Part shown: in pieces, positions 1 to 64,000 of the stretch | How positions within the stretch are numbered: position 1 is the stretch's first letter | How the letters are laid out: each line of letters begins with the position of its first letter | Assembly: GCA_001643675.2 (NCBI GenBank) | Contig: LSRY02000008.1 | Location: forward strand, 1,240,001 to 1,304,000 | Direction of reading: 5' to 3' | From: Monocercomonoides exilis PA203 | Taxonomy: Eukaryota; Protista; Preaxostyla | Length of the DNA: 64,000 nt | Notes under the pieces: generated by a model | Told to the model about the DNA's origin: nothing | The model's input: only the letters and a program-made list of their open reading frames with translations | Databases searched by the model: none | Translations under genes and position numbers: made by a program

Positions 1-942
1 TTGAGTCAAATTTTGACCAGAAATTTGACTAGAACTTTGACTTTGAACAGAATTTTGACTCAAATTTTGAACTTGATTAGAACTTTGACTAGAATTCTGG
101 CTCTGCGCCATCACAGCGACTGGCTGATGAGGAGCAAAGAAAGAGGAAGACAATTCAGAAAAGGAGACCTCCTGTTGCGGATTCAAACCTGCGCTTCGCT
201 CTCTGCCTCTTCTGGACGAGCGGGGCGAGGGACCGACTGTGCTATTGGTGTGCAGATAAGAGGCGGTGGAGGAGTGGAAAAGATGAGAGCGATGGGAATA
301 AGAAGAAGAAGAACGGGGTGAAGAAAGAGAAGAAGAAGAAGAGGAGGAGGAAGAGGAGGAAGAGGAAGAAGAAGAAGAAGGAGAACGAGAAGAAGAGGAA
401 CGAGTTGGAGAAGAAGAAGAAGGGAGGAGAGAAGGAAGAGGAGGAACAAGAGAAGAAGAAGAAGAAGAAGAAGAAGAAGTTTGTTGATTTAAACCTTTCG
501 CATCTTTTCCCTCTTTTCCTTCTTTTTGCAATGAAACTTGATCATTTTTGGAGAATTTGAGGGAAGAAGAAGGAGAAGAATTTCGAGAGGAATTTCGAGA
601 GGAGGAGGAAGAAGAGGAGGAGGAAGAAGAAGAAGGAAAAGAAGGAAAAGAAGAGGAAAAGGAAGAAGAAGAAGAAGATGAAGAAGAAGGATACAGCAAC
701 GAATTGTTCTTCTCCTTTTTGCTGTTTCTCCCTTTTATTTGATAAAACTGGCTTTCCATTTTTCTTCTTCTTTCTCTTTCTCTTTCTCTTTCTTTGCTTC
801 TTCTTCTTCTTTCTTCGATGTCTAATGAACGGGAAGTCAACGAGCCAGAAATGTCTTCTGAATAATCACGCAAGAGGAACGAAGAAGAAGAAGAAGAAGA
901 AGGAGAAGAAGAAGAAGAATTAAATGAAGAAGAACGAGAAGA

Positions 943-973
<31 letters not shown>

Positions 974-1729
974 TGAGAACGAGAAGGAGAAGAAGAAGGA
1001 GAAAGAGAAAGAGAAGAAGAAAGAGAAGAAGAAGAAGAAGAAGAAATAGAATGAGAAGGAGGAGGGAAAGAAGAAGTTAAAGGATCAGTTCTGTGTCTTA
1101 TCAGTTTCTTGGATTCAAAAGAAGAAGAAGAAGAAGAATTAATAGAAGGAGAAAGAGAAAGAGAAGGAGAAAGAGAAGAAGAGGAAGAAGAAGAAGAGGA
1201 AGAAGAAGAATTTAATGAAGAAGAAGAAGGAGGTAGAGGCAAAGGAACATGACTTCTGGGTGAATTTTGAGATTTTCCATATGAAATTCTTTGGTTGTTT
1301 AAGCGAGAAAGACGAGAAGGAGAAGGAGAGGGAGAAGAAGAAGAGGAGGAGGAAGAAGAGGAAGACAAAGAAGATAAAGAAGATAACGAAGAAAGAGGAG
1401 GAATTTTGATTCTGTTTGAAGAAGGAGAAGGAGAAAGAGAAGAAGAAGAAGAAGAAGAAGAAGAAGAAGAAGAAGAATTAGAAGAAGACAAATGTTTTCT
1501 TTTATGCTCTTTCATAAGAATTTCTTGATATCTTGTAAGAGAAGGAGAATGAGAAGGAGAGGAGGAGGAGGAAGAGGAGGAAGAAGAAGAATTAGAACGA
1601 GAAGGAGAAGAAGAGGAAGATAAAGAAGAGGAAGAAAGAGAAGAGGAAGAGGAAGAAGAAGAAGAATTTAACAACTTAATATTTTTATTTGATTGATAAG
1701 CTTTATTTCTTTGAAGTGCTTTTTGAGAA

Positions 1730-1760
<31 letters not shown>

Positions 1761-1894
1761 AACTTGAAGAAGAAGAAAGAGAAAAAGAAGGAGAAGGAGA
1801 AAGAGAAGAAGAAGAAGATAATGATGATGATGTGTTAACCAATGAAATGGTAGCAAAAGGATGAGAAGAAGAAGAAGAAGATGTGGAAGAAAGA

Positions 1895-1926
<32 letters not shown>

Positions 1927-2368
1927 ACAAAAAGGAGAAAGAGAAGAAGAAGAAGAAGAAGAAATATGATTTTGTTTCGAATTTCTGTATTTTTCTTGAA
2001 GCGAAGCATAGGAAGGTTGTTTTGAGGAGGAGGAAGAAGAAGAAGAAGAAGAAGAAGAAGAAGAAGGAGAAGAAGAAATTGAAGAAAAAGGGTGAGGATG
2101 AGGAGGTGTATTAATAGAAGAAGAAGAAGAAGAAGAAGAATTTGAAGAAGGAGAAAGAGGAGAAGAAGAATTAGAAGAGGAGGATGAAGAAGAAGAATTA
2201 AATGGAGAAGAAGAAGAAGAAAGAGAAGAAGAAGAAGAAGAAGAATTAGAAAGAGAAGATTGAGCTAAGAGACGCAAATTGTGAATGCCAGCATATGAAT
2301 GAATGGCTGGGTGAGAAATGTTCATTGGAGAAGAAGAAGAAGAAGAAGGGGAAGAAGAAGGAGAAGGA

Positions 2369-2400
<32 letters not shown>

Positions 2401-5400
2401 AGAGGAGGAAGGAGAAAGAGAAGAAGAATTTGTTTGAGAAGGAGAAAGAGAAGAAGAGGAAGAAGAGGAAGAAGAAGAAATATTAAGAGGAGAAGAAGAA
2501 GTTATTTGAGAAGGAGAAGAAGACAAAGACATATGAAGTGAATCTTGATTCGTATTATTGATTGAAGTGATAGAAGAAGAAGAAGAAGAAGAAGAAGAAG
2601 AAGAAGAATTTAACGGAGAAAGAGAAGAAGAGGGAGAAAGAGAAAGAGAAGAAGAGGAGGAAGAAGAATTTAATGGAGAAAGAGAAGAAGAAGAGGAAGA
2701 AGAAGAAGCAAGATTTTTAGCAGAAGCCATCTGTTGCTTCAACAAATCGATGCGAAGAGGCGAAAATTTGAACGATTCCTTGTTCTCTATGGAATTATAT
2801 GGAAGATTATTGCTTTTATTATCATTTTTATTTTCTTCTTTGTTTTCTTCTTCTTCTTCTTCTCTTTCTCTTTCTCTTTCTCCTTCTCTTTCTCTTTCTC
2901 TTTCTCTTTCTCCTTCTTTTTCTTTATCATTTTGATCTTTTTCTCTATCTTTTTCTCCATCTCCATCTTCTTTCTTCTTCTTCTTCTCTTTCTCTTTCTT
3001 TTCTTCTTTCTCTTTCTCTTTCATTGCATTTTCTATCAATTTCTTTTTATTTCTCTTTGTCTTCTTCTTCTGATTGGAAGAAGAAGAAGAAGAAGAAGAA
3101 GAAGATGATGATGATGAATTCACAGAAATATTCATTGATTGCTCTATTGGATGAAGAGAAAGAGAAGAAGAAGAAGGAGAAAAAGAAGGAGAAGAAGAAA
3201 TTAATGAAGAAGAAGAAGAAGAAGGAGAGGAAGAAGAAACAGATGAAGAATTTACAGAAGAAGATGAAATTTGAGAAGGAAAAGAGGAGGAGGAAGAAGA
3301 AGAATTTTCATTAAAATCAGAAGAAGAAGAAGAAACAAACGAAGAAGAAACAAACGAAGAAGAAGAAGAAGGAGGAGGAGGAGAAAGAAGAGGAGGAGGG
3401 GTGGGAGAGATAGAGAGGGAGATATCAGAAGCCAATGTTTGACTCCGATTTCTATTGGGAATATCAAAAGAAAGAGAAGAAGAAGAAGAAGAAGAAGAAG
3501 AAAGAGAAGAAGAATTTAAAGGAGAAAGAGAAGAAGAAGAAGAATTTAATGATAAAGAAGAAGGAGGAGGAGGAGAAAGAGAAAGAGAAGAAGAAGAGGA
3601 GGAAGAGGAAGAAGAAGAAGGAGAAGAGGAAGAATTTGAAGAAGAAGAAGAAGAAAGAGAAGACAAAGTGGAAGAAAACAAATCATTATCAGAAGAGAAA
3701 GAAAGAGATGAAAGAGAAGAAGAAGAAGAAGGTGATGAAGAAGAAGAAGAATTAATAGAAGAAATGGAAGAAAGAGAAGAAGAAGAAGAAGAAGCAGGGG
3801 GAAGAGGAAGAGGAAGGGGAAGAGAAGAAGATAATGAAGAAGGTGAAGAAGGAGAAGGAGAAAGAAAAAGAGAAGAAGAAGAAGAAGAAGAAGGAGAAGA
3901 ACTGAAATGGTGGTGATTTTGACATGGATGAGGTGGAGTTGAAAGAAGATTATCATTTTGAAGAGGAAGAGGAAGAGGAAGAGGAAGAGGAAGATGTTGA
4001 TGATGAGGAGAAGAAGAAGGAGAAGAAGAAGGAGAAGAAGAAGGAGAAGAAGAAGGAGAAGAGGAAAGAGAAGAAGAATTTGAAATGAATGATGGTGAAT
4101 TTGACATGGAAGAAGAAGAAGAAGAAGAAGAAGAAGGAGAAGAAGAAGAAGAAGAATTCAATGAAATTCCCCCTTCACCCAACATATTCATTGAATTGGA
4201 TCTTTTATGCATTTCTTTTCCTTCTTTTCCTTCTCTTCCTTCTCTTTCTCTTCCTCCTTTCTTCTTCTTCTTCTTTGCATTAACATTTGATTTCTTTGTT
4301 TGAACTTCTTCTCTTTCTCCTCCTCCTCCTTCTTCTTTTGTCAATTTTACATGTTTCATGTCATTTTGATTTGACATGTCTGTTTTCAACTGAGTTGCGG
4401 AATTATCTCCGGAAAAAATGGAACGGCCCCGAACGGGGGAATTTATTTTTGGTGAATTTTTTATTTTTGAATTATTTGAAGAAGAGGAAGAAGAAGAAGA
4501 AGAACGAGAAGGAGAAAGAGAGGAAGAAGAAGAGGAAGAAGAACGAGAAGGAGAAATTGAAATGTTCAAGTTATTTGGAGAACAAGCTTCAGTGAAGATT
4601 GGAAGATTATGCAGAAGTTGACCTTGTTGAGAAGAAGAAGAAGAAGAAGAAGAAGAATAAAAAGAAGAAGAATTTGAAAAACATATTTCTTTTTCTTCTC
4701 TTTCTTCTTCTTCTCTTTCTCTTCCTCTTCTTTCTTCTTCTTCTCTTTCTCTTCCTCTTCCTCCTCTTCCCCCCTTTCCCTTTCCTTTTCTCTTTCTCTT
4801 TCCTTCTCTAATAATCCTTCTCGCTAATTCATTCATCATCTTCTTCAGTATCAGTTTCTCTTTCATTTCCTGAAGAAGAACCGAATCTCTGTCTATTTCA
4901 TATAGTTTGAGTGCTACTTCTGCTGGAATAAGAGAAGGATCTAATGGTGATGATGAAAGAGAAGAAGAAGAAGAAGAAGAAGAAGAAAGAGAAGAAGAAT
5001 TAAATGAAGAAGAATTTTGAGGAGAAAGAGAAGAAGAAGGAAAAGAAGAAGTAGGAAAAGAAGAAGAGGAAGAAGGAAGAGGGGAAGAAAAAGGAGAAAG
5101 AGAAGAATTCAGAGAAGAAGAAAGAAGATGAGATGTTGATTTAACTGAATTTTGAGAAATGTCTGTGATTTCCATATGATTTTCATTATTTTCTTTCTTC
5201 TTATTCTTCTTCTCATTAACATCATCATTTTCTTCTTCTTCTCTTTCTTCTTTCTGTTTTTCTTCTTCTTCTTTCTCTTTCTCTTCTTCTTCTTCTCTTT
5301 CTCCCTCTTCTTCTTCTTCTTCTTCCTTCTCTTTCTTTTTCTCTATTTTATTCTTCTCCACCACATAATTGATCGAAGCAATAAGTTCATTGCGATATTT

Positions 5401-6436
5401 CTTGTTTTCCTCAATAAGTTCATCTATTTGAGAGAGAGAAAGAGAAGAAGAAGAAGAAGAAGAAGAAGAAGAAGAAGAAGAAATAAACGAAGAAGAAGAA
5501 TTAAATGAAGAAGAAGAAGAATTTAATGGAGAAGGAAGAGGAGAAGAGGAAACAAATGAAGAAGAAGGAGAAGAAAAATTTATTTGAGAAGGAAAAGGAG
5601 AAGAAGAAGAAGATGGAGAAGAGGAAAACAATTGAGACGAATTCAATGGAGAAGAAGAAGAAGAAGAAGAAGAAGAAGAAGAAGAAGAAGAAGAAGAAGA
5701 AGAAGAAAGAGAAGAAGAAGATGAAGAAAGAGAAGAAGAAGAAGAATTAAATGAAGAATAATCATTAATTGGTGTCGATAAAATATCACGAGAAGAAGGA
5801 GAAAGAGAAGAAGAAGAATAAGAATTTAATGGAGAAGAAGGAAAAGGAGAAAGAGAAGAAGAATTAAATGAAGAAGGAGGAGGAGGAGAAGAAGAAGAGG
5901 AAGACGCAGAAGAAGAAGAAGAAGAATGAACAACTTTAGAAAGAAGAGAAGAAAACAAAATATTATTATTATTATTATTATTAAATAGATGATGATGATG
6001 ATGAGGAGGAGGAGGAAGAGGAGAAGAAGAAGAAGAAGAAGGAGGAGGAGGAGGAGGGGTATAAAATTGATTAAATGAAGAATTAGACTGAGAAAGAGAA
6101 GAAGAAGAAGAAGAAGAAGAAAGAGAAAGAGAAGAAGAAGAATTAATTTCTTCTTTCCTTTCCTTTTCTTTTCCTTTAACATCTTCTTCTTTCTCTTTCA
6201 AAATTTCTTCTTCTTCTTCTTCTTCTCTTTCTCTTTCTCCCTTTTTCTCTTTCTCTTTCTCCTCTTCTTTCTCTTTCTCCTTCTTCTTCATTGAAATATC
6301 AATTTTTGGTGTGTTTATCACTGAAACTAATGTGTCTACTAATATTCGATCTATTTCTTCTTCTTCTCTTTCTTCTTCTTCTTCTTCTTCTTCTTTTATT
6401 TCTTCTTCTCTTTCTCTTTCTTCTTTCTCTTCCTCT

Positions 6437-6474
<38 letters not shown>

Positions 6475-8809
6475 AATTGATTGTAAATTATTTATTTTTA
6501 TTCCTCCTCTAAAAAGAGAAGAAGAAGAAAGAGAAGAAGAAGAAGAAGAATCATTTTCTCTGTATAATTTCTTCTTCTTCTTTGTCATTTTCTTCTTCTT
6601 CCTCTTCTCCTTCTCTTCATGTTCCTTCTCTTTCTTCTTCTCTTCTTCTTCTCTTCCTCTTTCTCCTTCTCTTTCTCTTCTTTCTCCTTCCCTTCTTTCT
6701 CTTTCTCTTTCTCTTTCTCCCTCTCCCTCTCCCTCTCCCTCTCCTTCTTCCCCTTCTTCTTCTCCTTCCTCTTCTGTCTTCACCAACAGCCTCACTGTGT
6801 CTTCATCAGCTTCTATTCCATCCACCTCCTTCGCCAATATCTTCAACAAAACCCCTTCTTCTTCCCCAAAAAAGAAAGAAGATGGCAGCTTTAACCCGAA
6901 GTACCTCACCATCGCATTTATCTGCATTTTGCTTAAGCTCACTTCCCTTTTTAATTCTTCTATGATTTCTTTGTAATGCGAAACATGCTGCGAAATCGTT
7001 ATTTTGTTGATTTTAACCTCCGTTTTTTGGATATTTTTCGCTCTGGCTGCATATTTCAGTGTGTTTTGGACTTCTTCATAGCACAAAGCAGATGAAGAAA
7101 CGGTCGCAATCATTACAGTTTTCGTGTTTCCGCCCAAGGAATCTTTCAAAAGACGTGTTAATTTGCTGTCTCGATAGGGTATGAATGAAGTAGAAGAAGA
7201 AGAAGAGGAAGAGGAGGAGGAGGAAGAAGAAGGATAAGCAGAAGAAGGACGAGAAAGAGAAGAAGAAGAAGAAGAAAATGATGATGATGAAGAAGCAGGC
7301 GATGTCATAGGCCTTCCTCCTCCTCTTTGTCCTCTTTCTCCTCCTCCTCTTCCCGTTCCTAACCCTCCTCTTCTTCCTTCTCCTTCTCCTTCTCTTTCAT
7401 TCTTCTTCTTCTTCTTCTTCTTCTCGTTCTGCAAGCTCTGTGCCGCCAACGCATTTATGCAGTTCCCCAGCGCCAACAGCGACTTGTTAATGTTTGCCCC
7501 TTCCAACATCCGCATCCCTTTGTTCGTAGTGCCCTCGGCTCTTTCGGAACCCGCTAAATCAATCATGTTCAGCTTCCCCATCAAAACATCTTCAATCACA
7601 TCCCGTTTCTTCAACCTTGACTGGACCCTTATCGTCAGCACAGCGTGCGAACGAGAAGAAACCACATTTCTGTCTGTCGAAGCCATCTTCCTTCGCATAT
7701 TCCCTTCTTTGATAATCCTGTGGATTTGCTCGACGTTTTCCACTTCAACTTCTGTTACGCCGCTGATAAACACACCTCCATTCGGATCTTCGCGAATATC
7801 CAAGGAAGGCGATTGCTGGCTCCACATTTGACTGAGATGCGAGGGGGAGAAGGGGAGAGAAGAAGAAGAAGGAGAGGAGGAAGAGGAGGAAGAAGAGGAG
7901 GAGGAGGAGGAAGAAGAAGAAACAAAAAATTCATCAGCAGGGATAACAACAGGCTGAAGAGGGGTATGAACATTCCGTGTGGGGACAAAGCTATGAGGAG
8001 AACGCTTTGCAAAGGGATCATTGAAGAAAGATGAAGGATCATTGGAAGACTTGCCAAGCTGATAGGAATTTGAGTCTGGAACACGTGATGTTGAGGCAGA
8101 GCGCAAAGATAATGGGGCAGAAGAAGGCCTTCGAAGAAGATCTTTCACTTGCTCGTTGTATATTTCGATGAAGCTCACGGACACGATATACGACCTGTTG
8201 GACACATCTTCGTTTATGTGCTCAAATATTTGCTCAGATGCATATGTATACAGTCCCTTAACATCCTTCGCAATCCCTGAAAGCAAAGAACCCATCATCG
8301 TGTAGGTTTTTCCAGAACCAGTCATTCCGTAACAAAAACATGTTGCATTGTACCCTTCCAATGTTCGTTTTACAAGTGGAGCAGTTGTTACCCGATAGAC
8401 CTGATGAATTTTATATTAAATAGAAAAATAATGTCCCAAAAAAAATCGAAAATTTTGTGAAATTTTAATTAAAATTTTTGAATAAAAAAATTTAATGAAT
8501 ATAGAAAATAAAATAACAAACATCAATATTCGTTGCATTTTCATCAAAAGCAGCATCAAAGGCATATGATTTTTCATGTCTCACACGCTCAACTTTTGAA
8601 TCTGCTCCTTCGTTTGGGTCAAGTAAAAAAACAACATTATCCTGAATTCGTAGAATTGTCGGGTTTCTGAATTTCGCCTGTGCTTTTATTTCTTTTTCAA
8701 ACAAAGGACGACTCCTGACGACAACTCCAATGGAACCATCTATTTCTAGAACTTTTTTCTCTTCTTCCGCATAGCCTTGTTTGGAATCAGTTGATTCTTG
8801 TTGATCCAT
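1..8809 (-). CDS. Kinesin-8 family (KIF18/KIF19-like) motor protein with huge low-complexity tail; exon 1 8809-8522, intron 8521-8401, exon 2 8400 to <1 (3'-partial, >2890 aa)
   Basis: Manual translation: MDQQ...GVVVRSRPL...LLDP...EKSYAFDAAFDENATNID|VYRVTTAPLVKRTLEGYNATCFCYGMTGSGKTYTM (P-loop), SFIEIYNEQVKDLL, LDIREDP, NVVSSRSHA (switch I), KLNMIDLAGSER (switch II), EGANINKSLLALGNCINAL, FIPYRDSKLTRLLKDSLGGNTKTVMIA, NTLKYAARAKNI. The frame checked at many points stays the same down to base 1, which explains its absence from the ORF track (no stop within the window). Confidence 0.92.
8401..8521 (-). other. 121-nt spliceosomal intron in the kinesin gene
   Basis: Minus strand begins GTTTGT at 8521 and ends TTCATCAG at 8401; very AT-rich. 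Removal joins ...ATNID to VYRVTT..., restoring the conserved kinesin motor sequence in frame. Confidence 0.9.
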
Positions 8810-8896
8810 CGGAAGAATGACGCAGAATGACTGCGTAAAGTTCAACAGATTTACCCGTAACTTCTATTTTTATAAACCTTAATTAAATAATTTCTG
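8810..8896. promoter_or_regulatory. 87-bp divergent (bidirectional) intergenic region between the kinesin and Vps41 start codons
   Basis: Kinesin ATG at 8809 (minus) and Vps41 ATG at 8897 (plus); AT-rich with TATAAA at ~8871. Promoter function is inferred from the geometry only. Confidence 0.55.
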
Positions 8897-11800
8897 ATGC
8901 AAAATCTTCCAGAAAATGAAACTGAAGAAGATGCTGAGGAAATTGAACCGTTGTTAAAATATAATTTTTATCCATTATCATTTTTCGTTGATCCGCGTTC
9001 GCGGGCTACATGCATTTACTTCAATCAAGGATTGACTGTTATAGGATCTTCTGATGGCTTTGTTTATTGGATAAATCGACAAAATGTCAAGATAAGACAA
9101 GCAAGAGTGAGCACAGATCCTATTAATGATGTTACAATATCAGATGATTTGCATGTTGGAGTTGCAACGCAAGATGGACAAGTGATTGTTCTGCATCACA
9201 CAGAAGATAATGCAATCATAAAGCATCAATTTCAACGTCCAATGATAGCCGTTGCGCTTCATCCAAATTTTAAATCTAAGAAAGAGCTTTTTTGCGGTGG
9301 AATGGAACAGAAGCTTCTTCTCGTTTCAAAAGGTTTATTTAAAACAAGCGTTAAAGAAATTGCAAGCATGGAAGGAGAAATTATGAATATTAAATGGAAT
9401 GGAAGATACATTGCATGGGCTAATTCTACAGGTGTTCGAGTTTATGATTATGAGAAACAAGGCGTCATTGCAAAACTTGGAATGTTCAGACCTGAGCAAA
9501 AAATGTGGACCAAAATATATCCTTTCAGTTTGAGCTGGTATGGTTCAGATACACTGCTAATTGCGTGCGCAAACAGAATCGTCGTGTACCGAGTGTTTGA
9601 AAACCCAGACGAGCACCAACGATTAGCCACTGTACTTCACCAAATTGATCAACTTGATTTTATTGTGTGTGGGATCACACCACTTGTTAATAACAGCGTT
9701 GCCATTTTGTGTCTCTTTGAGCCCGAAACGCCTCAAACGCCCTTCGATCCCCCCGAATTGCGAGTCGTTCAGTTAGATCAGCTGCCTCAAGGAGCAGTTA
9801 CATTAGACCAGTTATTGGCAGCGGAAAAGGCGTGTGATCAATTAGCATTGGAAGGGACACAGAATTTTGGACCGAGGGATTATAAGCTGGTGAATGGGGT
9901 GGTTATGATGATGATGAATGCAAATACGACGATGAATACGAATGTGAATGAAAGAGAAAATAGAGGAGAAAATAGAGGAGAAACGGGAGGAGGAGGAGAA
10001 AGAAGTGGAGGAGGAGGAGGAGGAGGAGGAGGAGAAAGAGGTAATAATAATAATAATTCGAATGTTAATTCATTTCAGTCTTCTTCTTCTTCTTCTTCTT
10101 CTTCTAATTCTAATTCTTCTTCTTTAAACAATTCATTGTCTTCATCTTCTTCTTCTTCTTCTTCTCCATTTCAATCTAATTCTTCCTCTTCCTCTTCCTC
10201 TTATTCTTCTTCTTCACCTCAATCATCATCTTCTCCTTCCCCTCTTCCTTCTTCTCTTTCTTCTTCTTCTTCTTCTTCTTCTCCCTCCTCCTCTTCTCCC
10301 CCTTCTTCTTCTCCTCCTTCTCCTCTCCCCATCATGACCCTCTTCATCCTCTCACCGCACATGCGCCTCTCTGCCCAGCAGATCAACACAGACGACCACC
10401 TCCTCTGGCTCATTTCCCGCAGAAGATTCAAAGAAGCGCTAAAAGAAGCAACTTTAGCCAATGAAAAGTACCCTGGTCTGTTGAAAAATGTGAACATTGA
10501 AGAAATTATAGCGGCTTATCTGCAGTTTGCAATGCAGACGAAGCAGTTTGATGTTGCTATTCATTTAGCCACGGCACACAAACATCATTTTTACATTCGG
10601 AGAAATATCCCATTATTTCAGTCCCTCATCCGGCATCTTATCTCCGCGGAGAAACTCGAGGCCCTCGGAGAAATACCGCTGGACGAGCCGAGGTTGAGCA
10701 AGGAAACATACGCAGCCGTGTTAAATTACTATTTCTCGCATTCTCCAGTCAGATTTGACAAGGAAGTGACAAGAATTCCGACTGAATATTTTGATGTTTC
10801 GCTTGTGGTGAGGCAGATAACAGCAGGAGAAGAGCTTAAAAGGGAAGTGGAGGATGTGGTGAGGGAAGGGCAGAGGTTGGTGGGGTTGATAGAGAGAGAA
10901 AAAGAGAAGGAGAAAGAGAAAGAAAGGGAGAAAGAGAAAGAGAAAGAAAGCGAAATGAATAAAATGATTAATAATAATAATAATAATAAATATACTTCTT
11001 CTTCTTCTTCTTCTTCTTCTTATCCATACCAATATCAATATCAATCAAATTCATCATCATCATCATCCTCTTCTCTTTCTTCTTCTTCTCTTTCTTCTTC
11101 TTCTCTTTCTTCTTCTTCTTCTTCTCCTTCTTCTCTTTCTCCTTCTTCTCTTTCTCCTTCTTCTCTTTCTCCTTCTTCTCTTTCTCACCAGTTAATTTCC
11201 CTCTTTCTCCGCCTTCGCTCCACAAACATAGGAAATGATGAAAAGCACACGATTTTTGGCCGAAGTGTCAGCAAATTTGGAAGAATCCTGGCAAAAACAA
11301 AGGATTTCATTGAAATCCAGCTGAAAAAGATGGACGAGCTGATGAAAGGGAGGCTGGAGGAGATGCAAGAGAAAGAAGAAGAGGAGAAGGAAGAGAAAGA
11401 GAAAGAGAAGGAGGTTGATGATGAGAAAGAGAAAGATACAGATAATTCTAAAAATTCACTTCAAAATAATACTTCTTCTTCTTCTTCCTCTTCTTCTAAT
11501 TTAAATTCTTTTTCTCCTTCTTCTTCCTCTCCTTCTTCTCCTTCTTCCTCTTCTTCTTCTTCTTCTTCTCTTTCTTCTTCTTCTTCTTCCTCTTCTTCTT
11601 CTTCTCCTTCTTCCTCTTCTCCTTCTCCTTCTCCTTCTTCTTCTTCTTCTTCTTCTTTTTCTTCTTCCTCTTCTTCTTCTTCTCCCTGTGTCTTCTGTGG
11701 CGACTTGAGCGAGTCTGAGTTCCATTTCATTCGAGATCAGATAGCCAAAGGCGCTTATGGTGGCATACCTTTCTCTAATTCTTCTTCTTCTTCTTCTTCT

Positions 11801-14800
11801 TCTCTTTCTTCTTCTTCTTCTTCTTCTTCTTCTTCTATTTTTAATTCTTCTTCCTTTTCTAATATTTCATCATCATCATCTTCTTCTTCTTCTCTTTCTT
11901 CTTCTTCTTCTTCTTTTAATAATTCTTCTAATATTTCATCAAATTCCTCTTCTTCTTTTTCTTCTTCTTCTTCTCTTCCTTATTCTTTTTCTCTTCCTCA
12001 TTCATTTCTCAAGAAATATTCCCCTTTTGCACTCAAACGCAAACAAAACCAATTTTTGTCCGGTTTTTCATCTTCTTCTCTTCTTTCTGCATTTTTTGAG
12101 GCTTCGAAAGGGAAAAAGAAGAATTCGAAGAAAAAATTAACTTCTTCTTCTTCTTCTTCTCTTTATTCTTCTTCTAATTCATCATCATCTTCTTCTCAAC
12201 AATATACAATAGAATCTTCATCAACAAAACGAAATGGAAAAGATGAAGAAGAGAAAGAGAAAGAGAATGAGAAAGAGAATGAGAAAGAAGATGAAGAAGA
12301 AGAAAATGAAGATTATTTCTTGAACTTAGATGATGATGATGATGAAGATGAAGATTATAATGATGAAGAAAGTGAAGAAAAAGAAAGAAGAAGAAAACAA
12401 GAAGATGAAGAAGAAGAAGAAGAAGAATCCGATTTTAATTCATCTTCATCTTTTTCTTCTTCCTCTTCTTCCTCTTCTTCCTCTTCCTCTTTCTTCACTG
12501 AATGCTTCCTCTGGACAATGACAGAGCTCCAGCGCAGAGAATACCAAGCTGCACGCGAAATCGTCCTCTTAATCGGCTCTGAAGCAAATCGCCTTCAAAT
12601 TCAACTGGAAAAATGTATTTTGGCAATGAACCATTTCAAAGAACTTGTTGCTCTGTGTGTGAATCAGCCGAGGAATGAGAAGGAGAAGGAGGAGGAGGAG
12701 AGGGAGGTGTGGAGGGTGTTGGAGAAGAGGAGGAGAAGAAGAAGAGAAGGAGAAAAAGAAGGAAGGGAAGAAAGAGAAAGAGAAGAACAACCAATGCCAT
12801 TGAATAATACAATTGAAGAAGGAGAGAAAGGAAAGAAAGAAAAAGAAGGAGAAAGAGAAGGAGAAGAAGGAGAAAACAATGAAGCCATCAAAAGCATAGC
12901 AGATGCACTTGAGGTGTTTGAGTCCAAGCCGTGGCTGTTTGTGGAGATGATGGGGTGTTTGTCGTTGGTGATGGAAGGCTTCATGCGATCTGTGCAGAAC
13001 ACACGCCTGTTCCTCCACAAGACGCTGGGCGAGCACAAAGAGATGTTTCTGGTGAAGCTGGAGAAGAAAGACAAAGACGTCTTTGCATTTGCGATGGAGC
13101 ACATGGAAGAAGTGAAGGCAGTTGTGCTGGAGAAGAAGGTGATGGATCAGCTGTGGGAGATGTCGGAAGAGAAGACGCTGCATCTGCTGGTGGATTCGAC
13201 TTCCACCACATTCAACTTTGGAAGTGGTGGTGGTGGAGGAGGTGGAGGAGGAGGGAATAACTTGAATTCTTCTTCTCATTCTAATTCTTCTAATTCTTCT
13301 CAATTGTCATCTGATAGCGATATATCTTCTCCTTCTCTTTCTCCTTCTCCTTTATCATCACCATCACCTTCTTCTTCTCCTTCCCCCTTATCATCTTCTT
13401 CTTCCTCTTCTTCCTCTTCCTCTTCTTCTCGCTCCATCCCCTTCTTCACCACCTCCGTTGCCTTTGAAGTGAACGATGTCTATGCCTCCCTGATGCCCCA
13501 GCACCCCGAAAGAGCCATCAAATACCTCGACCGTGTTCTCCTTTCTGACTCTTCCCGTGTGCGTGCATACGGCGACATCATGGCGTTGCTTTATGCCGAG
13601 TACAAACCGTCTGGCTTGCTTCCCTTTCTGCAGCAGGCGTCAAACTACAGTGTGACAAAAGCACTGCGCTTGTGTGAGGAGAGGAAGTTTGCAGTGGGCT
13701 TTGCTCTTGTTGAGGCGAAGATGGGGCTGTTTATGCGGGCGATGGACACGCTGGTGCTGAGTGTGCATGATGTTGGGCAGGCAGTGGAGCTGTGCGAGGA
13801 GGAAGGGAGAGGGATGGGAGAGGACGAAGAAGGAGAAGGAGGAGGAGTTGGAATTGGAGGAATTGGAGGAATTGGAGGAGGGATAGGAGAAAGAGATGGA
13901 GGAGAAGGAGGAGGAAAAGGGAAAGGGCAAGGGCAAGGAATAAGCCATCTTGTGCGCTTGGGGCTGGAAACGCAGAGTGTGCTGGGGATGACGCGGATGC
14001 AGGCAGATGCGCCGTTGATGACACAGATCATTGCATGTGCTGGGGCAAAGATGAAGCCGCAGGTGCTGATGCAGCTTCTGCCTGCGGGGAAAGTGATTGT
14101 TGGGGTGAAGCCAGCGCTGATTGGGATGCTGAACGAGAGGAGGATGAGGCATTCGGTGCTGCGGATGGCGGCAGCAGCAGGGAAAGTGGACAGCGTGGAG
14201 CTGATGAAGAGGATGGTGTGGGTGAGGAAGAAGGCGATACATGTTGGAGGGGATGGAGTGAGGAGAGAAGGAGGAAGAGAAATGGGAGGAAGGGAAGGAG
14301 GAAGAGATGAGAGGGAGAGAGAAAGAGAAGGGAAATGGGGGGAGGAGAAGGAATGGTGTTGTGCGTATTGTGGAGAGATAGTGTATGGATTGAGTGGAGC
14401 AGGCATTGGAGGAGGAGGAGGAGGGGGAGGAGGAGGGAGAAGGGGAGGAGAAAGAGGATTAAAAGAGCAATGCAGATATCTGAGGAAATACAAGGAAAGT
14501 GTGATATATGGGAGCGAAGGAGGGGAGGAAGGAGGGAGTGGAGGAGCAGGAGAAAGAGAAGGAAGAGGCGGAGAGGAAGGATATGTGGTGTTTGTGGAGC
14601 ATTTTGAGGATGGGGCAATGTTTGAGAGTGGGAAGCCGAATCCATTTGTGAAGAGTTCAGTACAAGATGAAGGGAGATTATCATCTTCTTCATCAAATAC
14701 TTCATTAAATTCTTCTTCTTCTCTTTCTTCTTCTTCTTCCTCCTCCTCCTCCTGTGTGTGTAGAGGCCTTCCGAAGGTGGTGGCGGACAAGCTGTACTGG

Positions 14801-15022
14801 TTTGCGTGTGGGCACATGTACCACGAGTCGTGTCTGATGGGGGCGATGGAGGAGTGCAGACACTATGCGCTGGACGAAGACCTCTCAAACAGCCTCCAAT
14901 CATCATCTCCATCTTCTCTTTCTTCTTCTTCTTCTTCATGTGTGTTGATTTCGCGCAAGACGGTGCGAGTGAACGGGAAGAGCATGCAGATGCCTGTTGT
15001 CTGCTTGAAATGCAGAGGGTGA
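8897..15022 (+). CDS. VPS41: Vacuolar protein sorting 41 (HOPS subunit): N-terminal WD40 propeller, alpha-solenoid/clathrin repeat, C-terminal RING-H2; expanded by poly-Ser/Gly/Glu insertions
   Basis: 2041-aa ORF with Vps41-typical motifs FQRPMIAVALHPNF, CGG, EGEIMNIKWNGRYIAWANSTGVRVYD, DDHLLWLI..RRFKEAL, LYAEYKPSGLLPFLQQASNYSVTKALRLCEER, and RING ligands CAYC...ACGHMYHESC...CLKC. Confidence 0.88.
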   Translation: MQNLPENETEEDAEEIEPLLKYNFYPLSFFVDPRSRATCIYFNQGLTVIGSSDGFVYWINRQNVKIRQARVSTDPINDVTISDDLHVGVATQDGQVIVLHHTEDNAIIKHQFQRPMIAVALHPNFKSKKELFCGGMEQKLLLVSKGLFKTSVKEIASMEGEIMNIKWNGRYIAWANSTGVRVYDYEKQGVIAKLGMFRPEQKMWTKIYPFSLSWYGSDTLLIACANRIVVYRVFENPDEHQRLATVLHQIDQLDFIVCGITPLVNNSVAILCLFEPETPQTPFDPPELRVVQLDQLPQGAVTLDQLLAAEKACDQLALEGTQNFGPRDYKLVNGVVMMMMNANTTMNTNVNERENRGENRGETGGGGERSGGGGGGGGGERGNNNNNSNVNSFQSSSSSSSSSNSNSSSLNNSLSSSSSSSSSPFQSNSSSSSSSYSSSSPQSSSSPSPLPSSLSSSSSSSSPSSSSPPSSSPPSPLPIMTLFILSPHMRLSAQQINTDDHLLWLISRRRFKEALKEATLANEKYPGLLKNVNIEEIIAAYLQFAMQTKQFDVAIHLATAHKHHFYIRRNIPLFQSLIRHLISAEKLEALGEIPLDEPRLSKETYAAVLNYYFSHSPVRFDKEVTRIPTEYFDVSLVVRQITAGEELKREVEDVVREGQRLVGLIEREKEKEKEKEREKEKEKESEMNKMINNNNNNKYTSSSSSSSSYPYQYQYQSNSSSSSSSSLSSSSLSSSSLSSSSSSPSSLSPSSLSPSSLSPSSLSHQLISLFLRLRSTNIGNDEKHTIFGRSVSKFGRILAKTKDFIEIQLKKMDELMKGRLEEMQEKEEEEKEEKEKEKEVDDEKEKDTDNSKNSLQNNTSSSSSSSSNLNSFSPSSSSPSSPSSSSSSSSSLSSSSSSSSSSSPSSSSPSPSPSSSSSSSFSSSSSSSSPCVFCGDLSESEFHFIRDQIAKGAYGGIPFSNSSSSSSSSLSSSSSSSSSSIFNSSSFSNISSSSSSSSSLSSSSSSFNNSSNISSNSSSSFSSSSSLPYSFSLPHSFLKKYSPFALKRKQNQFLSGFSSSSLLSAFFEASKGKKKNSKKKLTSSSSSSLYSSSNSSSSSSQQYTIESSSTKRNGKDEEEKEKENEKENEKEDEEEENEDYFLNLDDDDDEDEDYNDEESEEKERRRKQEDEEEEEEESDFNSSSSFSSSSSSSSSSSSFFTECFLWTMTELQRREYQAAREIVLLIGSEANRLQIQLEKCILAMNHFKELVALCVNQPRNEKEKEEEEREVWRVLEKRRRRRREGEKEGREEREREEQPMPLNNTIEEGEKGKKEKEGEREGEEGENNEAIKSIADALEVFESKPWLFVEMMGCLSLVMEGFMRSVQNTRLFLHKTLGEHKEMFLVKLEKKDKDVFAFAMEHMEEVKAVVLEKKVMDQLWEMSEEKTLHLLVDSTSTTFNFGSGGGGGGGGGGNNLNSSSHSNSSNSSQLSSDSDISSPSLSPSPLSSPSPSSSPSPLSSSSSSSSSSSSSRSIPFFTTSVAFEVNDVYASLMPQHPERAIKYLDRVLLSDSSRVRAYGDIMALLYAEYKPSGLLPFLQQASNYSVTKALRLCEERKFAVGFALVEAKMGLFMRAMDTLVLSVHDVGQAVELCEEEGRGMGEDEEGEGGGVGIGGIGGIGGGIGERDGGEGGGKGKGQGQGISHLVRLGLETQSVLGMTRMQADAPLMTQIIACAGAKMKPQVLMQLLPAGKVIVGVKPALIGMLNERRMRHSVLRMAAAAGKVDSVELMKRMVWVRKKAIHVGGDGVRREGGREMGGREGGRDEREREREGKWGEEKEWCCAYCGEIVYGLSGAGIGGGGGGGGGGRRGGERGLKEQCRYLRKYKESVIYGSEGGEEGGSGGAGEREGRGGEEGYVVFVEHFEDGAMFESGKPNPFVKSSVQDEGRLSSSSSNTSLNSSSSLSSSSSSSSSCVCRGLPKVVADKLYWFACGHMYHESCLMGAMEECRHYALDEDLSNSLQSSSPSSLSSSSSSCVLISRKTVRVNGKSMQMPVVCLKCRG

Positions 15023-15274
15023 ATGGGAAGAGGAGGAGGAGGAGGAAGAGGAAGAGGAATGGGAAGAAAATGAATGGGTAGAGGAAGAGGAAGGCAGAAA
15101 AGGAGAAGAAGGTGTTTTGTTTGCTTTGTGTTGGGATTTTATTATGTGAATTATTATTTTTTTAATTTTTTATTTATTATTTATTATTTATTATTTTTCA
15201 ATTTTTTATTTTTTATTTTTTCTGCCGAACAGAAAATGCAGAATATATGTGCAAATGCAAAGACAAAAAATGAA

Positions 15275-15309
<35 letters not shown>

Positions 15310-15676
15310 GAAAGAGAAAGAGAGAAAGAAAGAGAAAGAAAGAGAAAGAAAGAAAAAAAATAGAAAATAGAAAAATAGAAAAGGAAATGAGAGAGAGAGC
15401 GGTCATTGGAATTATTTGTGCATTGAAAAGTGATTGCTTTGCAGTTGCATTTTGATAGCTCATGTTTTTTTTATTTTTTCCTTCTTCTTGATATTTTCAA
15501 CGACATTTTTATTTGAAATTTTATTCCCGTTTTTCTTTCCTATCTTCTCTTTCTTCTTCTCTCAAAAATTTTTAATATGTTTTGAGTTTCATTTATTTAT
15601 TTTATGTAAACAATTATTGGGGAAAAAAAATAATGGAAATGCAAAAAGATGAACGATAATTTTTAAAATTTATTTT

Positions 15677-15952
15677 TCAAGATGTCACGAGCCTCTTGTA
15701 ATTCTTAATTCCCTTTAAGCATTTTTTGCGATATTTTTCCTTCTGTGTCTTCTTTGCACGTCTCTTTATTGCCTCGATATCCTTGTGTTCATTGAATTTT
15801 TCGAAATATGGAAGTTGTCGATTCATGGACTTTTGTTCAGTTTTTGGGCTTCGTGCACGCAATGTTGGCGCTTCATTATAAAGTGTATTCGCATTAACTG
15901 CGAAGTGAAGAAAATTATATCGTATATGTCCGTTGGTTTTCTTCCGACTCAC
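15677..15952 (-). CDS. Short basic ORF (91 aa), hypothetical; weak resemblance to the RNase P/MRP subunit Rpp21/Rpr2 N-terminus (mirror copy 25227-25502 +)
   Basis: HIRYNFLHFA resembles the R-L-N-F-L-Y-Q-A start of Rpp21, and KEKYRKKC resembles K-x-x-x-C-K-K-C with the first Cys lost; no second CxxC in frame. Confidence 0.2.
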   Translation of the reverse strand: MSRKKTNGHIRYNFLHFAVNANTLYNEAPTLRARSPKTEQKSMNRQLPYFEKFNEHKDIEAIKRRAKKTQKEKYRKKCLKGIKNYKRLVTS

Positions 15953-16610
15953 AATCGATTTTGTTTGCTTCTATCGAATACATGTTTATTTATTTATTAT
16001 TACATTTAGCTGTCTTTGTTGCGTTGTTTGTTTCCTGGGGGAATAAGACTTCAATAAATTAAATTTGAGGCAAGATGCGAGCCCTTATTGGGTCTGCCAT
16101 TGCAAAGAGCCAAAAATAATCTCATTCTTTGCATCCTCTCCTTACGAAATCATCAGCAGCTGGTTGCGCGGTTGCGTGATCTGCTTTGTGTGTGGCAACA
16201 AACATACCAACTCGTAAACCAAAGAGTTAAAAGTCAAGAAAGAAGTTCCAGTGAGCGAGTGCCTTTTAACGGATAATTATGAAAATAACGGAATTAAAAA
16301 GAAAGAAAGAAAAGAAAGAAAGAATCACTTTCCTTCTCAGGCACCTATTGTGGATGTGTATAGGAATTGCGCTTCGGGATATATTCGGCCGATCTGCCCT
16401 CTGCACGCAGGGGCACTAGCGATGCCGAGTGTGGCATGAGCATTTCGGCTGCTACGCCTATCGCAAGTTTCTTCTTCGCTGTGTCTGCTTCAGTTCCTTC
16501 ACATTCGCTGTGTTTTATGCCCTTCCATTTGTGACTTTCAGTTGTGTGCCGGAAATAGCAATGTGTGCAGAATCAAAGAAAATGGCAGGCAATAGATTTC
16601 ATTGGCGCTA

Positions 16611-16672
16611 TTGAAAGACTTGACAGACTTGACGGACTTGACGGACTTGACGAACTTGATTGACTTGATGGC
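16611..16672 (+). repeat. 9-bp tandem repeat (TTGACGGAC)-like x7; mirror copy ~24507-24568
   Basis: ttgaaagac ttgacagac ttgacggac ttgacggac ttgacgaac ttgattgac ttgatggc; reads (VKS)n on the opposite strand. Confidence 0.9.
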
Positions 16673-16759
16673 TCTGAGAGGCGAGTGCTGCTGGAACATC
16701 TTGCCAAGCATTGTTGCTATTTTGGGGTTATTGTGCTTGACCAAACGAAGAAATGCCAA

Positions 16760-18703
16760 CTATCGTTGGTGAAACTGCTTTCTGAGAAGAAAAGGAAGAA
16801 GAGTCGAAAACAGTGCAGGAGGAGGCGATGAAGACAATGAAGTCGACGAAGAAGATGAAGAAGACGAAGTCAATGAAAATGACAATGACGACAATGAAGA
16901 AGAAGAAGGAGAAGAGAGATCCGGCTCAGAGAACAATGATTTTGAGACATTCATATCTGTTATCTCCACACCAACCATCGATAGCTGCGACAGCGGCACC
17001 ACAAACACTGACGACGACATTACATATTCTCCTGAAGAAACACTCGTGGTGATCACAACATCCTCCAACGAGAGTGACCCGCCCCCATCAGACACCACAA
17101 CCACGCTCGGCGAAGAAGGATTTGCATTTGAGTTGCAATCAACCTTCATGTGCAATAAACCAAGGTGACCTGTCGAAACACTGAACAGCGCTTCTGCTGC
17201 TGAAAGTGCCCCTGTTCCAATCAAACTCTTATCTTTGCCTCTCCCAATGACTGAAATCTTCTTTGTCTCAATATTAATAGTTGTTGTCTCGCTTGTGTGA
17301 TTCCCTTCCATCAGCGTGACTGACAGGCTCACCTGGATCACGCTCTTATCAACTGCAACACCAATGGTTCGGCATGCACTTGACTCATCCAGTCCACATA
17401 ACTCTTCTTCACCACCTCCACTCACTGCCACAAATCGATTGAGAATCCCTCTCTTCAGCCAATTCCACTTTTCTGTATGCTGAAAATACCAGGTGTTTGC
17501 ATTCGAGTAGTTGTATGCATAGCACATTCTCTGTTCATCAGTGTTTGTGGTATAACATTCAAAGAACGGATTTCCTGAATTCAAATAGACATTGTAATAA
17601 TCAACGTATTCAACATCATGCCCGTATGGAATTGAAGTTGTTCTGCACTTGCATTCATGAAAGAACAAAAAATAACAATAAATTTGATCATCTGGCATTT
17701 CTGTTTTTTCTGGTCTGAAATACAATCCTCCTCCATATGCAGTTGCTGAACATGAAATAAACTGAATGCTCCTCATTTTGAATGCAGCAGGAACGTATTG
17801 ACAAAGCATGCCTCCACCATAATAATTTGTAACCGAACATGAAGTGAAGCGGCAGTCAAACACACACGCACTCTCCCCTTCTCCATTTTCTGTTTGAATG
17901 CATCCTTCTGAAACCTGAAAATTTTCAAGAAGAAGTCCTCCTCCACCATTATTTGCTTTACAATTCTGGAATTCGCATCCACTGATTCGAACACACGTTG
18001 AAATCGTATAAATTAGTATTCCACCCCCACGATGGCCTTGTGCGGTGCAGGCATTAAATTTGTTGTTCACAATCTCAACAGATTTAATGTTGTAGCAATT
18101 TATACCTCCACCGCACCAATGCGCGACACATTCATTGAATGCACAATGCGAAACTGAAACAGTGGCGGATGACTGATTGTACATGCAGATGGCCCCTCCG
18201 CTTGACACTCCATCAGTCCACGAGTCACTTTCTCCTGTTGTCCTCGATCCACTCCATTCGCACCAAGTGAATGTATTCTGTCCATTATCCGTTGTGTTTT
18301 GTCTGTCTGGTTTCAATGGTACCTCTGCAGTTCCAGTGCATTCAACGTTTCTTGTCCGACAACACCCAATGAATGAAGTGTTTGAGGCTGTCAGAGAGGC
18401 CAAGGGATTGTTGATGGAGGGGACAATCCCGCCATCATATGCATCACAAACAGACGAAAAGGAGCAACTATTCATCAAACATGATGTTTGGGTTGACATT
18501 GTGGTTGAAGGTGAGCATGCCTCATTTGCTGTTGAGATGTTGAAAAATATTAGTTTGAAGAAGGATATAAGGGGAATGGAAGGTGAAGAAAAGAATGGGG
18601 TTGATGAGACACAAAAAGAAGAGAAGTGTGATTCGCTCACTGAAATACTCCCTTCAATGCCTTCCCCATATCCATCTCCTTCTCTTCCTTCGCCTCTGCT
18701 CAT
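16760..18703 (-). CDS. G1: Cys-rich right-handed beta-helix (Pmp/pectin-lyase-like) family protein, 647 aa, truncated; palindromic twin of G2
   Basis: Repeated FxxC-x(4-6)-GGG(I/L/M) rungs, YDGGIVPS, YCYFLFFHEC, PYGHD, NPFxECYTTN; no signal peptide or TM segment visible. Confidence 0.8.
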   Translation of the reverse strand: MSRGEGREGDGYGEGIEGSISVSESHFSSFCVSSTPFFSSPSIPLISFFKLIFFNISTANEACSPSTTMSTQTSCLMNSCSFSSVCDAYDGGIVPSINNPLASLTASNTSFIGCCRTRNVECTGTAEVPLKPDRQNTTDNGQNTFTWCEWSGSRTTGESDSWTDGVSSGGAICMYNQSSATVSVSHCAFNECVAHWCGGGINCYNIKSVEIVNNKFNACTAQGHRGGGILIYTISTCVRISGCEFQNCKANNGGGGLLLENFQVSEGCIQTENGEGESACVFDCRFTSCSVTNYYGGGMLCQYVPAAFKMRSIQFISCSATAYGGGLYFRPEKTEMPDDQIYCYFLFFHECKCRTTSIPYGHDVEYVDYYNVYLNSGNPFFECYTTNTDEQRMCYAYNYSNANTWYFQHTEKWNWLKRGILNRFVAVSGGGEEELCGLDESSACRTIGVAVDKSVIQVSLSVTLMEGNHTSETTTINIETKKISVIGRGKDKSLIGTGALSAAEALFSVSTGHLGLLHMKVDCNSNANPSSPSVVVVSDGGGSLSLEDVVITTSVSSGEYVMSSSVFVVPLSQLSMVGVEITDMNVSKSLFSEPDLSSPSSSSLSSLSFSLTSSSSSSSSTSLSSSPPPALFSTLLPFLLRKQFHQR

Positions 18704-20468
18704 CTTCCCTCCATATCCCTTCGCTCCAAACAGCCTGCCTGAGAAAATCTCTCCTCCTTTTCAATAAACTCCCTATTGTGCTCTAGTCAATCTTCATCTA
18801 CTTTCTATTTCACTTCTTTATTTCGCATTCCATGCTCTCTCTTTTATTCTCTGCCAGTTTTTAAACAATGTTGCTGTATACGTTTATTTCAACAGAAAGA
18901 TGTTAATTTTAATAATTGCTTTGCATTCTCGTAAAAATTTTCAATTGTTTAAAAAACTTTATTAGCAAAAACACGACAATATTTCATTTAAAACAAAAAA
19001 ATTCTTCACTTCCTCCTTTTGTTGATTTATTTTATTAAAAAAATGATTATTTTTTGAATTGTTTGTGGTAAATTATTATTATAAAAAACTCTTGCATGTA
19101 AATCTCATCTTTTTTAATGCTTTTTTAAAACCATATTAAAATTGTGTGACGTAAAAAATAATATCTAAATTTTGTGTCCACATCTGCTCCATTTGTCTTG
19201 ATTAACTATTTTTTTCTTATATGAGTGATTCTTTTTGATATTAAACATTTTTAATGAAATAATATGGGGGAAAATATAGGCTTTCAAGCTTTTTTTGCAC
19301 AAAGCATCAATAAATTGATTCACTCATAACTTTATCAATCATTTTCAGATTTCGAAATAAATTGGTTTTTCTTTTCAGTAAATAGCCATCAAAGTCGTTA
19401 TAATAAAAAGTTTTGTGACATTCCATGAATGTCAAAAAATGAACCCATTATTATAGAATTTTTTGAACACAAAACGCTTATCAAAAGTGCATAATTTTTC
19501 TTTGAAAATGCCTGAAATCAAATATTTTGTCCCACATCGATTTGAAAATTTGTTAGAAATTCAAAGATACAATGCTAAAAAAAATATGACAATATGTTAA
19601 CAGTTCATTGCCTTTCTTTTGTCGAATGTTTGTTTTAGGAATGATTACAACACAATAAGCAATTAGATATAAATAAAATTGTTAATGAAAATGGAATGAG
19701 GCATGAAACTATGCCCAGAAAATAAGCATGATTTCAAAAATAATCACACATATAAATATACATTGATTGAAAAAGAATGAATTTAAGCTGCTTGCTACAA
19801 ACAATTAAACACTGTGATTGGTTGCATTAGCCAAGTTTTTTTTTAAATTTATGAAAAGTCACGGATAATTAATAGTTGATTCAAAAATTAATTCCACATA
19901 TTTCTAACATTTTCTATATTCAAGCTTCAAATTCAATGATGATTATTATAATAAATAGAACGAATACTCAAATTCCAGAATTTGCGAAATTTAGAAAAAT
20001 TATGGATGTGTCTGTTAGTGTAAGCCAGTTACACTATTGTTGCGAAATATATGCAACTGAAAAATAATCCAATAAAAATTCAATTGATATATTTTTCTAT
20101 TAAAAATCATGAAGCGTCAGTCAGCTTTTGTTAAAACTTAATGAAATAATATAATATTTGCAGAAAATGGGAGATACTTTTTGATGTCAAATTATCTCTG
20201 ATAAAATTTTCAAATTGAGCATTTATCAAAAAAACTAAGAAATCAATCCAATGCTTTTGAAAATCAAATGAAAACTTTCACTGATATTCTTTTATTGCGG
20301 AAGATTGAAAAGGAAAACTATTTCAAAGCTCAAAACATATTTATTAAAATTAAGTTATTAGTTACGTTGCTTAGAAATAATTTTCACTCCGAAAAATGTT
20401 ATACTTACTTAAATATTCACGCACATATATATTTTTTTGATAATTCACTTTTATGAAATATAAGTTGT

Positions 20469-20710
20469 CTAATAATATTTAAAAAAAGTCACTTTTGTTT
20501 AATTTTCAGGATAAAATGAACATTGTGTGTTTTCATCAAAATTTCTTTCCAACTCACCAAATATCATTATCATTGAACAAGGAGCATGGACAATATGTTG
20601 TTTTAACTCTGGTTATGTTTGATAAGATGGAAAGAAATTTTGATGAAAACACACAATGTTCATTTTATCCTGAAAATTAAACAAAAGTGACTTTTTTTAA
20701 ATATTATTAG
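20469..20710. mobile_element. Degenerate ~242-bp inverted-repeat (MITE-like) element at the centre of P1
   Basis: AAAAGTCactttTGTTTAATTTTcAgG (from 20484) aligns with the TIR of the free element at 60379 (AAAAGTCgcaaaTGTTTAATTTTtAaG). Imperfect complementarity (9/13) continues into the spacer. The terminal GGG is lost. Confidence 0.5.
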
Positions 20711-22475
20711 ACAACTTATATTTCATAAAAGTGAATTATCAAAAAAATATATATGTGCGTGAATATTTAAGTAAGTATAACATTTTTCGGAGTGAAAATT
20801 ATTTCTAAGCAACGTAACTAATAACTTAATTTTAATAAATATGTTTTGAGCTTTGAAATAGTTTTCCTTTCAATCTTCCGCAATAAAAGAATATCAGTGA
20901 AAGTTTTCATTTGATTTTCAAAAGCATTGGATTGATTTCTTAGTTTTTTTGATAAATGCTCAATTTGAAAATTTTATCAGAGATAATTTGACATCAAAAA
21001 GTATCTCCCATTTTCTGCAAATATTATATTATTTCATTAAGTTTTAACAAAAGCTGACTGACGCTTCATGATTTTTAATAGAAAAATATATCAATTGAAT
21101 TTTTATTGGATTATTTTTCAGTTGCATATATTTCGCAACAATAGTGTAACTGGCTTACACTAACAGACACATCCATAATTTTTCTAAATTTCGCAAATTC
21201 TGGAATTTGAGTATTCGTTCTATTTATTATAATAATCATCATTGAATTTGAAGCTTGAATATAGAAAATGTTAGAAATATGTGGAATTAATTTTTGAATC
21301 AACTATTAATTATCCGTGACTTTTCATAAATTTAAAAAAAAACTTGGCTAATGCAACCAATCACAGTGTTTAATTGTTTGTAGCAAGCAGCTTAAATTCA
21401 TTCTTTTTCAATCAATGTATATTTATATGTGTGATTATTTTTGAAATCATGCTTATTTTCTGGGCATAGTTTCATGCCTCATTCCATTTTCATTAACAAT
21501 TTTATTTATATCTAATTGCTTATTGTGTTGTAATCATTCCTAAAACAAACATTCGACAAAAGAAAGGCAATGAACTGTTAACATATTGTCATATTTTTTT
21601 TAGCATTGTATCTTTGAATTTCTAACAAATTTTCAAATCGATGTGGGACAAAATATTTGATTTCAGGCATTTTCAAAGAAAAATTATGCACTTTTGATAA
21701 GCGTTTTGTGTTCAAAAAATTCTATAATAATGGGTTCATTTTTTGACATTCATGGAATGTCACAAAACTTTTTTATTATAACGACTTTGATGGCTATTTA
21801 CTGAAAAGAAAAACCAATTTATTTCGAAATCTGAAAATGATTGATAAAGTTATGAGTGAATCAATTTATTGATGCTTTGTGCAAAAAAAGCTTGAAAGCC
21901 TATATTTTCCCCCATATTATTTCATTAAAAATGTTTAATATCAAAAAGAATCACTCATATAAGAAAAAAATAGTTAATCAAGACAAATGGAGCAGATGTG
22001 GACACAAAATTTAGATATTATTTTTTACGTCACACAATTTTAATATGGTTTTAAAAAAGCATTAAAAAAGATGAGATTTACATGCAAGAGTTTTTTATAA
22101 TAATAATTTACCACAAACAATTCAAAAAATAATCATTTTTTTAATAAAATAAATCAACAAAAGGAGGAAGTGAAGAATTTTTTTGTTTTAAATGAAATAT
22201 TGTCGTGTTTTTGCTAATAAAGTTTTTTAAACAATTGAAAATTTTTACGAGAATGCAAAGCAATTATTAAAATTAACATCTTTCTGTTGAAATAAACGTA
22301 TACAGCAACATTGTTTAAAAACTGGCAGAGAATAAAAGAGAGAGCATGGAATGCGAAATAAAGAAGTGAAATAGAAAGTAGATGAAGATTGACTAGAGCA
22401 CAATAGGGAGTTTATTGAAAAGGAGGAGAGATTTTCTCAGGCAGGCTGTTTGGAGCGAAGGGATATGGAGGGAAG

Positions 22476-24419
22476 ATGAGCAGAGGCGAAGGAAGAGAAG
22501 GAGATGGATATGGGGAAGGCATTGAAGGGAGTATTTCAGTGAGCGAATCACACTTCTCTTCTTTTTGTGTCTCATCAGCCCCATTCTTTTCTTCACCTTC
22601 CATTCCCCTTATATCCTTCTTCAAACTAATATTTTTCAACATCTCAACAGCAAATGAGGCATGCTCACCTTCAACCACAATGTCAACCCAAACATCATGT
22701 TTGATGAATAGTTGCTCCTTTTCGTCTGTTTGTGATGCATATGATGGCGGGATTGTCCCCTCCATCAACAATCCCTTGGCCTCTCTGACAGCCTCAAACA
22801 CTTCATTCATTGGGTGTTGTCGGACAAGAAACGTTGAATGCACTGGAACTGCAGAGGTACCATTGAAACCAGACAGACAAAACACAACGGATAATGGACA
22901 GAATACATTCACTTGGTGCGAATGGAGTGGATCGAGGACAACAGGAGAAAGTGACTCGTGGACTGATGGAGTGTCAAGCGGAGGGGCCATCTGCATGTAC
23001 AATCAGTCATCCGCCACTGTTTCAGTTTCGCATTGTGCATTCAATGAATGTGTCGCGCATTGGTGCGGTGGAGGTATAAATTGCTACAACATTAAATCTG
23101 TTGAGATTGTGAACAACAAATTTAATGCCTGCACCGCACAAGGCCATCGTGGGGGTGGAATACTAATTTATACGATTTCAACGTGTGTTCGAATCAGTGG
23201 ATGCGAATTCCAGAATTGTAAAGCAAATAATGGTGGAGGAGGACTTCTTCTTGAAAATTTTCAGGTTTCAGAAGGATGCATTCAAACAGAAAATGGAGAA
23301 GGGGAGAGTGCGTGTGTGTTTGACTGCCGCTTCACTTCATGTTCGGTTACAAATTATTATGGTGGAGGCATGCTTTGTCAATACGTTCCTGCTGCATTCA
23401 AAATGAGGAGCATTCAGTTTATTTCATGTTCAGCAACTGCATATGGAGGAGGATTGTATTTCAGACCAGAAAAAACAGAAATGCCAGATGATCAAATTTA
23501 TTGTTATTTTTTGTTCTTTCATGAATGCAAGTGCAGAACAACTTCAATTCCATACGGGCATGATGTTGAATACGTTGATTATTACAATGTCTATTTGAAT
23601 TCAGGAAATCCGTTCTTTGAATGTTATACCACAAACACTGATGAACAGAGAATGTGCTATGCATACAACTACTCGAATGCAAACACCTGGTATTTTCAGC
23701 ATACAGAAAAGTGGAATTGGCTGAAGAGAGGGATTCTCAATCGATTTGTGGCAGTGAGTGGAGGTGGTGAAGAAGAGTTATGTGGACTGGATGAGTCAAG
23801 TGCATGCCGAACCATTGGTGTTGCAGTTGAAAAGAGCGTGATCCAGGTGAGCCTGTCAGTCACGCTGATGGAAGGGAATCACACAAGCGAGACAACAACT
23901 ATTAATATTGAGACAAAGAAGATTTCAGTCATTGGGAGAGGCAAAGATAAGAGTTTGATTGGAACAGGGGCACTTTCAGCAGCAGAAGCGCTGTTCAGTG
24001 TTTCGACAGGTCACCTTGGTTTATTGCACATGAAGGTTGATTGCAACTCAAATGCAAATCCTTCTTCGCCGAGCGTGGTTGTGGTGTCTGATGGGGGCGG
24101 GTCACTCTCGTTGGAGGATGTTGTGATCACCACGAGTGTTTCTTCAGGAGAATATGTAATGTCGTCGTCAGTGTTTGTGGTGCCGCTGTCGCAGCTATCG
24201 ATGGTTGGTGTGGAGATAACAGATATGAATGTCTCAAAATCATTGTTCTCTGAGCCGGATCTCTCTTCTCCTTCTTCTTCTTCATTGTCGTCATTGTCAT
24301 TTTCATTGACTTCGTCTTCTTCATCTTCTTCGTCGACTTCATTGTCTTCATCGCCTCCTCCTGCACTGTTTTCGACTCTTCTTCCTTTTCTTCTCAGAAA
24401 GCAGTTTCACCAACGATAG
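22476..24419 (+). CDS. G2: Cys-rich beta-helix family protein, 647 aa, truncated at a poly-Ser tract
   Basis: Same motifs as G1 (2 aa differences). Homology to G7 stops after LFSEPDLSSSS...; the frame then runs into unrelated sequence. Confidence 0.8.
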   Translation: MSRGEGREGDGYGEGIEGSISVSESHFSSFCVSSAPFFSSPSIPLISFFKLIFFNISTANEACSPSTTMSTQTSCLMNSCSFSSVCDAYDGGIVPSINNPLASLTASNTSFIGCCRTRNVECTGTAEVPLKPDRQNTTDNGQNTFTWCEWSGSRTTGESDSWTDGVSSGGAICMYNQSSATVSVSHCAFNECVAHWCGGGINCYNIKSVEIVNNKFNACTAQGHRGGGILIYTISTCVRISGCEFQNCKANNGGGGLLLENFQVSEGCIQTENGEGESACVFDCRFTSCSVTNYYGGGMLCQYVPAAFKMRSIQFISCSATAYGGGLYFRPEKTEMPDDQIYCYFLFFHECKCRTTSIPYGHDVEYVDYYNVYLNSGNPFFECYTTNTDEQRMCYAYNYSNANTWYFQHTEKWNWLKRGILNRFVAVSGGGEEELCGLDESSACRTIGVAVEKSVIQVSLSVTLMEGNHTSETTTINIETKKISVIGRGKDKSLIGTGALSAAEALFSVSTGHLGLLHMKVDCNSNANPSSPSVVVVSDGGGSLSLEDVVITTSVSSGEYVMSSSVFVVPLSQLSMVGVEITDMNVSKSLFSEPDLSSPSSSSLSSLSFSLTSSSSSSSSTSLSSSPPPALFSTLLPFLLRKQFHQR

Positions 24420-25875
24420 TTGGCATTTCTTCGTTTGGTCAAGCACAATAACCCCAAAATAGCAACAATGCTTGGCAAGATGTTCCAGCAGCACTCGCCT
24501 CTCAGAGCCATCAAGTCAATCAAGTTCGTCAAGTCCGTCAAGTCCGTCAAGTCTGTCAAGTCTTTCAATAGCGCCAATGAAATCTATTGCCTGCCATTTT
24601 CTTTGATTCTGCACACATTGCTATTTCCGGCACACAACTGAAAGTCACAAATGGAAGGGCATAAAACACAGCGAATGTGAAGGAACTGAAGCAGACACAG
24701 CGAAGAAGAAACTTGCGATAGGCGTAGCAGCCGAAATGCTCATGCCACACTCGGCATCGCTAGTGCCCCTGCGTGCAGAGGGCAGATCGGCCGAATATAT
24801 CCCGAAGCGCAATTCCTATACACATCCACAATAGGTGCCTGAGAAGGAAAGTGATTCTTTCTTTCTTTTCTTTCTTTCTTTTTAATTCCGTTATTTTCAT
24901 AATTATCCGTTAAAAGGCACTCGCTCACTGGAACTTCTTTCTTGACTTTTAACTCTTTGGTTTACGAGTTGGTATGTTTGTTGCCACACACAAAGCAGAT
25001 CACGCAACCGCGCAACCAGCTGCTGATGATTTCGTAAGGAGAGGATGCAAAGAATGAGATTATTTTTGGCTCTTTGCAATGGCAGACCCAATAAGGGCTC
25101 GCATCTTGCCTCAAATTTAATTTATTGAAGTCTTATTCCCCCAGGAAACAAACAACGCAACAAAGACAGCTAAATGTAATAATAAATAAATAAACATGTA
25201 TTCGATAGAAGCAAACAAAATCGATTGTGAGTCGGAAGAAAACCAACGGACATATACGATATAATTTTCTTCACTTCGCAGTTAATGCGAATACACTTTA
25301 TAATGAAGCGCCAACATTGCGTGCACGAAGCCCAAAAACTGAACAAAAGTCCATGAATCGACAACTTCCATATTTCGAAAAATTCAATGAACACAAGGAT
25401 ATCGAGGCAATAAAGAGACGTGCAAAGAAGACACAGAAGGAAAAATATCGCAAAAAATGCTTAAAGGGAATTAAGAATTACAAGAGGCTCGTGACATCTT
25501 GAAAAATAAATTTTAAAAATTATCGTTCATCTTTTTGCATTTCCATTATTTTTTTTCCCCAATAATTGTTTACATAAAATAAATAAATGAAACTCAAAAC
25601 ATATTAAAAATTTTTGAGAGAAGAAGAAAGAGAAGATAGGAAAGAAAAACGGGAATAAAATTTCAAATAAAAATGTCGTTGAAAATATCAAGAAGAAGGA
25701 AAAAATAAAAAAAACATGAGCTATCAAAATGCAACTGCAAAGCAATCACTTTTCAATGCACAAATAATTCCAATGACCGCTCTCTCTCTCATTTCCTTTT
25801 CTATTTTTCTATTTTCTATTTTTTTTCTTTCTCTTTCTTTCTCTTTCTTTCTCTTTCTTTCTCTCTTTCTCTTTC

Positions 25876-25910
<35 letters not shown>

Positions 25911-26162
25911 TTCATTTTTTGTCTTTGCATTTGCACATATATTCTGCATTTTCTGTTCGGCAGAAAAAATAAAAAATAAAAAATTGAAAAATAATAAATA
26001 ATAAATAATAAATAAAAAATTAAAAAAATAATAATTCACATAATAAAATCCCAACACAAAGCAAACAAAACACCTTCTTCTCCTTTTCTGCCTTCCTCTT
26101 CCTCTACCCATTCATTTTCTTCCCATTCCTCTTCCTCTTCCTCCTCCTCCTCCTCTTCCCAT

Positions 26163-29100
26163 TCACCCTCTGCATTTCAAGCAGACAACAGGCATCTGCA
26201 TGCTCTTCCCGTTCACTCGCACCGTCTTGCGCGAAATCAACACACATGAAGAAGAAGAAGAAGAAAGAGAAGATGGAGATGATGATTGGAGGCTGTTTGA
26301 GAGGTCTTCGTCCAGCGCATAGTGTCTGCACTCCTCCATCGCCCCCATCAGACACGACTCGTGGTACATGTGCCCACACGCAAACCAGTACAGCTTGTCC
26401 GCCACCACCTTCGGAAGGCCTCTACACACACAGGAGGAGGAGGAGGAAGAAGAAGAAGAAAGAGAAGAAGAAGAATTTAATGAAGTATTTGATGAAGAAG
26501 ATGATAATCTCCCTTCATCTTGTACTGAACTCTTCACAAATGGATTCGGCTTCCCACTCTCAAACATTGCCCCATCCTCAAAATGCTCCACAAACACCAC
26601 ATATCCTTCCTCTCCGCCTCTTCCTTCTCTTTCTCCTGCTCCTCCACTCCCTCCTTCCTCCCCTCCTTCGCTCCCATATATCACACTTTCCTTGTATTTC
26701 CTCAGATATCTGCATTGCTCTTTTAATCCTCTTTCTCCTCCCCTTCTCCCTCCTCCTCCCCCTCCTCCTCCTCCTCCAATGCCTGCTCCACTCAATCCAT
26801 ACACTATCTCTCCACAATACGCACAACACCATTCCTTCTCCTCCCCCCATTTCCCTTCTCTTTCTCTCTCCCTCTCATCTCTTCCTCCTTCCCTTCCTCC
26901 CATTTCTCTTCCTCCTTCTCTCCTCACTCCATCCCCTCCAACATGTATCGCCTTCTTCCTCACCCACACCATCCTCTTCATCAGCTCCACGCTGTCCACT
27001 TTCCCTGCTGCTGCCGCCATCCGCAGCACCGAATGCCTCATCCTCCTCTCGTTCAGCATCCCAATCAGCGCTGGCTTCACCCCAACAATCACTTTCCCCG
27101 CAGGCAGAAGCTGCATCAGCACCTGCGGCTTCATCTTTGCCCCAGCACATGCAATGATCTGTGTCATCAACGGCGCATCTGCCTGCATCCGCGTCATCCC
27201 CAGCACACTCTGCGTTTCCAGCCCCAAGCGCACAAGATGGCTTATTCCTTGCCCTTGCCCTTTCCCTTTTCCTCCTCCTTCTCCTCCATCTCTTTCTCCT
27301 ATCCCTCCTCCAATTCCTCCAATTCCTCCAATTCCAACTCCTCCTCCTTCTCCTTCTTCGTCCTCTCCCATCCCTCTCCCTTCCTCCTCGCACAGCTCCA
27401 CTGCCTGCCCAACATCATGCACACTCAGCACCAGCGTGTCCATCGCCCGCATAAACAGCCCCATCTTCGCCTCAACAAGAGCAAAGCCCACTGCAAACTT
27501 CCTCTCCTCACACAAGCGCAGTGCTTTTGTCACACTGTAGTTTGACGCCTGCTGCAGAAAGGGAAGCAAGCCAGACGGTTTGTACTCGGCATAAAGCAAC
27601 GCCATGATGTCGCCGTATGCACGCACACGGGAAGAGTCAGAAAGGAGAACACGGTCGAGGTATTTGATGGCTCTTTCGGGGTGCTGGGGCATCAGGGAGG
27701 CATAGACATCGTTCACTTCAAAGGCAACGGAGGTGGTGAAGAAGGGGATGGAGCGAGAAGAAGAGGAAGAGGAAGAAGAGGAAGAAGAAGATGATAAGGG
27801 GGAAGGAGAAGAAGAAGGTGATGGTGATGATAAAGGAGAAGGAGAAAGAGAAGGAGAAGATATATCGCTATCAGATGACAATTGAGAAGAATTAGAAGAA
27901 TTAGAATGAGAAGAAGAATTCAAGTTATTCCCTCCTCCTCCACCTCCTCCACCACCACCACTTCCAAAGTTGAATGTGGTGGAAGTCGAATCCACCAGCA
28001 GATGCAGCGTCTTCTCTTCCGACATCTCCCACAGCTGATCCATCACCTTCTTCTCCAGCACAACTGCCTTCACTTCTTCCATGTGCTCCATCGCAAATGC
28101 AAAGACGTCTTTGTCTTTCTTCTCCAGCTTCACCAGAAACATCTCTTTGTGCTCGCCCAGCGTCTTGTGGAGGAACAGGCGTGTGTTCTGCACAGATCGC
28201 ATGAAGCCTTCCATCACCAACGACAAACACCCCATCATCTCCACAAACAGCCACGGCTTGGACTCAAACACCTCAAGTGCATCTGCTATGCTTTTGATGG
28301 CTTCATTGTTTTCTCCTTCTTCTCCTTCTCTTTCTCCTTCTTTTTCTTTCTTTCCTTTCTCTCCTTCTTCAATTGTATTATTCAATGGCATTGGTTGTTC
28401 TTCTCTTTCTCTTTCTTCCCTTCCTTCTTTTTCTCCTTCTCTTCTTCTTCTCCTCCTCTTCTCCAACACCCTCCACACCTCCCTCTCCTCCTCCTCCTTC
28501 TCCTTCTCATTCCTCGGCTGATTCACACACAGAGCAACAAGTTCTTTGAAATGGTTCATTGCCAAAATACATTTTTCCAGTTGAATTTGAAGGCGATTTG
28601 CTTCAGAGCCGATTAAGAGGACGATTTCGCGTGCAGCTTGGTATTCTCTGCGCTGGAGCTCTGTCATTGTCCAGAGGAAGCATTCAGTGAAGAAAGAGGA
28701 AGAGGAAGAAGAGGAAGAAGAGGAAGAAGAAAAAGATGAAGATGAATTAAAATCGGATTCTTCTTCTTCTTCTTCTTCATCTTCTTGTTTTCTTCTTCTT
28801 TCTTTTTCTTCACTTTCTTCATCATTATAATCTTCATCTTCATCATCATCATCATCTAAGTTCAAGAAATAATCTTCATTTTCTTCTTCTTCATCTTCTT
28901 TCTCATTCTCTTTCTCATTCTCTTTCTCTTTCTCTTCTTCATCTTTTCCATTTCGTTTTGTTGATGAAGATTCTATTGTATATTGTTGAGAAGAAGATGA
29001 TGATGAATTAGAAGAAGAATAAAGAGAAGAAGAAGAAGAAGAAGTTAATTTTTTCTTCGAATTCTTCTTTTTCCCTTTCGAAGCCTCAAAAAATGCAGAA

Positions 29101-29555
29101 AGAAGAGAAGAAGATGAAAAACCGGACAAAAATTGGTTTTGTTTGCGTTTGAGGGCAAAAGGGGAATATTTCTTGAGAAATGAATGAGGGAGAGAAAAAG
29201 AATAAGGAAGAGAAGAAGAAGAAGAAAAAGAAGAAGAAGAAGAAGAAGAAGAAGAAGAAGAAGAAGAAAAAGAAGAAGAAGAAGAAGAATTTGATGAAAT
29301 ATTAGAAGAATTATTAAAAGATGAAGAAGAAGAAGAAGAAGAAGAAGAAAGAGAAGAGGATGATGATGATGATGAACTTGTCGAAGCTGAAGAAGAAAGA
29401 AAAGTTGAAATCGAGAAAAATATCAATGATGTTAATTTTGATGTAACAGAAAAAAAAAAGTGTGATAAAAATTGTATATAAAATAAGTGATATTTGTTTA
29501 AAATAAATTTATCAATCGAAAATATTTGCCGGTAAAAACATTTCATTCGTTCCAC
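26163..29555 (-). pseudogene. VPS41: Inverted, 5'-truncated duplicate of VPS41 (C-terminal ~1050 aa, no WD40) fused to an unrelated in-frame N-terminus; 1130-aa open frame
   Basis: Identical to the Vps41 C-terminal half from SSSSLPYSFSLPH to CLKCRG; homology ends in a poly-Ser tract at ~29376. Confidence 0.85.
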
Positions 29556-31161
29556 TTCCTATTCTACTCGTGGTGATCACAACATCCTCCAATGAGAGTG
29601 ACCCACCCCCATCAGACACCACAACCACACTCGACGAAGAAGGATTTATATATGAGTTGCAATCAACTTTCATGTGTAATAAACCAAGGTGACCTGTTGA
29701 CACGCTGAATAGCGTTCCTACAGATAAAAGTGCTCCTGTTCTAATCGAACTCTCCGTCCTCCCTTTCCCAATGACTGAAATCTTCTTTTCTCCAATCTCA
29801 ATTGTTGTTGCCTCGCTTGTGTGATTCCCGTCCAGCAGCGTGATTGTCAAGCTAATCTGCACCTCGCACATCTCAAACGCTTTCTTCACTGTTTTACACG
29901 GATTTGACTCATTTGTCCCACAAAGTGGAGATGAATCATTTCCATTCACTGACACATAAATCGTCTTGTCCTTCAGCCAATCCCACTTTTCCGTGTGCTG
30001 ATATGTCCAACTCCCTGAACTCGACAAATTATATCCATAACATACTCTCTGGCCATCTGTGTTTGTTGTGTAACATTCATGGAACGGATTTCCTGAAGTC
30101 GAAATGACATTGTAATAATCATAATATATCACATCATGCCCATATGGATTGGAGGTTGTTCTGCATTTGCATTCATGGAAGAACAAAAAATAACAATAAA
30201 ATTTATCATTTGGCGCTGTTGCTCGATTTGGATACAATTCCAACCCTCCACCATATCCATTTGCTGTACATGAAATAAATTGAATGCTCCTCATTTTGAA
30301 CTGACTTGGAACAGTCACACAACGCATGCCTCCACCTCCATTGCTTGTCAATGAGCATGAAGTGAAGCAGCAGTCAAACACACACGCACTCTCCCCTCCC
30401 TCATTTTCTGTTTCAATGCAATCAGTTCCTGAAACATTAAAATAATCAAGATAAAGTCCTCCTCCAGCATTATTTGCTTTACAATTCTGGAATTCACATC
30501 CACTGATCCGAACACATGATGAAATCGTATAAACGAACACCCCTCCTCCATATCGATTTTGCGCATTACATGAATTGAACGTGTTATTCACAATCTCAAC
30601 CGATTTAATATTATAGCAACTAATACCTCCACCGCACCAATGCGCGACACATTCCTTGAATGCACAATGCGAAACTGAAACAGCGGCCGACGATTGACTG
30701 TGCATGCAGATGGCCCCTCCGCTTGACACTCCATCAGTCCACGAGTCACTTTCTCCTGTTGTCCTCGATCCGTTCCATTCGCACCAAGTGAATGAATTTG
30801 CTCCATTGAATGTTTCATTCTGTCTGTCTGGCTTCAATGGAACTTCTGCAGTTCCAGTGCATTCAACATTCCTTGTTCGATAACATCCAGTGAATGAGGT
30901 GTTTGAAGCTGTCAGAGAGGCCAAGGGATTGTTGATGGAGGGGACAATCCCGCCATCATATGCATCACAAACAGACGAAAAGGAGCAACTATTCATCAAA
31001 CATGATGTTTGGGATGACGTAGTGGTTGAAGGTGAGCATGCCTCATTTGCTGTTGAGATGTTGAAAAAAGTGAGTCTGGAGAGGGATATTAGGGGTATTG
31101 AAGGGGATGAAAGGAATGGGGCTGATGAGACACAAAAAGAAGAAAAGTGTGATTCGCTCAC
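29512..31161 (-). CDS. G3: Cys-rich beta-helix family protein, 549 aa, truncated at both ends (GTG start)
   Basis: Family motifs as in G1; ends shortly after SLSLEDVVITTS. Confidence 0.75.
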   Translation of the reverse strand: MSESHFSSFCVSSAPFLSSPSIPLISLSRLTFFNISTANEACSPSTTTSSQTSCLMNSCSFSSVCDAYDGGIVPSINNPLASLTASNTSFTGCYRTRNVECTGTAEVPLKPDRQNETFNGANSFTWCEWNGSRTTGESDSWTDGVSSGGAICMHSQSSAAVSVSHCAFKECVAHWCGGGISCYNIKSVEIVNNTFNSCNAQNRYGGGVFVYTISSCVRISGCEFQNCKANNAGGGLYLDYFNVSGTDCIETENEGGESACVFDCCFTSCSLTSNGGGGMRCVTVPSQFKMRSIQFISCTANGYGGGLELYPNRATAPNDKFYCYFLFFHECKCRTTSNPYGHDVIYYDYYNVISTSGNPFHECYTTNTDGQRVCYGYNLSSSGSWTYQHTEKWDWLKDKTIYVSVNGNDSSPLCGTNESNPCKTVKKAFEMCEVQISLTITLLDGNHTSEATTIEIGEKKISVIGKGRTESSIRTGALLSVGTLFSVSTGHLGLLHMKVDCNSYINPSSSSVVVVSDGGGSLSLEDVVITTSRIGSGTNEMFLPANIFD

Positions 31162-34100
31162 AGAAACTCTTCATTTTCCTATTTCTTCTTCCGCTTCTGA
31201 AATGCATATTCCCAAGAGAAAAGCATCTTTTCCCCTTTGTTCCGCTAAATGGAAACGGCATTCAAATGTTCTTCGTCATTAACTTTCCTTAAAATCCCCT
31301 TTTCTTCTGGGATCAAATTCTGCCTTCTCTCCTCATTCTATTCACTTCCATCGCTTTTGAAGGCTTATACAAACGTCCCTATTATCAATTGAAAAACATA
31401 TTTAATATTACAAAAATCTTAAAAATATACAAAAATATTAAATTGCAAAAAAATTTCAATAATAAATATGAAAAGCCCCGTACCATTTTCTTTTCACCAT
31501 CTTCCGCTTCTTCTTCTCAATTTTTCTTGAATTTCTTCTTCTGCTGCATCATCAATTCCTTGATCTCATTTTTGACTTTTAACAAGATTCATCGTATATG
31601 CCTTCCAAAACCTTCAAAAAAATATATCTTCTTCTCTTTTCCTTTCATTTATATTTTGCGTCCGCTCACTCCACCAAACGCCCTCCAATTATTATCTCCA
31701 GATTTCTTTTAATGCATCCAACATCCCCTCTTGACATATTCCTTGTTCATTCATTGCCATTGAGCAATCCTGCAAAAATCCTAATTTCATAAATAATAAT
31801 ATGTGAAGAAAAATTAAAATAATTTTAAAAAAAATGCAAACCTATATCTTTCACAATAACCACCTTTTGCTGACTTTTTCTTTCTTCTTCTTCTTCTTTT
31901 TAAAATATTAACAAAAGCTCAATCCTCTGTTCTGTTTCCACCCAAATAACCTCCACAAATTCCATTCCATAAAAAAACAAGCAATGAAGAAGATTCCATC
32001 CAAAGAATCCCTTCCTATCTCTTGCCAAAATCTTCTTCTTCTTCTCTCCATTTCCCCCCAAAACAACAACAATACCATCCCACCAAATATCACAATCCCT
32101 GTCTCCCCAGCTCCCATTCCCCTTCTTCCAACCAATAAAAATAAATATCTCCATTTCTTTGTATGTCTCTGGCGCAAAACATCTTCTCGTGGTCAGCACC
32201 TCATCTCGATCCATCCCTGTCACGAATCCATCTCCACACCTCTAATGCAAAGTGCCAGTGCTGATGTTCCTTCTTCCCGTCTTCCTCTGCCTCCGCCTCC
32301 AACACTTGCCCCGCAAATGAGAGGCGCGACCAAACTGTCCTTTCAATAAAAAATAAAAAAGATAAAAAAATATCTCTCACTTTTTTTCCCCTTCAACCCC
32401 GCTTCTCTTTCTTATCAAACATAAGCCCACAAAAACTTTTCCACCTTGCTCCGCCTCATATGAACTCCTCCTCTCTCTCTGCATTTGAAAATAAAAAAAA
32501 ATCTCCTCCACATATCTCTCCATTTCTCGTCCTCTCCTCCAATAAATATATTCCATTCGCTTCACCCATCTTCTGCCCTTCTTATCTTCCCTCTTATCCC
32601 ACCTCCAACACATCAAATTCCTTTTCTCAAATAATAAACACAATTCCCACACCTTCCAACTCACAAAAATCGAAAAACAATCCCTCCAAACCTCATCCCA
32701 ATCCATCTCCCAAACATCCATTTTGCCTCTGAAATATCACAAAAATACCTCTTTTCCACAAAAAATACCTTTAATCGTTCCATTCCCTCTCTAAACCCTG
32801 CCTCCTCCAAGAACTCAACTCCTTCACCCCACACCACAAATCCATCCTTTTACAACCACATTGTCTTCATATGCCCATTCAGCCACGGCACATCGAGTTG
32901 TGCTCCTTTTCTTTTGTGGCTCTTATTCGTTATGGAAAATGATCAAGAAATGTCAAACGCTCAGAAACTGTCAACGGGGTCAGATTCCGAAGCTAAAACA
33001 AAGGCAGATTGACTAAGTGAAATATTTCCAGTGAAAAGGTTGAGTATTACAAAAGAATATCTGTTTGATGGAAGATGAAATTGTTCATTTTGATTGTTGG
33101 AATACTGGGGAGCAACAATATTTTCGATGGAAATGCAGAATTTTCAATGTATGTATTTTATATTTTTCTGTTGATTGTGAAGATATTTCTATCCGTATCC
33201 TCTCCAAAGTCGTGATTCAGACAACTTATAAAAAATGGACAATCTATTCTTTGCAGAGCAGAACAGCGAGGAAGGGAGCCAAATGATACCTTACAAATAT
33301 ATTAGAGCCTGAATGTATTTTGTCATAAATATTTAAGTGACTTATTATAGACTCAGCATGCGCGATGGATAGAAATTTGATGAAAAATGAATTTTAATGG
33401 AGCAGAAATCAACGGGGTCGAAAGACATCCAAGGCCAAAAGGAAGAACAGCCAAATTCAATGAAAAGGGAACGTTTTTAAAAAGAGGAAGAGGACATTTT
33501 CATTTTTAAGTTTGTTGGGGAGATTGGGGCAAATGACTGAAACAGGAGATTAGAGACAGCTGCAGCAGAACAAGGTGCCTTTCTTGGGATGAGAAGGGCA
33601 AGACATTGCTTTTATGGACTGAGGGGAGCGATGGAACTGGATTAGATTACTTGGGTTGAGAGGCGAAAATACGAGAAAAACGGACAGTTTGGCGTTATAC
33701 AAGCAGCTGAGGAAAATTACAGGCAAAATGGATTTGAGTCATTTTGCCTTTGTCTTCAGCCTTATGTCATCGAAGGGTTATCCATTGAATCAGAGAACGA
33801 GGCCGTGATGCTGAGAATATCTTCTGACAGAAGGTATATAGTATTCAAACTTGACAATAACATCGCATTCACCATCTTCATCATCTTCATCTCTATCATC
33901 GCCATCATCGCTGTCATTATCTTCTTCTTCATTAAAAATTTTATTGAAGCATTTTTATTATTTGTGTATTATTTGAGTGGAATCAGCGCCAAGAATTGGA
34001 AAAAAGCAAATTTTTTGAAGCAGAACAGAATCGATTTCATTGATGTTGAGATTGGCAGCGGAAACAGAAAAGGCGAATTTTGTTGGCAGAAAAGAACAAT

Positions 34101-34464
34101 AATTTGAGAGGCTTTTGAAGAAGAAGAAAGTGTGTGAAGATTGGCAATAAATATATTTCAGAGTTTGTTTTGTATTATTTTTTTTCTCCAATTTTTCACA
34201 TATTTATTTTATATTTTTGAGGGATTAAGATTTATGGAAGGATGTTTTCAGGGAATGAATGAACATGGGGAAAAGAGCACATTGGATGCATTTCAGAAAT
34301 CAGGCAACACAATTTTTTTGAGAATATCGAAGAATGAGCCAGAGGTATTAAATGAAATGAATGGAAGAGGAGGGCTTTGAAGATTTATGTTGAATTTTGA
34401 AAAAGAAGGAGGGGAATCAACAGAAAAGAATAATCGGAAAATTGAAGAAATGGCTGAAGAAGAA
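31134..34464 (+). repeat. 3.3-kb inter-gene cassette, copy A (copy B 43273-46602 direct; copy C 54485-57818 inverted)
   Basis: Identical or near-identical ORFs at offset ~12138 (e.g. 31984/44121, 33805/45943) and mirrored at 56603-56968 and 54842-55144. Each copy separates a head-to-head pair of beta-helix genes. Confidence 0.95.
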
Positions 34465-34751
34465 ATGTGACAGGAAGTCAAGAAGAAGAAGAAGAAGAAG
34501 AAAAGGAAGAAGATTGCAAAAAGAAAATGGTACTGATTTGTTACATTTCATATTGGATGTTTTTATATATTTTTAATATTTTTTCTTTATGTTTTTATGA
34601 TAATAGGGGTTTTTGCATGTGCATTCAAAAGCGATGAAAGAAAATGGATTTTAGGAAAAAAAGCAGAAGATTTCAACAGAAGAAAAAGGAATATGGGGAA
34701 AGCGGACGATGAAGAAGGGGCAGAAGAGATGGGAAAAGGGATACGGCCATA

Positions 34752-36350
34752 TTGAGGTATTTTGTGAAATTTCACCAAGAGGCAAGGGAAAGAGAAGGAG
34801 GCGAAGATGGAAGTGTTTCGACATGCGAATCTCTTATCTCATCTTCAACAGCATTTCTTTCATCGCCTTCTATACCCCTAATATCCCTCTCCAGACTCAC
34901 TTTTTTCAATATCTCAACAGCACTTGATGTATATTCACCTGCAACCACAATGTCAACCCAAACATCATGTTTGATGAATAGTTGCTCCTTTTCGTCTGTT
35001 TGTGATGCATATGATGGCGGGATTGTCCCCTCCATCAACAATCCCTTGGCCTCTCTGACAGCCTCAAACACTTCATTCATTGGGTGTTGTCGGACAAGAA
35101 ACGTTGAATGCACTGGAACTGCAGAGGTACCATTGAAACCAGACAGACAAAACACAACGGATAATGGACAGAATACATTCACTTGGTGCGAATGGAGTGG
35201 ATCGAGGACAACAGGAGAAAGTGACTCGTGGACTGATGGAGTGTCAAGCGGAGGGGCCATCTGCATGTACAATCTCAATTCTGGAGAACTAACAGTTTCG
35301 CATTGTTCATTCAATGACTGCACTGCATACTACCATGGAGGAGCAATCATGTGCCATGCAATCAAGACGATCAAAATGGTGAGCAACGTGTTCAATTTGT
35401 GCACAGCACAAAACTATGGCGGGGGAGGGGTGTATGCTTGCCAAATAAGTTCATGTGCTCTTATCAGTGGGTGCGACTTCCAGATGTGCAAAGCAAGTTA
35501 CGATGGGGGAGGGTTGAGATTGGACAATTTTGGTGTGTCTGGATCAGGGTGCATTGGGGAAGAAGACGGAGAAGGAGGGAGCTCGTGTGTGTTTGAGTGC
35601 AGTTTCACTTCGTGTTCGCTGAATACAAATTGGGGTGGAGGAATGTATTGCAGAACTGTTCCTGCAGCATTCAAAATGAGGAGCATTCAGTTTATTTCAT
35701 GCTCGGCGATGGGATATGGCGGAGGTTTGCTTTTATATCCAAATCAACAAACAGCATCAAAAGATAGAGTTTATTGTTATTTTCTTTTCTTCCACGAATG
35801 CAAATGCTCAGCCAATTCTCCACTTGGCCACGACATTGTATATCTGGATTATTATAATATCATTTTGAATTCAGACAATCCATTTTATGAATGCTACACC
35901 ACAAACACAGACGAGAAGAGAGCATGTTATGGACATGATTATTCGAGTTTAACGGGTTGGACATTACAGGACACGGAAAAGAAGGATTGGCTGAAGATAG
36001 GGATTTTAAACCGATTTGTGGCATCGAGGGGAGGGAGCGCAGAAGAGTTTTGTGGGGCGAATGAATCATATGCATGCAGAACTATTGGTATTGCTGTTGA
36101 AAAGAGTGTGATTCAAGTGAGCCTATCGGTCACACTGATAGAAGGGGATCACGCAAGCGAAGCAACAACGATTGATATTTGGACAAAGAAGATTTCAGTT
36201 ATTGGGAAAGGGAGGACGGAGAGTTCGATTGAAACAGGAGCCCTTTCATCATCTTCTTCTTCCTTCTCATCTTCATCTACTCATTCTTTCTTCTTCCTGC
36301 AATTTTTCCTCAGAAAAAAAGTGATTCAACAGCTTCGGTTCATTTCATAA
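34752..36350 (+). CDS. G4: Cys-rich beta-helix family protein, 532 aa, mosaic, truncated at a poly-Ser tract
   Basis: Family motifs; 34942-35274 appears identical to G2 22672-23004; ends ETGALSSSSSSFSSSS then diverges. Confidence 0.78.
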   Translation: MRYFVKFHQEAREREGGEDGSVSTCESLISSSTAFLSSPSIPLISLSRLTFFNISTALDVYSPATTMSTQTSCLMNSCSFSSVCDAYDGGIVPSINNPLASLTASNTSFIGCCRTRNVECTGTAEVPLKPDRQNTTDNGQNTFTWCEWSGSRTTGESDSWTDGVSSGGAICMYNLNSGELTVSHCSFNDCTAYYHGGAIMCHAIKTIKMVSNVFNLCTAQNYGGGGVYACQISSCALISGCDFQMCKASYDGGGLRLDNFGVSGSGCIGEEDGEGGSSCVFECSFTSCSLNTNWGGGMYCRTVPAAFKMRSIQFISCSAMGYGGGLLLYPNQQTASKDRVYCYFLFFHECKCSANSPLGHDIVYLDYYNIILNSDNPFYECYTTNTDEKRACYGHDYSSLTGWTLQDTEKKDWLKIGILNRFVASRGGSAEEFCGANESYACRTIGIAVEKSVIQVSLSVTLIEGDHASEATTIDIWTKKISVIGKGRTESSIETGALSSSSSSFSSSSTHSFFFLQFFLRKKVIQQLRFIS

Positions 36351-36875
36351 CAATTTTAAATCTTCAAGAATCTTATTTTCAATATCCCTTCTCTTGGTAT
36401 TTTTTCCGAGCAGACATTTGAGATAGCGAAGAAGTGAAAGAAGAAAGGTGGGGGAAGAGCATTTGTTGGTGCAGCGAATTGTGAAGGTTGAGTCAAACGT
36501 TCAATAATCATCAACTTTTTCATCATAATTTTTTCATCATAACCATATTATATTTACGAAGTTGGAGCCATTGCAAGAATATTGAATGCTAATGTTTCAA
36601 TGCCAATGCGTGGATATGGAATGAGGAAAGATGGCTTTTGAAGAGAATCTGGATTGGAAAAAAGGCAGGCGATTGCAACAGCCAAAAAGGAATGTGGGGA
36701 AAAACAGAAGACAAACAGCATTGGAGATCCGTTTGCATTTTGTGGAACTGAAGGAAAAAGATACTTTTCTTTTGGAAATATGCATTTCAGAAGCAGGAGA
36801 AGAGGAAGGAAAAGGGAGCTCAGGCTCATTTGAATCTTGATGAATATCTCGTAGAGAGGCATGGTAGGCATATGA

Positions 36876-38507
36876 CAAATAATTGAAGGAAAAAGAATCG
36901 CTTCAGCGTGCGAATCTCACTTCTTCTCTTTTTGTGTCTCATCAGCCCCATTCCTCTCATCCCCTTCAATACCCCTTATATCCCTCTCCAGACTCACTTT
37001 TTTCAACATCTCAACAGCAAATGAGGCATGTTCACCTTCAACCACTTCCTCATCTCAAACCTCATGTATGATATACAGCTGCTCCTTTTCATCAGTTTGC
37101 AACGCATATGATGGCGGAATTGTCCCCTCACTCAACAACCCCTTTGCATCTCTGGCTGTTTCAAACACCTCGTTTGTTGGATGTTGTCGGACAAGGAATG
37201 TTGAATGTGGAGGAACTGCAGATAATATTATAAAGCCAGATAGACAGAATGAAACATTCAATGGAGCAAATTCATTTATTTGGTGTGAGTGGAACGGATC
37301 GAGGACGACCGGAACAGAAAATACATGGGAAGACGTTGCTTCAAATGGAGGGGCCATCTGCATGCACAGTCAATCAAACGCATCAGTTTCTATTAAGCAC
37401 TGCTCATTCAATGATTGTTATGCCCATTATGATGGAGGGGGAGTTATGTGTGCAAAAATCAAATCTGTTGAAATTGAAAACAACTCATTCAACTCATGCA
37501 CCGCGCAAAATCAATGTGGTGGAGGGATGTGTATTTATGTGATTTCATCATGTGTTCGGATCAGCGGATGTGAATTTCGAAACTGTTCTGCTTATGGCTG
37601 GGGAGGAGGACTTTATCTCGAAAATTTTCAGGTTTCAGAAACAGGATGCATTGAAACAGAAAATGGAGAAGGGGAGAGTGCGTGTGTGTTTGACTGCAGC
37701 TTCACTTCATGTTCAGTTAAAAATTATTATGGCGGAGGCTTCTTTTGCCGATATGTGCCTGAACAATTCAAAATGAGGAGCATTCAGTTCATTTCATGTT
37801 CGGCATTAAAAGAGGGCGGGGGATTTTGGCTTTATCCTGCTCAATCAAAAGTACCAAATGACGCATTTTATTGTTATTTTTTGTTCTTTCATGAATGCAA
37901 CTGCTCATCCAATCCCCCTTATGGGCATGATATGATATATTACGATAATAACAATTTATATTTATCCCAAAATAACCCGTTCAAAGAATGCTACACAACA
38001 AACACAGATGACCAGAGGGTGTGCTACGGATATGATTATTCGAGTTCAAAAAGTTGGAAATTTCAGTACACAGAAAAGAAGGATTGGCTGAACGAATGGT
38101 CGAAGATTCTGTTTGTGGGGGTAAATGGAAGCGACTCGAGTGGGCTGTGTGGAATGGGCGAGTCGGCACCTTGTAAGACGCTGAGACATGCAGTGGAGAC
38201 GGGTTTGGAAGAGCTGAGCTCATCAATCACGCTGATGAAAGGGAATCACACAAGCGAAGCAACAACGATTGATATTTGGACAAAGAAGATTTCAGTTATT
38301 GGGAAAGGGAGGACGGAGAGTTCGATTAGAACAGGAGCACTTTCATCGATAAGAACGCTATTCAGTGTTTCGACAGGTCATCTGGGGATGAGAAAGCTGA
38401 AGATTGATTGTAACTCAACAGAAGGAACTTCACCGAGTATGGTTGTAGTGTCTTATAGAAGTGGAACACTTTCACTTGTGTCAAGAAGCGAGTTGGGCAA
38501 ATTATAA
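36876..38507 (+). CDS. G5: Cys-rich beta-helix family protein (first ATG 37068, 479 aa; family homology in frame from 36876), truncated
   Basis: The frame is open from a TGA at 36873-36875 through CESHFFSFCVSSAPFLSSPSIP... into the 37068 ORF. Confidence 0.78.
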   Translation, partial: QIIEGKRIASACESHFFSFCVSSAPFLSSPSIPLISLSRLTFFNISTANEACSPSTTSSSQTSCMIYSCSFSSVCNAYDGGIVPSLNNPFASLAVSNTSFVGCCRTRNVECGGTADNIIKPDRQNETFNGANSFIWCEWNGSRTTGTENTWEDVASNGGAICMHSQSNASVSIKHCSFNDCYAHYDGGGVMCAKIKSVEIENNSFNSCTAQNQCGGGMCIYVISSCVRISGCEFRNCSAYGWGGGLYLENFQVSETGCIETENGEGESACVFDCSFTSCSVKNYYGGGFFCRYVPEQFKMRSIQFISCSALKEGGGFWLYPAQSKVPNDAFYCYFLFFHECNCSSNPPYGHDMIYYDNNNLYLSQNNPFKECYTTNTDDQRVCYGYDYSSSKSWKFQYTEKKDWLNEWSKILFVGVNGSDSSGLCGMGESAPCKTLRHAVETGLEELSSSITLMKGNHTSEATTIDIWTKKISVIGKGRTESSIRTGALSSIRTLFSVSTGHLGMRKLKIDCNSTEGTSPSMVVVSYRSGTLSLVSRSELGKL

Positions 38508-41500
38508 ATGGAGAAATATTTATTTATTTTATTAAAATTTCTTTTTGCTCGTTAAACAAAAAGAAGTGACTTATTTATTTTGTAATAATCAATTTTATAT
38601 GAATTTTATTTTGTTTTTCTCCTGCATATTTAACAAGAAAATAGTTTTTGTTTTCTGTTTTAGTGATTGTGATTGTGATTGAAATTCTATTTTTGTTTTT
38701 GGGATTCTTTCTTTTCTTGATTATGCTCCATTTCCACTTTTTTGTTTCGTGTTGAAAGGCTTTGTGCAGCGGGGGGAAAAAAAATCAAAAATAAAAAGTA
38801 AAACAGAAAGAAAATGTGTTAAAGAGCTCTTTGACATTCAGGCAGAATCAAACATTGGAGATCGAGCTGGCTTGCTCCAGTGATTCCTTTTCAGTGTCCA
38901 TTTGTTGAACACAGAAAATGGTGATGGCTCTTTGTGTGTGAAAACCTGTGGAGCATGAGATGGCAAAGCTCCCAGCTGTGAAAAGACAAAGCTCATTCAA
39001 ATTCGAATGGAGAATGAAAAACGCATCAGCGTTGGCAAAATGGCTTCCAATGTGAAAATGAAGTTTTTGTCTTTGACAACAAAATGGAAAACAATGAACA
39101 AACACATGCAACTTCTAATTAGAGTATATTTTCATTGAGTCCTCAAATATCACTTTGACATTTTTTTTTTTTGTTTGATTTTTTTTTGAAACTTTGAAAA
39201 TCTTTTTCTGTGGTCTTCAATTATTTGTGGTTTGAATTAAAAAAATAAATATTAACTTCTTCATGACAATTATTCACCACATTCTCATCTGTGATTTTTC
39301 GAAAAATTTATAAGTGTGAAAAGAAAATAGTAATAAGTTTTATTATAATTTTGGTCCAAGATCAAAGATTTGCTTGTTTTCCCACTTATTTTTTATATCG
39401 GAGGTTTTGAGATTCAACATAACAACGCATCGTTTCATTTTCATAAACTGGATTTGTTTCTTGACTTTTTCATTGTCATTTCATGATTTACGCAAAATAT
39501 CTGGGAGATTCTTTTTGAAATCATAAACATTCATTTATTTTTGAAGAGTTTGGATCAAATCCTAATTTCGATGTCGCTGACGTTCTTTGTTTTATTTTAT
39601 TTTATTTTATTTTTTTCAAATGAATGTCCATTGTGCTTTTATTTGTGAACAACAACCAAAAATTACATGCAATCATCACTTTGATATTCTTTTTTGAAAT
39701 AACTCGTCCTTTCAAGTTTTTATCTTCATTTTATTTTTCTTCATGAGAATATTGAAAATACTGCAAAAGAACATGATTTTTGTTTTGTGAAGAAAACACC
39801 AAAAATAGTTCACGATGACAATTAATTTATGCAGGTGAAATGATGATTTCTCATATTTACTGTGACAAAGAAAAACAACATGTGAAGAAACACTTATTGT
39901 TATAAAAAGCTGACTGATCGAGAAATATCATTCTCTCACATTTAATATGTTTGAAAATACTGGTTTTGATATTGATGTGCAAGGGCTATTCTTTTTGAAA
40001 AGTCGCAAATGCCCAATATTTGGGCTTGATAAAACTATATAGGAAGTATTATTCCCATGTTGCAATTTATCTTATTTAATCCATGAATCAAACTTGAACA
40101 AAATACCCATTTGTTGAAATAATATTGTAAATATAATAGTGAGAAAACAACAATGTTCAAATGCGAATTGAAAAATTGTTATGTTTTATCAAACCAAAAT
40201 ATTCGGAATTTGCGACTTTTCAAAAAGAATAGCCCTTGCACATCAATATCAAAACCAGTATTTTCAAACATATTAAATGTGAGAGAATGATATTTCTCGA
40301 TCAGTCAGCTTTTTATAACAATAAGTGTTTCTTCACATGTTGTTTTTCTTTGTCACAGTAAATATGAGAAATCATCATTTCACCTGCATAAATTAATTGT
40401 CATCGTGAACTATTTTTGGTGTTTTCTTCACAAAACAAAAATCATGTTCTTTTGCAGTATTTTCAATATTCTTATTAAGGAAAATAAAATGAAGATAAAA
40501 ACTTGAAAGGACGAGTTATTTCAAAAAAGAACATCAAAGTGATGATTGCTTGTAATTTTTGGTTGTTGTTCACAAATAAAAGCACAATGGACATTCATTT
40601 GAAAAAAATAAAATAAAATAAAATAAAACAAAGAACGTCAGCGACATCGAAATTAGGATTTGATCCAAACTCTTCAAAAATAAATGAATGTTTATGATTT
40701 CAAAAAGAATCTCCCAGATATTTTGCGTAAATCATGAAATGACAATGAAAAAGTCAAGAAACAAATCCAGTTTATGAAAATGAAACGATGCGTTGTTATG
40801 TTGAATCTCAAAACCTCCGATATAAAAAATAAGTGGGAAAACAAGCAAATCTTTGATCTTGGACCAAAATTATAATAAAACTTATTACTATTTTCTTTTC
40901 ACACTTATAAATTTTTCGAAAAATCACAGATGAGAATGTGGTGAATAATTGTCATGAAGAAGTTAATATTTATTTTTTTAATTCAAACCACAAATAATTG
41001 AAGACCACAGAAAAAGATTTTCAAAGTTTCAAAAAAAAATCAAACAAAAAAAAAAAATGTCAAAGTGATATTTGAGGACTCAATGAAAATATACTCTAAT
41101 TAGAAGTTGCATGTGTTTGTTCATTGTTTTCCATTTTGTTGTCAAAGACAAAAACTTCATTTTCACATTGGAAACCATTTTGCCAACGCTGATGCGTTTT
41201 TCATTCTCCATTCGAATTTGAATGAGCTTTGTCTTTTCACAGCTGGGAGCTTTGCCATCTCATGCTCCACAGGTTTTCACACACAAAGAGCCATCACCAT
41301 TTTCTGTGTTCAACAAATGGACACTGAAAAGGAATCACTGGAGCAAGCCAGCTCGATCTCCAATGTTTGATTCTGCCTGAATGTCAAAGAGCTCTTTAAC
41401 ACATTTTCTTTCTGTTTTACTTTTTATTTTTGATTTTTTTTCCCCCCGCTGCACAAAGCCTTTCAACACGAAACAAAAAAGTGGAAATGGAGCATAATCA

Positions 41501-42922
41501 AGAAAAGAAAGAATCCCAAAAACAAAAATAGAATTTCAATCACAATCACAATCACTAAAACAGAAAACAAAAACTATTTTCTTGTTAAATATGCAGGAGA
41601 AAAACAAAATAAAATTCATATAAAATTGATTATTACAAAATAAATAAGTCACTTCTTTTTGTTTAACGAGCAAAAAGAAATTTTAATAAAATAAATAAAT
41701 ATTTCTCCATTTATAATTTGCCCAACTCGCTTCTTGACACAAGTGAAAGTGTTCCACTTCTATAAGACACTACAACCATACTCGGTGAAGTTCCTTCTGT
41801 TGAGTTACAATCAATCTTCAGCTTTCTCATCCCCAGATGACCTGTCGAAACACTGAATAGCGTTCTTATCGATGAAAGTGCTCCTGTTCTAATCGAACTC
41901 TCCGTCCTCCCTTTCCCAATAACTGAAATCTTCTTTGTCCAAATATCAATCGTTGTTGCTTCGCTTGTGTGATTCCCTTTCATCAGCGTGATTGATGAGC
42001 TCAGCTCTTCCAAACCCGTCTCCACTGCATGTCTCAGCGTCTTACAAGGTGCCGACTCGCCCATTCCACACAGCCCACTCGAGTCGCTTCCATTTACCCC
42101 CACAAACAGAATCTTCGACCATTCGTTCAGCCAATCCTTCTTTTCTGTGTACTGAAATTTCCAACTTTTTGAACTCGAATAATCATATCCGTAGCACACC
42201 CTCTGGTCATCTGTGTTTGTTGTGTAGCATTCTTTGAACGGGTTATTTTGGGATAAATATAAATTGTTATTATCGTAATATATCATATCATGCCCATAAG
42301 GGGGATTGGATGAGCAGTTGCATTCATGAAAGAACAAAAATAACAATAAAATGCGTCATTTGGTACTTTTGATTGAGCAGGATAAAGCCAAAATCCCCCG
42401 CCCTCTTTTAATGCCGAACATGAAATGAACTGAATGCTCCTCATTTTGAATTGTTCAGGCACATATCGGCAAAAGAAGCCTCCGCCATAATAATTTTTAA
42501 CTGAACATGAAGTGAAGCTGCAGTCAAACACACACGCACTCTCCCCTTCTCCATTTTCTGTTTCAATGCATCCTGTTTCTGAAACCTGAAAATTTTCGAG
42601 ATAAAGTCCTCCTCCCCAGCCATAAGCAGAACAGTTTCGAAATTCACATCCGCTGATCCGAACACATGATGAAATCACATAAATACACATCCCTCCACCA
42701 CATTGATTTTGCGCGGTGCATGAGTTGAATGAGTTGTTTTCAATTTCAACAGATTTGATTTTTGCACACATAACTCCCCCTCCATCATAATGGGCATAAC
42801 AATCATTGAATGAGCAGTGCTTAATAGAAACTGATGCGTTTGATTGACTGTGCATGCAGATGGCCCCTCCATTTGAAGCAACGTCTTCCCATGTATTTTC
42901 TGTTCCGGTCGTCCTCGATCCG
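37295..42922. repeat. Palindrome P2: arms 37295-40010 and 40208-42922 (~2.7 kb), tail-to-tail G5/G6
   Basis: Coordinate sums 80218/80217 (38507+41711; 38848+41370). A few SNPs (IGSHF/IGNHF) and a 1-bp homopolymer indel differ between the arms. Confidence 0.96.
39983..40235. mobile_element. 253-bp MITE-like inverted-repeat element at the exact centre of P2
   Basis: GGGCTATTCTTTTTGAAAAGTCGCAAAT...ATTTGCGACTTTTCAAAAAGAATAGCCC, with a further 21/25 imperfect pairing to 40035/40183. Same length and TIR family as the free element at 60379-60631. Confidence 0.8.
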
Positions 42923-43300
42923 CTCCATTCACACCAAGTGAATGAGTTTGCTCCATTGAATGTTTCGTTCTGCCTCCCTGGCTGTTTCTTATTAGTTTCA
43001 GTTCCAGTGCATTCAACATTTCTTGTCCGACAACACCCAACGAATGAAGTGTTTGAGGCAGTCAGAGAAACCAATGGATTGTTCAGAGAGGGAACAATTC
43101 CGCCATCATATGCATCACACACTGATGAGAAAGGGCAGCTGTTCATCAGGCATGTGGTTTGGGATGACGTAGTGGTTGAAGGTGAATAATCTGAAGATGC
43201 TGTTGAAATATTGAAAAATGTTTATTTGGAGAGTGAAACAAGAGATATGGAATGTGATGAGATAAAATTGGAAAAAAGAAGAAAAGTGTGATTCGCTCAC
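41711..43300 (-). pseudogene. G6: chimeric beta-helix gene (5' part = G9, 3' part = G5), split by a 1-bp deletion at ~42336-42340
   Basis: ORFs 42283-43146 and 41711-42346 overlap out of frame (A5 here vs T6 in G5). The N-terminus matches G9 up to WSGS, then matches G5. Confidence 0.85.
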
Positions 43301-46300
43301 AGAAACTCTTCATTTTCCTATTTCTTCTTCCGCTTCTGAAATGCATATTCCCAAGAGAAAAGCATCTTTTTCCCTTTGTTCCGCTAAATGGAAACGGCAT
43401 TCAAATGTTCTTCGTCATTAACTTTCCTTAAAATCCCCTTTTCTTCTGGGATCAAATTCTGCCTTCTCTCCTCATTCTATTCACTTCCATCGCTTTTGAA
43501 GGCTTATACAAACGTCCCTATTATCAATTGAAAAACATATTTAATATTACAAAAATCTTAAAAATATACAAAAATATTAAATTGCAAAAAATTTCAATAA
43601 TAAATATGAAAAGCCCCGTACCATTTTCTTTTCACCATCTTCCGCTTCTTCTTCTCAATTTTTCTTGAATTTCTTCTTCTGCTGCATCATCAATTCCTTG
43701 ATCTCATTTTTGACTTTTAACAAGATTCATCGTATATGCCTTCCAAAACCTTCAAAAAATATATCTTCTTCTCTTTTCCTTTCATTTATATTTTGCGTCC
43801 GCTCACTCCACCAAACGCCCTCCAATTATTATCTCCAGATTTCTTTTAATGCATCCAACATCCCCTCTTGACATATTCCTTGTTCATTCATTGCCATTGA
43901 GCAATCCTGCAAAAATCCTAATTTCATAAATAATAATATGTGAAGAAAAATTAAAATAATTTTAAAAAAAATGCAAACCTATATCTTTCACAATAACCAC
44001 CTTTTGCTGACTTTTTCTTTCTTCTTCTTCTTCTTTTTAAAATATTAACAAAAGCTCAATCCTCTGTTCTGTTTCCACCCAAATAACCTCCACAAATTCC
44101 ATTCCATAAAAAAACAAGCAATGAAGAAGATTCCATCCAAAGAATCCCTTCCTATCTCTTGCCAAAATCTTCTTCTTCTTCTCTCCATTTCCCCCCAAAA
44201 CAACAACAATACCATCCCACCAAATATCACAATCCCTGTCTCCCCAGCTCCCATTCCCCTTCTTCCAACCAATAAAAATAAATATCTCCATTTCTTTGTA
44301 TGTCTCTGGCGCAAAACATCTTCTCGTGGTCAGCACCTCATCTCGATCCATCCCTGTCACGAATCCATCTCCACACCTCTAATGCAAAGTGCCAGTGCTG
44401 ATGTTCCTTCTTCCCGTCTTCCTCTGCCTCCGCCTCCAACACTTGCCCCGCAAATGAGAGGCGCGACCAAACTGTCCTTTCAATAAAAAATAAAAAAGAT
44501 AAAAAAATATCTCTCACTTTTTTTCCCCTTCAACCCCGCTTCTCTTTCTTATCAAACATAAGCCCACAAAAACTTTTCCACCTTGCTCCGCCTCATATGA
44601 ACTCCTCCTCTCTCTCTGCATTTGAAAATAAAAAAAAATCTCCTCCACATATCTCTCCATTTCTCGTCCTCTCCTCCAATAAATATATTCCATTCGCTTC
44701 ACCCATCTTCTGCCCTTCTTATCTTCCCTCTTATCCCACCTCCAACACATCAAATTCCTTTTCTCAAATAATAAACACAATTCCCACACCTTCCAACTCA
44801 CAAAAATCGAAAAAACAATCCCTCCAAACCTCATCCCAATCCATCTCCCAAACATCCATTTTGCCTCTGAAATATCACAAAAATACCTCTTTTCCACAAA
44901 AAATACCTTTAATCGTTCCATTCCCTCTCTAAACCCTGCCTCCTCCAAGAACTCAACTCCTTCACCCCACACCACAAATCCATCCTTTTACAACCACATT
45001 GTCTTCATATGCCCATTCAGCCACGGCACATCGAGTTGTGCTCCTTTTCTTTTGTGGCTCTTATTCGTTATGGAAAATGATCAAGAAATGTCAAACGCTC
45101 AGAAACTGTCAACGGGGTCAGATTCCGAAGCTAAAACAAAGGCAGATTGACTAAGTGAAATATTTCCAGTGAAAAGGTTGAGTATTACAAAAGAATATCT
45201 GTTTGATGGAAGATGAAATTGTTCATTTTGATTGTTGGAATACTGGGGAGCAACAATATTTTCGATGGAAATGCAGAATTTTCAATGTATGTATTTTATA
45301 TTTTTCTGTTGATTGTGAAGATATTTCTATCCGTATCCTCTCCAAAGTCGTGATTCAGACGATTTATAAAAAATGGACAATCTATTCTTTGCAGAGCAGA
45401 ACAGCGAGGAAGGGAGCCAAATGATACCTTACAAATATATTAGAGCCTGAATGTATTTTGTCATAAATATTTAAGTGACTTATTATAGACTCAGCATGCG
45501 CGATGGATAGAAATTTGATGAAAAATGAATTTTAATGGAGCAGAAATCAACGGGGTCGAAAGACATCCAAGGCCAAAAGGAAGAACAGCCAAATTCAATG
45601 AAAAGGGAACGTTTTTAAAAAGAGGAAGAGGACATTTTCATTTTTAAGTTTGTTGGGGAGATTGGGGCAAATGACTGAAACAGGAGATTAGAGACAGCTG
45701 CAGCAGAACAAGGTGCCTTTCTTGGGATGAGAAGGGCAAGACATTGCTTTTATGGACTGAGGGGAGCGATGGAACTGGATTAGATTACTTGGGTTGAGAG
45801 GCGAAAATACGAGAAAAACGGACAGTTTGGCGTTATACAAGCAGCTGAGGAAAATTACAGGCAAAATGGATTTGAGTCATTTTGCCTTTGTCTTCAGCCT
45901 TATGTCATCGAAGGGTTATCCATTGAATCAGAGAACGAGGCCGTGATGCTGAGAATATCTTCTGACAGAAGGTATATAGTATTCAAACTTGACAATAACA
46001 TCGCATTCACCATCTTCATCATCTTCATCTCTATCATCGCCATCATCGCTGTCATTATCTTCTTCTTCATTAAAAATTTTATTGAAGCATTTTTATTATT
46101 TGTGTATTATTTGAGTGGAATCAGCGCCAAGAATTGGAAAAAAGCAAATTTTTTGAAGCAGAACAGAATCGATTTCATTGATGTTGAGATTGGCAGCGGA
46201 AACAGAAAAGGCGAATTTTGTTGGCAGAAAAGAACAATAATTTGAGAGGCTTTTGAAGAAGAAGAAAGTGTGTGAAGATTGGCAATAAATATATTTCAGA

Positions 46301-46602
46301 GTTTGTTTTGTATTATTTTTTTTCTCCAATTTTTCACATATTTATTTTATATTTTTGAGGGATTAAGATTTATGGAAGGATGTTTTCAGGGAATGAATGA
46401 ACATGGGGAAAAGAGCACATTTGATGCTTTTGAGAAAGCAGGCAACACAATTTTTTTGAGAATATCGAAGAATGAGCCAGAGGTATTAAATGAAATGAAT
46501 GGAAGAGGAGGGCTTTGAAGGTTTATGTTGAATTTTGAAAAAGAAGAAGGGGAATCAACAGAAAAGAATAATCGGAAAATTGAAGAAATGGCTGAAGAAG
46601 AA
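43273..46602 (+). repeat. 3.3-kb inter-gene cassette, copy B
   Basis: Direct repeat of 31134-34464. Confidence 0.95.
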
Positions 46603-46787
46603 TTTTGACAAAAATTCGAGAAGAAGAAGGAGGAGGAGAAAAGGAAGAAGATTGCAAAAAGAAAATGGAACTGGTTTTTCATATTTTGTATTACATTTTA
46701 AATATTTTTTATATTTTTTCTTTATATTTTTAATTGATAATAGGGACTTTTGCATGAATATTCAAAAGCGATGAATGCGAATGGAAT

Positions 46788-49115
46788 ATGGAAAAAAAGC
46801 AGAAAATTGAAACAAAAGGTAAAAAAGAGATGTGGGGAAGCCATGATGATCAGAAGGGGAAGAAGAAGCAGAAAAATGAGCACAGCCATATTGAGATATT
46901 TTGCAACGTTGTGCTAAAGGCGTTGAGAAGAGAAGGTTGCGTTGAAGAAAGAATTTCAGTGAATGAATCGCGTTTCTCATCTTCTTCCCCATTCTTCTTT
47001 TCACCTTCCATTCCCCTTATATCCCTCTTTCATTTGACATTTTTCAATATTTCAACAGCATCTTCAGATTGCCCATCTCCAACAATTACGTCAACCCAAA
47101 CATCAAGTTTTATGAATAGTTGCTCATTCTTGTCTGTTAATGATGCATATGATGGCGGAATTGTACCTTCACTCAACAATCCCTTGGCTTCTTTAACTGC
47201 CTCAAACACCTCGTTTGTGGGATGTTATCGGACAAGAAATGTTGTTTGCGAAGGAACTGCAGAAGTTCCATTGAAGCCAGACAGACAGAATGAAACATTC
47301 AATGGAGCTAATTCATTTATTTGGTGTGAATGGAATGGATCGAGTACGACCGGAACAAGCGATTCTATTTCAGATGGAATATCGAGTGGCGGGGCAATCT
47401 GCATGTATGGCCAATCAAATGCCACTGTTTCTATTAAGCACTGCTCATTCAACGACTGCTATGCCTATTATGATGGAGGGGGGGTCATGTGTGCAAAAAT
47501 CAAATCGGTTGAGATTATTAACAACACGTTCAACTCATGCACCGCAAAAACTTGGGCTGGTGGAGGGATGTGCATTTATACGATTTCAACATGTGTTCGG
47601 ATCAGCGGATGTGAGTTTCAGAAATGTTCTTCTTATGGCTGGGGAGGAGGACTTTATCTCGACAATTTTCAGGTTTCAGGAACAGATTGCATTGGAGAAG
47701 AAAATGGAGAAGGGGAAAGTGCGTGTGTGTTTGACTGCTGTTTCACTTCATGCTCAGTTACAAATTCGCAAGGTGGGGGCATGCGTTGTGCCACTGTTCC
47801 TGCAACGCAATTCAAAATGAGGAGCATTCAGTTTTTTTCATGTTCTGCACGGCAAGAAGGTGGAGGATTGTGTTTACATCCAAATCGAGCAACATCACAG
47901 AAAGATGTAATTTATTGTTATTTTTTGTTCTTCCATGAATGCAAATGCTCTGCAGCCACTCCATATGGGCATGATGTGATGTATTATGATTACTACAGTG
48001 TATATTTATCTCAAAATAATCCGTTCTATGAATGTTACACCACAAACACAGATGACCAGAGAGTGTGCTACGGATATAATTATACGGATTCTAAGGGTTG
48101 GACATATCAGCACACAGATAAGAAGGATTGGCTGAAGAGAGGGATTCTCAACCGATTTGTGGCAGTGAGTGGAGGTGGTGAAGAAGAGTTATGTGGACTG
48201 GATGAGTCAAGTGCATGCCGAACCATTGGTGTTGCAGTTGAAAAGAGCGTGATCCAGGTGAGCCTGTCAGTCACGCTGATGGACGGGAATCACACGAGCG
48301 AGACAACAACTATTAATATTGAGACAAAGAAGATTTCGGTCATTGGGAAAGGCAAAGATAAGAGTTCGATTGGAACAGGAGCCCTTTCATCAACTGGAGC
48401 GCTGTTCAGTGTGACAACAGGCCAACTTGGTTTATTGCACATGAAGGTTGATTGCAACTCAAATGCAAATCCTTCTTCGCCGAGCGTGGTTGTGGTGTCT
48501 GATGGGGGTGGGTCACTCTCGTTGGAGGATGTTGTGATCACCACGAGTAAAACAGGAGACTATGTGATGTCGTCGTCAGTGTTTGTGGTGCCGCTGTCGC
48601 AGCTGTCGATGGTTGATGTGGAGATAACAGATATGAATGTCTCAAAATCATTGTTCTCTGAGCCGGATCTCTCTTCTTCTTCTTCTTCTACTTCTTCTTC
48701 ATTGTCGTCATTGTCGTCATCTGCATTGTATCTGACAGCCACAGCATCAGGAGATAGCGTGCTGGCGAATGTGAAGGTGACGAATGTGAAGTTGACTGAA
48801 GGAGATGGGGTGGTTGTGGCAAAGAGTGTGAAGGCAGGAGAGACGTTCGGGATGATGAGCACGAGAACAGAAGGGGGGCAGAGTGGTTGTATGTTTGGGA
48901 AGGGCGATTTTGAGATGAATTTTTGGTCACATGTGAAATTGGAGGGAAGAATAAAAAATCATAAGTGCGTTGCGATTTTGTTTCTGTTTTGCTGCAACTC
49001 GTGCAACCCACATAAAATAAGCACCATCACTGCTGCAAAACTCGAAATCTCCTGTTTTATCGAGGAGCAGAAAATCGGGTTTATTTGTGAAAAGGAAAGG
49101 AAGAAAGGTGAGTAA
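46788..49115 (+). CDS. G7: Cys-rich beta-helix family protein, 775 aa (longest copy)
   Basis: Family motifs; extends to SSALYLTATASGDSVLANVKVTNVKLTEGDGVVVAKSVKAGETF, then degenerates. Confidence 0.8.
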   Translation: MEKKQKIETKGKKEMWGSHDDQKGKKKQKNEHSHIEIFCNVVLKALRREGCVEERISVNESRFSSSSPFFFSPSIPLISLFHLTFFNISTASSDCPSPTITSTQTSSFMNSCSFLSVNDAYDGGIVPSLNNPLASLTASNTSFVGCYRTRNVVCEGTAEVPLKPDRQNETFNGANSFIWCEWNGSSTTGTSDSISDGISSGGAICMYGQSNATVSIKHCSFNDCYAYYDGGGVMCAKIKSVEIINNTFNSCTAKTWAGGGMCIYTISTCVRISGCEFQKCSSYGWGGGLYLDNFQVSGTDCIGEENGEGESACVFDCCFTSCSVTNSQGGGMRCATVPATQFKMRSIQFFSCSARQEGGGLCLHPNRATSQKDVIYCYFLFFHECKCSAATPYGHDVMYYDYYSVYLSQNNPFYECYTTNTDDQRVCYGYNYTDSKGWTYQHTDKKDWLKRGILNRFVAVSGGGEEELCGLDESSACRTIGVAVEKSVIQVSLSVTLMDGNHTSETTTINIETKKISVIGKGKDKSSIGTGALSSTGALFSVTTGQLGLLHMKVDCNSNANPSSPSVVVVSDGGGSLSLEDVVITTSKTGDYVMSSSVFVVPLSQLSMVDVEITDMNVSKSLFSEPDLSSSSSSTSSSLSSLSSSALYLTATASGDSVLANVKVTNVKLTEGDGVVVAKSVKAGETFGMMSTRTEGGQSGCMFGKGDFEMNFWSHVKLEGRIKNHKCVAILFLFCCNSCNPHKISTITAAKLEISCFIEEQKIGFICEKERKKGE

Positions 49116-50410
49116 TTTGATGGAACATGAACGATTTATTTTTTCTTTGAAAAAAAAAGAGTATTCGAATTATTTTGCCATTTTCGATGTTTTGCAGAAA
49201 CAAAAAGTGGACAAGTTTCTTTGTTGAATCCTTCTTTTTTTTTTTCAATGAAAAAATTCATATGATTTTTATTTTTTCATTCATTAGCCAACTGCTTTTG
49301 AATGATTTTTTAGACTACAATAGTTATTAAAAATATATATCGATCTTTTCTTTTTCATTCTTTTTTTTTCAAATGAGATTTTCACAACATTTTTTTATTA
49401 CAAAATGAAAAAATCAAACAGTTCCCTTGTTTGAAAAGAAATATGAAATTTCGGAACAAACTGTTGAAGAACTTCAAAAATGATTTGTTGATGAACAAAC
49501 AAACAAATGGATGAATGAATGGATGAAAAACGCCAGACAATAGTATTTTCACAGCAACTGATGAATGAAAAAGGAAAACGATAACTTTTTTTTTGTATTT
49601 TTGTCAAATAATATCAAACTCTTCTGATTTATCAATCATTCATTTTCATTTTGACAGGGAGAAAAAATGAAAATAATTATTCATTGAGAAATCAGATGAA
49701 TTAGAAAATGGGTTTTATCATGATTTTGATGAGAAACATTTATCAAAATGAAAAATATGAATCAAAAAATAAATGAAATCTTTTTTATTAGAAATGATTA
49801 TTTTTCATTGATATTTAACTATATATCCTTTTTTATATCAACCATAAGGCACTCATTGGCTTTCAAAATCATGATTTCAAAATTAATCACCCATATTGAT
49901 TTTTTCCGAATTGAATGTTTGTTTTTTGTTTATTTTGTTTTCTTCTTCTTTTTTATCAAAACAAATTATTCTTTCACAAAACGATGAAAAAGAAGTTTTT
50001 GAAATTCATCAACACCGATTCATTTGTTCTTTTTATGTTTTTGTTTTCCAATTTCAATTTTGATAGTTTATTTTGATGAGGGAGGTTGTTCATCTTATCT
50101 CACAAGTTTTCTGTCAAAAACGTCGATTTGAAATTGAGATTGGGACACTTTGAAATGGACACTTGAAAGTGATAACAACATTGTGACAGTTCATTATTTG
50201 ACTTTTTCTTTCTCAAATAAAAAGTCTTATTAATAATTGAAAAGCCTATTTCACTTCTATTGAATATTCACAAATCAATCTCGAAAAGCTGTGTTATTAT
50301 CCATTCTCCAAATCATTTTCTGATCTCAAAAATCATTTTCCATATTCATCTCGATTATTACTTTTCATTTGGTTAAAAAAATAAGGATTCGGTTTTCTAT
50401 CTTATTTTAT

Positions 50411-50651
50411 AATGATTTATTTTTGAAATATCTCAAACGCGAAATTTTCATGCTATGTCGAACGTTTCTTATTCTTTTATCATTTTCACTTTTAAACTTT
50501 TTATTAAATCGAAAATAAAAAGTTTTGTTGAAATAATGAATATTCTATTTCTATCAACTTGAGTTGTTTCATGAGTTTGATCAAAAACCTTTGAAATAAT
50601 ACAAATAACATTTTGATTTCTTCATTAGCGACTTTTCAGAAAGAATAATGA
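50411..50651. mobile_element. Degenerate ~241-bp MITE-like element at the centre of P3
   Basis: Minus strand 50647-50623 reads TATTCTTTCTGAAAAGTCGCTAATG, nearly matching the TIR consensus. The symmetric left position reads ATTTATTTTTGAAATATCTCAAACG. Confidence 0.65.
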
Positions 50652-51971
50652 TATAATTGAGATAATAAATCAAATCCACAAATATAGAACCAAATGAAAA
50701 GAAATAATCGAGATGAATATGGAAAATGATTTGTGAGATCAGAAAATGATTTGGAGAATGGATAATCACGCGGCTTTTCGAGATTGATTTGTGAATATTC
50801 AATAGAAGTGAAATAGGCTTGTCAATTATTAATAAGACTTTATATTTGAGAAAGAAAAAGTCAAATAATGAACTGTCACAATGTTGTTATCACTTTCAAG
50901 TGTCCATTTCAAAGTGTCCCAATCTCAATTTCAAATCGACGTTTTTGACAGAAAACTTGTGAGATAAGATGAACAACCTCCCTCATCAAAATAAACTATC
51001 AAAATTGAAATTGGAAAACAAAAACATAAAAAGAACAAATGAATCGGTGTTGATGAATTTCAAAAACTTCTTTTTCATCGTTTTGTGAAAGAATAATTTG
51101 TTTTGATAAAAAAGAAGAAGAAAACAAAATAAACAAAAAACAAACATTCAATTCGGAAAAAATCAATATGGGTGATTAATTTTGAAATCATGATTTTGAA
51201 AGCCAATGAGTGCCTTATGGTTGATATAAAAAAGGATATATAGTTAAATATCAATGAAAAATAATCATTTCTAATAAAAAAGATTTCATTTATTTTTTGA
51301 TTCATATTTTTCATTTTGATAAATGTTTCTCATCAAAATCATGATAAAACCCATTTTCTAATTCCTCTGATTTCTCAATGAATAATTATTTTCATTTTTT
51401 CTCCCTGTCAAAATGAAAATGAATGATTGATAAATCAGAAGAGTTTGATATTATTTGACAAAAATACAAAAAAAAAGTTATCGTTTTCCTTTTTCATTCA
51501 TCAGTTGCTGTGAAAATGCTCTTGTCTGGTAATTTTCATCCTTTCCATATTTTCATCCATTCATCCATTCATTCATCCATTTGCTTGTTTGTTCATCAAC
51601 AAATCATTTTTGAAGTTCTTCAACAGTTTGTTCCGAAATTTCATATTTCTTTTCAAACAAGGGAACTGTTTGATTTTTTCATTTTGTAATAAAAAAATGT
51701 TGTGAAAATCTCATTTGAAAAAAAAAGAATAAAAAAGAAAAGATCGATATATATTTTTAATAACTATTGTAGTCTAAAAAATCATTCAAAAGCAGTTGGC
51801 TAATGAATGAAAAAATAAAAATCATATGAATTTTTTCATTGAAAAAAAAAAAGAAGGATTCAACAAAGAAACTTGTCCACTTTTTGTTTCTGCAAAACAT
51901 CGAAAATGGCAAAATAATTCGAATACTCTTTTTTTTTCAAAGAAAAAATAAATCGTTCATGTTCCATCAAA

Positions 51972-54299
51972 TTACTCACCTTTCTTCCTTTCCTTTTCAC
52001 AAATAAACCCGATTTTCTGCTCCTCGATAAAACAGGAGATTTCGAGTTTTGCAGCAGTGATGGTGCTTATTTTATGTGGGTTGCACGAGTTGCAGCAAAA
52101 CAGAAACAAAATCGCAACGCACTTATGATTTTTTATTCTTCCCTCCAATTTCACATGTGACCAAAAATTCATCTCAAAATCGCCCTTCCCAAACATACAA
52201 CCACTCTGCCCCCCTTCTGTTCTCGTGCTCATCATCCCGAACGTCTCTCCTGCCTTCACACTCTTTGCCACAACCACCCCATCTCCTTCAGTCAACTTCA
52301 CATTCGTCACCTTCACATTCGCCAGCACGCTATCTCCTGATGCTGTGGCTGTCAGATACAATGCAGATGACGACAATGACGACAATGAAGAAGAAGTAGA
52401 AGAAGAAGAAGAAGAGAGATCCGGCTCAGAGAACAATGATTTTGAGACATTCATATCTGTTATCTCCACATCAACCATCGACAGCTGCGACAGCGGCACC
52501 ACAAACACTGACGACGACATCACATAGTCTCCTGTTTTACTCGTGGTGATCACAACATCCTCCAACGAGAGTGACCCACCCCCATCAGACACCACAACCA
52601 CGCTCGGCGAAGAAGGATTTGCATTTGAGTTGCAATCAACCTTCATGTGCAATAAACCAAGGTGACCTGTCGTCACACTGAACAGCGCTCCAGTTGATGA
52701 AAGGGCTCCTGTTCCAATCGAACTTTTATCTTTGCCTTTCCCAATGACCGAAATCTTCTTTGTCTCAATATTAATAGTTGTTGTCTCGCTCGTGTGATTC
52801 CCGTCCATCAGCGTGACTGACAGGCTCACCTGGATCACGCTCTTTTCAACTGCAACACCAATGGTTCGGCATGCACTTGACTCATCCAGTCCACATAACT
52901 CTTCTTCACCACCTCCACTCACTGCCACAAATCGGTTGAGAATCCCTCTCTTCAGCCAATCCTTCTTATCTGTGTGCTGATATGTCCAACCCTTAGAATC
53001 CGTATAATTATATCCGTAGCACACTCTCTGGTCATCTGTGTTTGTGGTGTAACATTCATAGAACGGATTATTTTGAGATAAATATACACTGTAGTAATCA
53101 TAATACATCACATCATGCCCATATGGAGTGGCTGCAGAGCATTTGCATTCATGGAAGAACAAAAAATAACAATAAATTACATCTTTCTGTGATGTTGCTC
53201 GATTTGGATGTAAACACAATCCTCCACCTTCTTGCCGTGCAGAACATGAAAAAAACTGAATGCTCCTCATTTTGAATTGCGTTGCAGGAACAGTGGCACA
53301 ACGCATGCCCCCACCTTGCGAATTTGTAACTGAGCATGAAGTGAAACAGCAGTCAAACACACACGCACTTTCCCCTTCTCCATTTTCTTCTCCAATGCAA
53401 TCTGTTCCTGAAACCTGAAAATTGTCGAGATAAAGTCCTCCTCCCCAGCCATAAGAAGAACATTTCTGAAACTCACATCCGCTGATCCGAACACATGTTG
53501 AAATCGTATAAATGCACATCCCTCCACCAGCCCAAGTTTTTGCGGTGCATGAGTTGAACGTGTTGTTAATAATCTCAACCGATTTGATTTTTGCACACAT
53601 GACCCCCCCTCCATCATAATAGGCATAGCAGTCGTTGAATGAGCAGTGCTTAATAGAAACAGTGGCATTTGATTGGCCATACATGCAGATTGCCCCGCCA
53701 CTCGATATTCCATCTGAAATAGAATCGCTTGTTCCGGTCGTACTCGATCCATTCCATTCACACCAAATAAATGAATTAGCTCCATTGAATGTTTCATTCT
53801 GTCTGTCTGGCTTCAATGGAACTTCTGCAGTTCCTTCGCAAACAACATTTCTTGTCCGATAACATCCCACAAACGAGGTGTTTGAGGCAGTTAAAGAAGC
53901 CAAGGGATTGTTGAGTGAAGGTACAATTCCGCCATCATATGCATCATTAACAGACAAGAATGAGCAACTATTCATAAAACTTGATGTTTGGGTTGACGTA
54001 ATTGTTGGAGATGGGCAATCTGAAGATGCTGTTGAAATATTGAAAAATGTCAAATGAAAGAGGGATATAAGGGGAATGGAAGGTGAAAAGAAGAATGGGG
54101 AAGAAGATGAGAAACGCGATTCATTCACTGAAATTCTTTCTTCAACGCAACCTTCTCTTCTCAACGCCTTTAGCACAACGTTGCAAAATATCTCAATATG
54201 GCTGTGCTCATTTTTCTGCTTCTTCTTCCCCTTCTGATCATCATGGCTTCCCCACATCTCTTTTTTACCTTTTGTTTCAATTTTCTGCTTTTTTTCCAT
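51972..54299 (-). CDS. G8: palindromic twin of G7, 775 aa (TGH vs TGQ)
   Basis: ORF track; one amino-acid difference from G7. Confidence 0.8.
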   Translation of the reverse strand: MEKKQKIETKGKKEMWGSHDDQKGKKKQKNEHSHIEIFCNVVLKALRREGCVEERISVNESRFSSSSPFFFSPSIPLISLFHLTFFNISTASSDCPSPTITSTQTSSFMNSCSFLSVNDAYDGGIVPSLNNPLASLTASNTSFVGCYRTRNVVCEGTAEVPLKPDRQNETFNGANSFIWCEWNGSSTTGTSDSISDGISSGGAICMYGQSNATVSIKHCSFNDCYAYYDGGGVMCAKIKSVEIINNTFNSCTAKTWAGGGMCIYTISTCVRISGCEFQKCSSYGWGGGLYLDNFQVSGTDCIGEENGEGESACVFDCCFTSCSVTNSQGGGMRCATVPATQFKMRSIQFFSCSARQEGGGLCLHPNRATSQKDVIYCYFLFFHECKCSAATPYGHDVMYYDYYSVYLSQNNPFYECYTTNTDDQRVCYGYNYTDSKGWTYQHTDKKDWLKRGILNRFVAVSGGGEEELCGLDESSACRTIGVAVEKSVIQVSLSVTLMDGNHTSETTTINIETKKISVIGKGKDKSSIGTGALSSTGALFSVTTGHLGLLHMKVDCNSNANPSSPSVVVVSDGGGSLSLEDVVITTSKTGDYVMSSSVFVVPLSQLSMVDVEITDMNVSKSLFSEPDLSSSSSSTSSSLSSLSSSALYLTATASGDSVLANVKVTNVKLTEGDGVVVAKSVKAGETFGMMSTRTEGGQSGCMFGKGDFEMNFWSHVKLEGRIKNHKCVAILFLFCCNSCNPHKISTITAAKLEISCFIEEQKIGFICEKERKKGE

Positions 54300-54484
54300 A
54301 TTCCATTCGCATTCATCGCTTTTGAATATTCATGCAAAAGTCCCTATTATCAATTAAAAATATAAAGAAAAAATATAAAAAATATTTAAAATGTAATACA
54401 AAATATGAAAAACCAGTTCCATTTTCTTTTTGCAATCTTCTTCCTTTTCTCCTCCTCCTTCTTCTTCTCGAATTTTTGTCAAAA

Positions 54485-57400
54485 TTCTTCTTCAGCCATT
54501 TCTTCAATTTTCCGATTATTCTTTTCTGTTGATTCCCCTTCTTCTTTTTCAAAATTCAACATAAACCTTCAAAGCCCTCCTCTTCCATTCATTTCATTTA
54601 ATACCTCTGGCTCATTCTTCGATATTCTCAAAAAAATTGTGTTGCCTGATTTCTGAAATGCATCCAATGTGCTCTTTTCCCCATGTTCATTCATTCCCTG
54701 AAAACATCCTTCCATAAATCTTAATCCCTCAAAAATATAAAATAAATATGTGAAAAATTGGAGAAAAAAAATAATACAAAACAAACTCTGAAATATATTT
54801 ATTGCCAATCTTCACACACTTTCTTCTTCTTCAAAAGCCTCTCAAATTATTGTTCTTTTCTGCCAACAAAATTCGCCTTTTCTGTTTCCGCTGCCAATCT
54901 CAACATCAATGAAATCGATTCTGTTCTGCTTCAAAAAATTTGCTTTTTTCCAATTCTTGGCGCTGATTCCACTCAAATAATACACAAATAATAAAAATGC
55001 TTCAATAAAATTTTTAATGAAGAAGAAGATAATGACAGCGATGATGGCGATGATAGAGATGAAGATGATGAAGATGGTGAATGCGATGTTATTGTCAAGT
55101 TTGAATACTATATACCTTCTGTCAGAAGATATTCTCAGCATCACGGCCTCGTTCTCTGATTCAATGGATAACCCTTCGATGACATAAGGCTGAAGACAAA
55201 GGCAAAATGACTCAAATCCATTTTGCCTGTAATTTTCCTCAGCTGCTTGTATAACGCCAAACTGTCCGTTTTTCTCGTATTTTCGCCTCTCAACCCAAGT
55301 AATCTAATCCAGTTCCATCGCTCCCCTCAGTCCATAAAAGCAATGTCTTGCCCTTCTCATCCCAAGAAAGGCACCTTGTTCTGCTGCAGCTGTCTCTAAT
55401 CTCCTGTTTCAGTCATTTGCCCCAATCTCCCCAACAAACTTAAAAATGAAAATGTCCTCTTCCTCTTTTTAAAAACGTTCCCTTTTCATTGAATTTGGCT
55501 GTTCTTCCTTTTGGCCTTGGATGTCTTTCGACCCCGTTGATTTCTGCTCCATTAAAATTCATTTTTCATCAAATTTCTATCCATCGCGCATGCTGAGTCT
55601 ATAATAAGTCACTTAAATATTTATGACAAAATACATTCAGGCTCTAATATATTTGTAAGGTATCATTTGGCTCCCTTCCTCGCTGTTCTGCTCTGCAAAG
55701 AATAGATTGTCCATTTTTTATAAGTTGTCTGAATCACGACTTTGGAGAGGATACGGATAGAAATATCTTCACAATCAACAGAAAAATATAAAATACATAC
55801 ATTGAAAATTCTGCATTTCCATCGAAAATATTGTTGCTCCCCAGTATTCCAACAATCAAAATGAACAATTTCATCTTCCATCAAACAGATATTCTTTTGT
55901 AATACTCAACCTTTTCACTGGAAATATTTCACTTAGTCAATCTGCCTTTGTTTTAGCTTCGGAATCTGACCCCGTTGACAGTTTCTGAGCGTTTGACATT
56001 TCTTGATCATTTTCCATAACGAATAAGAGCCACAAAAGAAAAGGAGCACAACTCGATGTGCCGTGGCTGAATGGGCATATGAAGACAATGTGGTTGTAAA
56101 AGGATGGATTTGTGGTGTGGGGTGAAGGAGTTGAGTTCTTGGAGGAGGCAGGGTTTAGAGAGGGAATGGAACGATTAAAGGTATTTTTTGTGGAAAAGAG
56201 GTATTTTTGTGATATTTCAGAGGCAAAATGGATGTTTGGGAGATGGATTGGGATGAGGTTTGGAGGGATTGTTTTTTCGATTTTTGTGAGTTGGAAGGTG
56301 TGGGAATTGTGTTTATTATTTGAGAAAAGGAATTTGATGTGTTGGAGGTGGGATAAGAGGGAAGATAAGAAGGGCAGAAGATGGGTGAAGCGAATGGAAT
56401 ATATTTATTGGAGGAGAGGACGAGAAATGGAGAGATATGTGGAGGAGATTTTTTTTTATTTTCAAATGCAGAGAGAGAGGAGGAGTTCATATGAGGCGGA
56501 GCAAGGTGGAAAAGTTTTTGTGGGCTTATGTTTGATAAGAAAGAGAAGCGGGGTTGAAGGGGAAAAAAAAGTGAGAGATATTTTTTTATCTTTTTTTATT
56601 TTTTATTGAAAGGACAGTTTGGTCGCGCCTCTCATTTGCGGGGCAAGTGTTGGAGGCGGAGGCAGAGGAAGACGGGAAGAAGGAACATCAGCACTGGCAC
56701 TTTGCATTAGAGGTGTGGAGATGGATTCGTGACAGGGATGGATCGAGATGAGGTGCTGACCACGAGAAGATGTTTTGCGCCAGAGACATACAAAGAAATG
56801 GAGATATTTATTTTTATTGGTTGGAAGAAGGGGAATGGGAGCTGGGGAGACAGGGATTGTGATATTTGGTGGGATGGTATTGTTGTTGTTTTGGGGGGAA
56901 ATGGAGAGAAGAAGAAGAAGATTTTGGCAAGAGATAGGAAGGGATTCTTTGGATGGAATCTTCTTCATTGCTTGTTTTTTTATGGAATGGAATTTGTGGA
57001 GGTTATTTGGGTGGAAACAGAACAGAGGATTGAGCTTTTGTTAATATTTTAAAAAGAAGAAGAAGAAGAAAGAAAAAGTCAGCAAAAGGTGGTTATTGTG
57101 AAAGATATAGGTTTGCATTTTTTTTAAAATTATTTTAATTTTTCTTCACATATTATTATTTATGAAATTAGGATTTTTGCAGGATTGCTCAATGGCAATG
57201 AATGAACAAGGAATATGTCAAGAGGGGATGTTGGATGCATTAAAAGAAATCTGGAGATAATAATTGGAGGGCGTTTGGTGGAGTGAGCGGACGCAAAATA
57301 TAAATGAAAGGAAAAGAGAAGAAGATATATTTTTTTGAAGGTTTTGGAAGGCATATACGATGAATCTTGTTAAAAGTCAAAAATGAGATCAAGGAATTGA

Positions 57401-57818
57401 TGATGCAGCAGAAGAAGAAATTCAAGAAAAATTGAGAAGAAGAAGCGGAAGATGGTGAAAAGAAAATGGTACGGGGCTTTTCATATTTATTATTGAAATT
57501 TTTTTGCAATTTAATATTTTTGTATATTTTTAAGATTTTTGTAATATTAAATATGTTTTTCAATTGATAATAGGGACGTTTGTATAAGCCTTCAAAAGCG
57601 ATGGAAGTGAATAGAATGAGGAGAGAAGGCAGAATTTGATCCCAGAAGAAAAGGGGATTTTAAGGAAAGTTAATGACGAAGAACATTTGAATGCCGTTTC
57701 CATTTAGCGGAACAAAGGGAAAAAGATGCTTTTCTCTTGGGAATATGCATTTCAGAAGCGGAAGAAGAAATAGGAAAATGAAGAGTTTCTGTGAGCGAAT
57801 CACACTTTTCTTCTTTTT
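54485..57818 (-). repeat. 3.3-kb inter-gene cassette, copy C (inverted)
   Basis: Reverse complement of copies A and B. Confidence 0.95.
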
Positions 57819-59351
57819 TCCAATTTTATCTCATCACATTCCATATCTCTTGTTTCACTCTCCAAATAAACATTTTTCAATATTTCAACAGCATCTTCAG
57901 ATTATTCACCTTCAACCACTACGTCATCCCAAACCACATGCCTGATGAACAGCTGCCCTTTCTCATCAGTGTGTGATGCATATGATGGCGGAATTGTTCC
58001 CTCTCTGAACAATCCATTGGTTTCTCTGACTGCCTCAAACACTTCATTCGTTGGGTGTTGTCGGACAAGAAATGTTGAATGCACTGGAACTGAAACTAAT
58101 AAGAAACAGCCAGGGAGGCAGAACGAAACATTCAATGGAGCAAACTCATTCACTTGGTGTGAATGGAGCGGATCGAAGGCTACTGGAGAAGTTAGCTCAT
58201 ACGCCGATGGCTCTTCGAATGGTGGAGCAATTTGCATGTTCAGCTTATCGTCTGGAACGCTTTCAGTGAAATGCTGTTCGTTCAGCGGATGTGAAGCGTA
58301 TTATTCGGGAGGAGGCATTCATTGCTACAACATCAAATCGGTTGATATTACAAATAACACATTCGACTCATGCACTGCTCGAACATGGATTGGAGGAGGG
58401 ATGTGCATTTTAACAATTACAATTTGTGTTCGGATCAGCGGATGTGAATTCCAGAATTGCAAAGCATATAGCCATGGAGGAGGACTTTATCTTAATGATT
58501 TCAAGGTTTCAGGAACAGGATGCATTGGAGAAGAAAATGGAGGAGGGGAGAGTGCGTGTGTGTTTGACTGCAGTTTCACTTCATGTTCGGTTACAAATTA
58601 TTATGGTGGAGGCATGCGTTGTTACAATGTTCCTAATCAATTCAAAATGAGGAGCATTCAGTTTATTTCATGTTCTGCGATGTCAACTGGAGGAGGATTA
58701 CATTTGGAGCCATACAAACAAACAGCACCATCTGACGTGATTTATTGTTATTTCCTTTTCTTCCATGAATGCAAGTGCAGAACGGCTTCAATTCCATATG
58801 GGCATGACATAATCTATGCAGATTATTATAATGTATTTTTGAATTCAGGCAATCCGTTCTATGAATGTTACACAACGAACACAGATGAGAAGAGAATGTG
58901 CTATGCGTATAATTACTCGAATGCAGGTGCCTGGACATATAACCAAACATCAAAAAAGAATTGGCTGAAGGATAAGATGATTTATGTGTCAGTGAATGGG
59001 ATTGATTCATATGAGCTGTGTGGGGCAAATGAATCAAATCCGTGTCTAACAGTGAAGAAGGCATTCGAGATGTGTGAAATACAGATAAGCTTGGCAATCA
59101 CACTGATGGATGGGAATCACACAAGCGAGACAGCAACAATTGATATTGGGGAAAAGAAGGTTTCAATCATTGGGACGGGCAAAGATAAAAGTTCGATTGG
59201 AACAGGAGCACTTTCATCTACAGGAGCGTTGTTCAGTCTGACGAGTGGCCATTTGGGAATGAGCCATTTGAAGATTGATTGCAACTCAGCTGCGGGAACT
59301 TCGCCTAGTGTTGTTGTTGTATTTTATGAAAGAAAAAATATTTTCACTTGA
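57791..59351 (+). CDS. G9: Cys-rich beta-helix family protein (ORF 57945-59351, 468 aa); upstream family sequence frameshifted at ~57820
   Basis: VSESHFSSF at 57791 is followed by a deletion/frameshift relative to G3; family motifs resume in the 57945 frame; ends after SPSVVVV. Confidence 0.75.
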
Positions 59352-60378
59352 GTTTAGAAGCAAATTTGTCAAATGAGAAATGGAGAAAGATAATATCTCA
59401 AAAGTTATGTATTATTTGTTGAAATCTTTTTTTTTTTTTGATATTTTTAAATTTTGTTTGGTTTTGTGTTCAAATACAGGTTTTCATCATTTCACGATAA
59501 TTATTTGATTTTTTGTGAAATATCAAAATAATTTTTCTAAAATGCAAACATTTTTCACATGAAATGAAATTTTCAAATAAAAATGTGAAACACATTATTG
59601 AATTGAAAAATTTTCCATATTGGAAAGTTTGAAATATTTTGAAAAAGAAATGAAACAAATGAGTTGAGATTAACGAAATCTTATTAATCAATCAAATCTT
59701 AATCCTTGAAAATTAGAAAATCAAAATAATTAACGAACTATCCAAAATAATCAAATTACGAAAGAAGAAAAAAAAATTGAACTTAAATTCTTTTTCTGTG
59801 GAATAGATTTCAATAAAAAAGTTCATAATTGAAATTTTTGTGTTTCAAAGAATAAAATGCAAATTTCTTTGTGAATAGAAACGAAAAAAAAAAGACAGTT
59901 TTGTTGAAGAATTTAAAAATTCAAAATGATATCTTAAAAGTTTTATCAATGAAACAATAATTGTTTTCATTGAAAATTTATCCAGTAACTCTTATTCATT
60001 TCATTTATCTTCATCATTGAGCAGTCCTTTTATTTTGTAGGGCAAGAATAAGTATCAATTGGTTTTTGATGTGAATTATTTTGTATGATTTTATTGTTTT
60101 CAATGACATCAACTCAATCTTGTTGAATTTTTGCGAATTTGTTTCAATGCACAATTTTGTTAAAATCTCATTCTATTTTTTTCAGTTCAAAAATTAGTTC
60201 ATTTTTTCTTGGTGGACTCAATCTGCAGAAAATAATTTTTTCTAAAATTAAAAATGTTTCTCTATTTACAAATTTCAAAAAAATGTTAAGCTATCAATAA
60301 TTTTGACAAATTTTTATTTTTGATTAATTTTTCGATCTTTCGATAAAAAATTAAATCAAATATCAATTCTCATCATTT

Positions 60379-60631
60379 GGGTCATTCTTTTCGAAAAGTC
60401 GCAAATGTTTAATTTTTAAGTTTTATAAAAATGTTCCTTATTTGATCATTTTTTGTAAAAATTCAATCAGATTTCTCCCTCATGCACTTTTTCTCACATC
60501 AAATAGGTTTTTGAATTCAAATTTAATATGTGACAAAGATTACAGTATTCAAAGAAATAATTGGTCAAAAAATGTTCAATTTCATAAAACCCAAAAATAA
60601 AACATTTGCGACTTATCAATAAGAATGACCC
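60379..60631. mobile_element. Free-standing 253-bp MITE-like element with ~50-bp imperfect TIRs
   Basis: Left GGGTCATTCTTTTCGAAAAGTCGCAAATGTTTAATTTTT; right end reverse-complement GGGTCATTCTTATTGATAAGTCGCAAATGTTTTATTTTT; flanked by ATTT on both sides. Confidence 0.8.
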
Positions 60632-60818
60632 ATTTCTTTTTTTGTTTTTATTTTTGTTTCCGAACCAATTTTAATTAAATGATTTCATTAATATCAATAA
60701 AGTGTCATTATTGAAAGATCGATATTGCAGAAAAAGAAAACGAACAAAAACTCAAATGTTATTTTGAAAGGAAATTTATTTTTTTTTTCGAAAGGTGGAT
60801 TGGCTGGTTTTTATTTAT

Positions 60819-61083
60819 GGGTGATTATTTTTGAAATTATGGCATTTTTCGTGGTGTGAATTATTTTCTTTTTCACAGTTATTTGCAAAATAAATATTCT
60901 AAAAAAAAGTTTTTGATGCTTTCAAATTATTGACTTTTAAATGCATGTTGTCATAGAAAGACAAAAAATGTTCATATTTGATTTTAATAAAAAAAATAAT
61001 CAGATTTAATTAAAAGCATTTGTGACAAATTGTCCAACTTGAAAATTGTGTTACGAAGAATGTGAAATCAAAAAGAATCACCC
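60819..61083. mobile_element. 265-bp MITE-like element of the same broad TIR family
   Basis: AT|GGGTGATTATTTTTGA ... TCAAAAAGAATCACCC|AT (15/16 TIR match). Confidence 0.7.
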
Positions 61084-61681
61084 ATATGAAACAAAAATGT
61101 TGAAATATTTAAAAACAAAAGTATAGTCACTGAGCAAAATTCTGTTTCAATTCTGATTAAAAAAACTTATCTTTTAAATCTTATTCATATCTTTTCTGAT
61201 AAAAAATAACCATATTGCATGATCAAAGTTTCGAATAAATGATGGGAATAATGGAAAAAATATTTTGAACAATTTCAATTTTTTTCTGAAATAAAATAAA
61301 ATTAATGTTGAGAAATATGAATGTCTTGTTGAAATGGTTTTTTTTTTTGCAAATTTTGGATTTATATATTGAAACATAAAGAATAAAAGAAAAAACTCAA
61401 ATTCCAGGAAAAAAGACATTCATGATTGAATAATATTATGTTATTATTGATTATTAATTCATATAGAGTTTCATAAATAGTATGTTTTTTATCTTTCTTT
61501 TGAATGAAATACAAAAAAAGTTTCATCCTTTGATTGACACCAAAAATCAAGAAAAAATCGATTTTAAAAATACAAGATTTTTTTTTATTTTATATTCCAT
61601 CATTATTGTTTATGGAGATTATTCACAACAAAGTGTTTTTCAACTGTGGGATATTTTGTTTTTTCCCCACTATTTGAAGAT

Positions 61682-61938
61682 GGGTGATTATTTTTGAAAT
61701 CATTATTTCCCCCTTGAATTTATCAATTTGCAAATTCATCATTCTGTGAAAGAAATGAATAAAAATAGAGATGACATCACCGTTTCGATTCAGTGTCTTT
61801 CTTTTGTCTCTCATATTGTCATTATTAATAAACATCAATGTGTTGAACATTTCTTTTTTAATGAATACATTTTTTTATTTGAAACTGTCCGGCTGTCTTC
61901 ATTTTTAAATTAACATATGATTTCAACAATAATCACCC
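61682..61938. mobile_element. 257-bp MITE-like element of the same broad TIR family
   Basis: AT|GGGTGATTATTTTTGAAATCAT ... ATGATTTCAACAATAATCACCC|AT (21/22 TIR match). Confidence 0.8.
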
Positions 61939-62163
61939 ATGAAAATTTTGATGAGAATTTTCGTATTATCTCTTCACTGACTTTTTTTCATCAAAAGAAA
62001 ATGACAATTTTCTGAACAAAACCAACTATCTTTGAATTGTTCTGTTTTTCATCTGTTTCAAAATAATTTGGAATGATTTTTATAATTGTTGATTCTTGGT
62101 ATCAGAGTTTGTCTTTTGGTTCTATCTTTCTCTTTGTTTTCCAATCGCATTCATACAAAAATT

Positions 62164-62481
62164 TTAAAAAAGAAAGTGGAGAATCAATTCCTTCTCTTGT
62201 TTGAGAGACTCCACAATCTATGGGTCAGTCGCCCATTTGTATGTTTTGGTGAATTGGATAAAAACCACTTTTCGCTTATGAAACCAAAAGGCGCAAAGAG
62301 AAGGAACTGCAAAAAACACGAACAGTTTTGAAAACAGAACATCAAAGGGTGGGAGTGAAAACGGTGGTGGGCAAAGAGAAGGAATTGATTCTCCACTTTC
62401 TTTTTTAATTAAAGTGCATAAGCACCTTAATTATCAAGAAAGTGTTTCATCAATTCCTTCTCTTGTTTGAGAGAATCAATT
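62164..62481. repeat. Terminal repeat complex of the YR element: 35-bp perfect inverted repeat (62164-62198 / 62374-62408) plus 26-bp direct repeat (62183-62208 / 62449-62474)
   Basis: TTAAAAAAGAAAGTGGAGAATCAATTCCTTCTCTT and its reverse complement; ATCAATTCCTTCTCTTGTTTGAGAGA twice. Confidence 0.88.
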
Positions 62482-62752
62482 AGTTGGATGATGAAGCCAT
62501 CATTACTACCTCAGTGTGCGTCTTCTTTGCGTTGTTGCTCTCTTCCTCCTTTTTTGCTTGTGATCTTGTTCGAATAATGAATTGTTCTCCAAGTGACTTC
62601 TGTTCCTCCATCTCCTCATCAGGCTCGTCTACTCTAGAAGGGAATTCAACAGAATTTTTAGCTTCTTCCTCACTCAAACATGGCTTCATCAGGCGCTTCT
62701 TATCCCTCAGTACCATCCCAGATTCCATTTCTCGTCTCTCCTTTTTGTTCTT

Positions 62753-63778
62753 CTAGTCTCTGTCTGGTCTGACGCACATCTTGACACCATTTTCTGCACA
62801 CGAATTGTTTGCTAACTCTTCACTGGGAACATTCATAGTTGAGGCAATCACTTTCCCCAAGGTTGAAGCAAGACTGGCCTTCACATTATGCTTCACCAAA
62901 GTGTCTGTTCTAGTGGAAAGACTGGCAAACTTCGCAATCTGAGTTGGTGGAATTCCAGACATCGTTAGCGTTGAAAGCGTTGCAGCCTTTATTGAATAAG
63001 GAGTGAAATGGCCTGGAATTCCTGCTTCCTTCAACGTCTCCTTTGCCAATCGTCTAATACTTTTCACTGCAAGAGGATAAAAAGTTTCGGTATTTAAAAA
63101 CAATTTATTTCCATCTGGTTTTCTTTTCTTTATCTCTTCCCACAAAACTTGAATGGCCGAAGCTGGGCAAATTGAAGGGTTTTCATTTAAAAAAGGAACA
63201 GCATCCTCTGTTCGATTAAGAGATGTTTTTAGCCTTGTGTCTAGATATATTCCTTCCTGCTCGAATCTGGATTGTTCCATATCTACTCTTTCCAACTCTG
63301 TAAACCTGCACGCAGTGAATAACATGGTGAGCACAATGGCTTTCATTGTTAGATGTTTGAAACTCAAGCTTTGATTTTCTCCAAGCTTAGAAAAGAATGT
63401 CAGAATGGTCTTCGGATTCCAAATTTCTTGGACCTTCTTTTTTCTTGTCCTCTCTGTTCTTCTAAACCCTCTAAACAATATTTTTATTATCGGAATATCC
63501 CCTAAATTTGTGTTGTAAACCAAGCTTGTGAAAAATGAAACTGCTGAGCGGACGAGCTGCAAACATGACAGCTTCATTCCATTGTCTCTAAGTGTAATAA
63601 ATATACTGGAACATCGAGCTGCCCACTCGTGAATATCCTCTTGAATTATGCCCATATCACTCTTTTCCCACTGTTCTCCAAAGTGTGCGAAGCCGAATAA
63701 ATATCCATCCCACGTCGACTGAGCAATTCCCGATATGCACTCCTCTGCCAATGAAAATGGGAAAGATCTTTCTTCCAA
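62753..63778 (-). CDS. Tyrosine recombinase (DIRS-type), probably inactive; N-terminus likely in the frameshifted ORF 63646-63912
   Basis: STWDGY (N-terminal SAM-like domain), IWNP, LTMKAIVLTMLFTACRFTEL (catalytic Arg), ICPASAI, KLFL, LKEAGIPGHFTPYSIKAA (HxxR position = YSIK), TLVKHN (expected catalytic HY). Confidence 0.82.
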   Translation of the reverse strand: MEERSFPFSLAEECISGIAQSTWDGYLFGFAHFGEQWEKSDMGIIQEDIHEWAARCSSIFITLRDNGMKLSCLQLVRSAVSFFTSLVYNTNLGDIPIIKILFRGFRRTERTRKKKVQEIWNPKTILTFFSKLGENQSLSFKHLTMKAIVLTMLFTACRFTELERVDMEQSRFEQEGIYLDTRLKTSLNRTEDAVPFLNENPSICPASAIQVLWEEIKKRKPDGNKLFLNTETFYPLAVKSIRRLAKETLKEAGIPGHFTPYSIKAATLSTLTMSGIPPTQIAKFASLSTRTDTLVKHNVKASLASTLGKVIASTMNVPSEELANNSCAENGVKMCVRPDRD

Positions 63779-63803
63779 AGCCCTTCTCCACCAGCTCTCG
63801 CCT

Positions 63804-64000
63804 TTAACTCTGTGGATTGATCAATATGACTCTTAACTTGCCTGGAGGAAGACATGCACCTGTGCTTGCCATTGATGGACCCTTTCTCAGTACTGTTCTC
63901 AGACTCCTCCATTCGAATGTCCGATGAGGCGTCTTCTCCAATAGCACATCCCAGTTCTGCCCCCTCCAGTTCGGCAGGAGTAATACTACTGGTACTCTCT
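63804..64000 (-). CDS. C-terminal end of a DIRS-like pol ORF (methyltransferase-like tail downstream of RT/RNase H), 5'-partial
   Basis: Manual translation from 63998: RVPVVLLLPNWRGQNWDVLLEKTPHRTFEWRSLRTVLRKGPSMASTGACLPPGKLRVILINPQS*. The PxWxxQxWxxLL motif is typical of this position in DIRS elements. Confidence 0.65.
   Translation of the reverse strand, partial: RVPVVLLLPNWRGQNWDVLLEKTPHRTFEWRSLRTVLRKGPSMASTGACLPPGKLRVILINPQS

Follow-up and report, generated by a model that had tools for sequence, protein, structure and literature searches.

Large palindromes of Monocercomonoides exilis turn on small hairpin transposons and probably arose by fold-back copying

Organisation of the palindromic region

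The window analysed here is a stretch of 64,000 nucleotides from the protist Monocercomonoides exilis PA203, which lacks mitochondria (assembly GCA_001643675.2, contig LSRY02000008.1, positions 1,240,001 to 1,304,000 of the forward strand), and it contains three palindromes, P1, P2 and P3, together with the beginning of a fourth, P4. Comparison with the reverse complement identifies P1, P2 and P3 as true inverted duplications in the assembly, each made up of two young copies that meet at a single inverted-repeat junction. An inverted triplication of the ODIRA type, in which copies lie in direct-inverted-direct order with two inverted-repeat junctions, was rejected on this ground.

The 17.6 kb of P1 (11779-29376) align to their own reverse complement at 99.2%, and from about position 12050 to the loop the arms differ by two substitutions, one 6-bp indel and two 1-bp indels. 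Self-alignment and Pfam searches place in the left arm (11779-20551) the 3' part of a Vps41 gene, a beta-helix family gene on the minus strand (16760-18703) and the left stem of a central MITE, while the right arm (20628-29376) holds a truncated Vps41 copy (minus-strand ORF, 26163-29555) and a beta-helix gene on the plus strand (22476-24419). The turnaround point is a non-palindromic loop of about 76 nt (20552-20627). The outer return junction falls in a (GAA)n/(GAT)n low-complexity tract (29150-29400), the mirror of which is a (TTC)n tract (11779-11990) within Vps41.

In P2 (36955-43262), the left arm (36955-40035) is 100% identical to the right arm (40183-43262) from 37878 inward (37878-40035 versus 40183-42340) and 92-96% identical farther out, the outer parts (36955-37881 versus 42336-43262) standing at 92%. 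The boundary falls within a plus-strand beta-helix gene (37068-38507). The gene copy of the right arm (41711-43146, minus strand) is split into two ORFs, and from about 42915 it forms a chimera with the P3 arm. High identity in P3 (approximately 42915-58175) spans about 42915 to 50407 plus the mirror of this interval, with complete identity between 44518-49527 and 51560-56569 and 97% in the inner part of the left arm (49517-50407). That arm (42915-50407) carries a beta-helix gene of 775 aa (46788-49115, plus strand); the right arm (50655-58175) carries a gene on the minus strand (51972-54299), and its outer boundary lies within another on the plus strand (57945-59351).

The left arm of P4 enters the window at its end (61190-64000). 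In window coordinates its 20.8-kb arms occupy 61190-82015 and 82434-103262, around an axis at about 82225. Our comparisons extended to a palindrome upstream (D), a further one on contig C53, and a 973-bp palindrome on C47 (L038), in which a MITE and its 346-bp flanks are perfectly mirrored. All six large palindromes examined carry members of the beta-helix family; the C47 palindrome adjoins a kinase-like ORF, and no gene of the family was found there.

Identity of the central elements

The original prediction that a small inverted-repeat element occupies the centre of all three palindromes is borne out, since the axis of each of P1, P2 and P3 is also the axis of an inverted-repeat element of 246-254 bp with dispersed copies elsewhere. 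The same holds on every axis examined: in P1, P2, P3, P4, D, C53 and C47, a short inverted repeat with an unpaired loop sits exactly on the axis, the offset between element and palindrome axes being 0-1.5 bp. All six of the large palindromes within 154 kb of contiguous sequence are co-axial with a TIR element, and only 11 copies of the three element families involved occur in the same 154 kb.

The P2 centre is, as predicted, a 253-bp element (39983-40235), and it proves to be a full member (HMM E=1e-49) of a MITE family of about 680 copies. Perfect TIRs of 52-53 bp enclose its unpaired core (40036-40182), and as ssDNA the element has a folding energy of -54 kcal/mol. Genome-wide, the P2 TIR core has 1367 matches at no more than 2 mismatches, compared with 4 for a reversed control. 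The P1 element had been placed from 20484 with a length of about 242 bp and described as pairing imperfectly inside the centre; it in fact spans 20467-20712, and is a 246-bp hairpin MITE (-95 kcal/mol as ssDNA) whose stem is perfect up to the 76-nt loop. A P2-type HMM, which had been proposed as a check on this centre, gives no match at E<=10, whereas the profile of a sibling family, with at least 263 candidate copies, matches it over its full length (E=7.5e-54). The two families share, in part, a TTTTTGAAAAGT-type TIR core, and also the 4-bp length of their TSDs. Alignments of 11 copies of the P2 family and 18 of the P1 family display conserved termini, and free copies are flanked by 4-bp direct repeats (ATAT, ACTT, ATTT, ACAT), the first three of which were recorded in the P2 family. 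Dispersed, 246-253 bp long and without coding capacity, the central elements of P1 and P2 are MITEs (non-autonomous class II transposons), for which an AT-rich 4-bp TSD alone is insufficient to assign a transposase superfamily.

The central element of P3 (50404-50657) is decayed, with weak hairpin potential (-22 kcal/mol). The claim that it carries the P2 TIR core at 50623-50647 holds for the right TIR, which is recognisable there; the left TIR has decayed. Its direct score against the P2-family HMM is marginal (E=0.024), but when the P3 centre is combined with those of its module paralogs, the resulting profile matches free P2-family copies (E=4e-7 to 1e-3), so that the P3 centre belongs to the P2 superfamily; the P3-type paralog L033 retains the exact TIR core. 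The centre of P4 is a P2-type MITE with an insertion of about 270 bp, C53 also turns on a TIR element, and the axis of D is occupied by a 316-bp element (-140 kcal/mol as ssDNA) of an unrelated long-TIR family with 189 candidate copies. The suggestion that one family lies at all centres consequently survives for P2 and P3, as a superfamily, and fails for P1 (sibling family) and D (unrelated family). Given that at least two unrelated families are found on axes, it is hairpin structure that matters, rather than a particular sequence.

A free-standing P2-type MITE at 60379-60631 (HMM E=8e-60) has a 4-bp TSD (ATTT) and non-palindromic flanks, and is the matching free copy that had been predicted. 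Two inverted-repeat elements of about 260 bp with similar-looking termini (60819-61083 and 61682-61938) had been grouped with it and the P2 element. Neither lies on an axis, and neither is matched by the P2-family HMM, so that they look like a different MITE family. The DNA from 61190 onward is already part of the P4 left arm.

Flanking sequences and arm divergence

Whereas free copies possess direct 4-bp TSDs, the axis copies at P1, P2, C53 and C47 have mirror-image flanks (e.g. agtt/aact in P1 and gcaa/ttgc in P2) and no direct TSD. Mirrored flanks at an axis imply that a copy of one flank, beginning at the element end, has taken the place of the other original flank. This is what fold-back priming predicts, and it supports the earlier reading of element-primed fold-back, although later arm-to-arm conversion could in principle have removed the TSD as well. 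Extended mirrored flanks were found in only about 1 of 26 sampled free copies, this one being the copy on C47; surroundings were non-palindromic in all nine free copies sampled from the P2 family, and in all but one of those sampled from the P1 family. The great majority of the approximately 680 and at least 263 copies therefore appear to sit in ordinary, non-palindromic DNA, and with 25 of 26 sampled copies lacking mirrored flanks, the event is rare per element.

Divergence between arms is graded or patchy, rising from zero near most axes to 8-25% at outer ends. Identical inner arms with graded divergence characterise P2, P4, D and C53, while in P3-type palindromes the inner 0.5-0.9 kb are more diverged, and patchy segmental differences between arms occur inside genes. 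The expectation of an old short inverted repeat at the heart of a young long one is thus an oversimplification: the label 'young' fails, given the graded or patchy divergence and the older inner 0.9 kb of the P3 type. Three loci hold P2-type modules and six hold P3-type ones, with centres and inner arms in common. Arms of P2, P4 and C53 are 97-100% alike within a palindrome and 85-96% between palindromes, and those of the P3 type 97-99% and 85-92%, respectively. Since similarity between arms is higher at one locus than across loci, arm-to-arm homogenisation must act on the older palindromes. In the P3 type, with its more diverged inner part and weak central hairpin, ordinary gene conversion accounts for more of the present arm identity than fold-back does. 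Because P2-type and P3-type palindromes constitute paralogous module families, each group counts once, and with P1, C47 and D the independent seeding events that can be counted number about five.

Origin of the palindromes

We consider it probable that these palindromes are natural hairpin-primed fold-back duplications seeded at hairpin MITEs, and that recombination between the arms has since preserved their similarity. A break or stalled fork beside an element would, after resection, leave a 3' strand able to snap back on the element's own inverted repeat and to prime copying of the opposite flank over 0.35 to more than 20 kb. Rescue into a normal chromosome would then proceed via annealing to, or recombination with, sequence beyond the break that is homologous or of low complexity; the outer arm ends observed lie in a (GAA)n tract in P1 and within inverted paralogous beta-helix genes in P2 and P3. 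Easy rescue in inverted paralog arrays would account for the presence of the beta-helix family in every large palindrome examined here. Once established, palindromes would be re-homogenised, often from the axis outward, which would yield identical inner arms and diverged outer arms. The initiating event may have been either a break-initiated fold-back or a template switch during replication at that hairpin.

The repair background of the lineage may be relevant in this respect. Metamonads have been reported to be without NHEJ proteins (PMC8516963), and a search of the genome found Mre11 and did not find Ku. The absence of Ku-dependent end joining would steer breaks towards resection and fold-back. 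In yeast, foldback inversions come from ssDNA hairpins, those with small loops being suppressed by MRE11, SAE2 and YKU80, and the resulting rearrangements are stabilised through homology-mediated secondary rearrangements (PMC7467729). Overall, the palindromes fit a known break-repair accident, fold-back copying, that recurs naturally, better than they fit a dedicated amplification system.

Several other origins deserve consideration. Fold-back chimeric nanopore reads, or hairpin-primed end-repair fill-in at MITEs, might have been built into Canu contigs, and the near or complete identity of the P1 arms (8.7 kb) and those of L035, the read N50 of 8.9 kb and the permissive Canu correction settings (PMC8767320) would all suit such an artefact. 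Yet the nanopore assembly was built from native, unamplified DNA, with chimeric reads removed by Porechop, and P1 keeps 2 substitutions and the 6-bp indel after Nanopolish and ten rounds of Pilon (PMC8767320), differences which argue for two physical copies. True substitutions, up to 2% overall, also separate the arms of P2, P3, P4, D and C53, outer junctions are sharp, and paralogous palindromic modules recur at several loci, making an artefact very unlikely. Also quite unlikely is the reverse order of events, in which palindromes came first and MITEs inserted at their centres, for example through a transposase favouring cruciform or hairpin tips. The usual target, ATAT, is itself palindromic and P4 has gained a second element inside its centre loop, as this order would allow; against it, axis elements are without direct TSDs, their flanking 4-mers (gcaa/ttgc, agtt/aact) are mirrored rather than palindromic, elements of three families, including an unrelated one, sit exactly on axes, and most copies of both MITE families appear to reside in non-palindromic DNA. 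Most improbable of all, in our judgement, is that the modules are mobile long-TIR (foldback-type) transposons carrying beta-helix genes, with the MITEs as their deletion derivatives. Mobile units would be expected to recur in the way these modules do, at three loci for the P2 type and six for the P3 type, with centres and inner arms in common. However, paralog arms measure 2.6, 7.6 and 20.8 kb, differ in outer content and have no common ends, the arms of P1 terminate in a microsatellite and take in a housekeeping gene, Vps41, in truncated form, and the MITE families have precise ends and TSDs of their own.

The original prediction went further in proposing a system that amplifies a surface-protein family. 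This was an inference, and it sits poorly with the finding that about 1 in 26 free copies is mirrored, and that this one adjoins a kinase-like ORF. A selected diversification system, with MITE hairpins generating and refreshing palindromic cassettes of a surface beta-helix family, would accord with the presence of family members in all six large palindromes, with the patchy segmental differences between arms inside genes, and with the resemblance of the family to Pmp-like/right-handed beta-helix proteins. Nevertheless, a surface signal was looked for in the family ORFs and none was found, no family gene was found at the C47 palindrome, P1 has duplicated part of Vps41 as a broken copy, there are split or truncated genes among the duplicates, and easier fold-back rescue and retention in inverted paralog arrays explains the association equally well; we therefore hold such a system to be unlikely. 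Somewhat speculatively, and with considerable doubt, MITE hairpins might serve as built-in sites of fold-back at which Pmp-like beta-helix cassettes are created and refreshed time and again, variants being shuffled by centre-out homogenisation and ectopic conversion, and Ku-less repair making the process frequent enough for selection. If so, the cassettes would behave as in an antigenic-variation locus, an accident having been turned into a mechanism.

Comparison with known systems

The rDNA palindrome of Tetrahymena forms at a short inverted repeat beside a programmed break, at a single developmental locus with a defined breakage site. As in M. exilis, a giant palindrome comes to be centred on a short inverted repeat that has a non-palindromic spacer; the Monocercomonoides palindromes differ in their many loci, in their transposon-derived inverted repeats and in giving no sign of programming.

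Mammalian ampliconic palindromes of the sex chromosomes (PMC8600007, PMC3723533, PMC8327919) likewise combine multi-kb arms of more than 99% identity, a unique spacer and multi-copy gene families, and their arms, maintained by arm-to-arm gene conversion, are also closer within a palindrome than between palindromes. However, in Monocercomonoides, a protist without known sex chromosomes, each spacer is one MITE of about 250 bp, the arms are smaller (0.35-21 kb), and their identity is mostly graded from the axis. ODIRA (PMC4689423) resembles our case in a template switch at short inverted repeats that yields inverted copies with no loss of information, but it predicts a triplication with two inverted-repeat junctions, whereas P1 to P3 are duplications in which one junction lies at an inverted repeat and the other, the return junction, in homologous or low-complexity sequence.

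Leishmania offers a further protist genome in which dispersed repeats underlie recurrent inverted duplication of neighbouring genes (PMC4028189), and its linear amplicons with inverted duplications depend on MRE11 (PMC4256157). Those amplicons are extrachromosomal, stochastic, drug-selected and derived from pairs of long repeats; in contrast, the Monocercomonoides palindromes are chromosomal and fixed, and turn within a single small element. In the foldback inversions of Saccharomyces cerevisiae (Li, Putnam and Kolodner 2020, PMC7467729), an ssDNA hairpin formed by a short inverted repeat at a break similarly primes an inverted duplication, and the intermediate is stabilised by homology-mediated rearrangement; MRE11, SAE2 and YKU80 suppress the small-loop events in yeast, and Ku was not found here. 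Compared with the yeast events, those of Monocercomonoides are fixed and interstitial, occurred in a wild genome at many loci, were later homogenised, and have as their seeds transposon hairpins with stems of 50-140 bp and loops of 16-150 nt.

Large inverted duplications and the genes in their arms

Self-comparison reveals three large inverted duplications in the window (contig C80:1240001-1304000), P1 (11779-29376), P2 (36955-43262) and P3 (~42915-58175), and a reading of the neighbourhood adds three more: palindrome D, upstream on the same contig (at least C80:1220001-1229643), P4, whose left arm starts at window position 61190 and whose arms measure 20.8 kb and are 97.8% identical, and, on contig C53, a further palindrome 15.3 kb in length. 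The original prediction that such palindromes are centred on small inverted-repeat elements is borne out by these data, also outside the window. Excluding the low-complexity outer 250 bp, what separates the P1 arms is 2 substitutions, a 6-bp indel and two indels of 1 bp; variants that distinguish the arms lie at 17348/23831 and 18601/22578, and the 6-bp indel is at 15346. Between 37878 and the centre the P2 arms match at 100%, falling to 92-96% farther out, while those of P3 contain a 5-kb block of 100% identity (44518-49527) and an inner 0.9 kb that is only 97% identical. Arm substitutions are mostly distal: D and C53 have none across their inner 3.5-5 kb, and P4 has few over its inner 9 kb. 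P3-type palindromes show the opposite near the axis, the innermost 500 bp of two paralogs carrying 18-22 substitutions.

The arms of D and P1-P3 contain genes for cysteine-rich proteins with GGG-type repeats, mutually 60-80% identical, and the arms of P4 and C53 contain DNA homologous to genes of this beta-helix family. Pfam returned for the beta-helix ORFs a sub-threshold match to Beta_helix alone, and an Atlas feature search returned a Preaxostyla-only cluster together with DUF1565/Chlam_PMP/Beta_helix look-alikes. Neither a signal peptide nor a membrane anchor was seen in the family ORFs inspected; that these are surface proteins is an assumption, for which the look-alikes are a lead and not proof. 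The gene in the right arm of P2 (41711-43146, minus strand) is broken into two ORFs that overlap (211 and 287 aa), with the break at the margin of the 100%-identity tract, and its left-arm copy (37068-38507) is intact at 479 aa. The 5' end of the split gene, being part of the P3 arm, is identical to the gene at 57945-59351, making this a three-part mosaic gene. Within the left arm of P4, a 341-aa ORF (62753-63778, minus strand) encodes a Phage_integrase (tyrosine recombinase) domain (E=3.6e-8) and may represent a Crypton- or DIRS-like element.

Identity of the central elements

The centre of P2 (39983-40235) is a 253-bp element with perfect terminal inverted repeats (TIRs) of 52-53 bp. Across the genome (82,301,135 bp, 101 contigs), its 18-nt TIR core has 1367 matches with at most 2 mismatches, versus 4 for a reversed control, and since these typically form inward-facing pairs 200 bp apart, they correspond to ~680 elements of a MITE family. 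With a profile built from eleven copies, the P2 centre scores E=1e-49 and the free-standing element at 60379-60631 scores E=8e-60, and free copies, those away from a palindrome axis, are flanked by direct 4-bp duplications (ATAT, ACTT, ATTT).

The original prediction assigned all three window centres to this one family. The 246-bp element at the centre of P1 (20467-20712) does not match the P2-family profile. It belongs, at full length (E=7.5e-54), to a second hairpin-MITE family, for which there are at least 263 candidate copies. The two families have in common part of the TIR core (TTTTTGAAAAGT type) and a 4-bp, mostly ATAT, duplication, and they are probably siblings moved by related enzymes. 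The P3 centre (50404-50657) retains one recognisable TIR (50623-50647), whose match to the P2-family profile is marginal (E=0.024). However, a profile of this centre and its paralogs, copies of the same palindromic module at other loci, matches free P2-family copies (E=4e-7 to 1e-3), and one module paralog keeps the exact TIR core; the P3 centre is consequently a decayed member of the same superfamily. P4 and C53 are centred on P2-type elements, the former with a second element in its loop. The centre of D is a 316-bp element with stems of ~140 bp from an unrelated family (189 candidate copies), and a single family for all palindrome centres is accordingly rejected. As single strands, the centres of D, P1 and P2 fold into strong hairpins (-140, -95 and -54 kcal/mol; shuffled sequences give about -16 to -22). 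The exception is P3, whose decayed centre reaches -22 kcal/mol. In one locus on another contig (L024), P1-type, P2-type, P1-type and D-type copies lie adjacent within 0.9 kb (C53:330277-331154), and this clustering of all three families suggests a common insertion hotspot.

Origin of the palindromes

Several explanations for the position of these elements may be considered. Chance is excluded: in every case among seven palindromes, the axis of the element, with its ends taken from copies elsewhere, is offset from the palindrome axis by 0-1.5 bp. In 154 kb of contiguous sequence holding 11 copies of the three families, all six large palindromes are coaxial with an element, a density at which a random axis would fall within a few bp of an element axis with a chance below 0.1% per palindrome. 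Since the P2-type and P3-type palindromes form paralogous groups, the independent cases number ~5 (P1, the small palindrome on contig C47 described below, the P2 group, the P3 group and D), which still leaves no room for coincidence. For the same reason, we do not count the nearest copies of the P2 and P3 centres as separate seeding events, as they are whole-module paralogs. An assembly artefact, which would most concern the youngest palindromes, appears very improbable. The Oxford Nanopore assembly derives from native, unamplified DNA sheared to ~20 kb (SQK-LSK108, Porechop, Canu 1.8, Nanopolish, ten Pilon rounds; PMC8767320); moreover, arms with genuine substitutions are incompatible with fold-back read artefacts. 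Even in P1, the most nearly perfect of the large palindromes, two substitutions, one of which alters an amino acid, and the 6-bp indel between the arms persist after Illumina polishing.

The flanks of the axis copies bear on whether element or palindrome came first. Axis copies have no direct target-site duplication, and their flanks are mirrored from the first base outside the element (gcaa/ttgc at P2 and C53, agtt/aact at P1; C47 is also mirrored). Had an element inserted precisely at the midpoint of a palindrome already there, the 4-mer duplicated beside it would be direct and self-complementary. The axis flanks are not self-complementary, which argues that the element came first. The simplest reading of these sequences would be that the element was present and one flank was then replaced by a copy of the other. 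This is what should result if a 3' end folded onto the inverted repeat within the element and primed synthesis from there. Origin-dependent models of the ODIRA type are rejected, as self-comparison shows no triplication, and we consider fold-back seeding at these elements to be the best explanation, with fair though incomplete confidence.

The event is rare per element, as judged from 9 and ~17 copies: flanks mirrored past the element occur in 0 of 9 free P2-family copies and in 1 of ~17 P1-family copies. The latter is a perfect 973-bp palindrome with a ~16-nt loop (positions 971-1934 of locus L038, C47:1474300-1477200), one of 15 loci picked solely for holding a P1-family copy. A P1-family MITE and 346 bp of mirrored flank make up this palindrome, which adjoins a protein-kinase-like ORF and is the smallest fold-back product seen, and probably the youngest.

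Rescue of the proposed intermediate and the repair background

A (TTC)n/(GAA)n tract within a Vps41 gene (8897-15022) holds the outer junction of P1, and the outcome is a truncated second Vps41 copy fused to an acidic, low-complexity stretch of unrelated sequence. For P2 and P3, the outer limits are found within beta-helix genes that are inverted paralogs, with identity declining from 100% to ~75% over a few hundred bases. These junctions agree with yeast foldback inversions, which are stabilised via homology-mediated secondary rearrangements (PMC7467729). Inverted paralogs would provide homology for re-joining the chromosome after fold-back, which offers a mechanical explanation for the location of all the large palindromes in beta-helix family arrays. 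Searches of the genome found no Ku, and NHEJ proteins are reportedly absent from metamonads (PMC8516963); Mre11 is present. A search for Sae2/CtIP gave no match, but neither did its control query, so this negative carries no weight. Given that YKU80 suppresses small-loop foldback events in yeast (PMC7467729), the repair background here is plausibly permissive for fold-back.

The Vps41 ORF itself (plus strand) is intron-free, encodes 2041 aa and contains a long (TTC)n-encoded low-complexity insert; the second copy made by P1 (26163-29555, minus strand) is 5'-truncated, with TPR and RING regions in open frame. The low-complexity part of Vps41 (11514-11987) is resembled, in reverse orientation, by 2034-2501, within a region (1-4000) of strong strand skew (GC skew ~0.6, AT skew ~0.39) and internal repeats of ~74% identity.

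Homogenisation and duplication history

The nearest copies of the P2 centre (C53 and P4) have ~3.1 kb of arm on both sides in common with P2 at 85-96% identity, and within each of the three loci the arms are 97-100% alike. The P3 centre has five further copies, which are likewise paralogs of the whole module, with 85-92% likeness between loci and 97-99% within them; four are palindromic and one has a single arm. This last (L034, C71:26400-31700) has the centre and right arm and just 262 bp of left arm, 88% identical. Either fold-back never took place in this half-module, or it is a palindrome from which one arm has been lost. Greater likeness within than between loci, together with patterned substitutions, indicates that arms have been repeatedly homogenised, and the simple youth of the long arms originally proposed is not supported. 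With a strong central hairpin, homogenisation often spreads outward from the centre, in keeping with recurrent fold-back repair; with a decayed one, it proceeds through internal conversion tracts. An older 5.6-kb unit, present three times (29684-35269, 41832-47407 and 53680-59236; direct and inverted identity both 90%), underlies P2 and P3, so the array was built through several duplication rounds. A 433-480-bp tract (34842-35317) that is 92-94% identical to part of the P1 gene, elsewhere 75% similar, looks like ectopic conversion.

Significance

We found no report of such palindromes for this organism in the literature searched, and nothing relevant linking the genus with palindromes. They go unmentioned in the assembly paper, where neither "palindrom" nor "inverted" occurs (PMC8767320), and they affect the gene counts and gene models of the reference genome. 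The assembly appears to keep a natural series of fold-back events, from a 1-kb palindrome to 42 kb and from arms without differences to arms with diverged outer ends, each turning on a transposon hairpin. Three testable links follow: transposon load may be tied to segmental duplication, loss of Ku-type end joining to fold-back repair, and arrays of inverted paralogs to the survival of fold-back intermediates that would otherwise be lethal. The dedicated amplification system first envisaged is not supported; the phenomenon is a natural and new form of an established mechanism. Hairpin-primed inverted duplication has been studied extensively in yeast mutants, in cancer genomes and in Leishmania under drug selection. 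To our knowledge it has seldom been observed to act recurrently, with fixed products, in shaping a wild genome.

Follow-up and report, generated by a model that had tools for sequence, protein, structure and literature searches.

Head-only gene copies at the locus

The window analysed here is a stretch of 64,000 nucleotides of the Monocercomonoides exilis PA203 genome (contig LSRY02000008.1, positions 1,240,001 to 1,304,000), in which we found nine copies of a repeat head (G1 to G9), three palindromes and several shared sequence tracts (Table 1). No signal peptide, stalk or membrane anchor was present in any of the nine copies, in spite of the 27-29 cysteines carried by each head, and neither a signal peptide nor a transmembrane segment was found among 69 gene models of the arrays, which hold at least 86 heads. 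The first methionine of the fragments falls at random positions and their frames run into arbitrary tails, while fragment ends are ragged, with no conserved boundary repeat found at them, and the arrays contain neither kinase tails nor receptor N-termini. Judged from the sequence, the window genes are cut-down copies of the binding head of receptors of ~3,000 aa, and not surface adhesins themselves. Alternative genetic codes gave frames no better than the standard reading, and upstream exons as a source of signal peptides appear unlikely, the spacers having no similarity to 120 long proteins and the RNA contigs no splice joints with canonical ends.

Table 1. Features of the window, with positions counted from its first nucleotide.
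Feature	Position	Strand	Basis
G1, head-only fragment, palindromic twin of G2	16760-18760	-	
G2, head-only fragment, 666-codon frame, equivalent to residues ~203-835 of full-length receptors	22419-24419	+	
G2 rungs 2-6 (T3 loop starts 23058, 23139, 23226, 23349, 23436)	23058-23444	+	
G3, head-only fragment	29512-31170	-	
G4, head-only fragment	34713-36350	+	
G5, head-only fragment	36876-38507	+	
G6, chimera: first 307 bp (5') as G9, rest as G5; crossover near 42915	41711-43221	-	
G6 frameshift of one base in a homopolymer near 42336-42341; may be a sequencing error			
G7, longest head-only fragment, extends to receptor residue ~890	46758-49115	+	
G8, palindromic twin of G7	51972-54329	-	
G9, head-only fragment	57870-59351	+	
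Decayed remnant of receptor cytoplasmic region, 3' of G2	24673-25091	+	weak match, E 5e-6
RNA-library contig, 199 nt, 0 mismatches, spans G5/G6 truncation point and stop	41622-41820	.	
Palindrome P1, 76-bp centre 20552-20627	11779-29376	.	
Palindrome P2	36887-43319	.	
Palindrome P3, arms near-identical except G6 vs G9, which differ as a block	41699-59391	.	
Non-coding spacer, 2.74 kb, separating divergent fragments	31350-34090	.	
333-bp tract, G2 identical to G4 (34942-35274); genes otherwise ~76% alike	22672-23004	+	gene conversion
Tract of ~186 bp (approximate limits) in rungs 2-3, common to G9 and array-edge full-length receptor C80:1149496-1158360 with 2 mismatches	58270-58460	+	

Head-only genes could conceivably be working proteins, whether binders that are soluble or cytosolic or else decoys or co-receptors, in the manner of Brassica SLG beside SRK. 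They are in fact annotated as genes, their frames are open and under purifying selection, an RNA contig lies over a truncation point, and one copy on contig C53 (L015) begins with a signal-peptide-like stretch. The missing signal peptides, random starts and arbitrary tails described above, however, together with an RNA depth that is low and contigs that carry neither strand nor expression level, make such a role very unlikely.

As a correction to the earlier note on this DNA, G1 pairs with G2 and G7 with G8 as twins across palindromes, and G6 proved to be a frameshifted chimera of G9 and G5. The arms of P1 differ by 2 substitutions and 3 indels over ~8.3 kb (99.9% identity), and the non-coding spacer recurs in near-identical copies at 43489-46228 and 54859-57602 and is mostly restricted to arrays. 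Arms so alike, and the homopolymer frameshift of G6, would suit the view that palindromes and chimeric copies are artefacts of long-read assembly that inflate the repertoire. We consider this highly improbable, as the libraries, according to the passages on them in PMC8767320, were ligation-based and made from unamplified DNA, as the short-read word depth of the P2 arms (327-514) is, by what is a soft measure, about twice that of the unique centre (151-176), and as the 55 groove signatures reported below do not rely on twins.

Full-length receptors with the same head

At least 117 long gene models of 1,500-4,300 aa are located outside the window, and single-frame full-length genes of 2,700-3,700 aa bear the same head. 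By hydropathy only, a TM-like helix is found in 102 of the 117 long models and a signal peptide in 53-63, and the architecture of full-length members comprises a signal peptide, an ectodomain, a single TM and a cytoplasmic kinase-like domain. The kinase match of the tails covers the C-lobe only; among 100 tails there was no DFG-like motif and a single Gly loop, and the 28 matches to an HRD-like pattern were, in the tails inspected, HSDL at a non-catalytic position, so that by motif content the receptor tail is a pseudokinase. Close relatives outside M. exilis were absent among the matches listed by length-limited protein searches. In passages of PMC6759080 and PMC8767320, a tyrosine kinase-like family is described as larger than any other gene family of M. 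exilis; it accounts for 320 of the 332 tyrosine kinases predicted and overlaps unclassified repeats, and it is very likely that our receptors make up a large part of it. Neither the ectodomain and its variable face nor the lack of catalytic motifs, the arrays of heads or gene conversion is described in those passages.

Predicted fold and variable face of the head

The parallel beta-helix proposed in the earlier note is upheld, as a prediction and in right-handed form, by the agreement of an AF2 model of the head (pTM 0.71; pLDDT 84-94 across residues 111-200) with VIA matches. Among the 50 entries that VIA matched at Z 13-18, almost all are beta-helices by description, the top ones without exception. 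Foldseek gave no match at E<=0.001, PF13229 matched under the cut-off, and no solved structure related by sequence was found; a Preaxostyla cluster in the Atlas (TM 0.71) may be the receptor family itself.

Resemblance to the chlamydial Pmp adhesins had also been suggested, and rung geometry is indeed common to the heads and to chlamydial and trichomonad Pmps (PMC11166332; PMC6701047), with Fxx(N/C), 4-6 residues and GGx-hydrophobic on a beta-helix. These Pmps also share surface location with the full-length M. exilis members, and those of trichomonads have a C-terminal TM. Each head, however, contains 9-10 FxxC and 4-5 GGG(I/L/V/M/F) motifs in place of the Pmp type (0 FxxN, 1-2 GGA(I/L/V)), and neither fragments nor full-length proteins gave a Pfam match to the PF02415 repeat, the Pmp middle domain or the autotransporter barrel. 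Motif counts and the lack of a PF02415 or autotransporter match rule out membership of the Pmp family, from which the receptors also differ by their kinase-like tail and their diversification through conversion with fragment arrays.

The loop motifs listed for rungs 2-6 of six distinct copies (G2, G3, G4, G5, G7 and G9) were recovered in 30 of 30 cases. The scaffold, which had been called invariant, is strongly conserved but not literally so, and the loops are variable as stated, although their variants come from recurring block alleles common to copies and not from independent point changes. In an alignment of 53-57 family heads, mean entropy reached 2.17 bits for T3 loops and 2.11 bits for outward PB1 residues, compared with 0.76 for the remaining outward positions of the rungs and 0.32 for core positions; of the 20 rung sites that vary most, 15 belong to T3 or outward PB1 (3.5 expected, p=1.1e-9). 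Tyr accounts for 24% of residues at these variable sites, and Tyr, Trp and His together for 28-40%, against 3% on other faces. The 55 copies compared carry 55 distinct groove signatures, independent of palindromic twins, and a large, diversified, aromatic-rich repertoire is present. A diversity-generating retroelement was rejected, the majority base at variable sites being T in 26, A in 18, G in 5 and C in 4 and the variation residing in block alleles; no reverse transcriptase was found among the long window frames scanned.

Assigned from secondary structure and the published Pmp register, the variable residues are predicted to lie in T3, outward PB1 and T1, that is, on one face, as had been proposed. 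In solved beta-helix enzymes, the substrate site lies on the T3/PB1 face (PMC10992409). Pectin-lyase-like enzymes and phage tailspikes (5mqp, 6w4q, 7c7d) have their fold in common with the heads, but identity is ~10% and the groove face of the heads has no invariant acidic or basic residue, and because of this we infer binding rather than catalysis. The fold neighbours and the Tyr-rich groove free of such residues are also the reason why, by analogy and at somewhat less than even odds, we tentatively favour bacterial surface glycans as the ligand.

Selection and decay

The expectation of dN/dS above 1 on the variable face failed for these sites as a class, as omega was 0.6-0.8 in the groove, 0.2 on other outward faces and 0.06-0.1 in the core (site-wise estimates came from our own grid codon model with fixed kappa and are rough). 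Sites with dN/dS above 1 at P>0.9 dropped from 26 on one tree to 14 and 2 on segment trees, that is, to as few as 2 once recombination was allowed for, and only position 261 (rung 6 T3) appeared in all three; class-wide positive selection on the groove is therefore unsupported after segment trees. Among the outcomes that the earlier note had named as counting against it, dN/dS at or below 1 was found, while scattered variable sites or a fold other than a beta-helix were not.

Alternatively, the arrays might be birth-and-death debris of the receptor family, kept readable passively because damage is overwritten by conversion from working receptors and between array copies, with loop variability reflecting relaxed constraint on exposed residues. 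The groove omega, the ragged ends and the 69 array models free of signal peptide or TM would agree with it, as would receptor-receptor exchange being as frequent as receptor-array exchange. We nonetheless regard it as unlikely. The head alone was kept in dozens of independent truncations, whereas the tail remnant beside G2 (34-37% identity to the receptor cytoplasmic region) has acquired a stop and a frame change; the other outward faces, moreover, differ sharply from the groove in both omega and aromatic content, and dispersed orphans do decay. Stops were found in 0 of 86 array heads vs 4 of 16 dispersed non-full-length copies (p=4e-4), among the best 112 of 1,901 candidates, a scoring that favours intact copies. 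Omega of private mutations was 0.23 in arrays, 0.22 in receptors and 0.52 in orphans, the array vs orphan ratio alone not being significant (p=0.19).

Segmental gene conversion

Tests at the DNA level were based on 57 heads and 9 full-length genes. Identical runs of at least 100 bp occurred in 21 pairs under 90% identity and in none of the codon permutations, per-segment trees were ~6,600 lnL units better than one tree, and the correlation of distances, 0.3-0.7 within a segment, was 0.1-0.4 between neighbours and ~0 past two rungs. Significant tracts in common with fragments were seen in 7 of the 9 full-length genes, most of them with several mismatches, and the C80 receptor is tiled by pieces that match fragments from three contigs. 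Stalk-sister receptors are 87-93% identical from +800 on and 55-63% at +100 to +400, and in the C8/C14 comparison fourfold-site divergence is 2-12% in the stalk (+777 to +1477) vs 38-53% in the head. Head replacement is thus seen in receptors, with either arrays or other receptors as possible donors; stalks are mosaic too, at a coarser scale. The idea that receptors take their rungs from arrays alone is not supported, as 90 of 679 receptor rungs matched other receptors and 76 of 679 matched array fragments. By these sequence comparisons, the main diversifier is segmental, rung-scale gene conversion. Rung-scale conversion had no place in the earlier note.

Silent cassettes that convert one or a few expression sites within a clone for evasion of host immunity, as in the programmed antigenic variation of Borrelia vls or trypanosome VSG, would explain why stop-free cassettes spanning just the variable region lie in dense arrays, with full-length genes flanking them on C80 and C53, and share nearly exact tracts with receptors. 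Against this stand more than 100 dispersed full-length genes instead of one expression site, cassettes ~74% identical to each other at the DNA level vs ~90% in vls (PMC11499132), several mismatches in most tracts, the absence of boundary repeats, some transcription, and a signalling tail that suits sensing better than a coat; we therefore hold this reading to be distinctly improbable.

We put at roughly 60% the probability that the copies belong to a receptor-head family that forms one pool for rung-wise conversion, with the arrays as allele reservoir. The repeats would form the ligand-binding head at the N-terminus of giant receptor pseudokinases that span the membrane once. These receptors consist of a signal peptide, a beta-helix head with a ladder of cysteines, a long stalk, a TM and a kinase-like tail without catalytic motifs. 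Conversion would swap patches of one to three rungs of T3 and the outward PB1/T1 face within a pool made up of full-length receptors and dense, palindrome-rich head-only arrays, the latter serving as a store of rung alleles that is drawn on over evolutionary time and not in a programmed manner. Surface display, binding and the donor role of fragments are what we infer. A bolder possibility, to which we give little credence, is that arrays rewrite the paratope-like face so quickly that clones diversify inside one host. An amitochondriate, unicellular eukaryote would then have an anticipatory receptor system built on a beta-helix and comparable to lamprey VLR or to the conversion of chicken Ig.

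Relation to other systems and significance

Pathogen coats and vertebrate immune receptors are known to diversify by conversion from partial copies, instances being the VSG mosaics of trypanosomes and the pseudo-V donors of chicken Ig; in the literature searched, we found no such report for a family of signalling receptors in a protist, nor for a beta-helix scaffold. Borrelia vlsE/vlsS (PMC11499132) likewise has arrays of partial copies limited to a variable region in which variable segments alternate with invariant ones, as well as segmental conversion and few stops, but M. exilis has more than 100 full-length genes whose product is a receptor, and exchange there may be neither rapid nor unidirectional. 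Brassica SRK/SLG (PMC4031107) also pairs a receptor kinase with an ectodomain-only paralogue and shows gene conversion in the recognition domain; there, however, each haplotype has one pair, SLG is secreted and conversion is thought to preserve specificity, whereas M. exilis has dozens of signal-less fragments and near-free shuffling. EhTMKB1 of Entamoeba histolytica, another gut protist (PMC2880585), is an expanded receptor-kinase family with most copies truncated (6 of 35 full length), but it has a different ectodomain, copies at least 95% identical and mostly 5'-truncated, and an active kinase, and a conversion-shuffled binding face is unreported there.

Our results would identify a large share of the biggest gene family annotated in M. 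exilis as receptor pseudokinases with a recombining binding tip, and would also account for some of the 29 Mb of repeats that are unclassified in its genome. The way in which a commensal protist of the gut distinguishes bacteria or partners could thereby become testable, and the head might offer binder design a natural Cys-laddered scaffold with interchangeable rungs.

Receptor family and window content

Our results point, with a probability of about 0.6, to a receptor-pseudokinase family whose ligand-binding face would be reshuffled by gene conversion, one rung (beta-helix turn) of the N-terminal head at a time, from a pool that takes in dedicated head-only arrays as a slow reservoir. No published description of such a system was found in the literature searched. 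The genome searched comprised 82,301,135 bases in 101 contigs, the nanopore assembly of the oxymonad Monocercomonoides exilis being reported as 82.3 Mbp in 101 contigs, from unamplified DNA and ligation libraries (PMC8767320). Members dispersed through the genome each consist of one frame of 2,700-3,700 codons, in most with a hydrophobic N-terminus. The head starts at about residue 260-300 and is followed by a long stalk, a single TM helix and a tail on the cytoplasmic side. A TM-like helix is found in 102 of the at least 117 long receptor models. Because the tail matches PF07714 and solved TKL/TK domains over the C-lobe only, and none of 100 tails carries a DFG-like motif, it is, as judged from sequence, a pseudokinase. 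Tyrosine kinase-like proteins are named as the largest M. exilis family in passages of PMC6759080, and these passages hold no description of the ectodomain. One full-length receptor on contig C8 (L031:1235-9913) ends in a tail without any kinase match, unlike the kinase-like tails of its stalk sisters and not related to them; receptors thus exchange tails too.

The window holds kinesin, VPS41 and tyrosine recombinase genes and nine copies of the Cys-rich GGG/FxxC head (G1-G9), all nine within three large palindromes (P1-P3); homologues found by protein search carry MONOS names. G1 and G2 form one twin pair, G7 and G8 another, and G6 is a chimera of G9 and G5, which leaves six distinct copies, those compared in the earlier note. 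Kinesin and VPS41 break up the fragment array at this point.

Features of the window other than the head copies
Feature	Position	Strand	Remarks
Kinesin motor gene	1-8415	-	Frame >2,800 codons, runs off window, very Glu-rich
VPS41, full gene	8897-15022
VPS41, 3'-half copy	26163-29555	-	Made by palindrome P1; start in Ser-rich low-complexity stretch near 11779
Array-associated non-coding spacer	31350-34090, 43489-46228, 54859-57602		Three copies
Tyrosine recombinase	62753-63778	-	PF00589, E 3.6e-8; similar to YR of DIRS-type retroelements

The variable face

The 30 loop motifs reported in the earlier note were all present in the six copies, and its beta-helix was borne out by prediction (right-handed, parallel, pTM 0.71). 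The head model has its structural neighbours among glycan-active beta-helices and tailspikes, with a best Z of 18.0 (rmsd 3.9, 254 aligned), while Foldseek returned no match at E<=0.001. The heads do not belong to the chlamydial Pmp adhesins; in the Pmp register, GGA ends turn T3 before strand PB1, and FxxN spans PB3 to T3 (PMC11166332). We enlarged the set to 57 heads, drawn from the window, 50 loci and nine full-length genes, and assigned site classes from motif register alone, which agree with the secondary structure of the predicted model. Mean entropy was 2.17 bits at T3, 2.11 at outward PB1, 1.17 at T1, 0.76 at the remaining outward positions and 0.32 for core residues. Of the 20 rung sites with the highest variability, 15 belonged to T3 or outward PB1 (p=1.1e-9), with Tyr at 24% there, in keeping with the aromatic-rich loops described earlier, and the groove signature (T3 loops plus outward PB1/T1 residues) differed in each of 55 non-redundant heads. 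The variable residues would thus lie on one face, a placement drawn from register and fold rather than measured coordinates. In pectate lyases a site between PB1 and T3 is linked to substrate binding (PMC10992409). The likeliest ligands of the heads would be bacterial surface glycans.

Gene conversion and selection

Heads are about 74% identical at the DNA level; 21 pairs nevertheless have unbroken stretches of 100-405 bp in common (333 bases in G2 and G4), such as never arose in 30 codon permutations. Pairwise-distance correlation is 0.1-0.4 for adjacent segments and about zero beyond two rungs. Seven of nine full-length genes share significant tracts with fragments; a receptor at the array edge on C80 matches G9 over 186 bp with two mismatches, and other pieces of it match fragments on contigs C53 and C71. 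In receptor pairs with stalks 88-93% identical, heads are mostly just 50-68% identical (random-pair median 57%), the dip of stalk sisters falling between +100 and +400, counted from where the head begins, within the fragment-covered stretch. In the C8/C14 pair the stalk (+777 to +1477) has diverged by 2-12% at fourfold sites and the head by 38-53%, which indicates that heads are replaced by recombination, not by amino-acid-changing mutation alone. Receptor rungs match other receptors (90/679) about equally often as fragments (76/679), and stalks also recombine; transfer between receptors and fragments could have run in either direction. Programmed antigenic variation, to which the diverse grooves might be put down, seems improbable; the system works in a manner like vls/VSG cassettes and SLG/SRK, a likeness that does not establish membership.

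A site-wise dN/dS check, as proposed earlier, did not support positive selection on the variable face as a class. With an in-house simplified model and segment-specific trees, the groove had an omega of about 0.6-0.8, as against 0.21-0.29 for the remaining outward faces and 0.06-0.10 for the core. A single tree gave 26 sites with posterior >0.9 for omega >1; segment trees gave 14 and 2. Within this simplified model, a naive single-tree test would overstate positive selection.

Head-only arrays

Head-only fragments make up 86 of the best 112 genome matches, on C80, C53 and C71, where close kinase tails occur at array edges only. The window copies cover receptor residues ~200-300 to 740-890 only, have no signal peptide and end at arbitrary stops, and nothing in the fragments corresponds to the first 100 residues of the C7-type receptor. 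Such truncation would suit passively maintained debris, which we nonetheless consider unlikely: among top-scoring copies, in-frame stops occur in 0/86 array heads vs 4/16 dispersed non-full-length copies (p=4e-4), and omega for private mutations at conserved columns is 0.23 in array fragments, 0.22 in receptors and 0.52 in dispersed orphans (array vs orphan difference not significant alone). Next to G2 lies a decayed remnant of the cytoplasmic region (weak match), while the G2 head is intact. Array fragments are, by these sequence measures, conserved.

That head-only proteins are themselves functional is more doubtful still. Neither a signal-peptide-like start nor a TM was seen in any of 69 annotated array models; one array copy, L015 (C53:201617-205690), has an in-frame signal-peptide-like start ~190 residues ahead of the head and could encode a secreted head-only protein. 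Its longer N-terminal piece is common to several C53 copies. No RNA-library contig covered 39810-41009, but one of 199 nt, of unreadable strand and level, spans the G5/G6 truncation point with no mismatched base, which makes transcription of at least some fragments probable.

An assembly artefact, which palindromes might suggest, is very improbable: with short-read contigs placed on 39810-45799, DNA word depth in the P2 arm was about twice that of its unique centre (soft evidence), as expected for a real palindrome. Opposite-strand gene pairs with identical scores, a few kb apart, are many on C80, C53, C71, C8, C9, C28, C40, C51, C55 and C88, which suggests that large palindromes occur throughout the M. 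exilis genome.

A 2.7-kb non-coding spacer accompanies the fragments; its two halves have opposite strand skews, and its appearance is that of divergent promoters or of genes that have decayed. Within it, GT..AG, AT-rich intron-like stretches lie immediately upstream of G3, G4, G6 and G9. At least eight more short head-only models, belonging to a subtype that is more distant, lie on a contig of 810,774 bases and possibly form a fourth array. A rat gut metagenome (run X9) holds a 0.10 share of the words of 34700-38600, which could come from a related oxymonad.

Follow-up and report, generated by a model that had tools for sequence, protein, structure and literature searches.

A 333-bp tract that is identical in two otherwise divergent gene copies of Monocercomonoides exilis PA203 very probably records a recent ectopic segmental gene conversion. 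The tract lies in a 64,000-nucleotide stretch of contig LSRY02000008.1 (the window; positions are counted from its first base), within one of nine copies, G1 to G9, of part of the predicted ectodomain of a family of much longer receptors. Considering the family as a whole, we tentatively propose that such conversion patches act within an array of open-frame ectodomain fragments that may serve as a shuffled donor reserve for full-length receptors. The donor role is the weaker step of this explanation and sets our confidence in the whole.

Direct sequence comparison bore out the initial annotation, which had matched by eye positions 34942 to 35274 of G4 (34713 to 36350, plus strand) with positions 22672 to 23004 of G2 (22419 to 24419, plus strand). 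The match comprises exactly 333 bases and cannot be extended on either side. Because G1 (16760 to 18760, minus strand) forms one arm of an inverted repeat and G2 the other, a third copy of the tract is present in G1 (18175 to 18507, minus strand). The divergence that had been claimed for the flanking parts of G2 and G4 was also evident, since 311 of 1057 columns differed outside the tract and none of the 333 within it (1390 ungapped core columns). At third codon positions, 147 of 352 sites differed elsewhere and 0 of 111 in the tract, so that these otherwise divergent paralogues are joined by a sharp tract of identity that includes synonymous sites. The tract region is not invariant because the same 333 columns contain 60 to 92 differences in pairs with G5, G7, or G9 and 30 differences between G3 and G2 or G4. 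Selective conservation as the cause of the tract was therefore ruled out by both the identical synonymous sites and the differences in other pairs. The G2-G4 run spans 142 polymorphic sites, compared with a longest run of 25 in 10,000 column permutations of six window copies (G1, G6, and G8 were excluded as arm duplicates). The right end of the tract directly follows the conserved GGAICMYN codons. M. exilis is reported to be monoploid in the accessible part of PMC6759080, so the exchange must be non-allelic, and an allelic mix-up was likewise ruled out.

In a family alignment of 226 sequences, the tract ranked third among the long identical runs and was private to G1/G2 and G4. This privacy bears on the idea that the tract is the scar of a reciprocal double crossover, or of template switching while inverted repeats formed, instead of one-way conversion. 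Such events are suggested by G6, a chimera that changes partner cleanly and only once where two palindromes overlap, and by the fold-back rearrangements that divergent, spaced inverted repeats cause in yeast (accessible part of PMC10164571). However, no reciprocal product was found among the 226 sequences, and the tract ends coincide with no palindrome boundary, making this explanation extremely improbable.

For one-way conversion, linkage suggests G1/G2 as the likely donor and G4 as the likely recipient, as the 3′ half of the tract tracks G2-type rather than G4-type downstream sequence. Over 201 relatives, likeness to this half correlated with likeness to the downstream flank of G2 with a rho of 0.37, compared with −0.07 for the downstream flank of G4; these relatives are not independent, and the p value was therefore set aside. 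The nearest downstream relative of G4 (95% identical) is only 70% identical in the 3′ half of the tract, and the two nearest relatives of this half run on downstream as G2 does. Zero differences in 333 bases limit later divergence to at most 0.9% (95% bound), indicating that the copying event was recent.

Shorter exact DNA patches connect further copies, including 131 bp between G2 and G7 (46758 to 49115, plus strand), 106 and 69 bp between G2 and G3 (29512 to 31170, minus strand; listed for G3 as patches with G2/G4), and 77 bp between G4 (36154 to 36230) and G5 (36876 to 38507, plus strand; patch at 38251 to 38327). All five peptide patches quoted in the initial annotation were found in the genes it had named, and the likeness it had drawn between G5 and G7 was recovered in the middle coils with support of 100/99. 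No single tree fits all regions of these copies. A G2-G7 clade with support of 95/96 in 23701 to 23981 is rejected in 23005 to 23340 (p-AU 7e-68), as is the G3-G9 clade found in the former region. The G2-G4 clade was rejected in one of four regions outside the tract (p-AU 0.033), with values of 0.064 to 0.20 in the other three. Patches also extend beyond the window: G3 and protein P0010 have 93 identical residues in common, and G9 (57780 to 59351, plus strand) contains four stretches of 47 to 78 residues, each identical to a different protein outside the window.

We extended this analysis to the family at the protein level, using a core alignment of 226 of 243 sequences that covered at least 300 core residues (121 short sequences, six window copies included, and 105 long sequences; three window-derived models were dropped). 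Among pairs less than 85% identical, exact runs of at least 50 residues were present in 63 of 7246 fragment-fragment, 8 of 12683 fragment-receptor, and 7 of 5451 receptor-receptor pairs, compared with at most 2, 1, and 0, respectively, in eight column permutations, a procedure that does not model block-wise conservation. We observed 172 identical runs of at least 40 residues, and 106 of these were private to at most four sequences (80 fragment-fragment, 14 fragment-receptor, and 12 receptor-receptor). Private tracts touch 82 of the 121 short and 27 of the 105 long sequences. For 74 tracts the contigs are known, and 34 of these connect proteins from different contigs (source and contig lists were typed by hand). 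The median overall identity of fragment pairs, 63% compared with 57 to 59% for other pairs, inflates the fragment tract counts. Per pair, tracts between a fragment and a receptor are far less common than those between two fragments, some of the former sit in blocks common to many members, and we found no private tract between a window copy and a full receptor. Tract ends spread over the whole core, with observed ends biased to conserved blocks by construction. Together with the incongruent trees, these private tracts uphold the segmental exchange that had been proposed for the family.

Much of the identity between neighboring copies reflects palindrome arms rather than short patches, as three chained large inverted repeats occupy 11.8 to 59.4 kb of the window. 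The first, P1 (11779 to 29376; center about 20590, spacer 20552 to 20627), holds G1 and G2 in its arms, and includes a partial inverted Vps41 copy; over 12032 to 20551 its arms differ by 2 substitutions and 3 indel events. The second, P2 (36955 to 43262; center 40109), holds G5 and G6 (41711 to 43320, minus strand) and is near-identical inward from 37295/42922. The third, P3 (41702 to 59391; center about 50540), holds G7 and its palindromic twin G8 (51972 to 54329, minus strand), is near-identical inward from 42915/58176, and contains 25 substitutions, mostly clustered. G6 belongs to P2 and P3 simultaneously at their overlap and is a chimera, with a 5′ part identical to G9 and a 3′ part identical to G5; the switch, at 42915 to 42922, is in register and within a conserved block. 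A head-to-head spacer of 3.25 kb (S1, 31134 to 34382) recurs at 43273 to 46520 and, inverted, at 54567 to 57818. The three copies are 1 to 7 substitutions apart, while most flanking gene cores differ by 20 to 30%. With ends about 66 to 68% alike, this spacer forms an old, degenerate inverted repeat in its own right; its halves have opposite GC skew, and a role as an invertible or bidirectional control region is possible. Profile searches did not support the presence of a kinase or membrane remnant, which had been suspected there by eye.

The palindrome centers are AT-rich islands of 23 to 30% GC. At the P2 center, an inward-facing pair of 23-bp motifs (39988 to 40230) was observed, with further matches at 50624 to 50646 and at 60384 to 60626, where the pair forms a free short inverted repeat in a fourth island; a weaker version lies at 20484 to 20695, and pair spacing is 200 to 250 bp. 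This motif has 5 matches compared with 0.01 expected, and a 20-bp motif has 9 (at 19728, 21431, 39505, 40694, 49871, 51172, 60821, 61684, and 61917) compared with 0.11 expected; since both patterns were derived from the window itself, these chance figures are optimistic. Possible identities of the 23-bp pair are a recombination signal, an origin, and the remnant of a small transposon. Because the 20-bp motif is confined to the four islands, 590 to 860 bp from the three palindrome centers, the islands resemble diverged versions of a single element. Y-chromosome palindromes are known to undergo arm-to-arm conversion, and the palindromes described here may have arisen by fold-back at pre-existing short inverted repeats, followed by conversion between arms.

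The arms also bear on whether the tract, and perhaps the palindromes too, are assembly or polishing artefacts. Near-identical arms would be in line with such errors, and the published long-read assembly, from which we assume the window originates, used Canu with corMinCoverage 0 and ten Pilon rounds, has a duplication ratio of 1.067 relative to the older assembly, and is described by its authors as unevenly polished in multi-copy regions (accessible part of PMC8767320). Artefact is nevertheless made highly improbable, indirectly, by family-wide tracts in an older annotation and by arm differences that match paralogues, though less firmly so for the G4 tract taken alone. Both partners of 78 of the 106 private tracts are present in EukProt, which we take as older than the long-read assembly because its models differ from those of NCBI for the same locus tag; the G2 protein, spanning most of the tract, is also present there. 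Differences between arms are clustered and match third paralogues, with G8 carrying G2-type bases at 52662 to 52671 that G7 lacks and spacer S3 agreeing with S1 at sites where its own arm partner, S2, differs. Furthermore, the palindromes have non-palindromic spacers of 76 to 310 bp and imperfect inner arms, the 23-bp motif is found in a free inverted repeat as well, and G6 switches partner in register. The sole annotated G4 model found, P0102, starts downstream of the tract and matches G4 letter for letter there. Exact look-ups in the protein collection returned none of ten window proteins (G1, G3, two G4 starts, G6, G7, G8, G9, and full and partial Vps41), and none of the 23 matches listed in a short-model search exceeded 75% identity to G4; these 23 were left out of the tract counts.

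The window contains other genes beside these copies. A Vps41 homologue with long poly-Ser inserts lies at 8891 to 15022 (plus strand), and an inverted copy of its 3′ half at 26163 to 29376 (minus strand) falls within P1; the outer 250 bp of the two copies differ in repeat length and two bases. A kinesin motor gene (PF00225) with long low-complexity inserts occupies 1 to 8415 (minus strand) and is open at the window edge. At the other end, a tyrosine recombinase frame (62753 to 63820, minus strand; PF00589, E 3.9e-08) precedes a perfect inverted repeat of 35 bp and a direct repeat of 42 bp (62164 to 62477), an arrangement that we take to resemble the end of a DIRS-like retroelement.

Although the initial annotation listed the copies as genes and its patches among them held, the copies proved to be fragments of much longer proteins, with three pairs being inverted-repeat arms. 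Relatives of G4 that bear names are M. exilis proteins, and our searches found 163 short matches of 266 to 847 residues and 123 long matches of 1081 to 3085 residues, the latter on many contigs. Kinase Pfam matches were present in about 75 of the best 120 of the 123 long relatives (hand count) and a transmembrane peak in 26 of the 30 first-ranked ones. Two long relatives examined whole begin with a signal-like segment and continue through a long ectodomain and a single transmembrane helix near residue 2650 to a kinase C-lobe. PF07714 matches only the C-lobe in long relatives (profile positions about 157 to 257; P0122, P0125, P0123, and P0142). Because the match is limited to the C-lobe, many of the family members counted as tyrosine kinases may be pseudokinases. 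The tyrosine-kinase-like family is the largest in M. exilis, with 332 predicted kinases, and the full-length relatives, which carry the PF07714 C-lobe, belong there by annotation (accessible parts of PMC6759080 and PMC8767320).

Receptors of this family are roughly 2,300 to 3,100 residues long, and G1 to G9 are roughly 450- to 600-residue pieces of the predicted ectodomain. Alignments of six full receptors to the window are confined to receptor residues about 200 to 885, with G1 covering about 200 to 820 and G7 reaching about 880. Profiles of the N-terminal, middle, and C-terminal parts of the receptors found nothing further in the window, upstream regions of the copies contained no part homologous to the receptor N terminus, and no signal peptide, transmembrane helix, or kinase domain of the receptors was detected for G1 to G9. 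A weak match to receptor residues about 1500 to 1560 (about 35% over 60 residues) lies downstream of G2 (24909 to 25091, plus strand) and G1 (16088 to 16270, minus strand) and is possibly a remnant of a deleted receptor part.

Truncation follows a common pattern across the family. Short relatives end at receptor residues 700 to 824 in 105 of the best 120 of 163, positions that are partly shaped by the search length limit. The G5 tail recurs in P0076 on another contig and the G9 tail in P0043; recurrence of truncated tails on different contigs indicates that truncated units are copied as such. Among the matches listed, and with contigs distinguished by their length, four contigs carry 83 of the 104 contig-assigned short matches, three of these contigs have no contig-assigned long match and the fourth has one, and the long matches are scattered across some forty other contigs; because the matches are ranked by likeness to G4, the contig of G4 itself is favored in this clustering.

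One alternative is that conversion is real but the fragments form a pseudogene field without a donor role, generated in passing by an unstable family and still open solely through youth or through refreshment by intact genes. Consistent with this, flanks are decayed (the G2 frame opens at an in-frame stop after a decayed 5′ flank), signal peptides are missing, exchange is mostly fragment to fragment, and G6 is frameshifted by a 1-bp deletion at 42340. Trichomonas transmembrane cyclases similarly combine gene conversion with about 46% pseudogenes (accessible part of PMC2914791). In contrast, the frame is open over the core in eight of nine window copies, and the ninth, G6, has only that single deletion, in a T run; in random-substitution simulations, the frame stayed open in 0 of 5000. 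G5 and G9 have a common truncation end, yet dS between them is about 0.8 with dN/dS about 0.3. No close full-length parent of the window copies was found at searched sizes of 266 to 847 and 1081 to 3085 residues (848 to 1080 and above 3085 fell outside the search), and the best full-length matches were 68 to 76% identical. All 15 pairs of six window copies had a dN/dS of 0.27 to 0.43, which could be inherited from functional parents. At the 90 most variable columns, dN was 0.73 and dS 0.85, not dN > dS (six sequences, near saturation). On balance, we consider a pseudogene field unlikely.

Open frames and purifying selection would equally suit short copies that are expressed genes themselves, encoding short beta-helix proteins perhaps secreted via a spliced non-homologous 5′ exon, with conversion diversifying a tandem family. 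M. exilis genes contain about 1.9 introns each (accessible part of PMC8767320), shared promoters or 5′ exons could reside in the near-identical head-to-head spacer, and the short relative P0013 begins with a signal-like hydrophobic stretch. However, upstream regions lack homology to the receptor N terminus, most annotated short models have an internal methionine as their start and a variable tail of low complexity, and the predicted G4 model is poorly defined outside residues about 75 to 375. We regard this possibility as distinctly unlikely and tentatively favor the donor reserve over both it and the pseudogene field.

The predicted G4 model is a right-handed parallel beta-helix of stacked coils, with ten-residue pLDDT means mostly 80 to 98 over residues about 80 to 330. 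VIA-align gave its best matches to beta-helix enzymes and tailspikes (Z 19.2, rmsd 3.4, 247 aligned residues, 8% identity), consistent with the pectin-lyase-like parallel beta-helix, whereas Foldseek returned weak rows only (best E 0.044). Coils end in hypervariable residues ahead of each glycine run, and in the model these ends may form a binding face. Chlamydia Pmp proteins have FxxN/GGA(I,L,V) repeats and an autotransporter barrel. The FxxC...GGG/GGAI repeats of the G4 coils recall the former, with Cys in place of Asn, and the barrel is absent from the window family. Such likeness of a predicted fold carries no implication of enzyme or adhesin function.

Our results are consistent with a model where homologous repair would take a 70 to 80% identical paralogue as template, with repair patches starting and ending in short conserved blocks and 50 to 400 bases copied between fragments. 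If palindrome arms served each other as templates in the same way, arms and spacers would stay near-identical, and G6, the chimera of G9 and G5, would result. Transfer of a patch between a fragment and a full receptor would be a rarer outcome and would alter the variable face of the receptor beta-helix. A still broader picture, which we consider doubtful, is one of chromosome-scale archives of silent ectodomain cassettes, organized as palindrome chains centered on a conserved AT-rich element, in which segmental conversion rewrites the binding face of at least 100 dispersed receptor-like pseudokinases.

No description of mosaicism, fragment arrays, or palindromes in M. exilis was found in the largely open-access literature searched. 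The accessible parts of the kinase-family papers (PMC6759080 and PMC8767320) are silent on the ectodomain, on truncated arrays, and on mosaicism and palindromes, and that of PMC10703272 mentions neither palindromes nor pseudogenes. Conversion patches in gene families are ordinary; what is unusual is their location in clustered open-frame fragments, apart from full genes, that represent the most variable part of the largest annotated family in M. exilis. Should the fragments prove to be donors, the diversification by cassettes that is known from pathogen coat antigens would reach oxymonads and a multi-locus receptor family, serving a signaling receptor repertoire rather than a single coat antigen. 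It would also account for some of the unclassified repeats linked to kinases in the genome paper.

Segmental conversion underlies the variation of trypanosome VSG and Borrelia vlsE, the two systems to which the initial annotation had likened this family. In Trypanosoma brucei, antibody selection acts on the VSG coat protein, which is monoallelic and whose mosaic genes are built from an archive; the resemblance of M. exilis lies in a patchwork drawn from a large archive in a host-associated protist. Like silent cassettes, the M. exilis fragments are clustered, truncated, open-frame copies of a variable region. Borrelia vls is likewise a contiguous array of truncated, mostly open-frame pieces of a central variable region, with segmental exchange, a head-to-head layout with inverted repeats nearby, and variation concentrated at variable positions (accessible part of PMC11499132). 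In contrast, vls has one expression site beside the array, cassettes about 90% identical to that site, and one-way flow (same source), whereas M. exilis has more than 100 dispersed full-length relatives, and therefore no evident single expression site, with the nearest being 68 to 76% identical and exchange mostly among fragments. The comparison with VSG and vlsE holds for mechanism only. Anaplasma msp2/p44 functional pseudogenes, about 100 clustered truncated copies, are similar as donor candidates but serve a bacterial outer-membrane antigen with a single expression cassette (accessible part of PMC2789410), unlike the eukaryotic type-I membrane receptor-like kinase family found here. The nearest metamonad parallel is the transmembrane adenylyl cyclase family of Trichomonas vaginalis, an expanded receptor-like family with truncated copies and gene conversion. 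In the accessible part of its description (PMC2914791), there is a single clear conversion case and the copies are dispersed, often with stops, whereas in M. exilis tracts occur in 82 of 121 short copies, which are clustered and open-framed and have common truncation ends.

Follow-up and report, generated by a model that had tools for sequence, protein, structure and literature searches.

The locus and its question

How does one gene fragment come to match one relative exactly on one side of eight bases and another relative exactly on the other? The question is raised by G6, one of nine related reading frames (G1–G9) that lie on alternating strands across 16.8–59.4 kb of the window, the 64-kb stretch of Monocercomonoides exilis DNA that our DNA-level comparisons covered. 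The numbers run from left to right and match the G5, G6 and G9 of an earlier reading made from the letters alone (the sequence-only reading). Three palindromes, P1 (11779–29376), P2 (37295–42922) and P3 (42915–58176), carry the array. The named homologues of the G genes are M. exilis proteins; the homologue search gave 169 matches in all, and 44 of the 120 listed lie on the contig of G5 (1,962,414 bases). The left end of the window (1–11700) holds a long GAA/TTC low-complexity stretch with a strong strand skew. The features used below are as follows.

42915–42922, minus strand: switch interval of G6, coding strand CGGATCGA, codons S-G-S-R of W-C-E-W-x-G-S; outer edge of P2 and P3
41687–43266, minus strand: G6, mosaic beta-helix fragment, G9-type above 42915 and G5-type below 42922
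36921–38531, plus strand: G5, parent of the G6 3′ part; reading frame 37068–38507; predicted right-handed beta-helix
57825–59351, plus strand: G9, parent of the G6 5′ part; reading frame 57945–59351
37295–42922: P2, arms 37295–40035 and 40183–42922, spacer 147 nt
42915–58176: P3, arms 42915–50407 and 50655–58176, spacer ~205–247 nt
43273–46602: U2, copy of spacer S between the divergent fragments G6 and G7
54485–57818: U3, inverted copy of spacer S between G8 and G9
31134–34464: U1, copy of spacer S between G3 and G4, in no palindrome
29512–31161, minus strand: G3, mosaic fragment with a G7-like to G1/G4-like switch
34752–36350, plus strand: G4, fragment; 333 nt exact to G1/G2, up to the next conserved motif, GGAICM
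46788–49115, plus strand: G7, longest of the window's fragments, reaching residue ~860 of the full-length protein
51972–54299, minus strand: G8, inverted sister of G7
16760–18703, minus strand: G1, fragment, its 3′ part 96–97% identical to G7
22476–24419, plus strand: G2, inverted sister of G1 in P1

The switch in G6

The switch is present in the assembled sequence. Positions 42915–43591 of G6 are the exact reverse complement of 58176–57500 in G9 (677 nt), and positions 42922–42336 are the exact reverse complement of 37295–37881 in G5 (587 nt), with a further 1,166 nt of identity to G5 beyond one single-base gap. The two matches overlap in TCGATCCG (42915–42922), in the codons W-S-G-S-R. Elsewhere G6 departs from its parents only by single-base gaps in homopolymers, one of which breaks its frame at ~42336 in the window. 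In a three-way alignment 434 sites are informative (G5 and G9 differ and G6 agrees with one of them); the first 74 are of G9 type and the remaining 360 of G5 type, with a single switch, an ordering for which log10 P is −84.5 against random order. The sequence-only reading had described G6 as matching G9 upstream and G5 downstream, with the switch in a conserved motif just ahead of a variable loop, and had proposed such an alignment; the exact matches and the alignment agree with it on these points. The data support G6 as a recombinant whose 5′ part is of G9 type and whose 3′ part is of G5 type.

Identity between G5 and G9 falls from 85% over the 60 columns leading up to the junction to 63% over the 60 that follow. 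Over 180 columns the values are 77–85% before the 8-bp overlap and 57–65% after it, so the switch sits on a step in identity. The earlier statement that only 8 bp are shared is therefore right for perfect identity and wrong for homology, given the 85% and 63% flanks and the longer identical G5–G9 runs nearby, 20 nt just upstream and 26–30 nt downstream of the interval.

The G genes as fragments of a receptor-like family

Judged by sequence comparison, all nine G genes are fragments of an M. exilis family of ~2,300-aa receptor-like proteins. Our search for longer members turned up 57 proteins of 840–2,395 aa, 20 of them with PF07714; none of the 57 lies on the contig of the window. Intact relatives begin with a hydrophobic stretch, followed by a long ectodomain and a single membrane segment near residue 1,860; their kinase-like tail matches PF07714 at profile positions 160–258 only. 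The window genes map to residues ~240 to 690–860 of the full-length protein. G6 stops at about residue 740–760 of a 2,318-aa reference and no window gene reaches beyond 861. The N-terminal ~240 residues and the stalk of intact members have no match anywhere in the 64-kb window, and signal peptide, membrane anchor and kinase-like tail are absent from all nine genes. Examined as a working full-length receptor-like kinase, G6 thus lacks the N-terminal part, the stalk, the anchor and the kinase-like tail. It also has an in-frame stop (43222–43224) upstream of its first Met; in both G6 and G9 a stop is the 26th codon before the first Met. G6 may have a distant spliced leader exon. A weak 49-aa match to the cytoplasmic tail of the full-length receptors adjoins G1 and G2 on their downstream side, not G6 (16088–16234 and 24945–25091, E 2e-4 to 2e-3), and may be the remnant of an internally deleted gene.

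The same pattern is seen among the relatives. Among the matches listed, 80 of the 104 short relatives with a contig lie on four contigs. The N-terminal region is found in one of the 84 array proteins of the four contigs and the membrane segment in none, on gene models that may be incomplete; in the long proteins the counts are 15 of 30 and 24 of 30.

The predicted model of G5 is a right-handed beta-helix, with pLDDT mostly 80–96 over residues 50–290. In structural comparison every top match was a beta-helix (best Z 18.4, rmsd 3.5, 252 aligned); a Foldseek search with the model gave no match at E 0.001. Pfam gave no match on G5 and G9 and a weak Beta_helix match on G7. The fragments in the window are predicted to cover the N-terminal beta-helix (residues ~240–860). 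In the G5 model the switch of G6 falls at the end of strand 73–76, ahead of a 20-residue loop, so in G6 the opening turns of one beta-helix would continue into the remainder of another.

The reading frames of the fragments look kept. Substitutions between window genes number 2,211 at third codon positions against 1,343 and 1,117 at the other two; gaps in the domain are multiples of three, save the one base of G6, and six of the seven genes examined have no stop and domain gaps of three or six only. RNA runs X5–X8 share 14–22% of sequence words, an overlap that is no evidence of expression. The sequence-only reading had called G6 a new chimeric gene and had taken amplification to generate new domain combinations directly. 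Neither is supported, since G6 covers part of a single predicted domain, has an in-frame stop and lacks signal peptide, anchor and kinase-like part. It is probably not a new working gene, and it joins parts of one domain, not domains.

The W-x-G-S motif as an apparent switch point

The family alignment held 172 of 187 proteins (core of at least 300 aa), and the linkage scan used 119 of the 172, one subfamily, at 214 cuts. The correlation between similarity to the left and to the right of a cut is least at S-F-x-W-C-E-W-x-G-S-R-T (rho 0.02–0.04, against a median of 0.23 over the 214 cuts). The lowest four cuts fall in this motif, and at all four scan-window sizes between 8 and 20 the lowest cut lies within it. 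Permutation gave p 0.28 at the W-x-G-S motif, indistinguishable from no linkage, and 0.005 at five other motifs; pairs in the family scans are non-independent, and the permutation is a control for the comparison of motifs only. In the 27 proteins of at least 840 aa the motif is sixth lowest at one scan-window size and outside the six lowest at another. Because the loop after the motif is short and fast-evolving, mutation and not recombination may account for some of the low linkage. On these alignments the motif appears to be the usual switch point of the family.

Other mosaics bear on this. G3 switches from G7-like to G1/G4-like within about 30764–30795, in codons ending in the same GGATCGAG; it ends no palindrome, and its switch is placed only to ~30 nt. 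Further mosaic tracts occur in G1, G3, G4 and G7, and exact tracts between non-sister genes measure 333, 106, 89, 83, 77 and 69 nt. The first loop and turn of G9 recur at 94–100% in P0083, P0032, P0038 and P0050, with different 5′ parts, and the loop of G5 recurs at 88–94% in two relatives. Seven relatives are identical in sequence between NCBI and EukProt, which we take to hold an earlier annotation of them. Exchange through the conserved flanks of variable segments is found in DNA within the window and in protein outside it.

History of the palindromes

Two features expected of a fold-back are present in P2 and P3: inverted arms around a short spacer (147 nt and ~205–247 nt) and an outer junction inside homologous repeats. 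A third, arms identical up to the loop, is present in P1 and absent from P2 and P3; a fold-back at an older inverted repeat would likewise give diverged inner arms. The P2 arms differ by 10 substitutions, nine of them within 370 nt of the spacer, which leaves one in the 2.37 kb beyond. The P3 arms have no substitution in 42915–45360, then clusters, then falling identity near the centre. The substitution-free lengths adjoining the junction are 1.75 kb (P2) and 2.45 kb (P3). From their distribution the near-spacer differences in P2 and P3 would be older, and the two palindromes are not plainly one fresh event.

Spacer S, 3.3 kb between divergent genes, is present in three near-identical copies. 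U1 is exact to U3 in the right arm of P3 over 1,710 nt, and U2 in the left arm has six substitutions absent from U1 and U3; U1 is nearer to the right arm than the left arm is. Both ends of U1 lie in paralogous homology, the same kind of ends as in the other copies. U1 is outside any palindrome, so long tracts ending in family homology arise without palindrome formation. The ends of spacer S are 67% alike as inverted copies (43457–43695, 46578–46804). Upstream of the fragment, each contains a stretch that is AT-rich and intron-like and ends in TTGATAATAG; these ends could represent a leader exon or a small upstream gene.

In P1 the 3′ half of a Vps41-like gene (8897–15022) is duplicated, with three substitutions in 8 kb. 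The arms are exact over the 243 nt next to the 76-nt spacer, and on the outside the palindrome ends in a GAA/TTC tract adjoining the 3′ end of G3. P1 looks like the best candidate for a recent fold-back.

The junction and the assembly

The junction could be a product of assembly, either a mis-join or a mixing of paralogues during read correction, with the G9-5′/G5-3′ haplotype absent at this place. Contigs from four DNA runs, all of one sample and one study and possibly the source of the window itself, cover 30 of 30 bins of 41600–44600. None of the 32 listed contig pieces (of 4,344) spans the junction, which is therefore unproven at read level and confirmed in assembled sequence only. This would fit a mis-join, as would the lack of a record for the G6 reading frame in the protein collection and the state of exactly these arms. 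One-base homopolymer gaps of the window at 42335, 43585, 43753, 44491 and 44517 are filled in public contigs, the one at 43585 in all the depth of three runs. All five are likely sequencing errors, and the frame break of G6 is likely an error because the public contigs fill that gap. Such uncorrected errors mark the region as poorly polished, in line with the available text of PMC8767320, which reports weak polishing where the M. exilis long-read assembly is multi-copy. Contig depth in run X2, ~190–240 on G6 and 315–370 on the spacer, falls between the ratios expected with and without G6 and gives no copy number.

Against a mis-join stand (i) arm-specific substitutions that flank the junction only 4.2 kb apart (41174 and inward; 45361, 45363 and 46422–46438), which argue that the arms are separate copies; (ii) the little reason an assembler would have to join at 8 common bases between 85% and 63% stretches; (iii) the coincidence of the switch with the motif of lowest linkage in the family; (iv) mosaic relatives that carry the same sequence in two sources; and (v) arm substitutions some of which are short tracts of another paralogue's type. 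G8 is of G1/G2 type at 52662–52671, where G7 differs. We consider it quite improbable that the junction arose in assembly. An artefact of whole-genome amplification or of fold-back reads was also considered for P2 and P3 and is unlikely, given the clustered substitutions and paralogue-type tracts in the arms. In three runs the contig piece at 42806–42912 is roughly twice as deep as other G5/G6 pieces, which hints at further copies of the loop elsewhere. The gene model of G9 begins at 58236, directly past the shared part, and could reflect a break in an earlier assembly.

Origin of the junction

We propose that ectopic homologous recombination made G6 a mosaic, at a hotspot common to the family and in an array whose palindromes already existed, and regard the chances of this being right as evenly balanced. 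G6 belongs to two palindromes at once, as part of the right arm of P2 and of the left arm of P3, and a long conversion tract or crossover from one partner would have replaced one of its halves, ending where identity drops from about 85% to about 63%. Since G6 lies in both palindromes, one replacement event would have fixed both of their edges; one genome does not tell which half was replaced. In a dense array of 60–85% identical fragments, strand exchange would start in near-identical sequence and end at the drop in identity, or by re-invasion at the first good homology. Either way tract ends would collect at the motif before the first variable loop, and G6 would be the latest long-tract product. 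Within the pool of fragments, this would newly combine the first beta-helix turns with the loop and turns after them; it would not make a new receptor. Against this explanation, the substitution-free 1.75 kb and 2.45 kb are equally explained by a single recent copying event, and identical runs longer than the 8-bp interval lie close by.

The sequence-only reading had derived the junction from palindrome formation resolved by template switching between paralogues. Homology-driven exchange between paralogues is likely the cause of the junction; that it must date from palindrome formation is not supported, given the older differences within P2 and P3 and the switches of G3 and the wider family at the same motif away from any palindrome edge. 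The coincidence of the P2 and P3 edges is automatic, because overwriting either half of G6 sets both. The substitution-free arms and the fold-back look of P1 keep some probability with the earlier model, which in its best form we think possible and somewhat doubtful. In that form, an older inverted repeat at the centre of P2 would have folded back, and the copy made would have taken in the flank together with the 3′ part of G5; recombination or a template switch into the G9-type gene of the left arm of P3 would have closed the event, so that amplification and chimera were one event. The single substitution in P2 outside its inner 370 nt would fit this, as would a junction at the first higher-identity stretch met when copying G5 toward its 5′ end, and P1, with its exact sequence up to the spacer, partial Vps41 copy and GAA-tract end, resembles a fresh case. 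In the available text of PMC7467729, fold-back inversions of Saccharomyces cerevisiae are usually stabilised by homology-mediated rearrangement, mostly at homologous repeats. The model however requires a pre-existing 370-nt, 97% identical inverted repeat, itself an old palindrome, and genes that end no palindrome switch at this motif too. Only a 25-nt match links the centres of P2 and P3. One-step excision and inverted re-insertion of the G5–G9 segment, which predicts alike centres, was rejected on that ground.

The 8-bp spacer size of tyrosine recombinases is the length of the overlap, and a site-specific recombinase, for example the product of the tyrosine-recombinase-like frame at 62753–63778, might cut at this core. 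Five non-sister genes share an invariant GGATCGA, which includes a TCG serine codon, and the phage-integrase-family frame lies 3.4 kb past G9 (E 3.6e-08). However, no inverted arms surround the core, where at most 6 of 19 positions pair, and there are tracts that end at different motifs. Nor is the core exceptional: 36 of 91 conserved four-fold codons have an invariant third position, and there are 19 other invariant runs of at least 7 nt. We rejected 42915–42922 as a tyrosine-recombinase target site for its lack of inverted binding arms, and hold cutting by a recombinase to be extremely improbable. The frame itself (minus strand, PF00589) is probably derived from a mobile element; small imperfect inverted repeats lie near it at 60378–60632 and 62374–62464.

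Fragments and full-length receptors

By analogy with known systems, the palindromic arrays might be an archive of variable beta-helix cassettes that rewrite the tips of receptor-like kinases by gene conversion, which we judge unlikely. We would give no greater weight to the further proposal that the cassettes are renewed by inverted duplication and reshuffled at fixed motifs. The copies are clustered and cut down to the variable region, on gene models that may be incomplete. In full-length proteins the domain is 52–63% alike where stalks are 22% alike, and 56–82% alike where stalks are ~80% alike; selection on the beta-helix core could also compress identity. The best fragment match of long proteins changes from segment to segment. 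With equal pools, the best match of a segment of a long protein is a fragment in 46%, a tie in 18% and another long protein in 35% of cases, and 17 of 19,085 fragment–long comparisons give segments at least 94% alike, both at protein level and for part of the family. Near-identical segments number 6–18 per 1,000 comparisons within or between related arrays, against 0.7–1.5 between fragments and long proteins, where they fall mostly in one 17-residue loop; P0071 counts as an array gene in this comparison and as 'other' in the alignment and permutation work. This low sharing, and fragments being hardly better matches than other long proteins, speak against an archive.

Three observations touch on these genes. 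P0136 (full-length, kinase-bearing) and the fragment P0025, on one contig of 1,861,174 bases, share four successive variable segments at 94% or more and are a candidate donor–recipient pair; P0136 is also the long protein closest to the first loop of G5. In the full-length relatives P0131–P0187 the kinase-like tail is 81–87% alike (median) and the stalk 22–39%, with almost no correlation between the two (rho 0.14–0.30), and the tail seems to be exchanged between subfamilies as well. Consecutive locus tags among the matches listed (MONOS_14206–14211, 14446–14448, 14690–14694, 15577–15579, 15866–15868 and 15873–15875), together with 'c2' suffixes, suggest more arrays and palindromic duplicates on the four contigs.

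Discussion

The comparisons that follow draw on the available parts of the sources cited. P2 and P3 resemble yeast fold-backs (PMC7467729) in their inverted arms, short spacer and outer junction between homologous repeats. They differ in that their inner arms have diverged, they overlap in one gene, and the junction site is used where no palindrome ends. Palindromes of primate X chromosomes, with arm-to-arm gene conversion (PMC8327919), are alike in arms of >99% identity, gene-family members and change near the centre; in contrast, the arms of P1–P3 are 2.7–8.5 kb, the palindromes abut or overlap, and tracts come also from non-sister paralogues. Avian IGH pseudogene arrays share with the window alternating strands, incomplete copies of a variable domain and inverted duplications of a few kb, and their donors feed an expressed gene by somatic conversion (bioRxiv 10.64898/2026.09.05.749481). 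In M. exilis the fold is a predicted beta-helix, full-length genes are many and dispersed, and a donor role is putative. Anaplasma msp2/p44 (PMC11946796) is alike in truncated variable-region copies that recombine through conserved flanks and among themselves, and the Borrelia vls and trypanosome VSG archives can be likened in the same way. Unlike in all three, the M. exilis fragments share near-identical segments about ten times more with each other than with the sampled full-length genes, and the full-length proteins are receptor-like with a kinase-like tail and no known single expression site.

Tyrosine kinases are given in the available text of PMC6759080 as the largest family in M. exilis (320 of 332 kinase-like). 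By their PF07714 match, the full-length relatives belong to this family, which overlaps the 'unclassified repeats' (PMC6759080, PMC8767320). The ectodomain, the fragment arrays and mosaicism are not described in the available parts of these two papers; there, 'palindrom' and 'inverted' occur 0 times in PMC8767320, and 'pseudogene', 'antigenic' and 'tandem' 0 times in PMC6759080. The part of PMC10703272 available holds nothing on this receptor-like family. A literature search, within the texts available to it, gave no description of such arrays in oxymonads; supplements of the genome papers could hold family tables.

The junction alone is likely ordinary recombination between paralogues. Less ordinary is its setting: dozens of one-domain fragments in palindromic arrays with a common switch point, beside dispersed patchwork receptors. 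Some of the 'unclassified repeats' and hypothetical genes of M. exilis can be read concretely through these arrays, which also warn that gene models of fragments inflate gene counts. Were the arrays indeed an archive of cassettes, they would be a diversity generator for signalling receptors in an oxymonad, built like an avian IGH pseudogene array, and G6 would be a cassette caught directly after reshuffling. They open a direct test of whether an oxymonad diversifies its surface receptors from a pool of cassettes.
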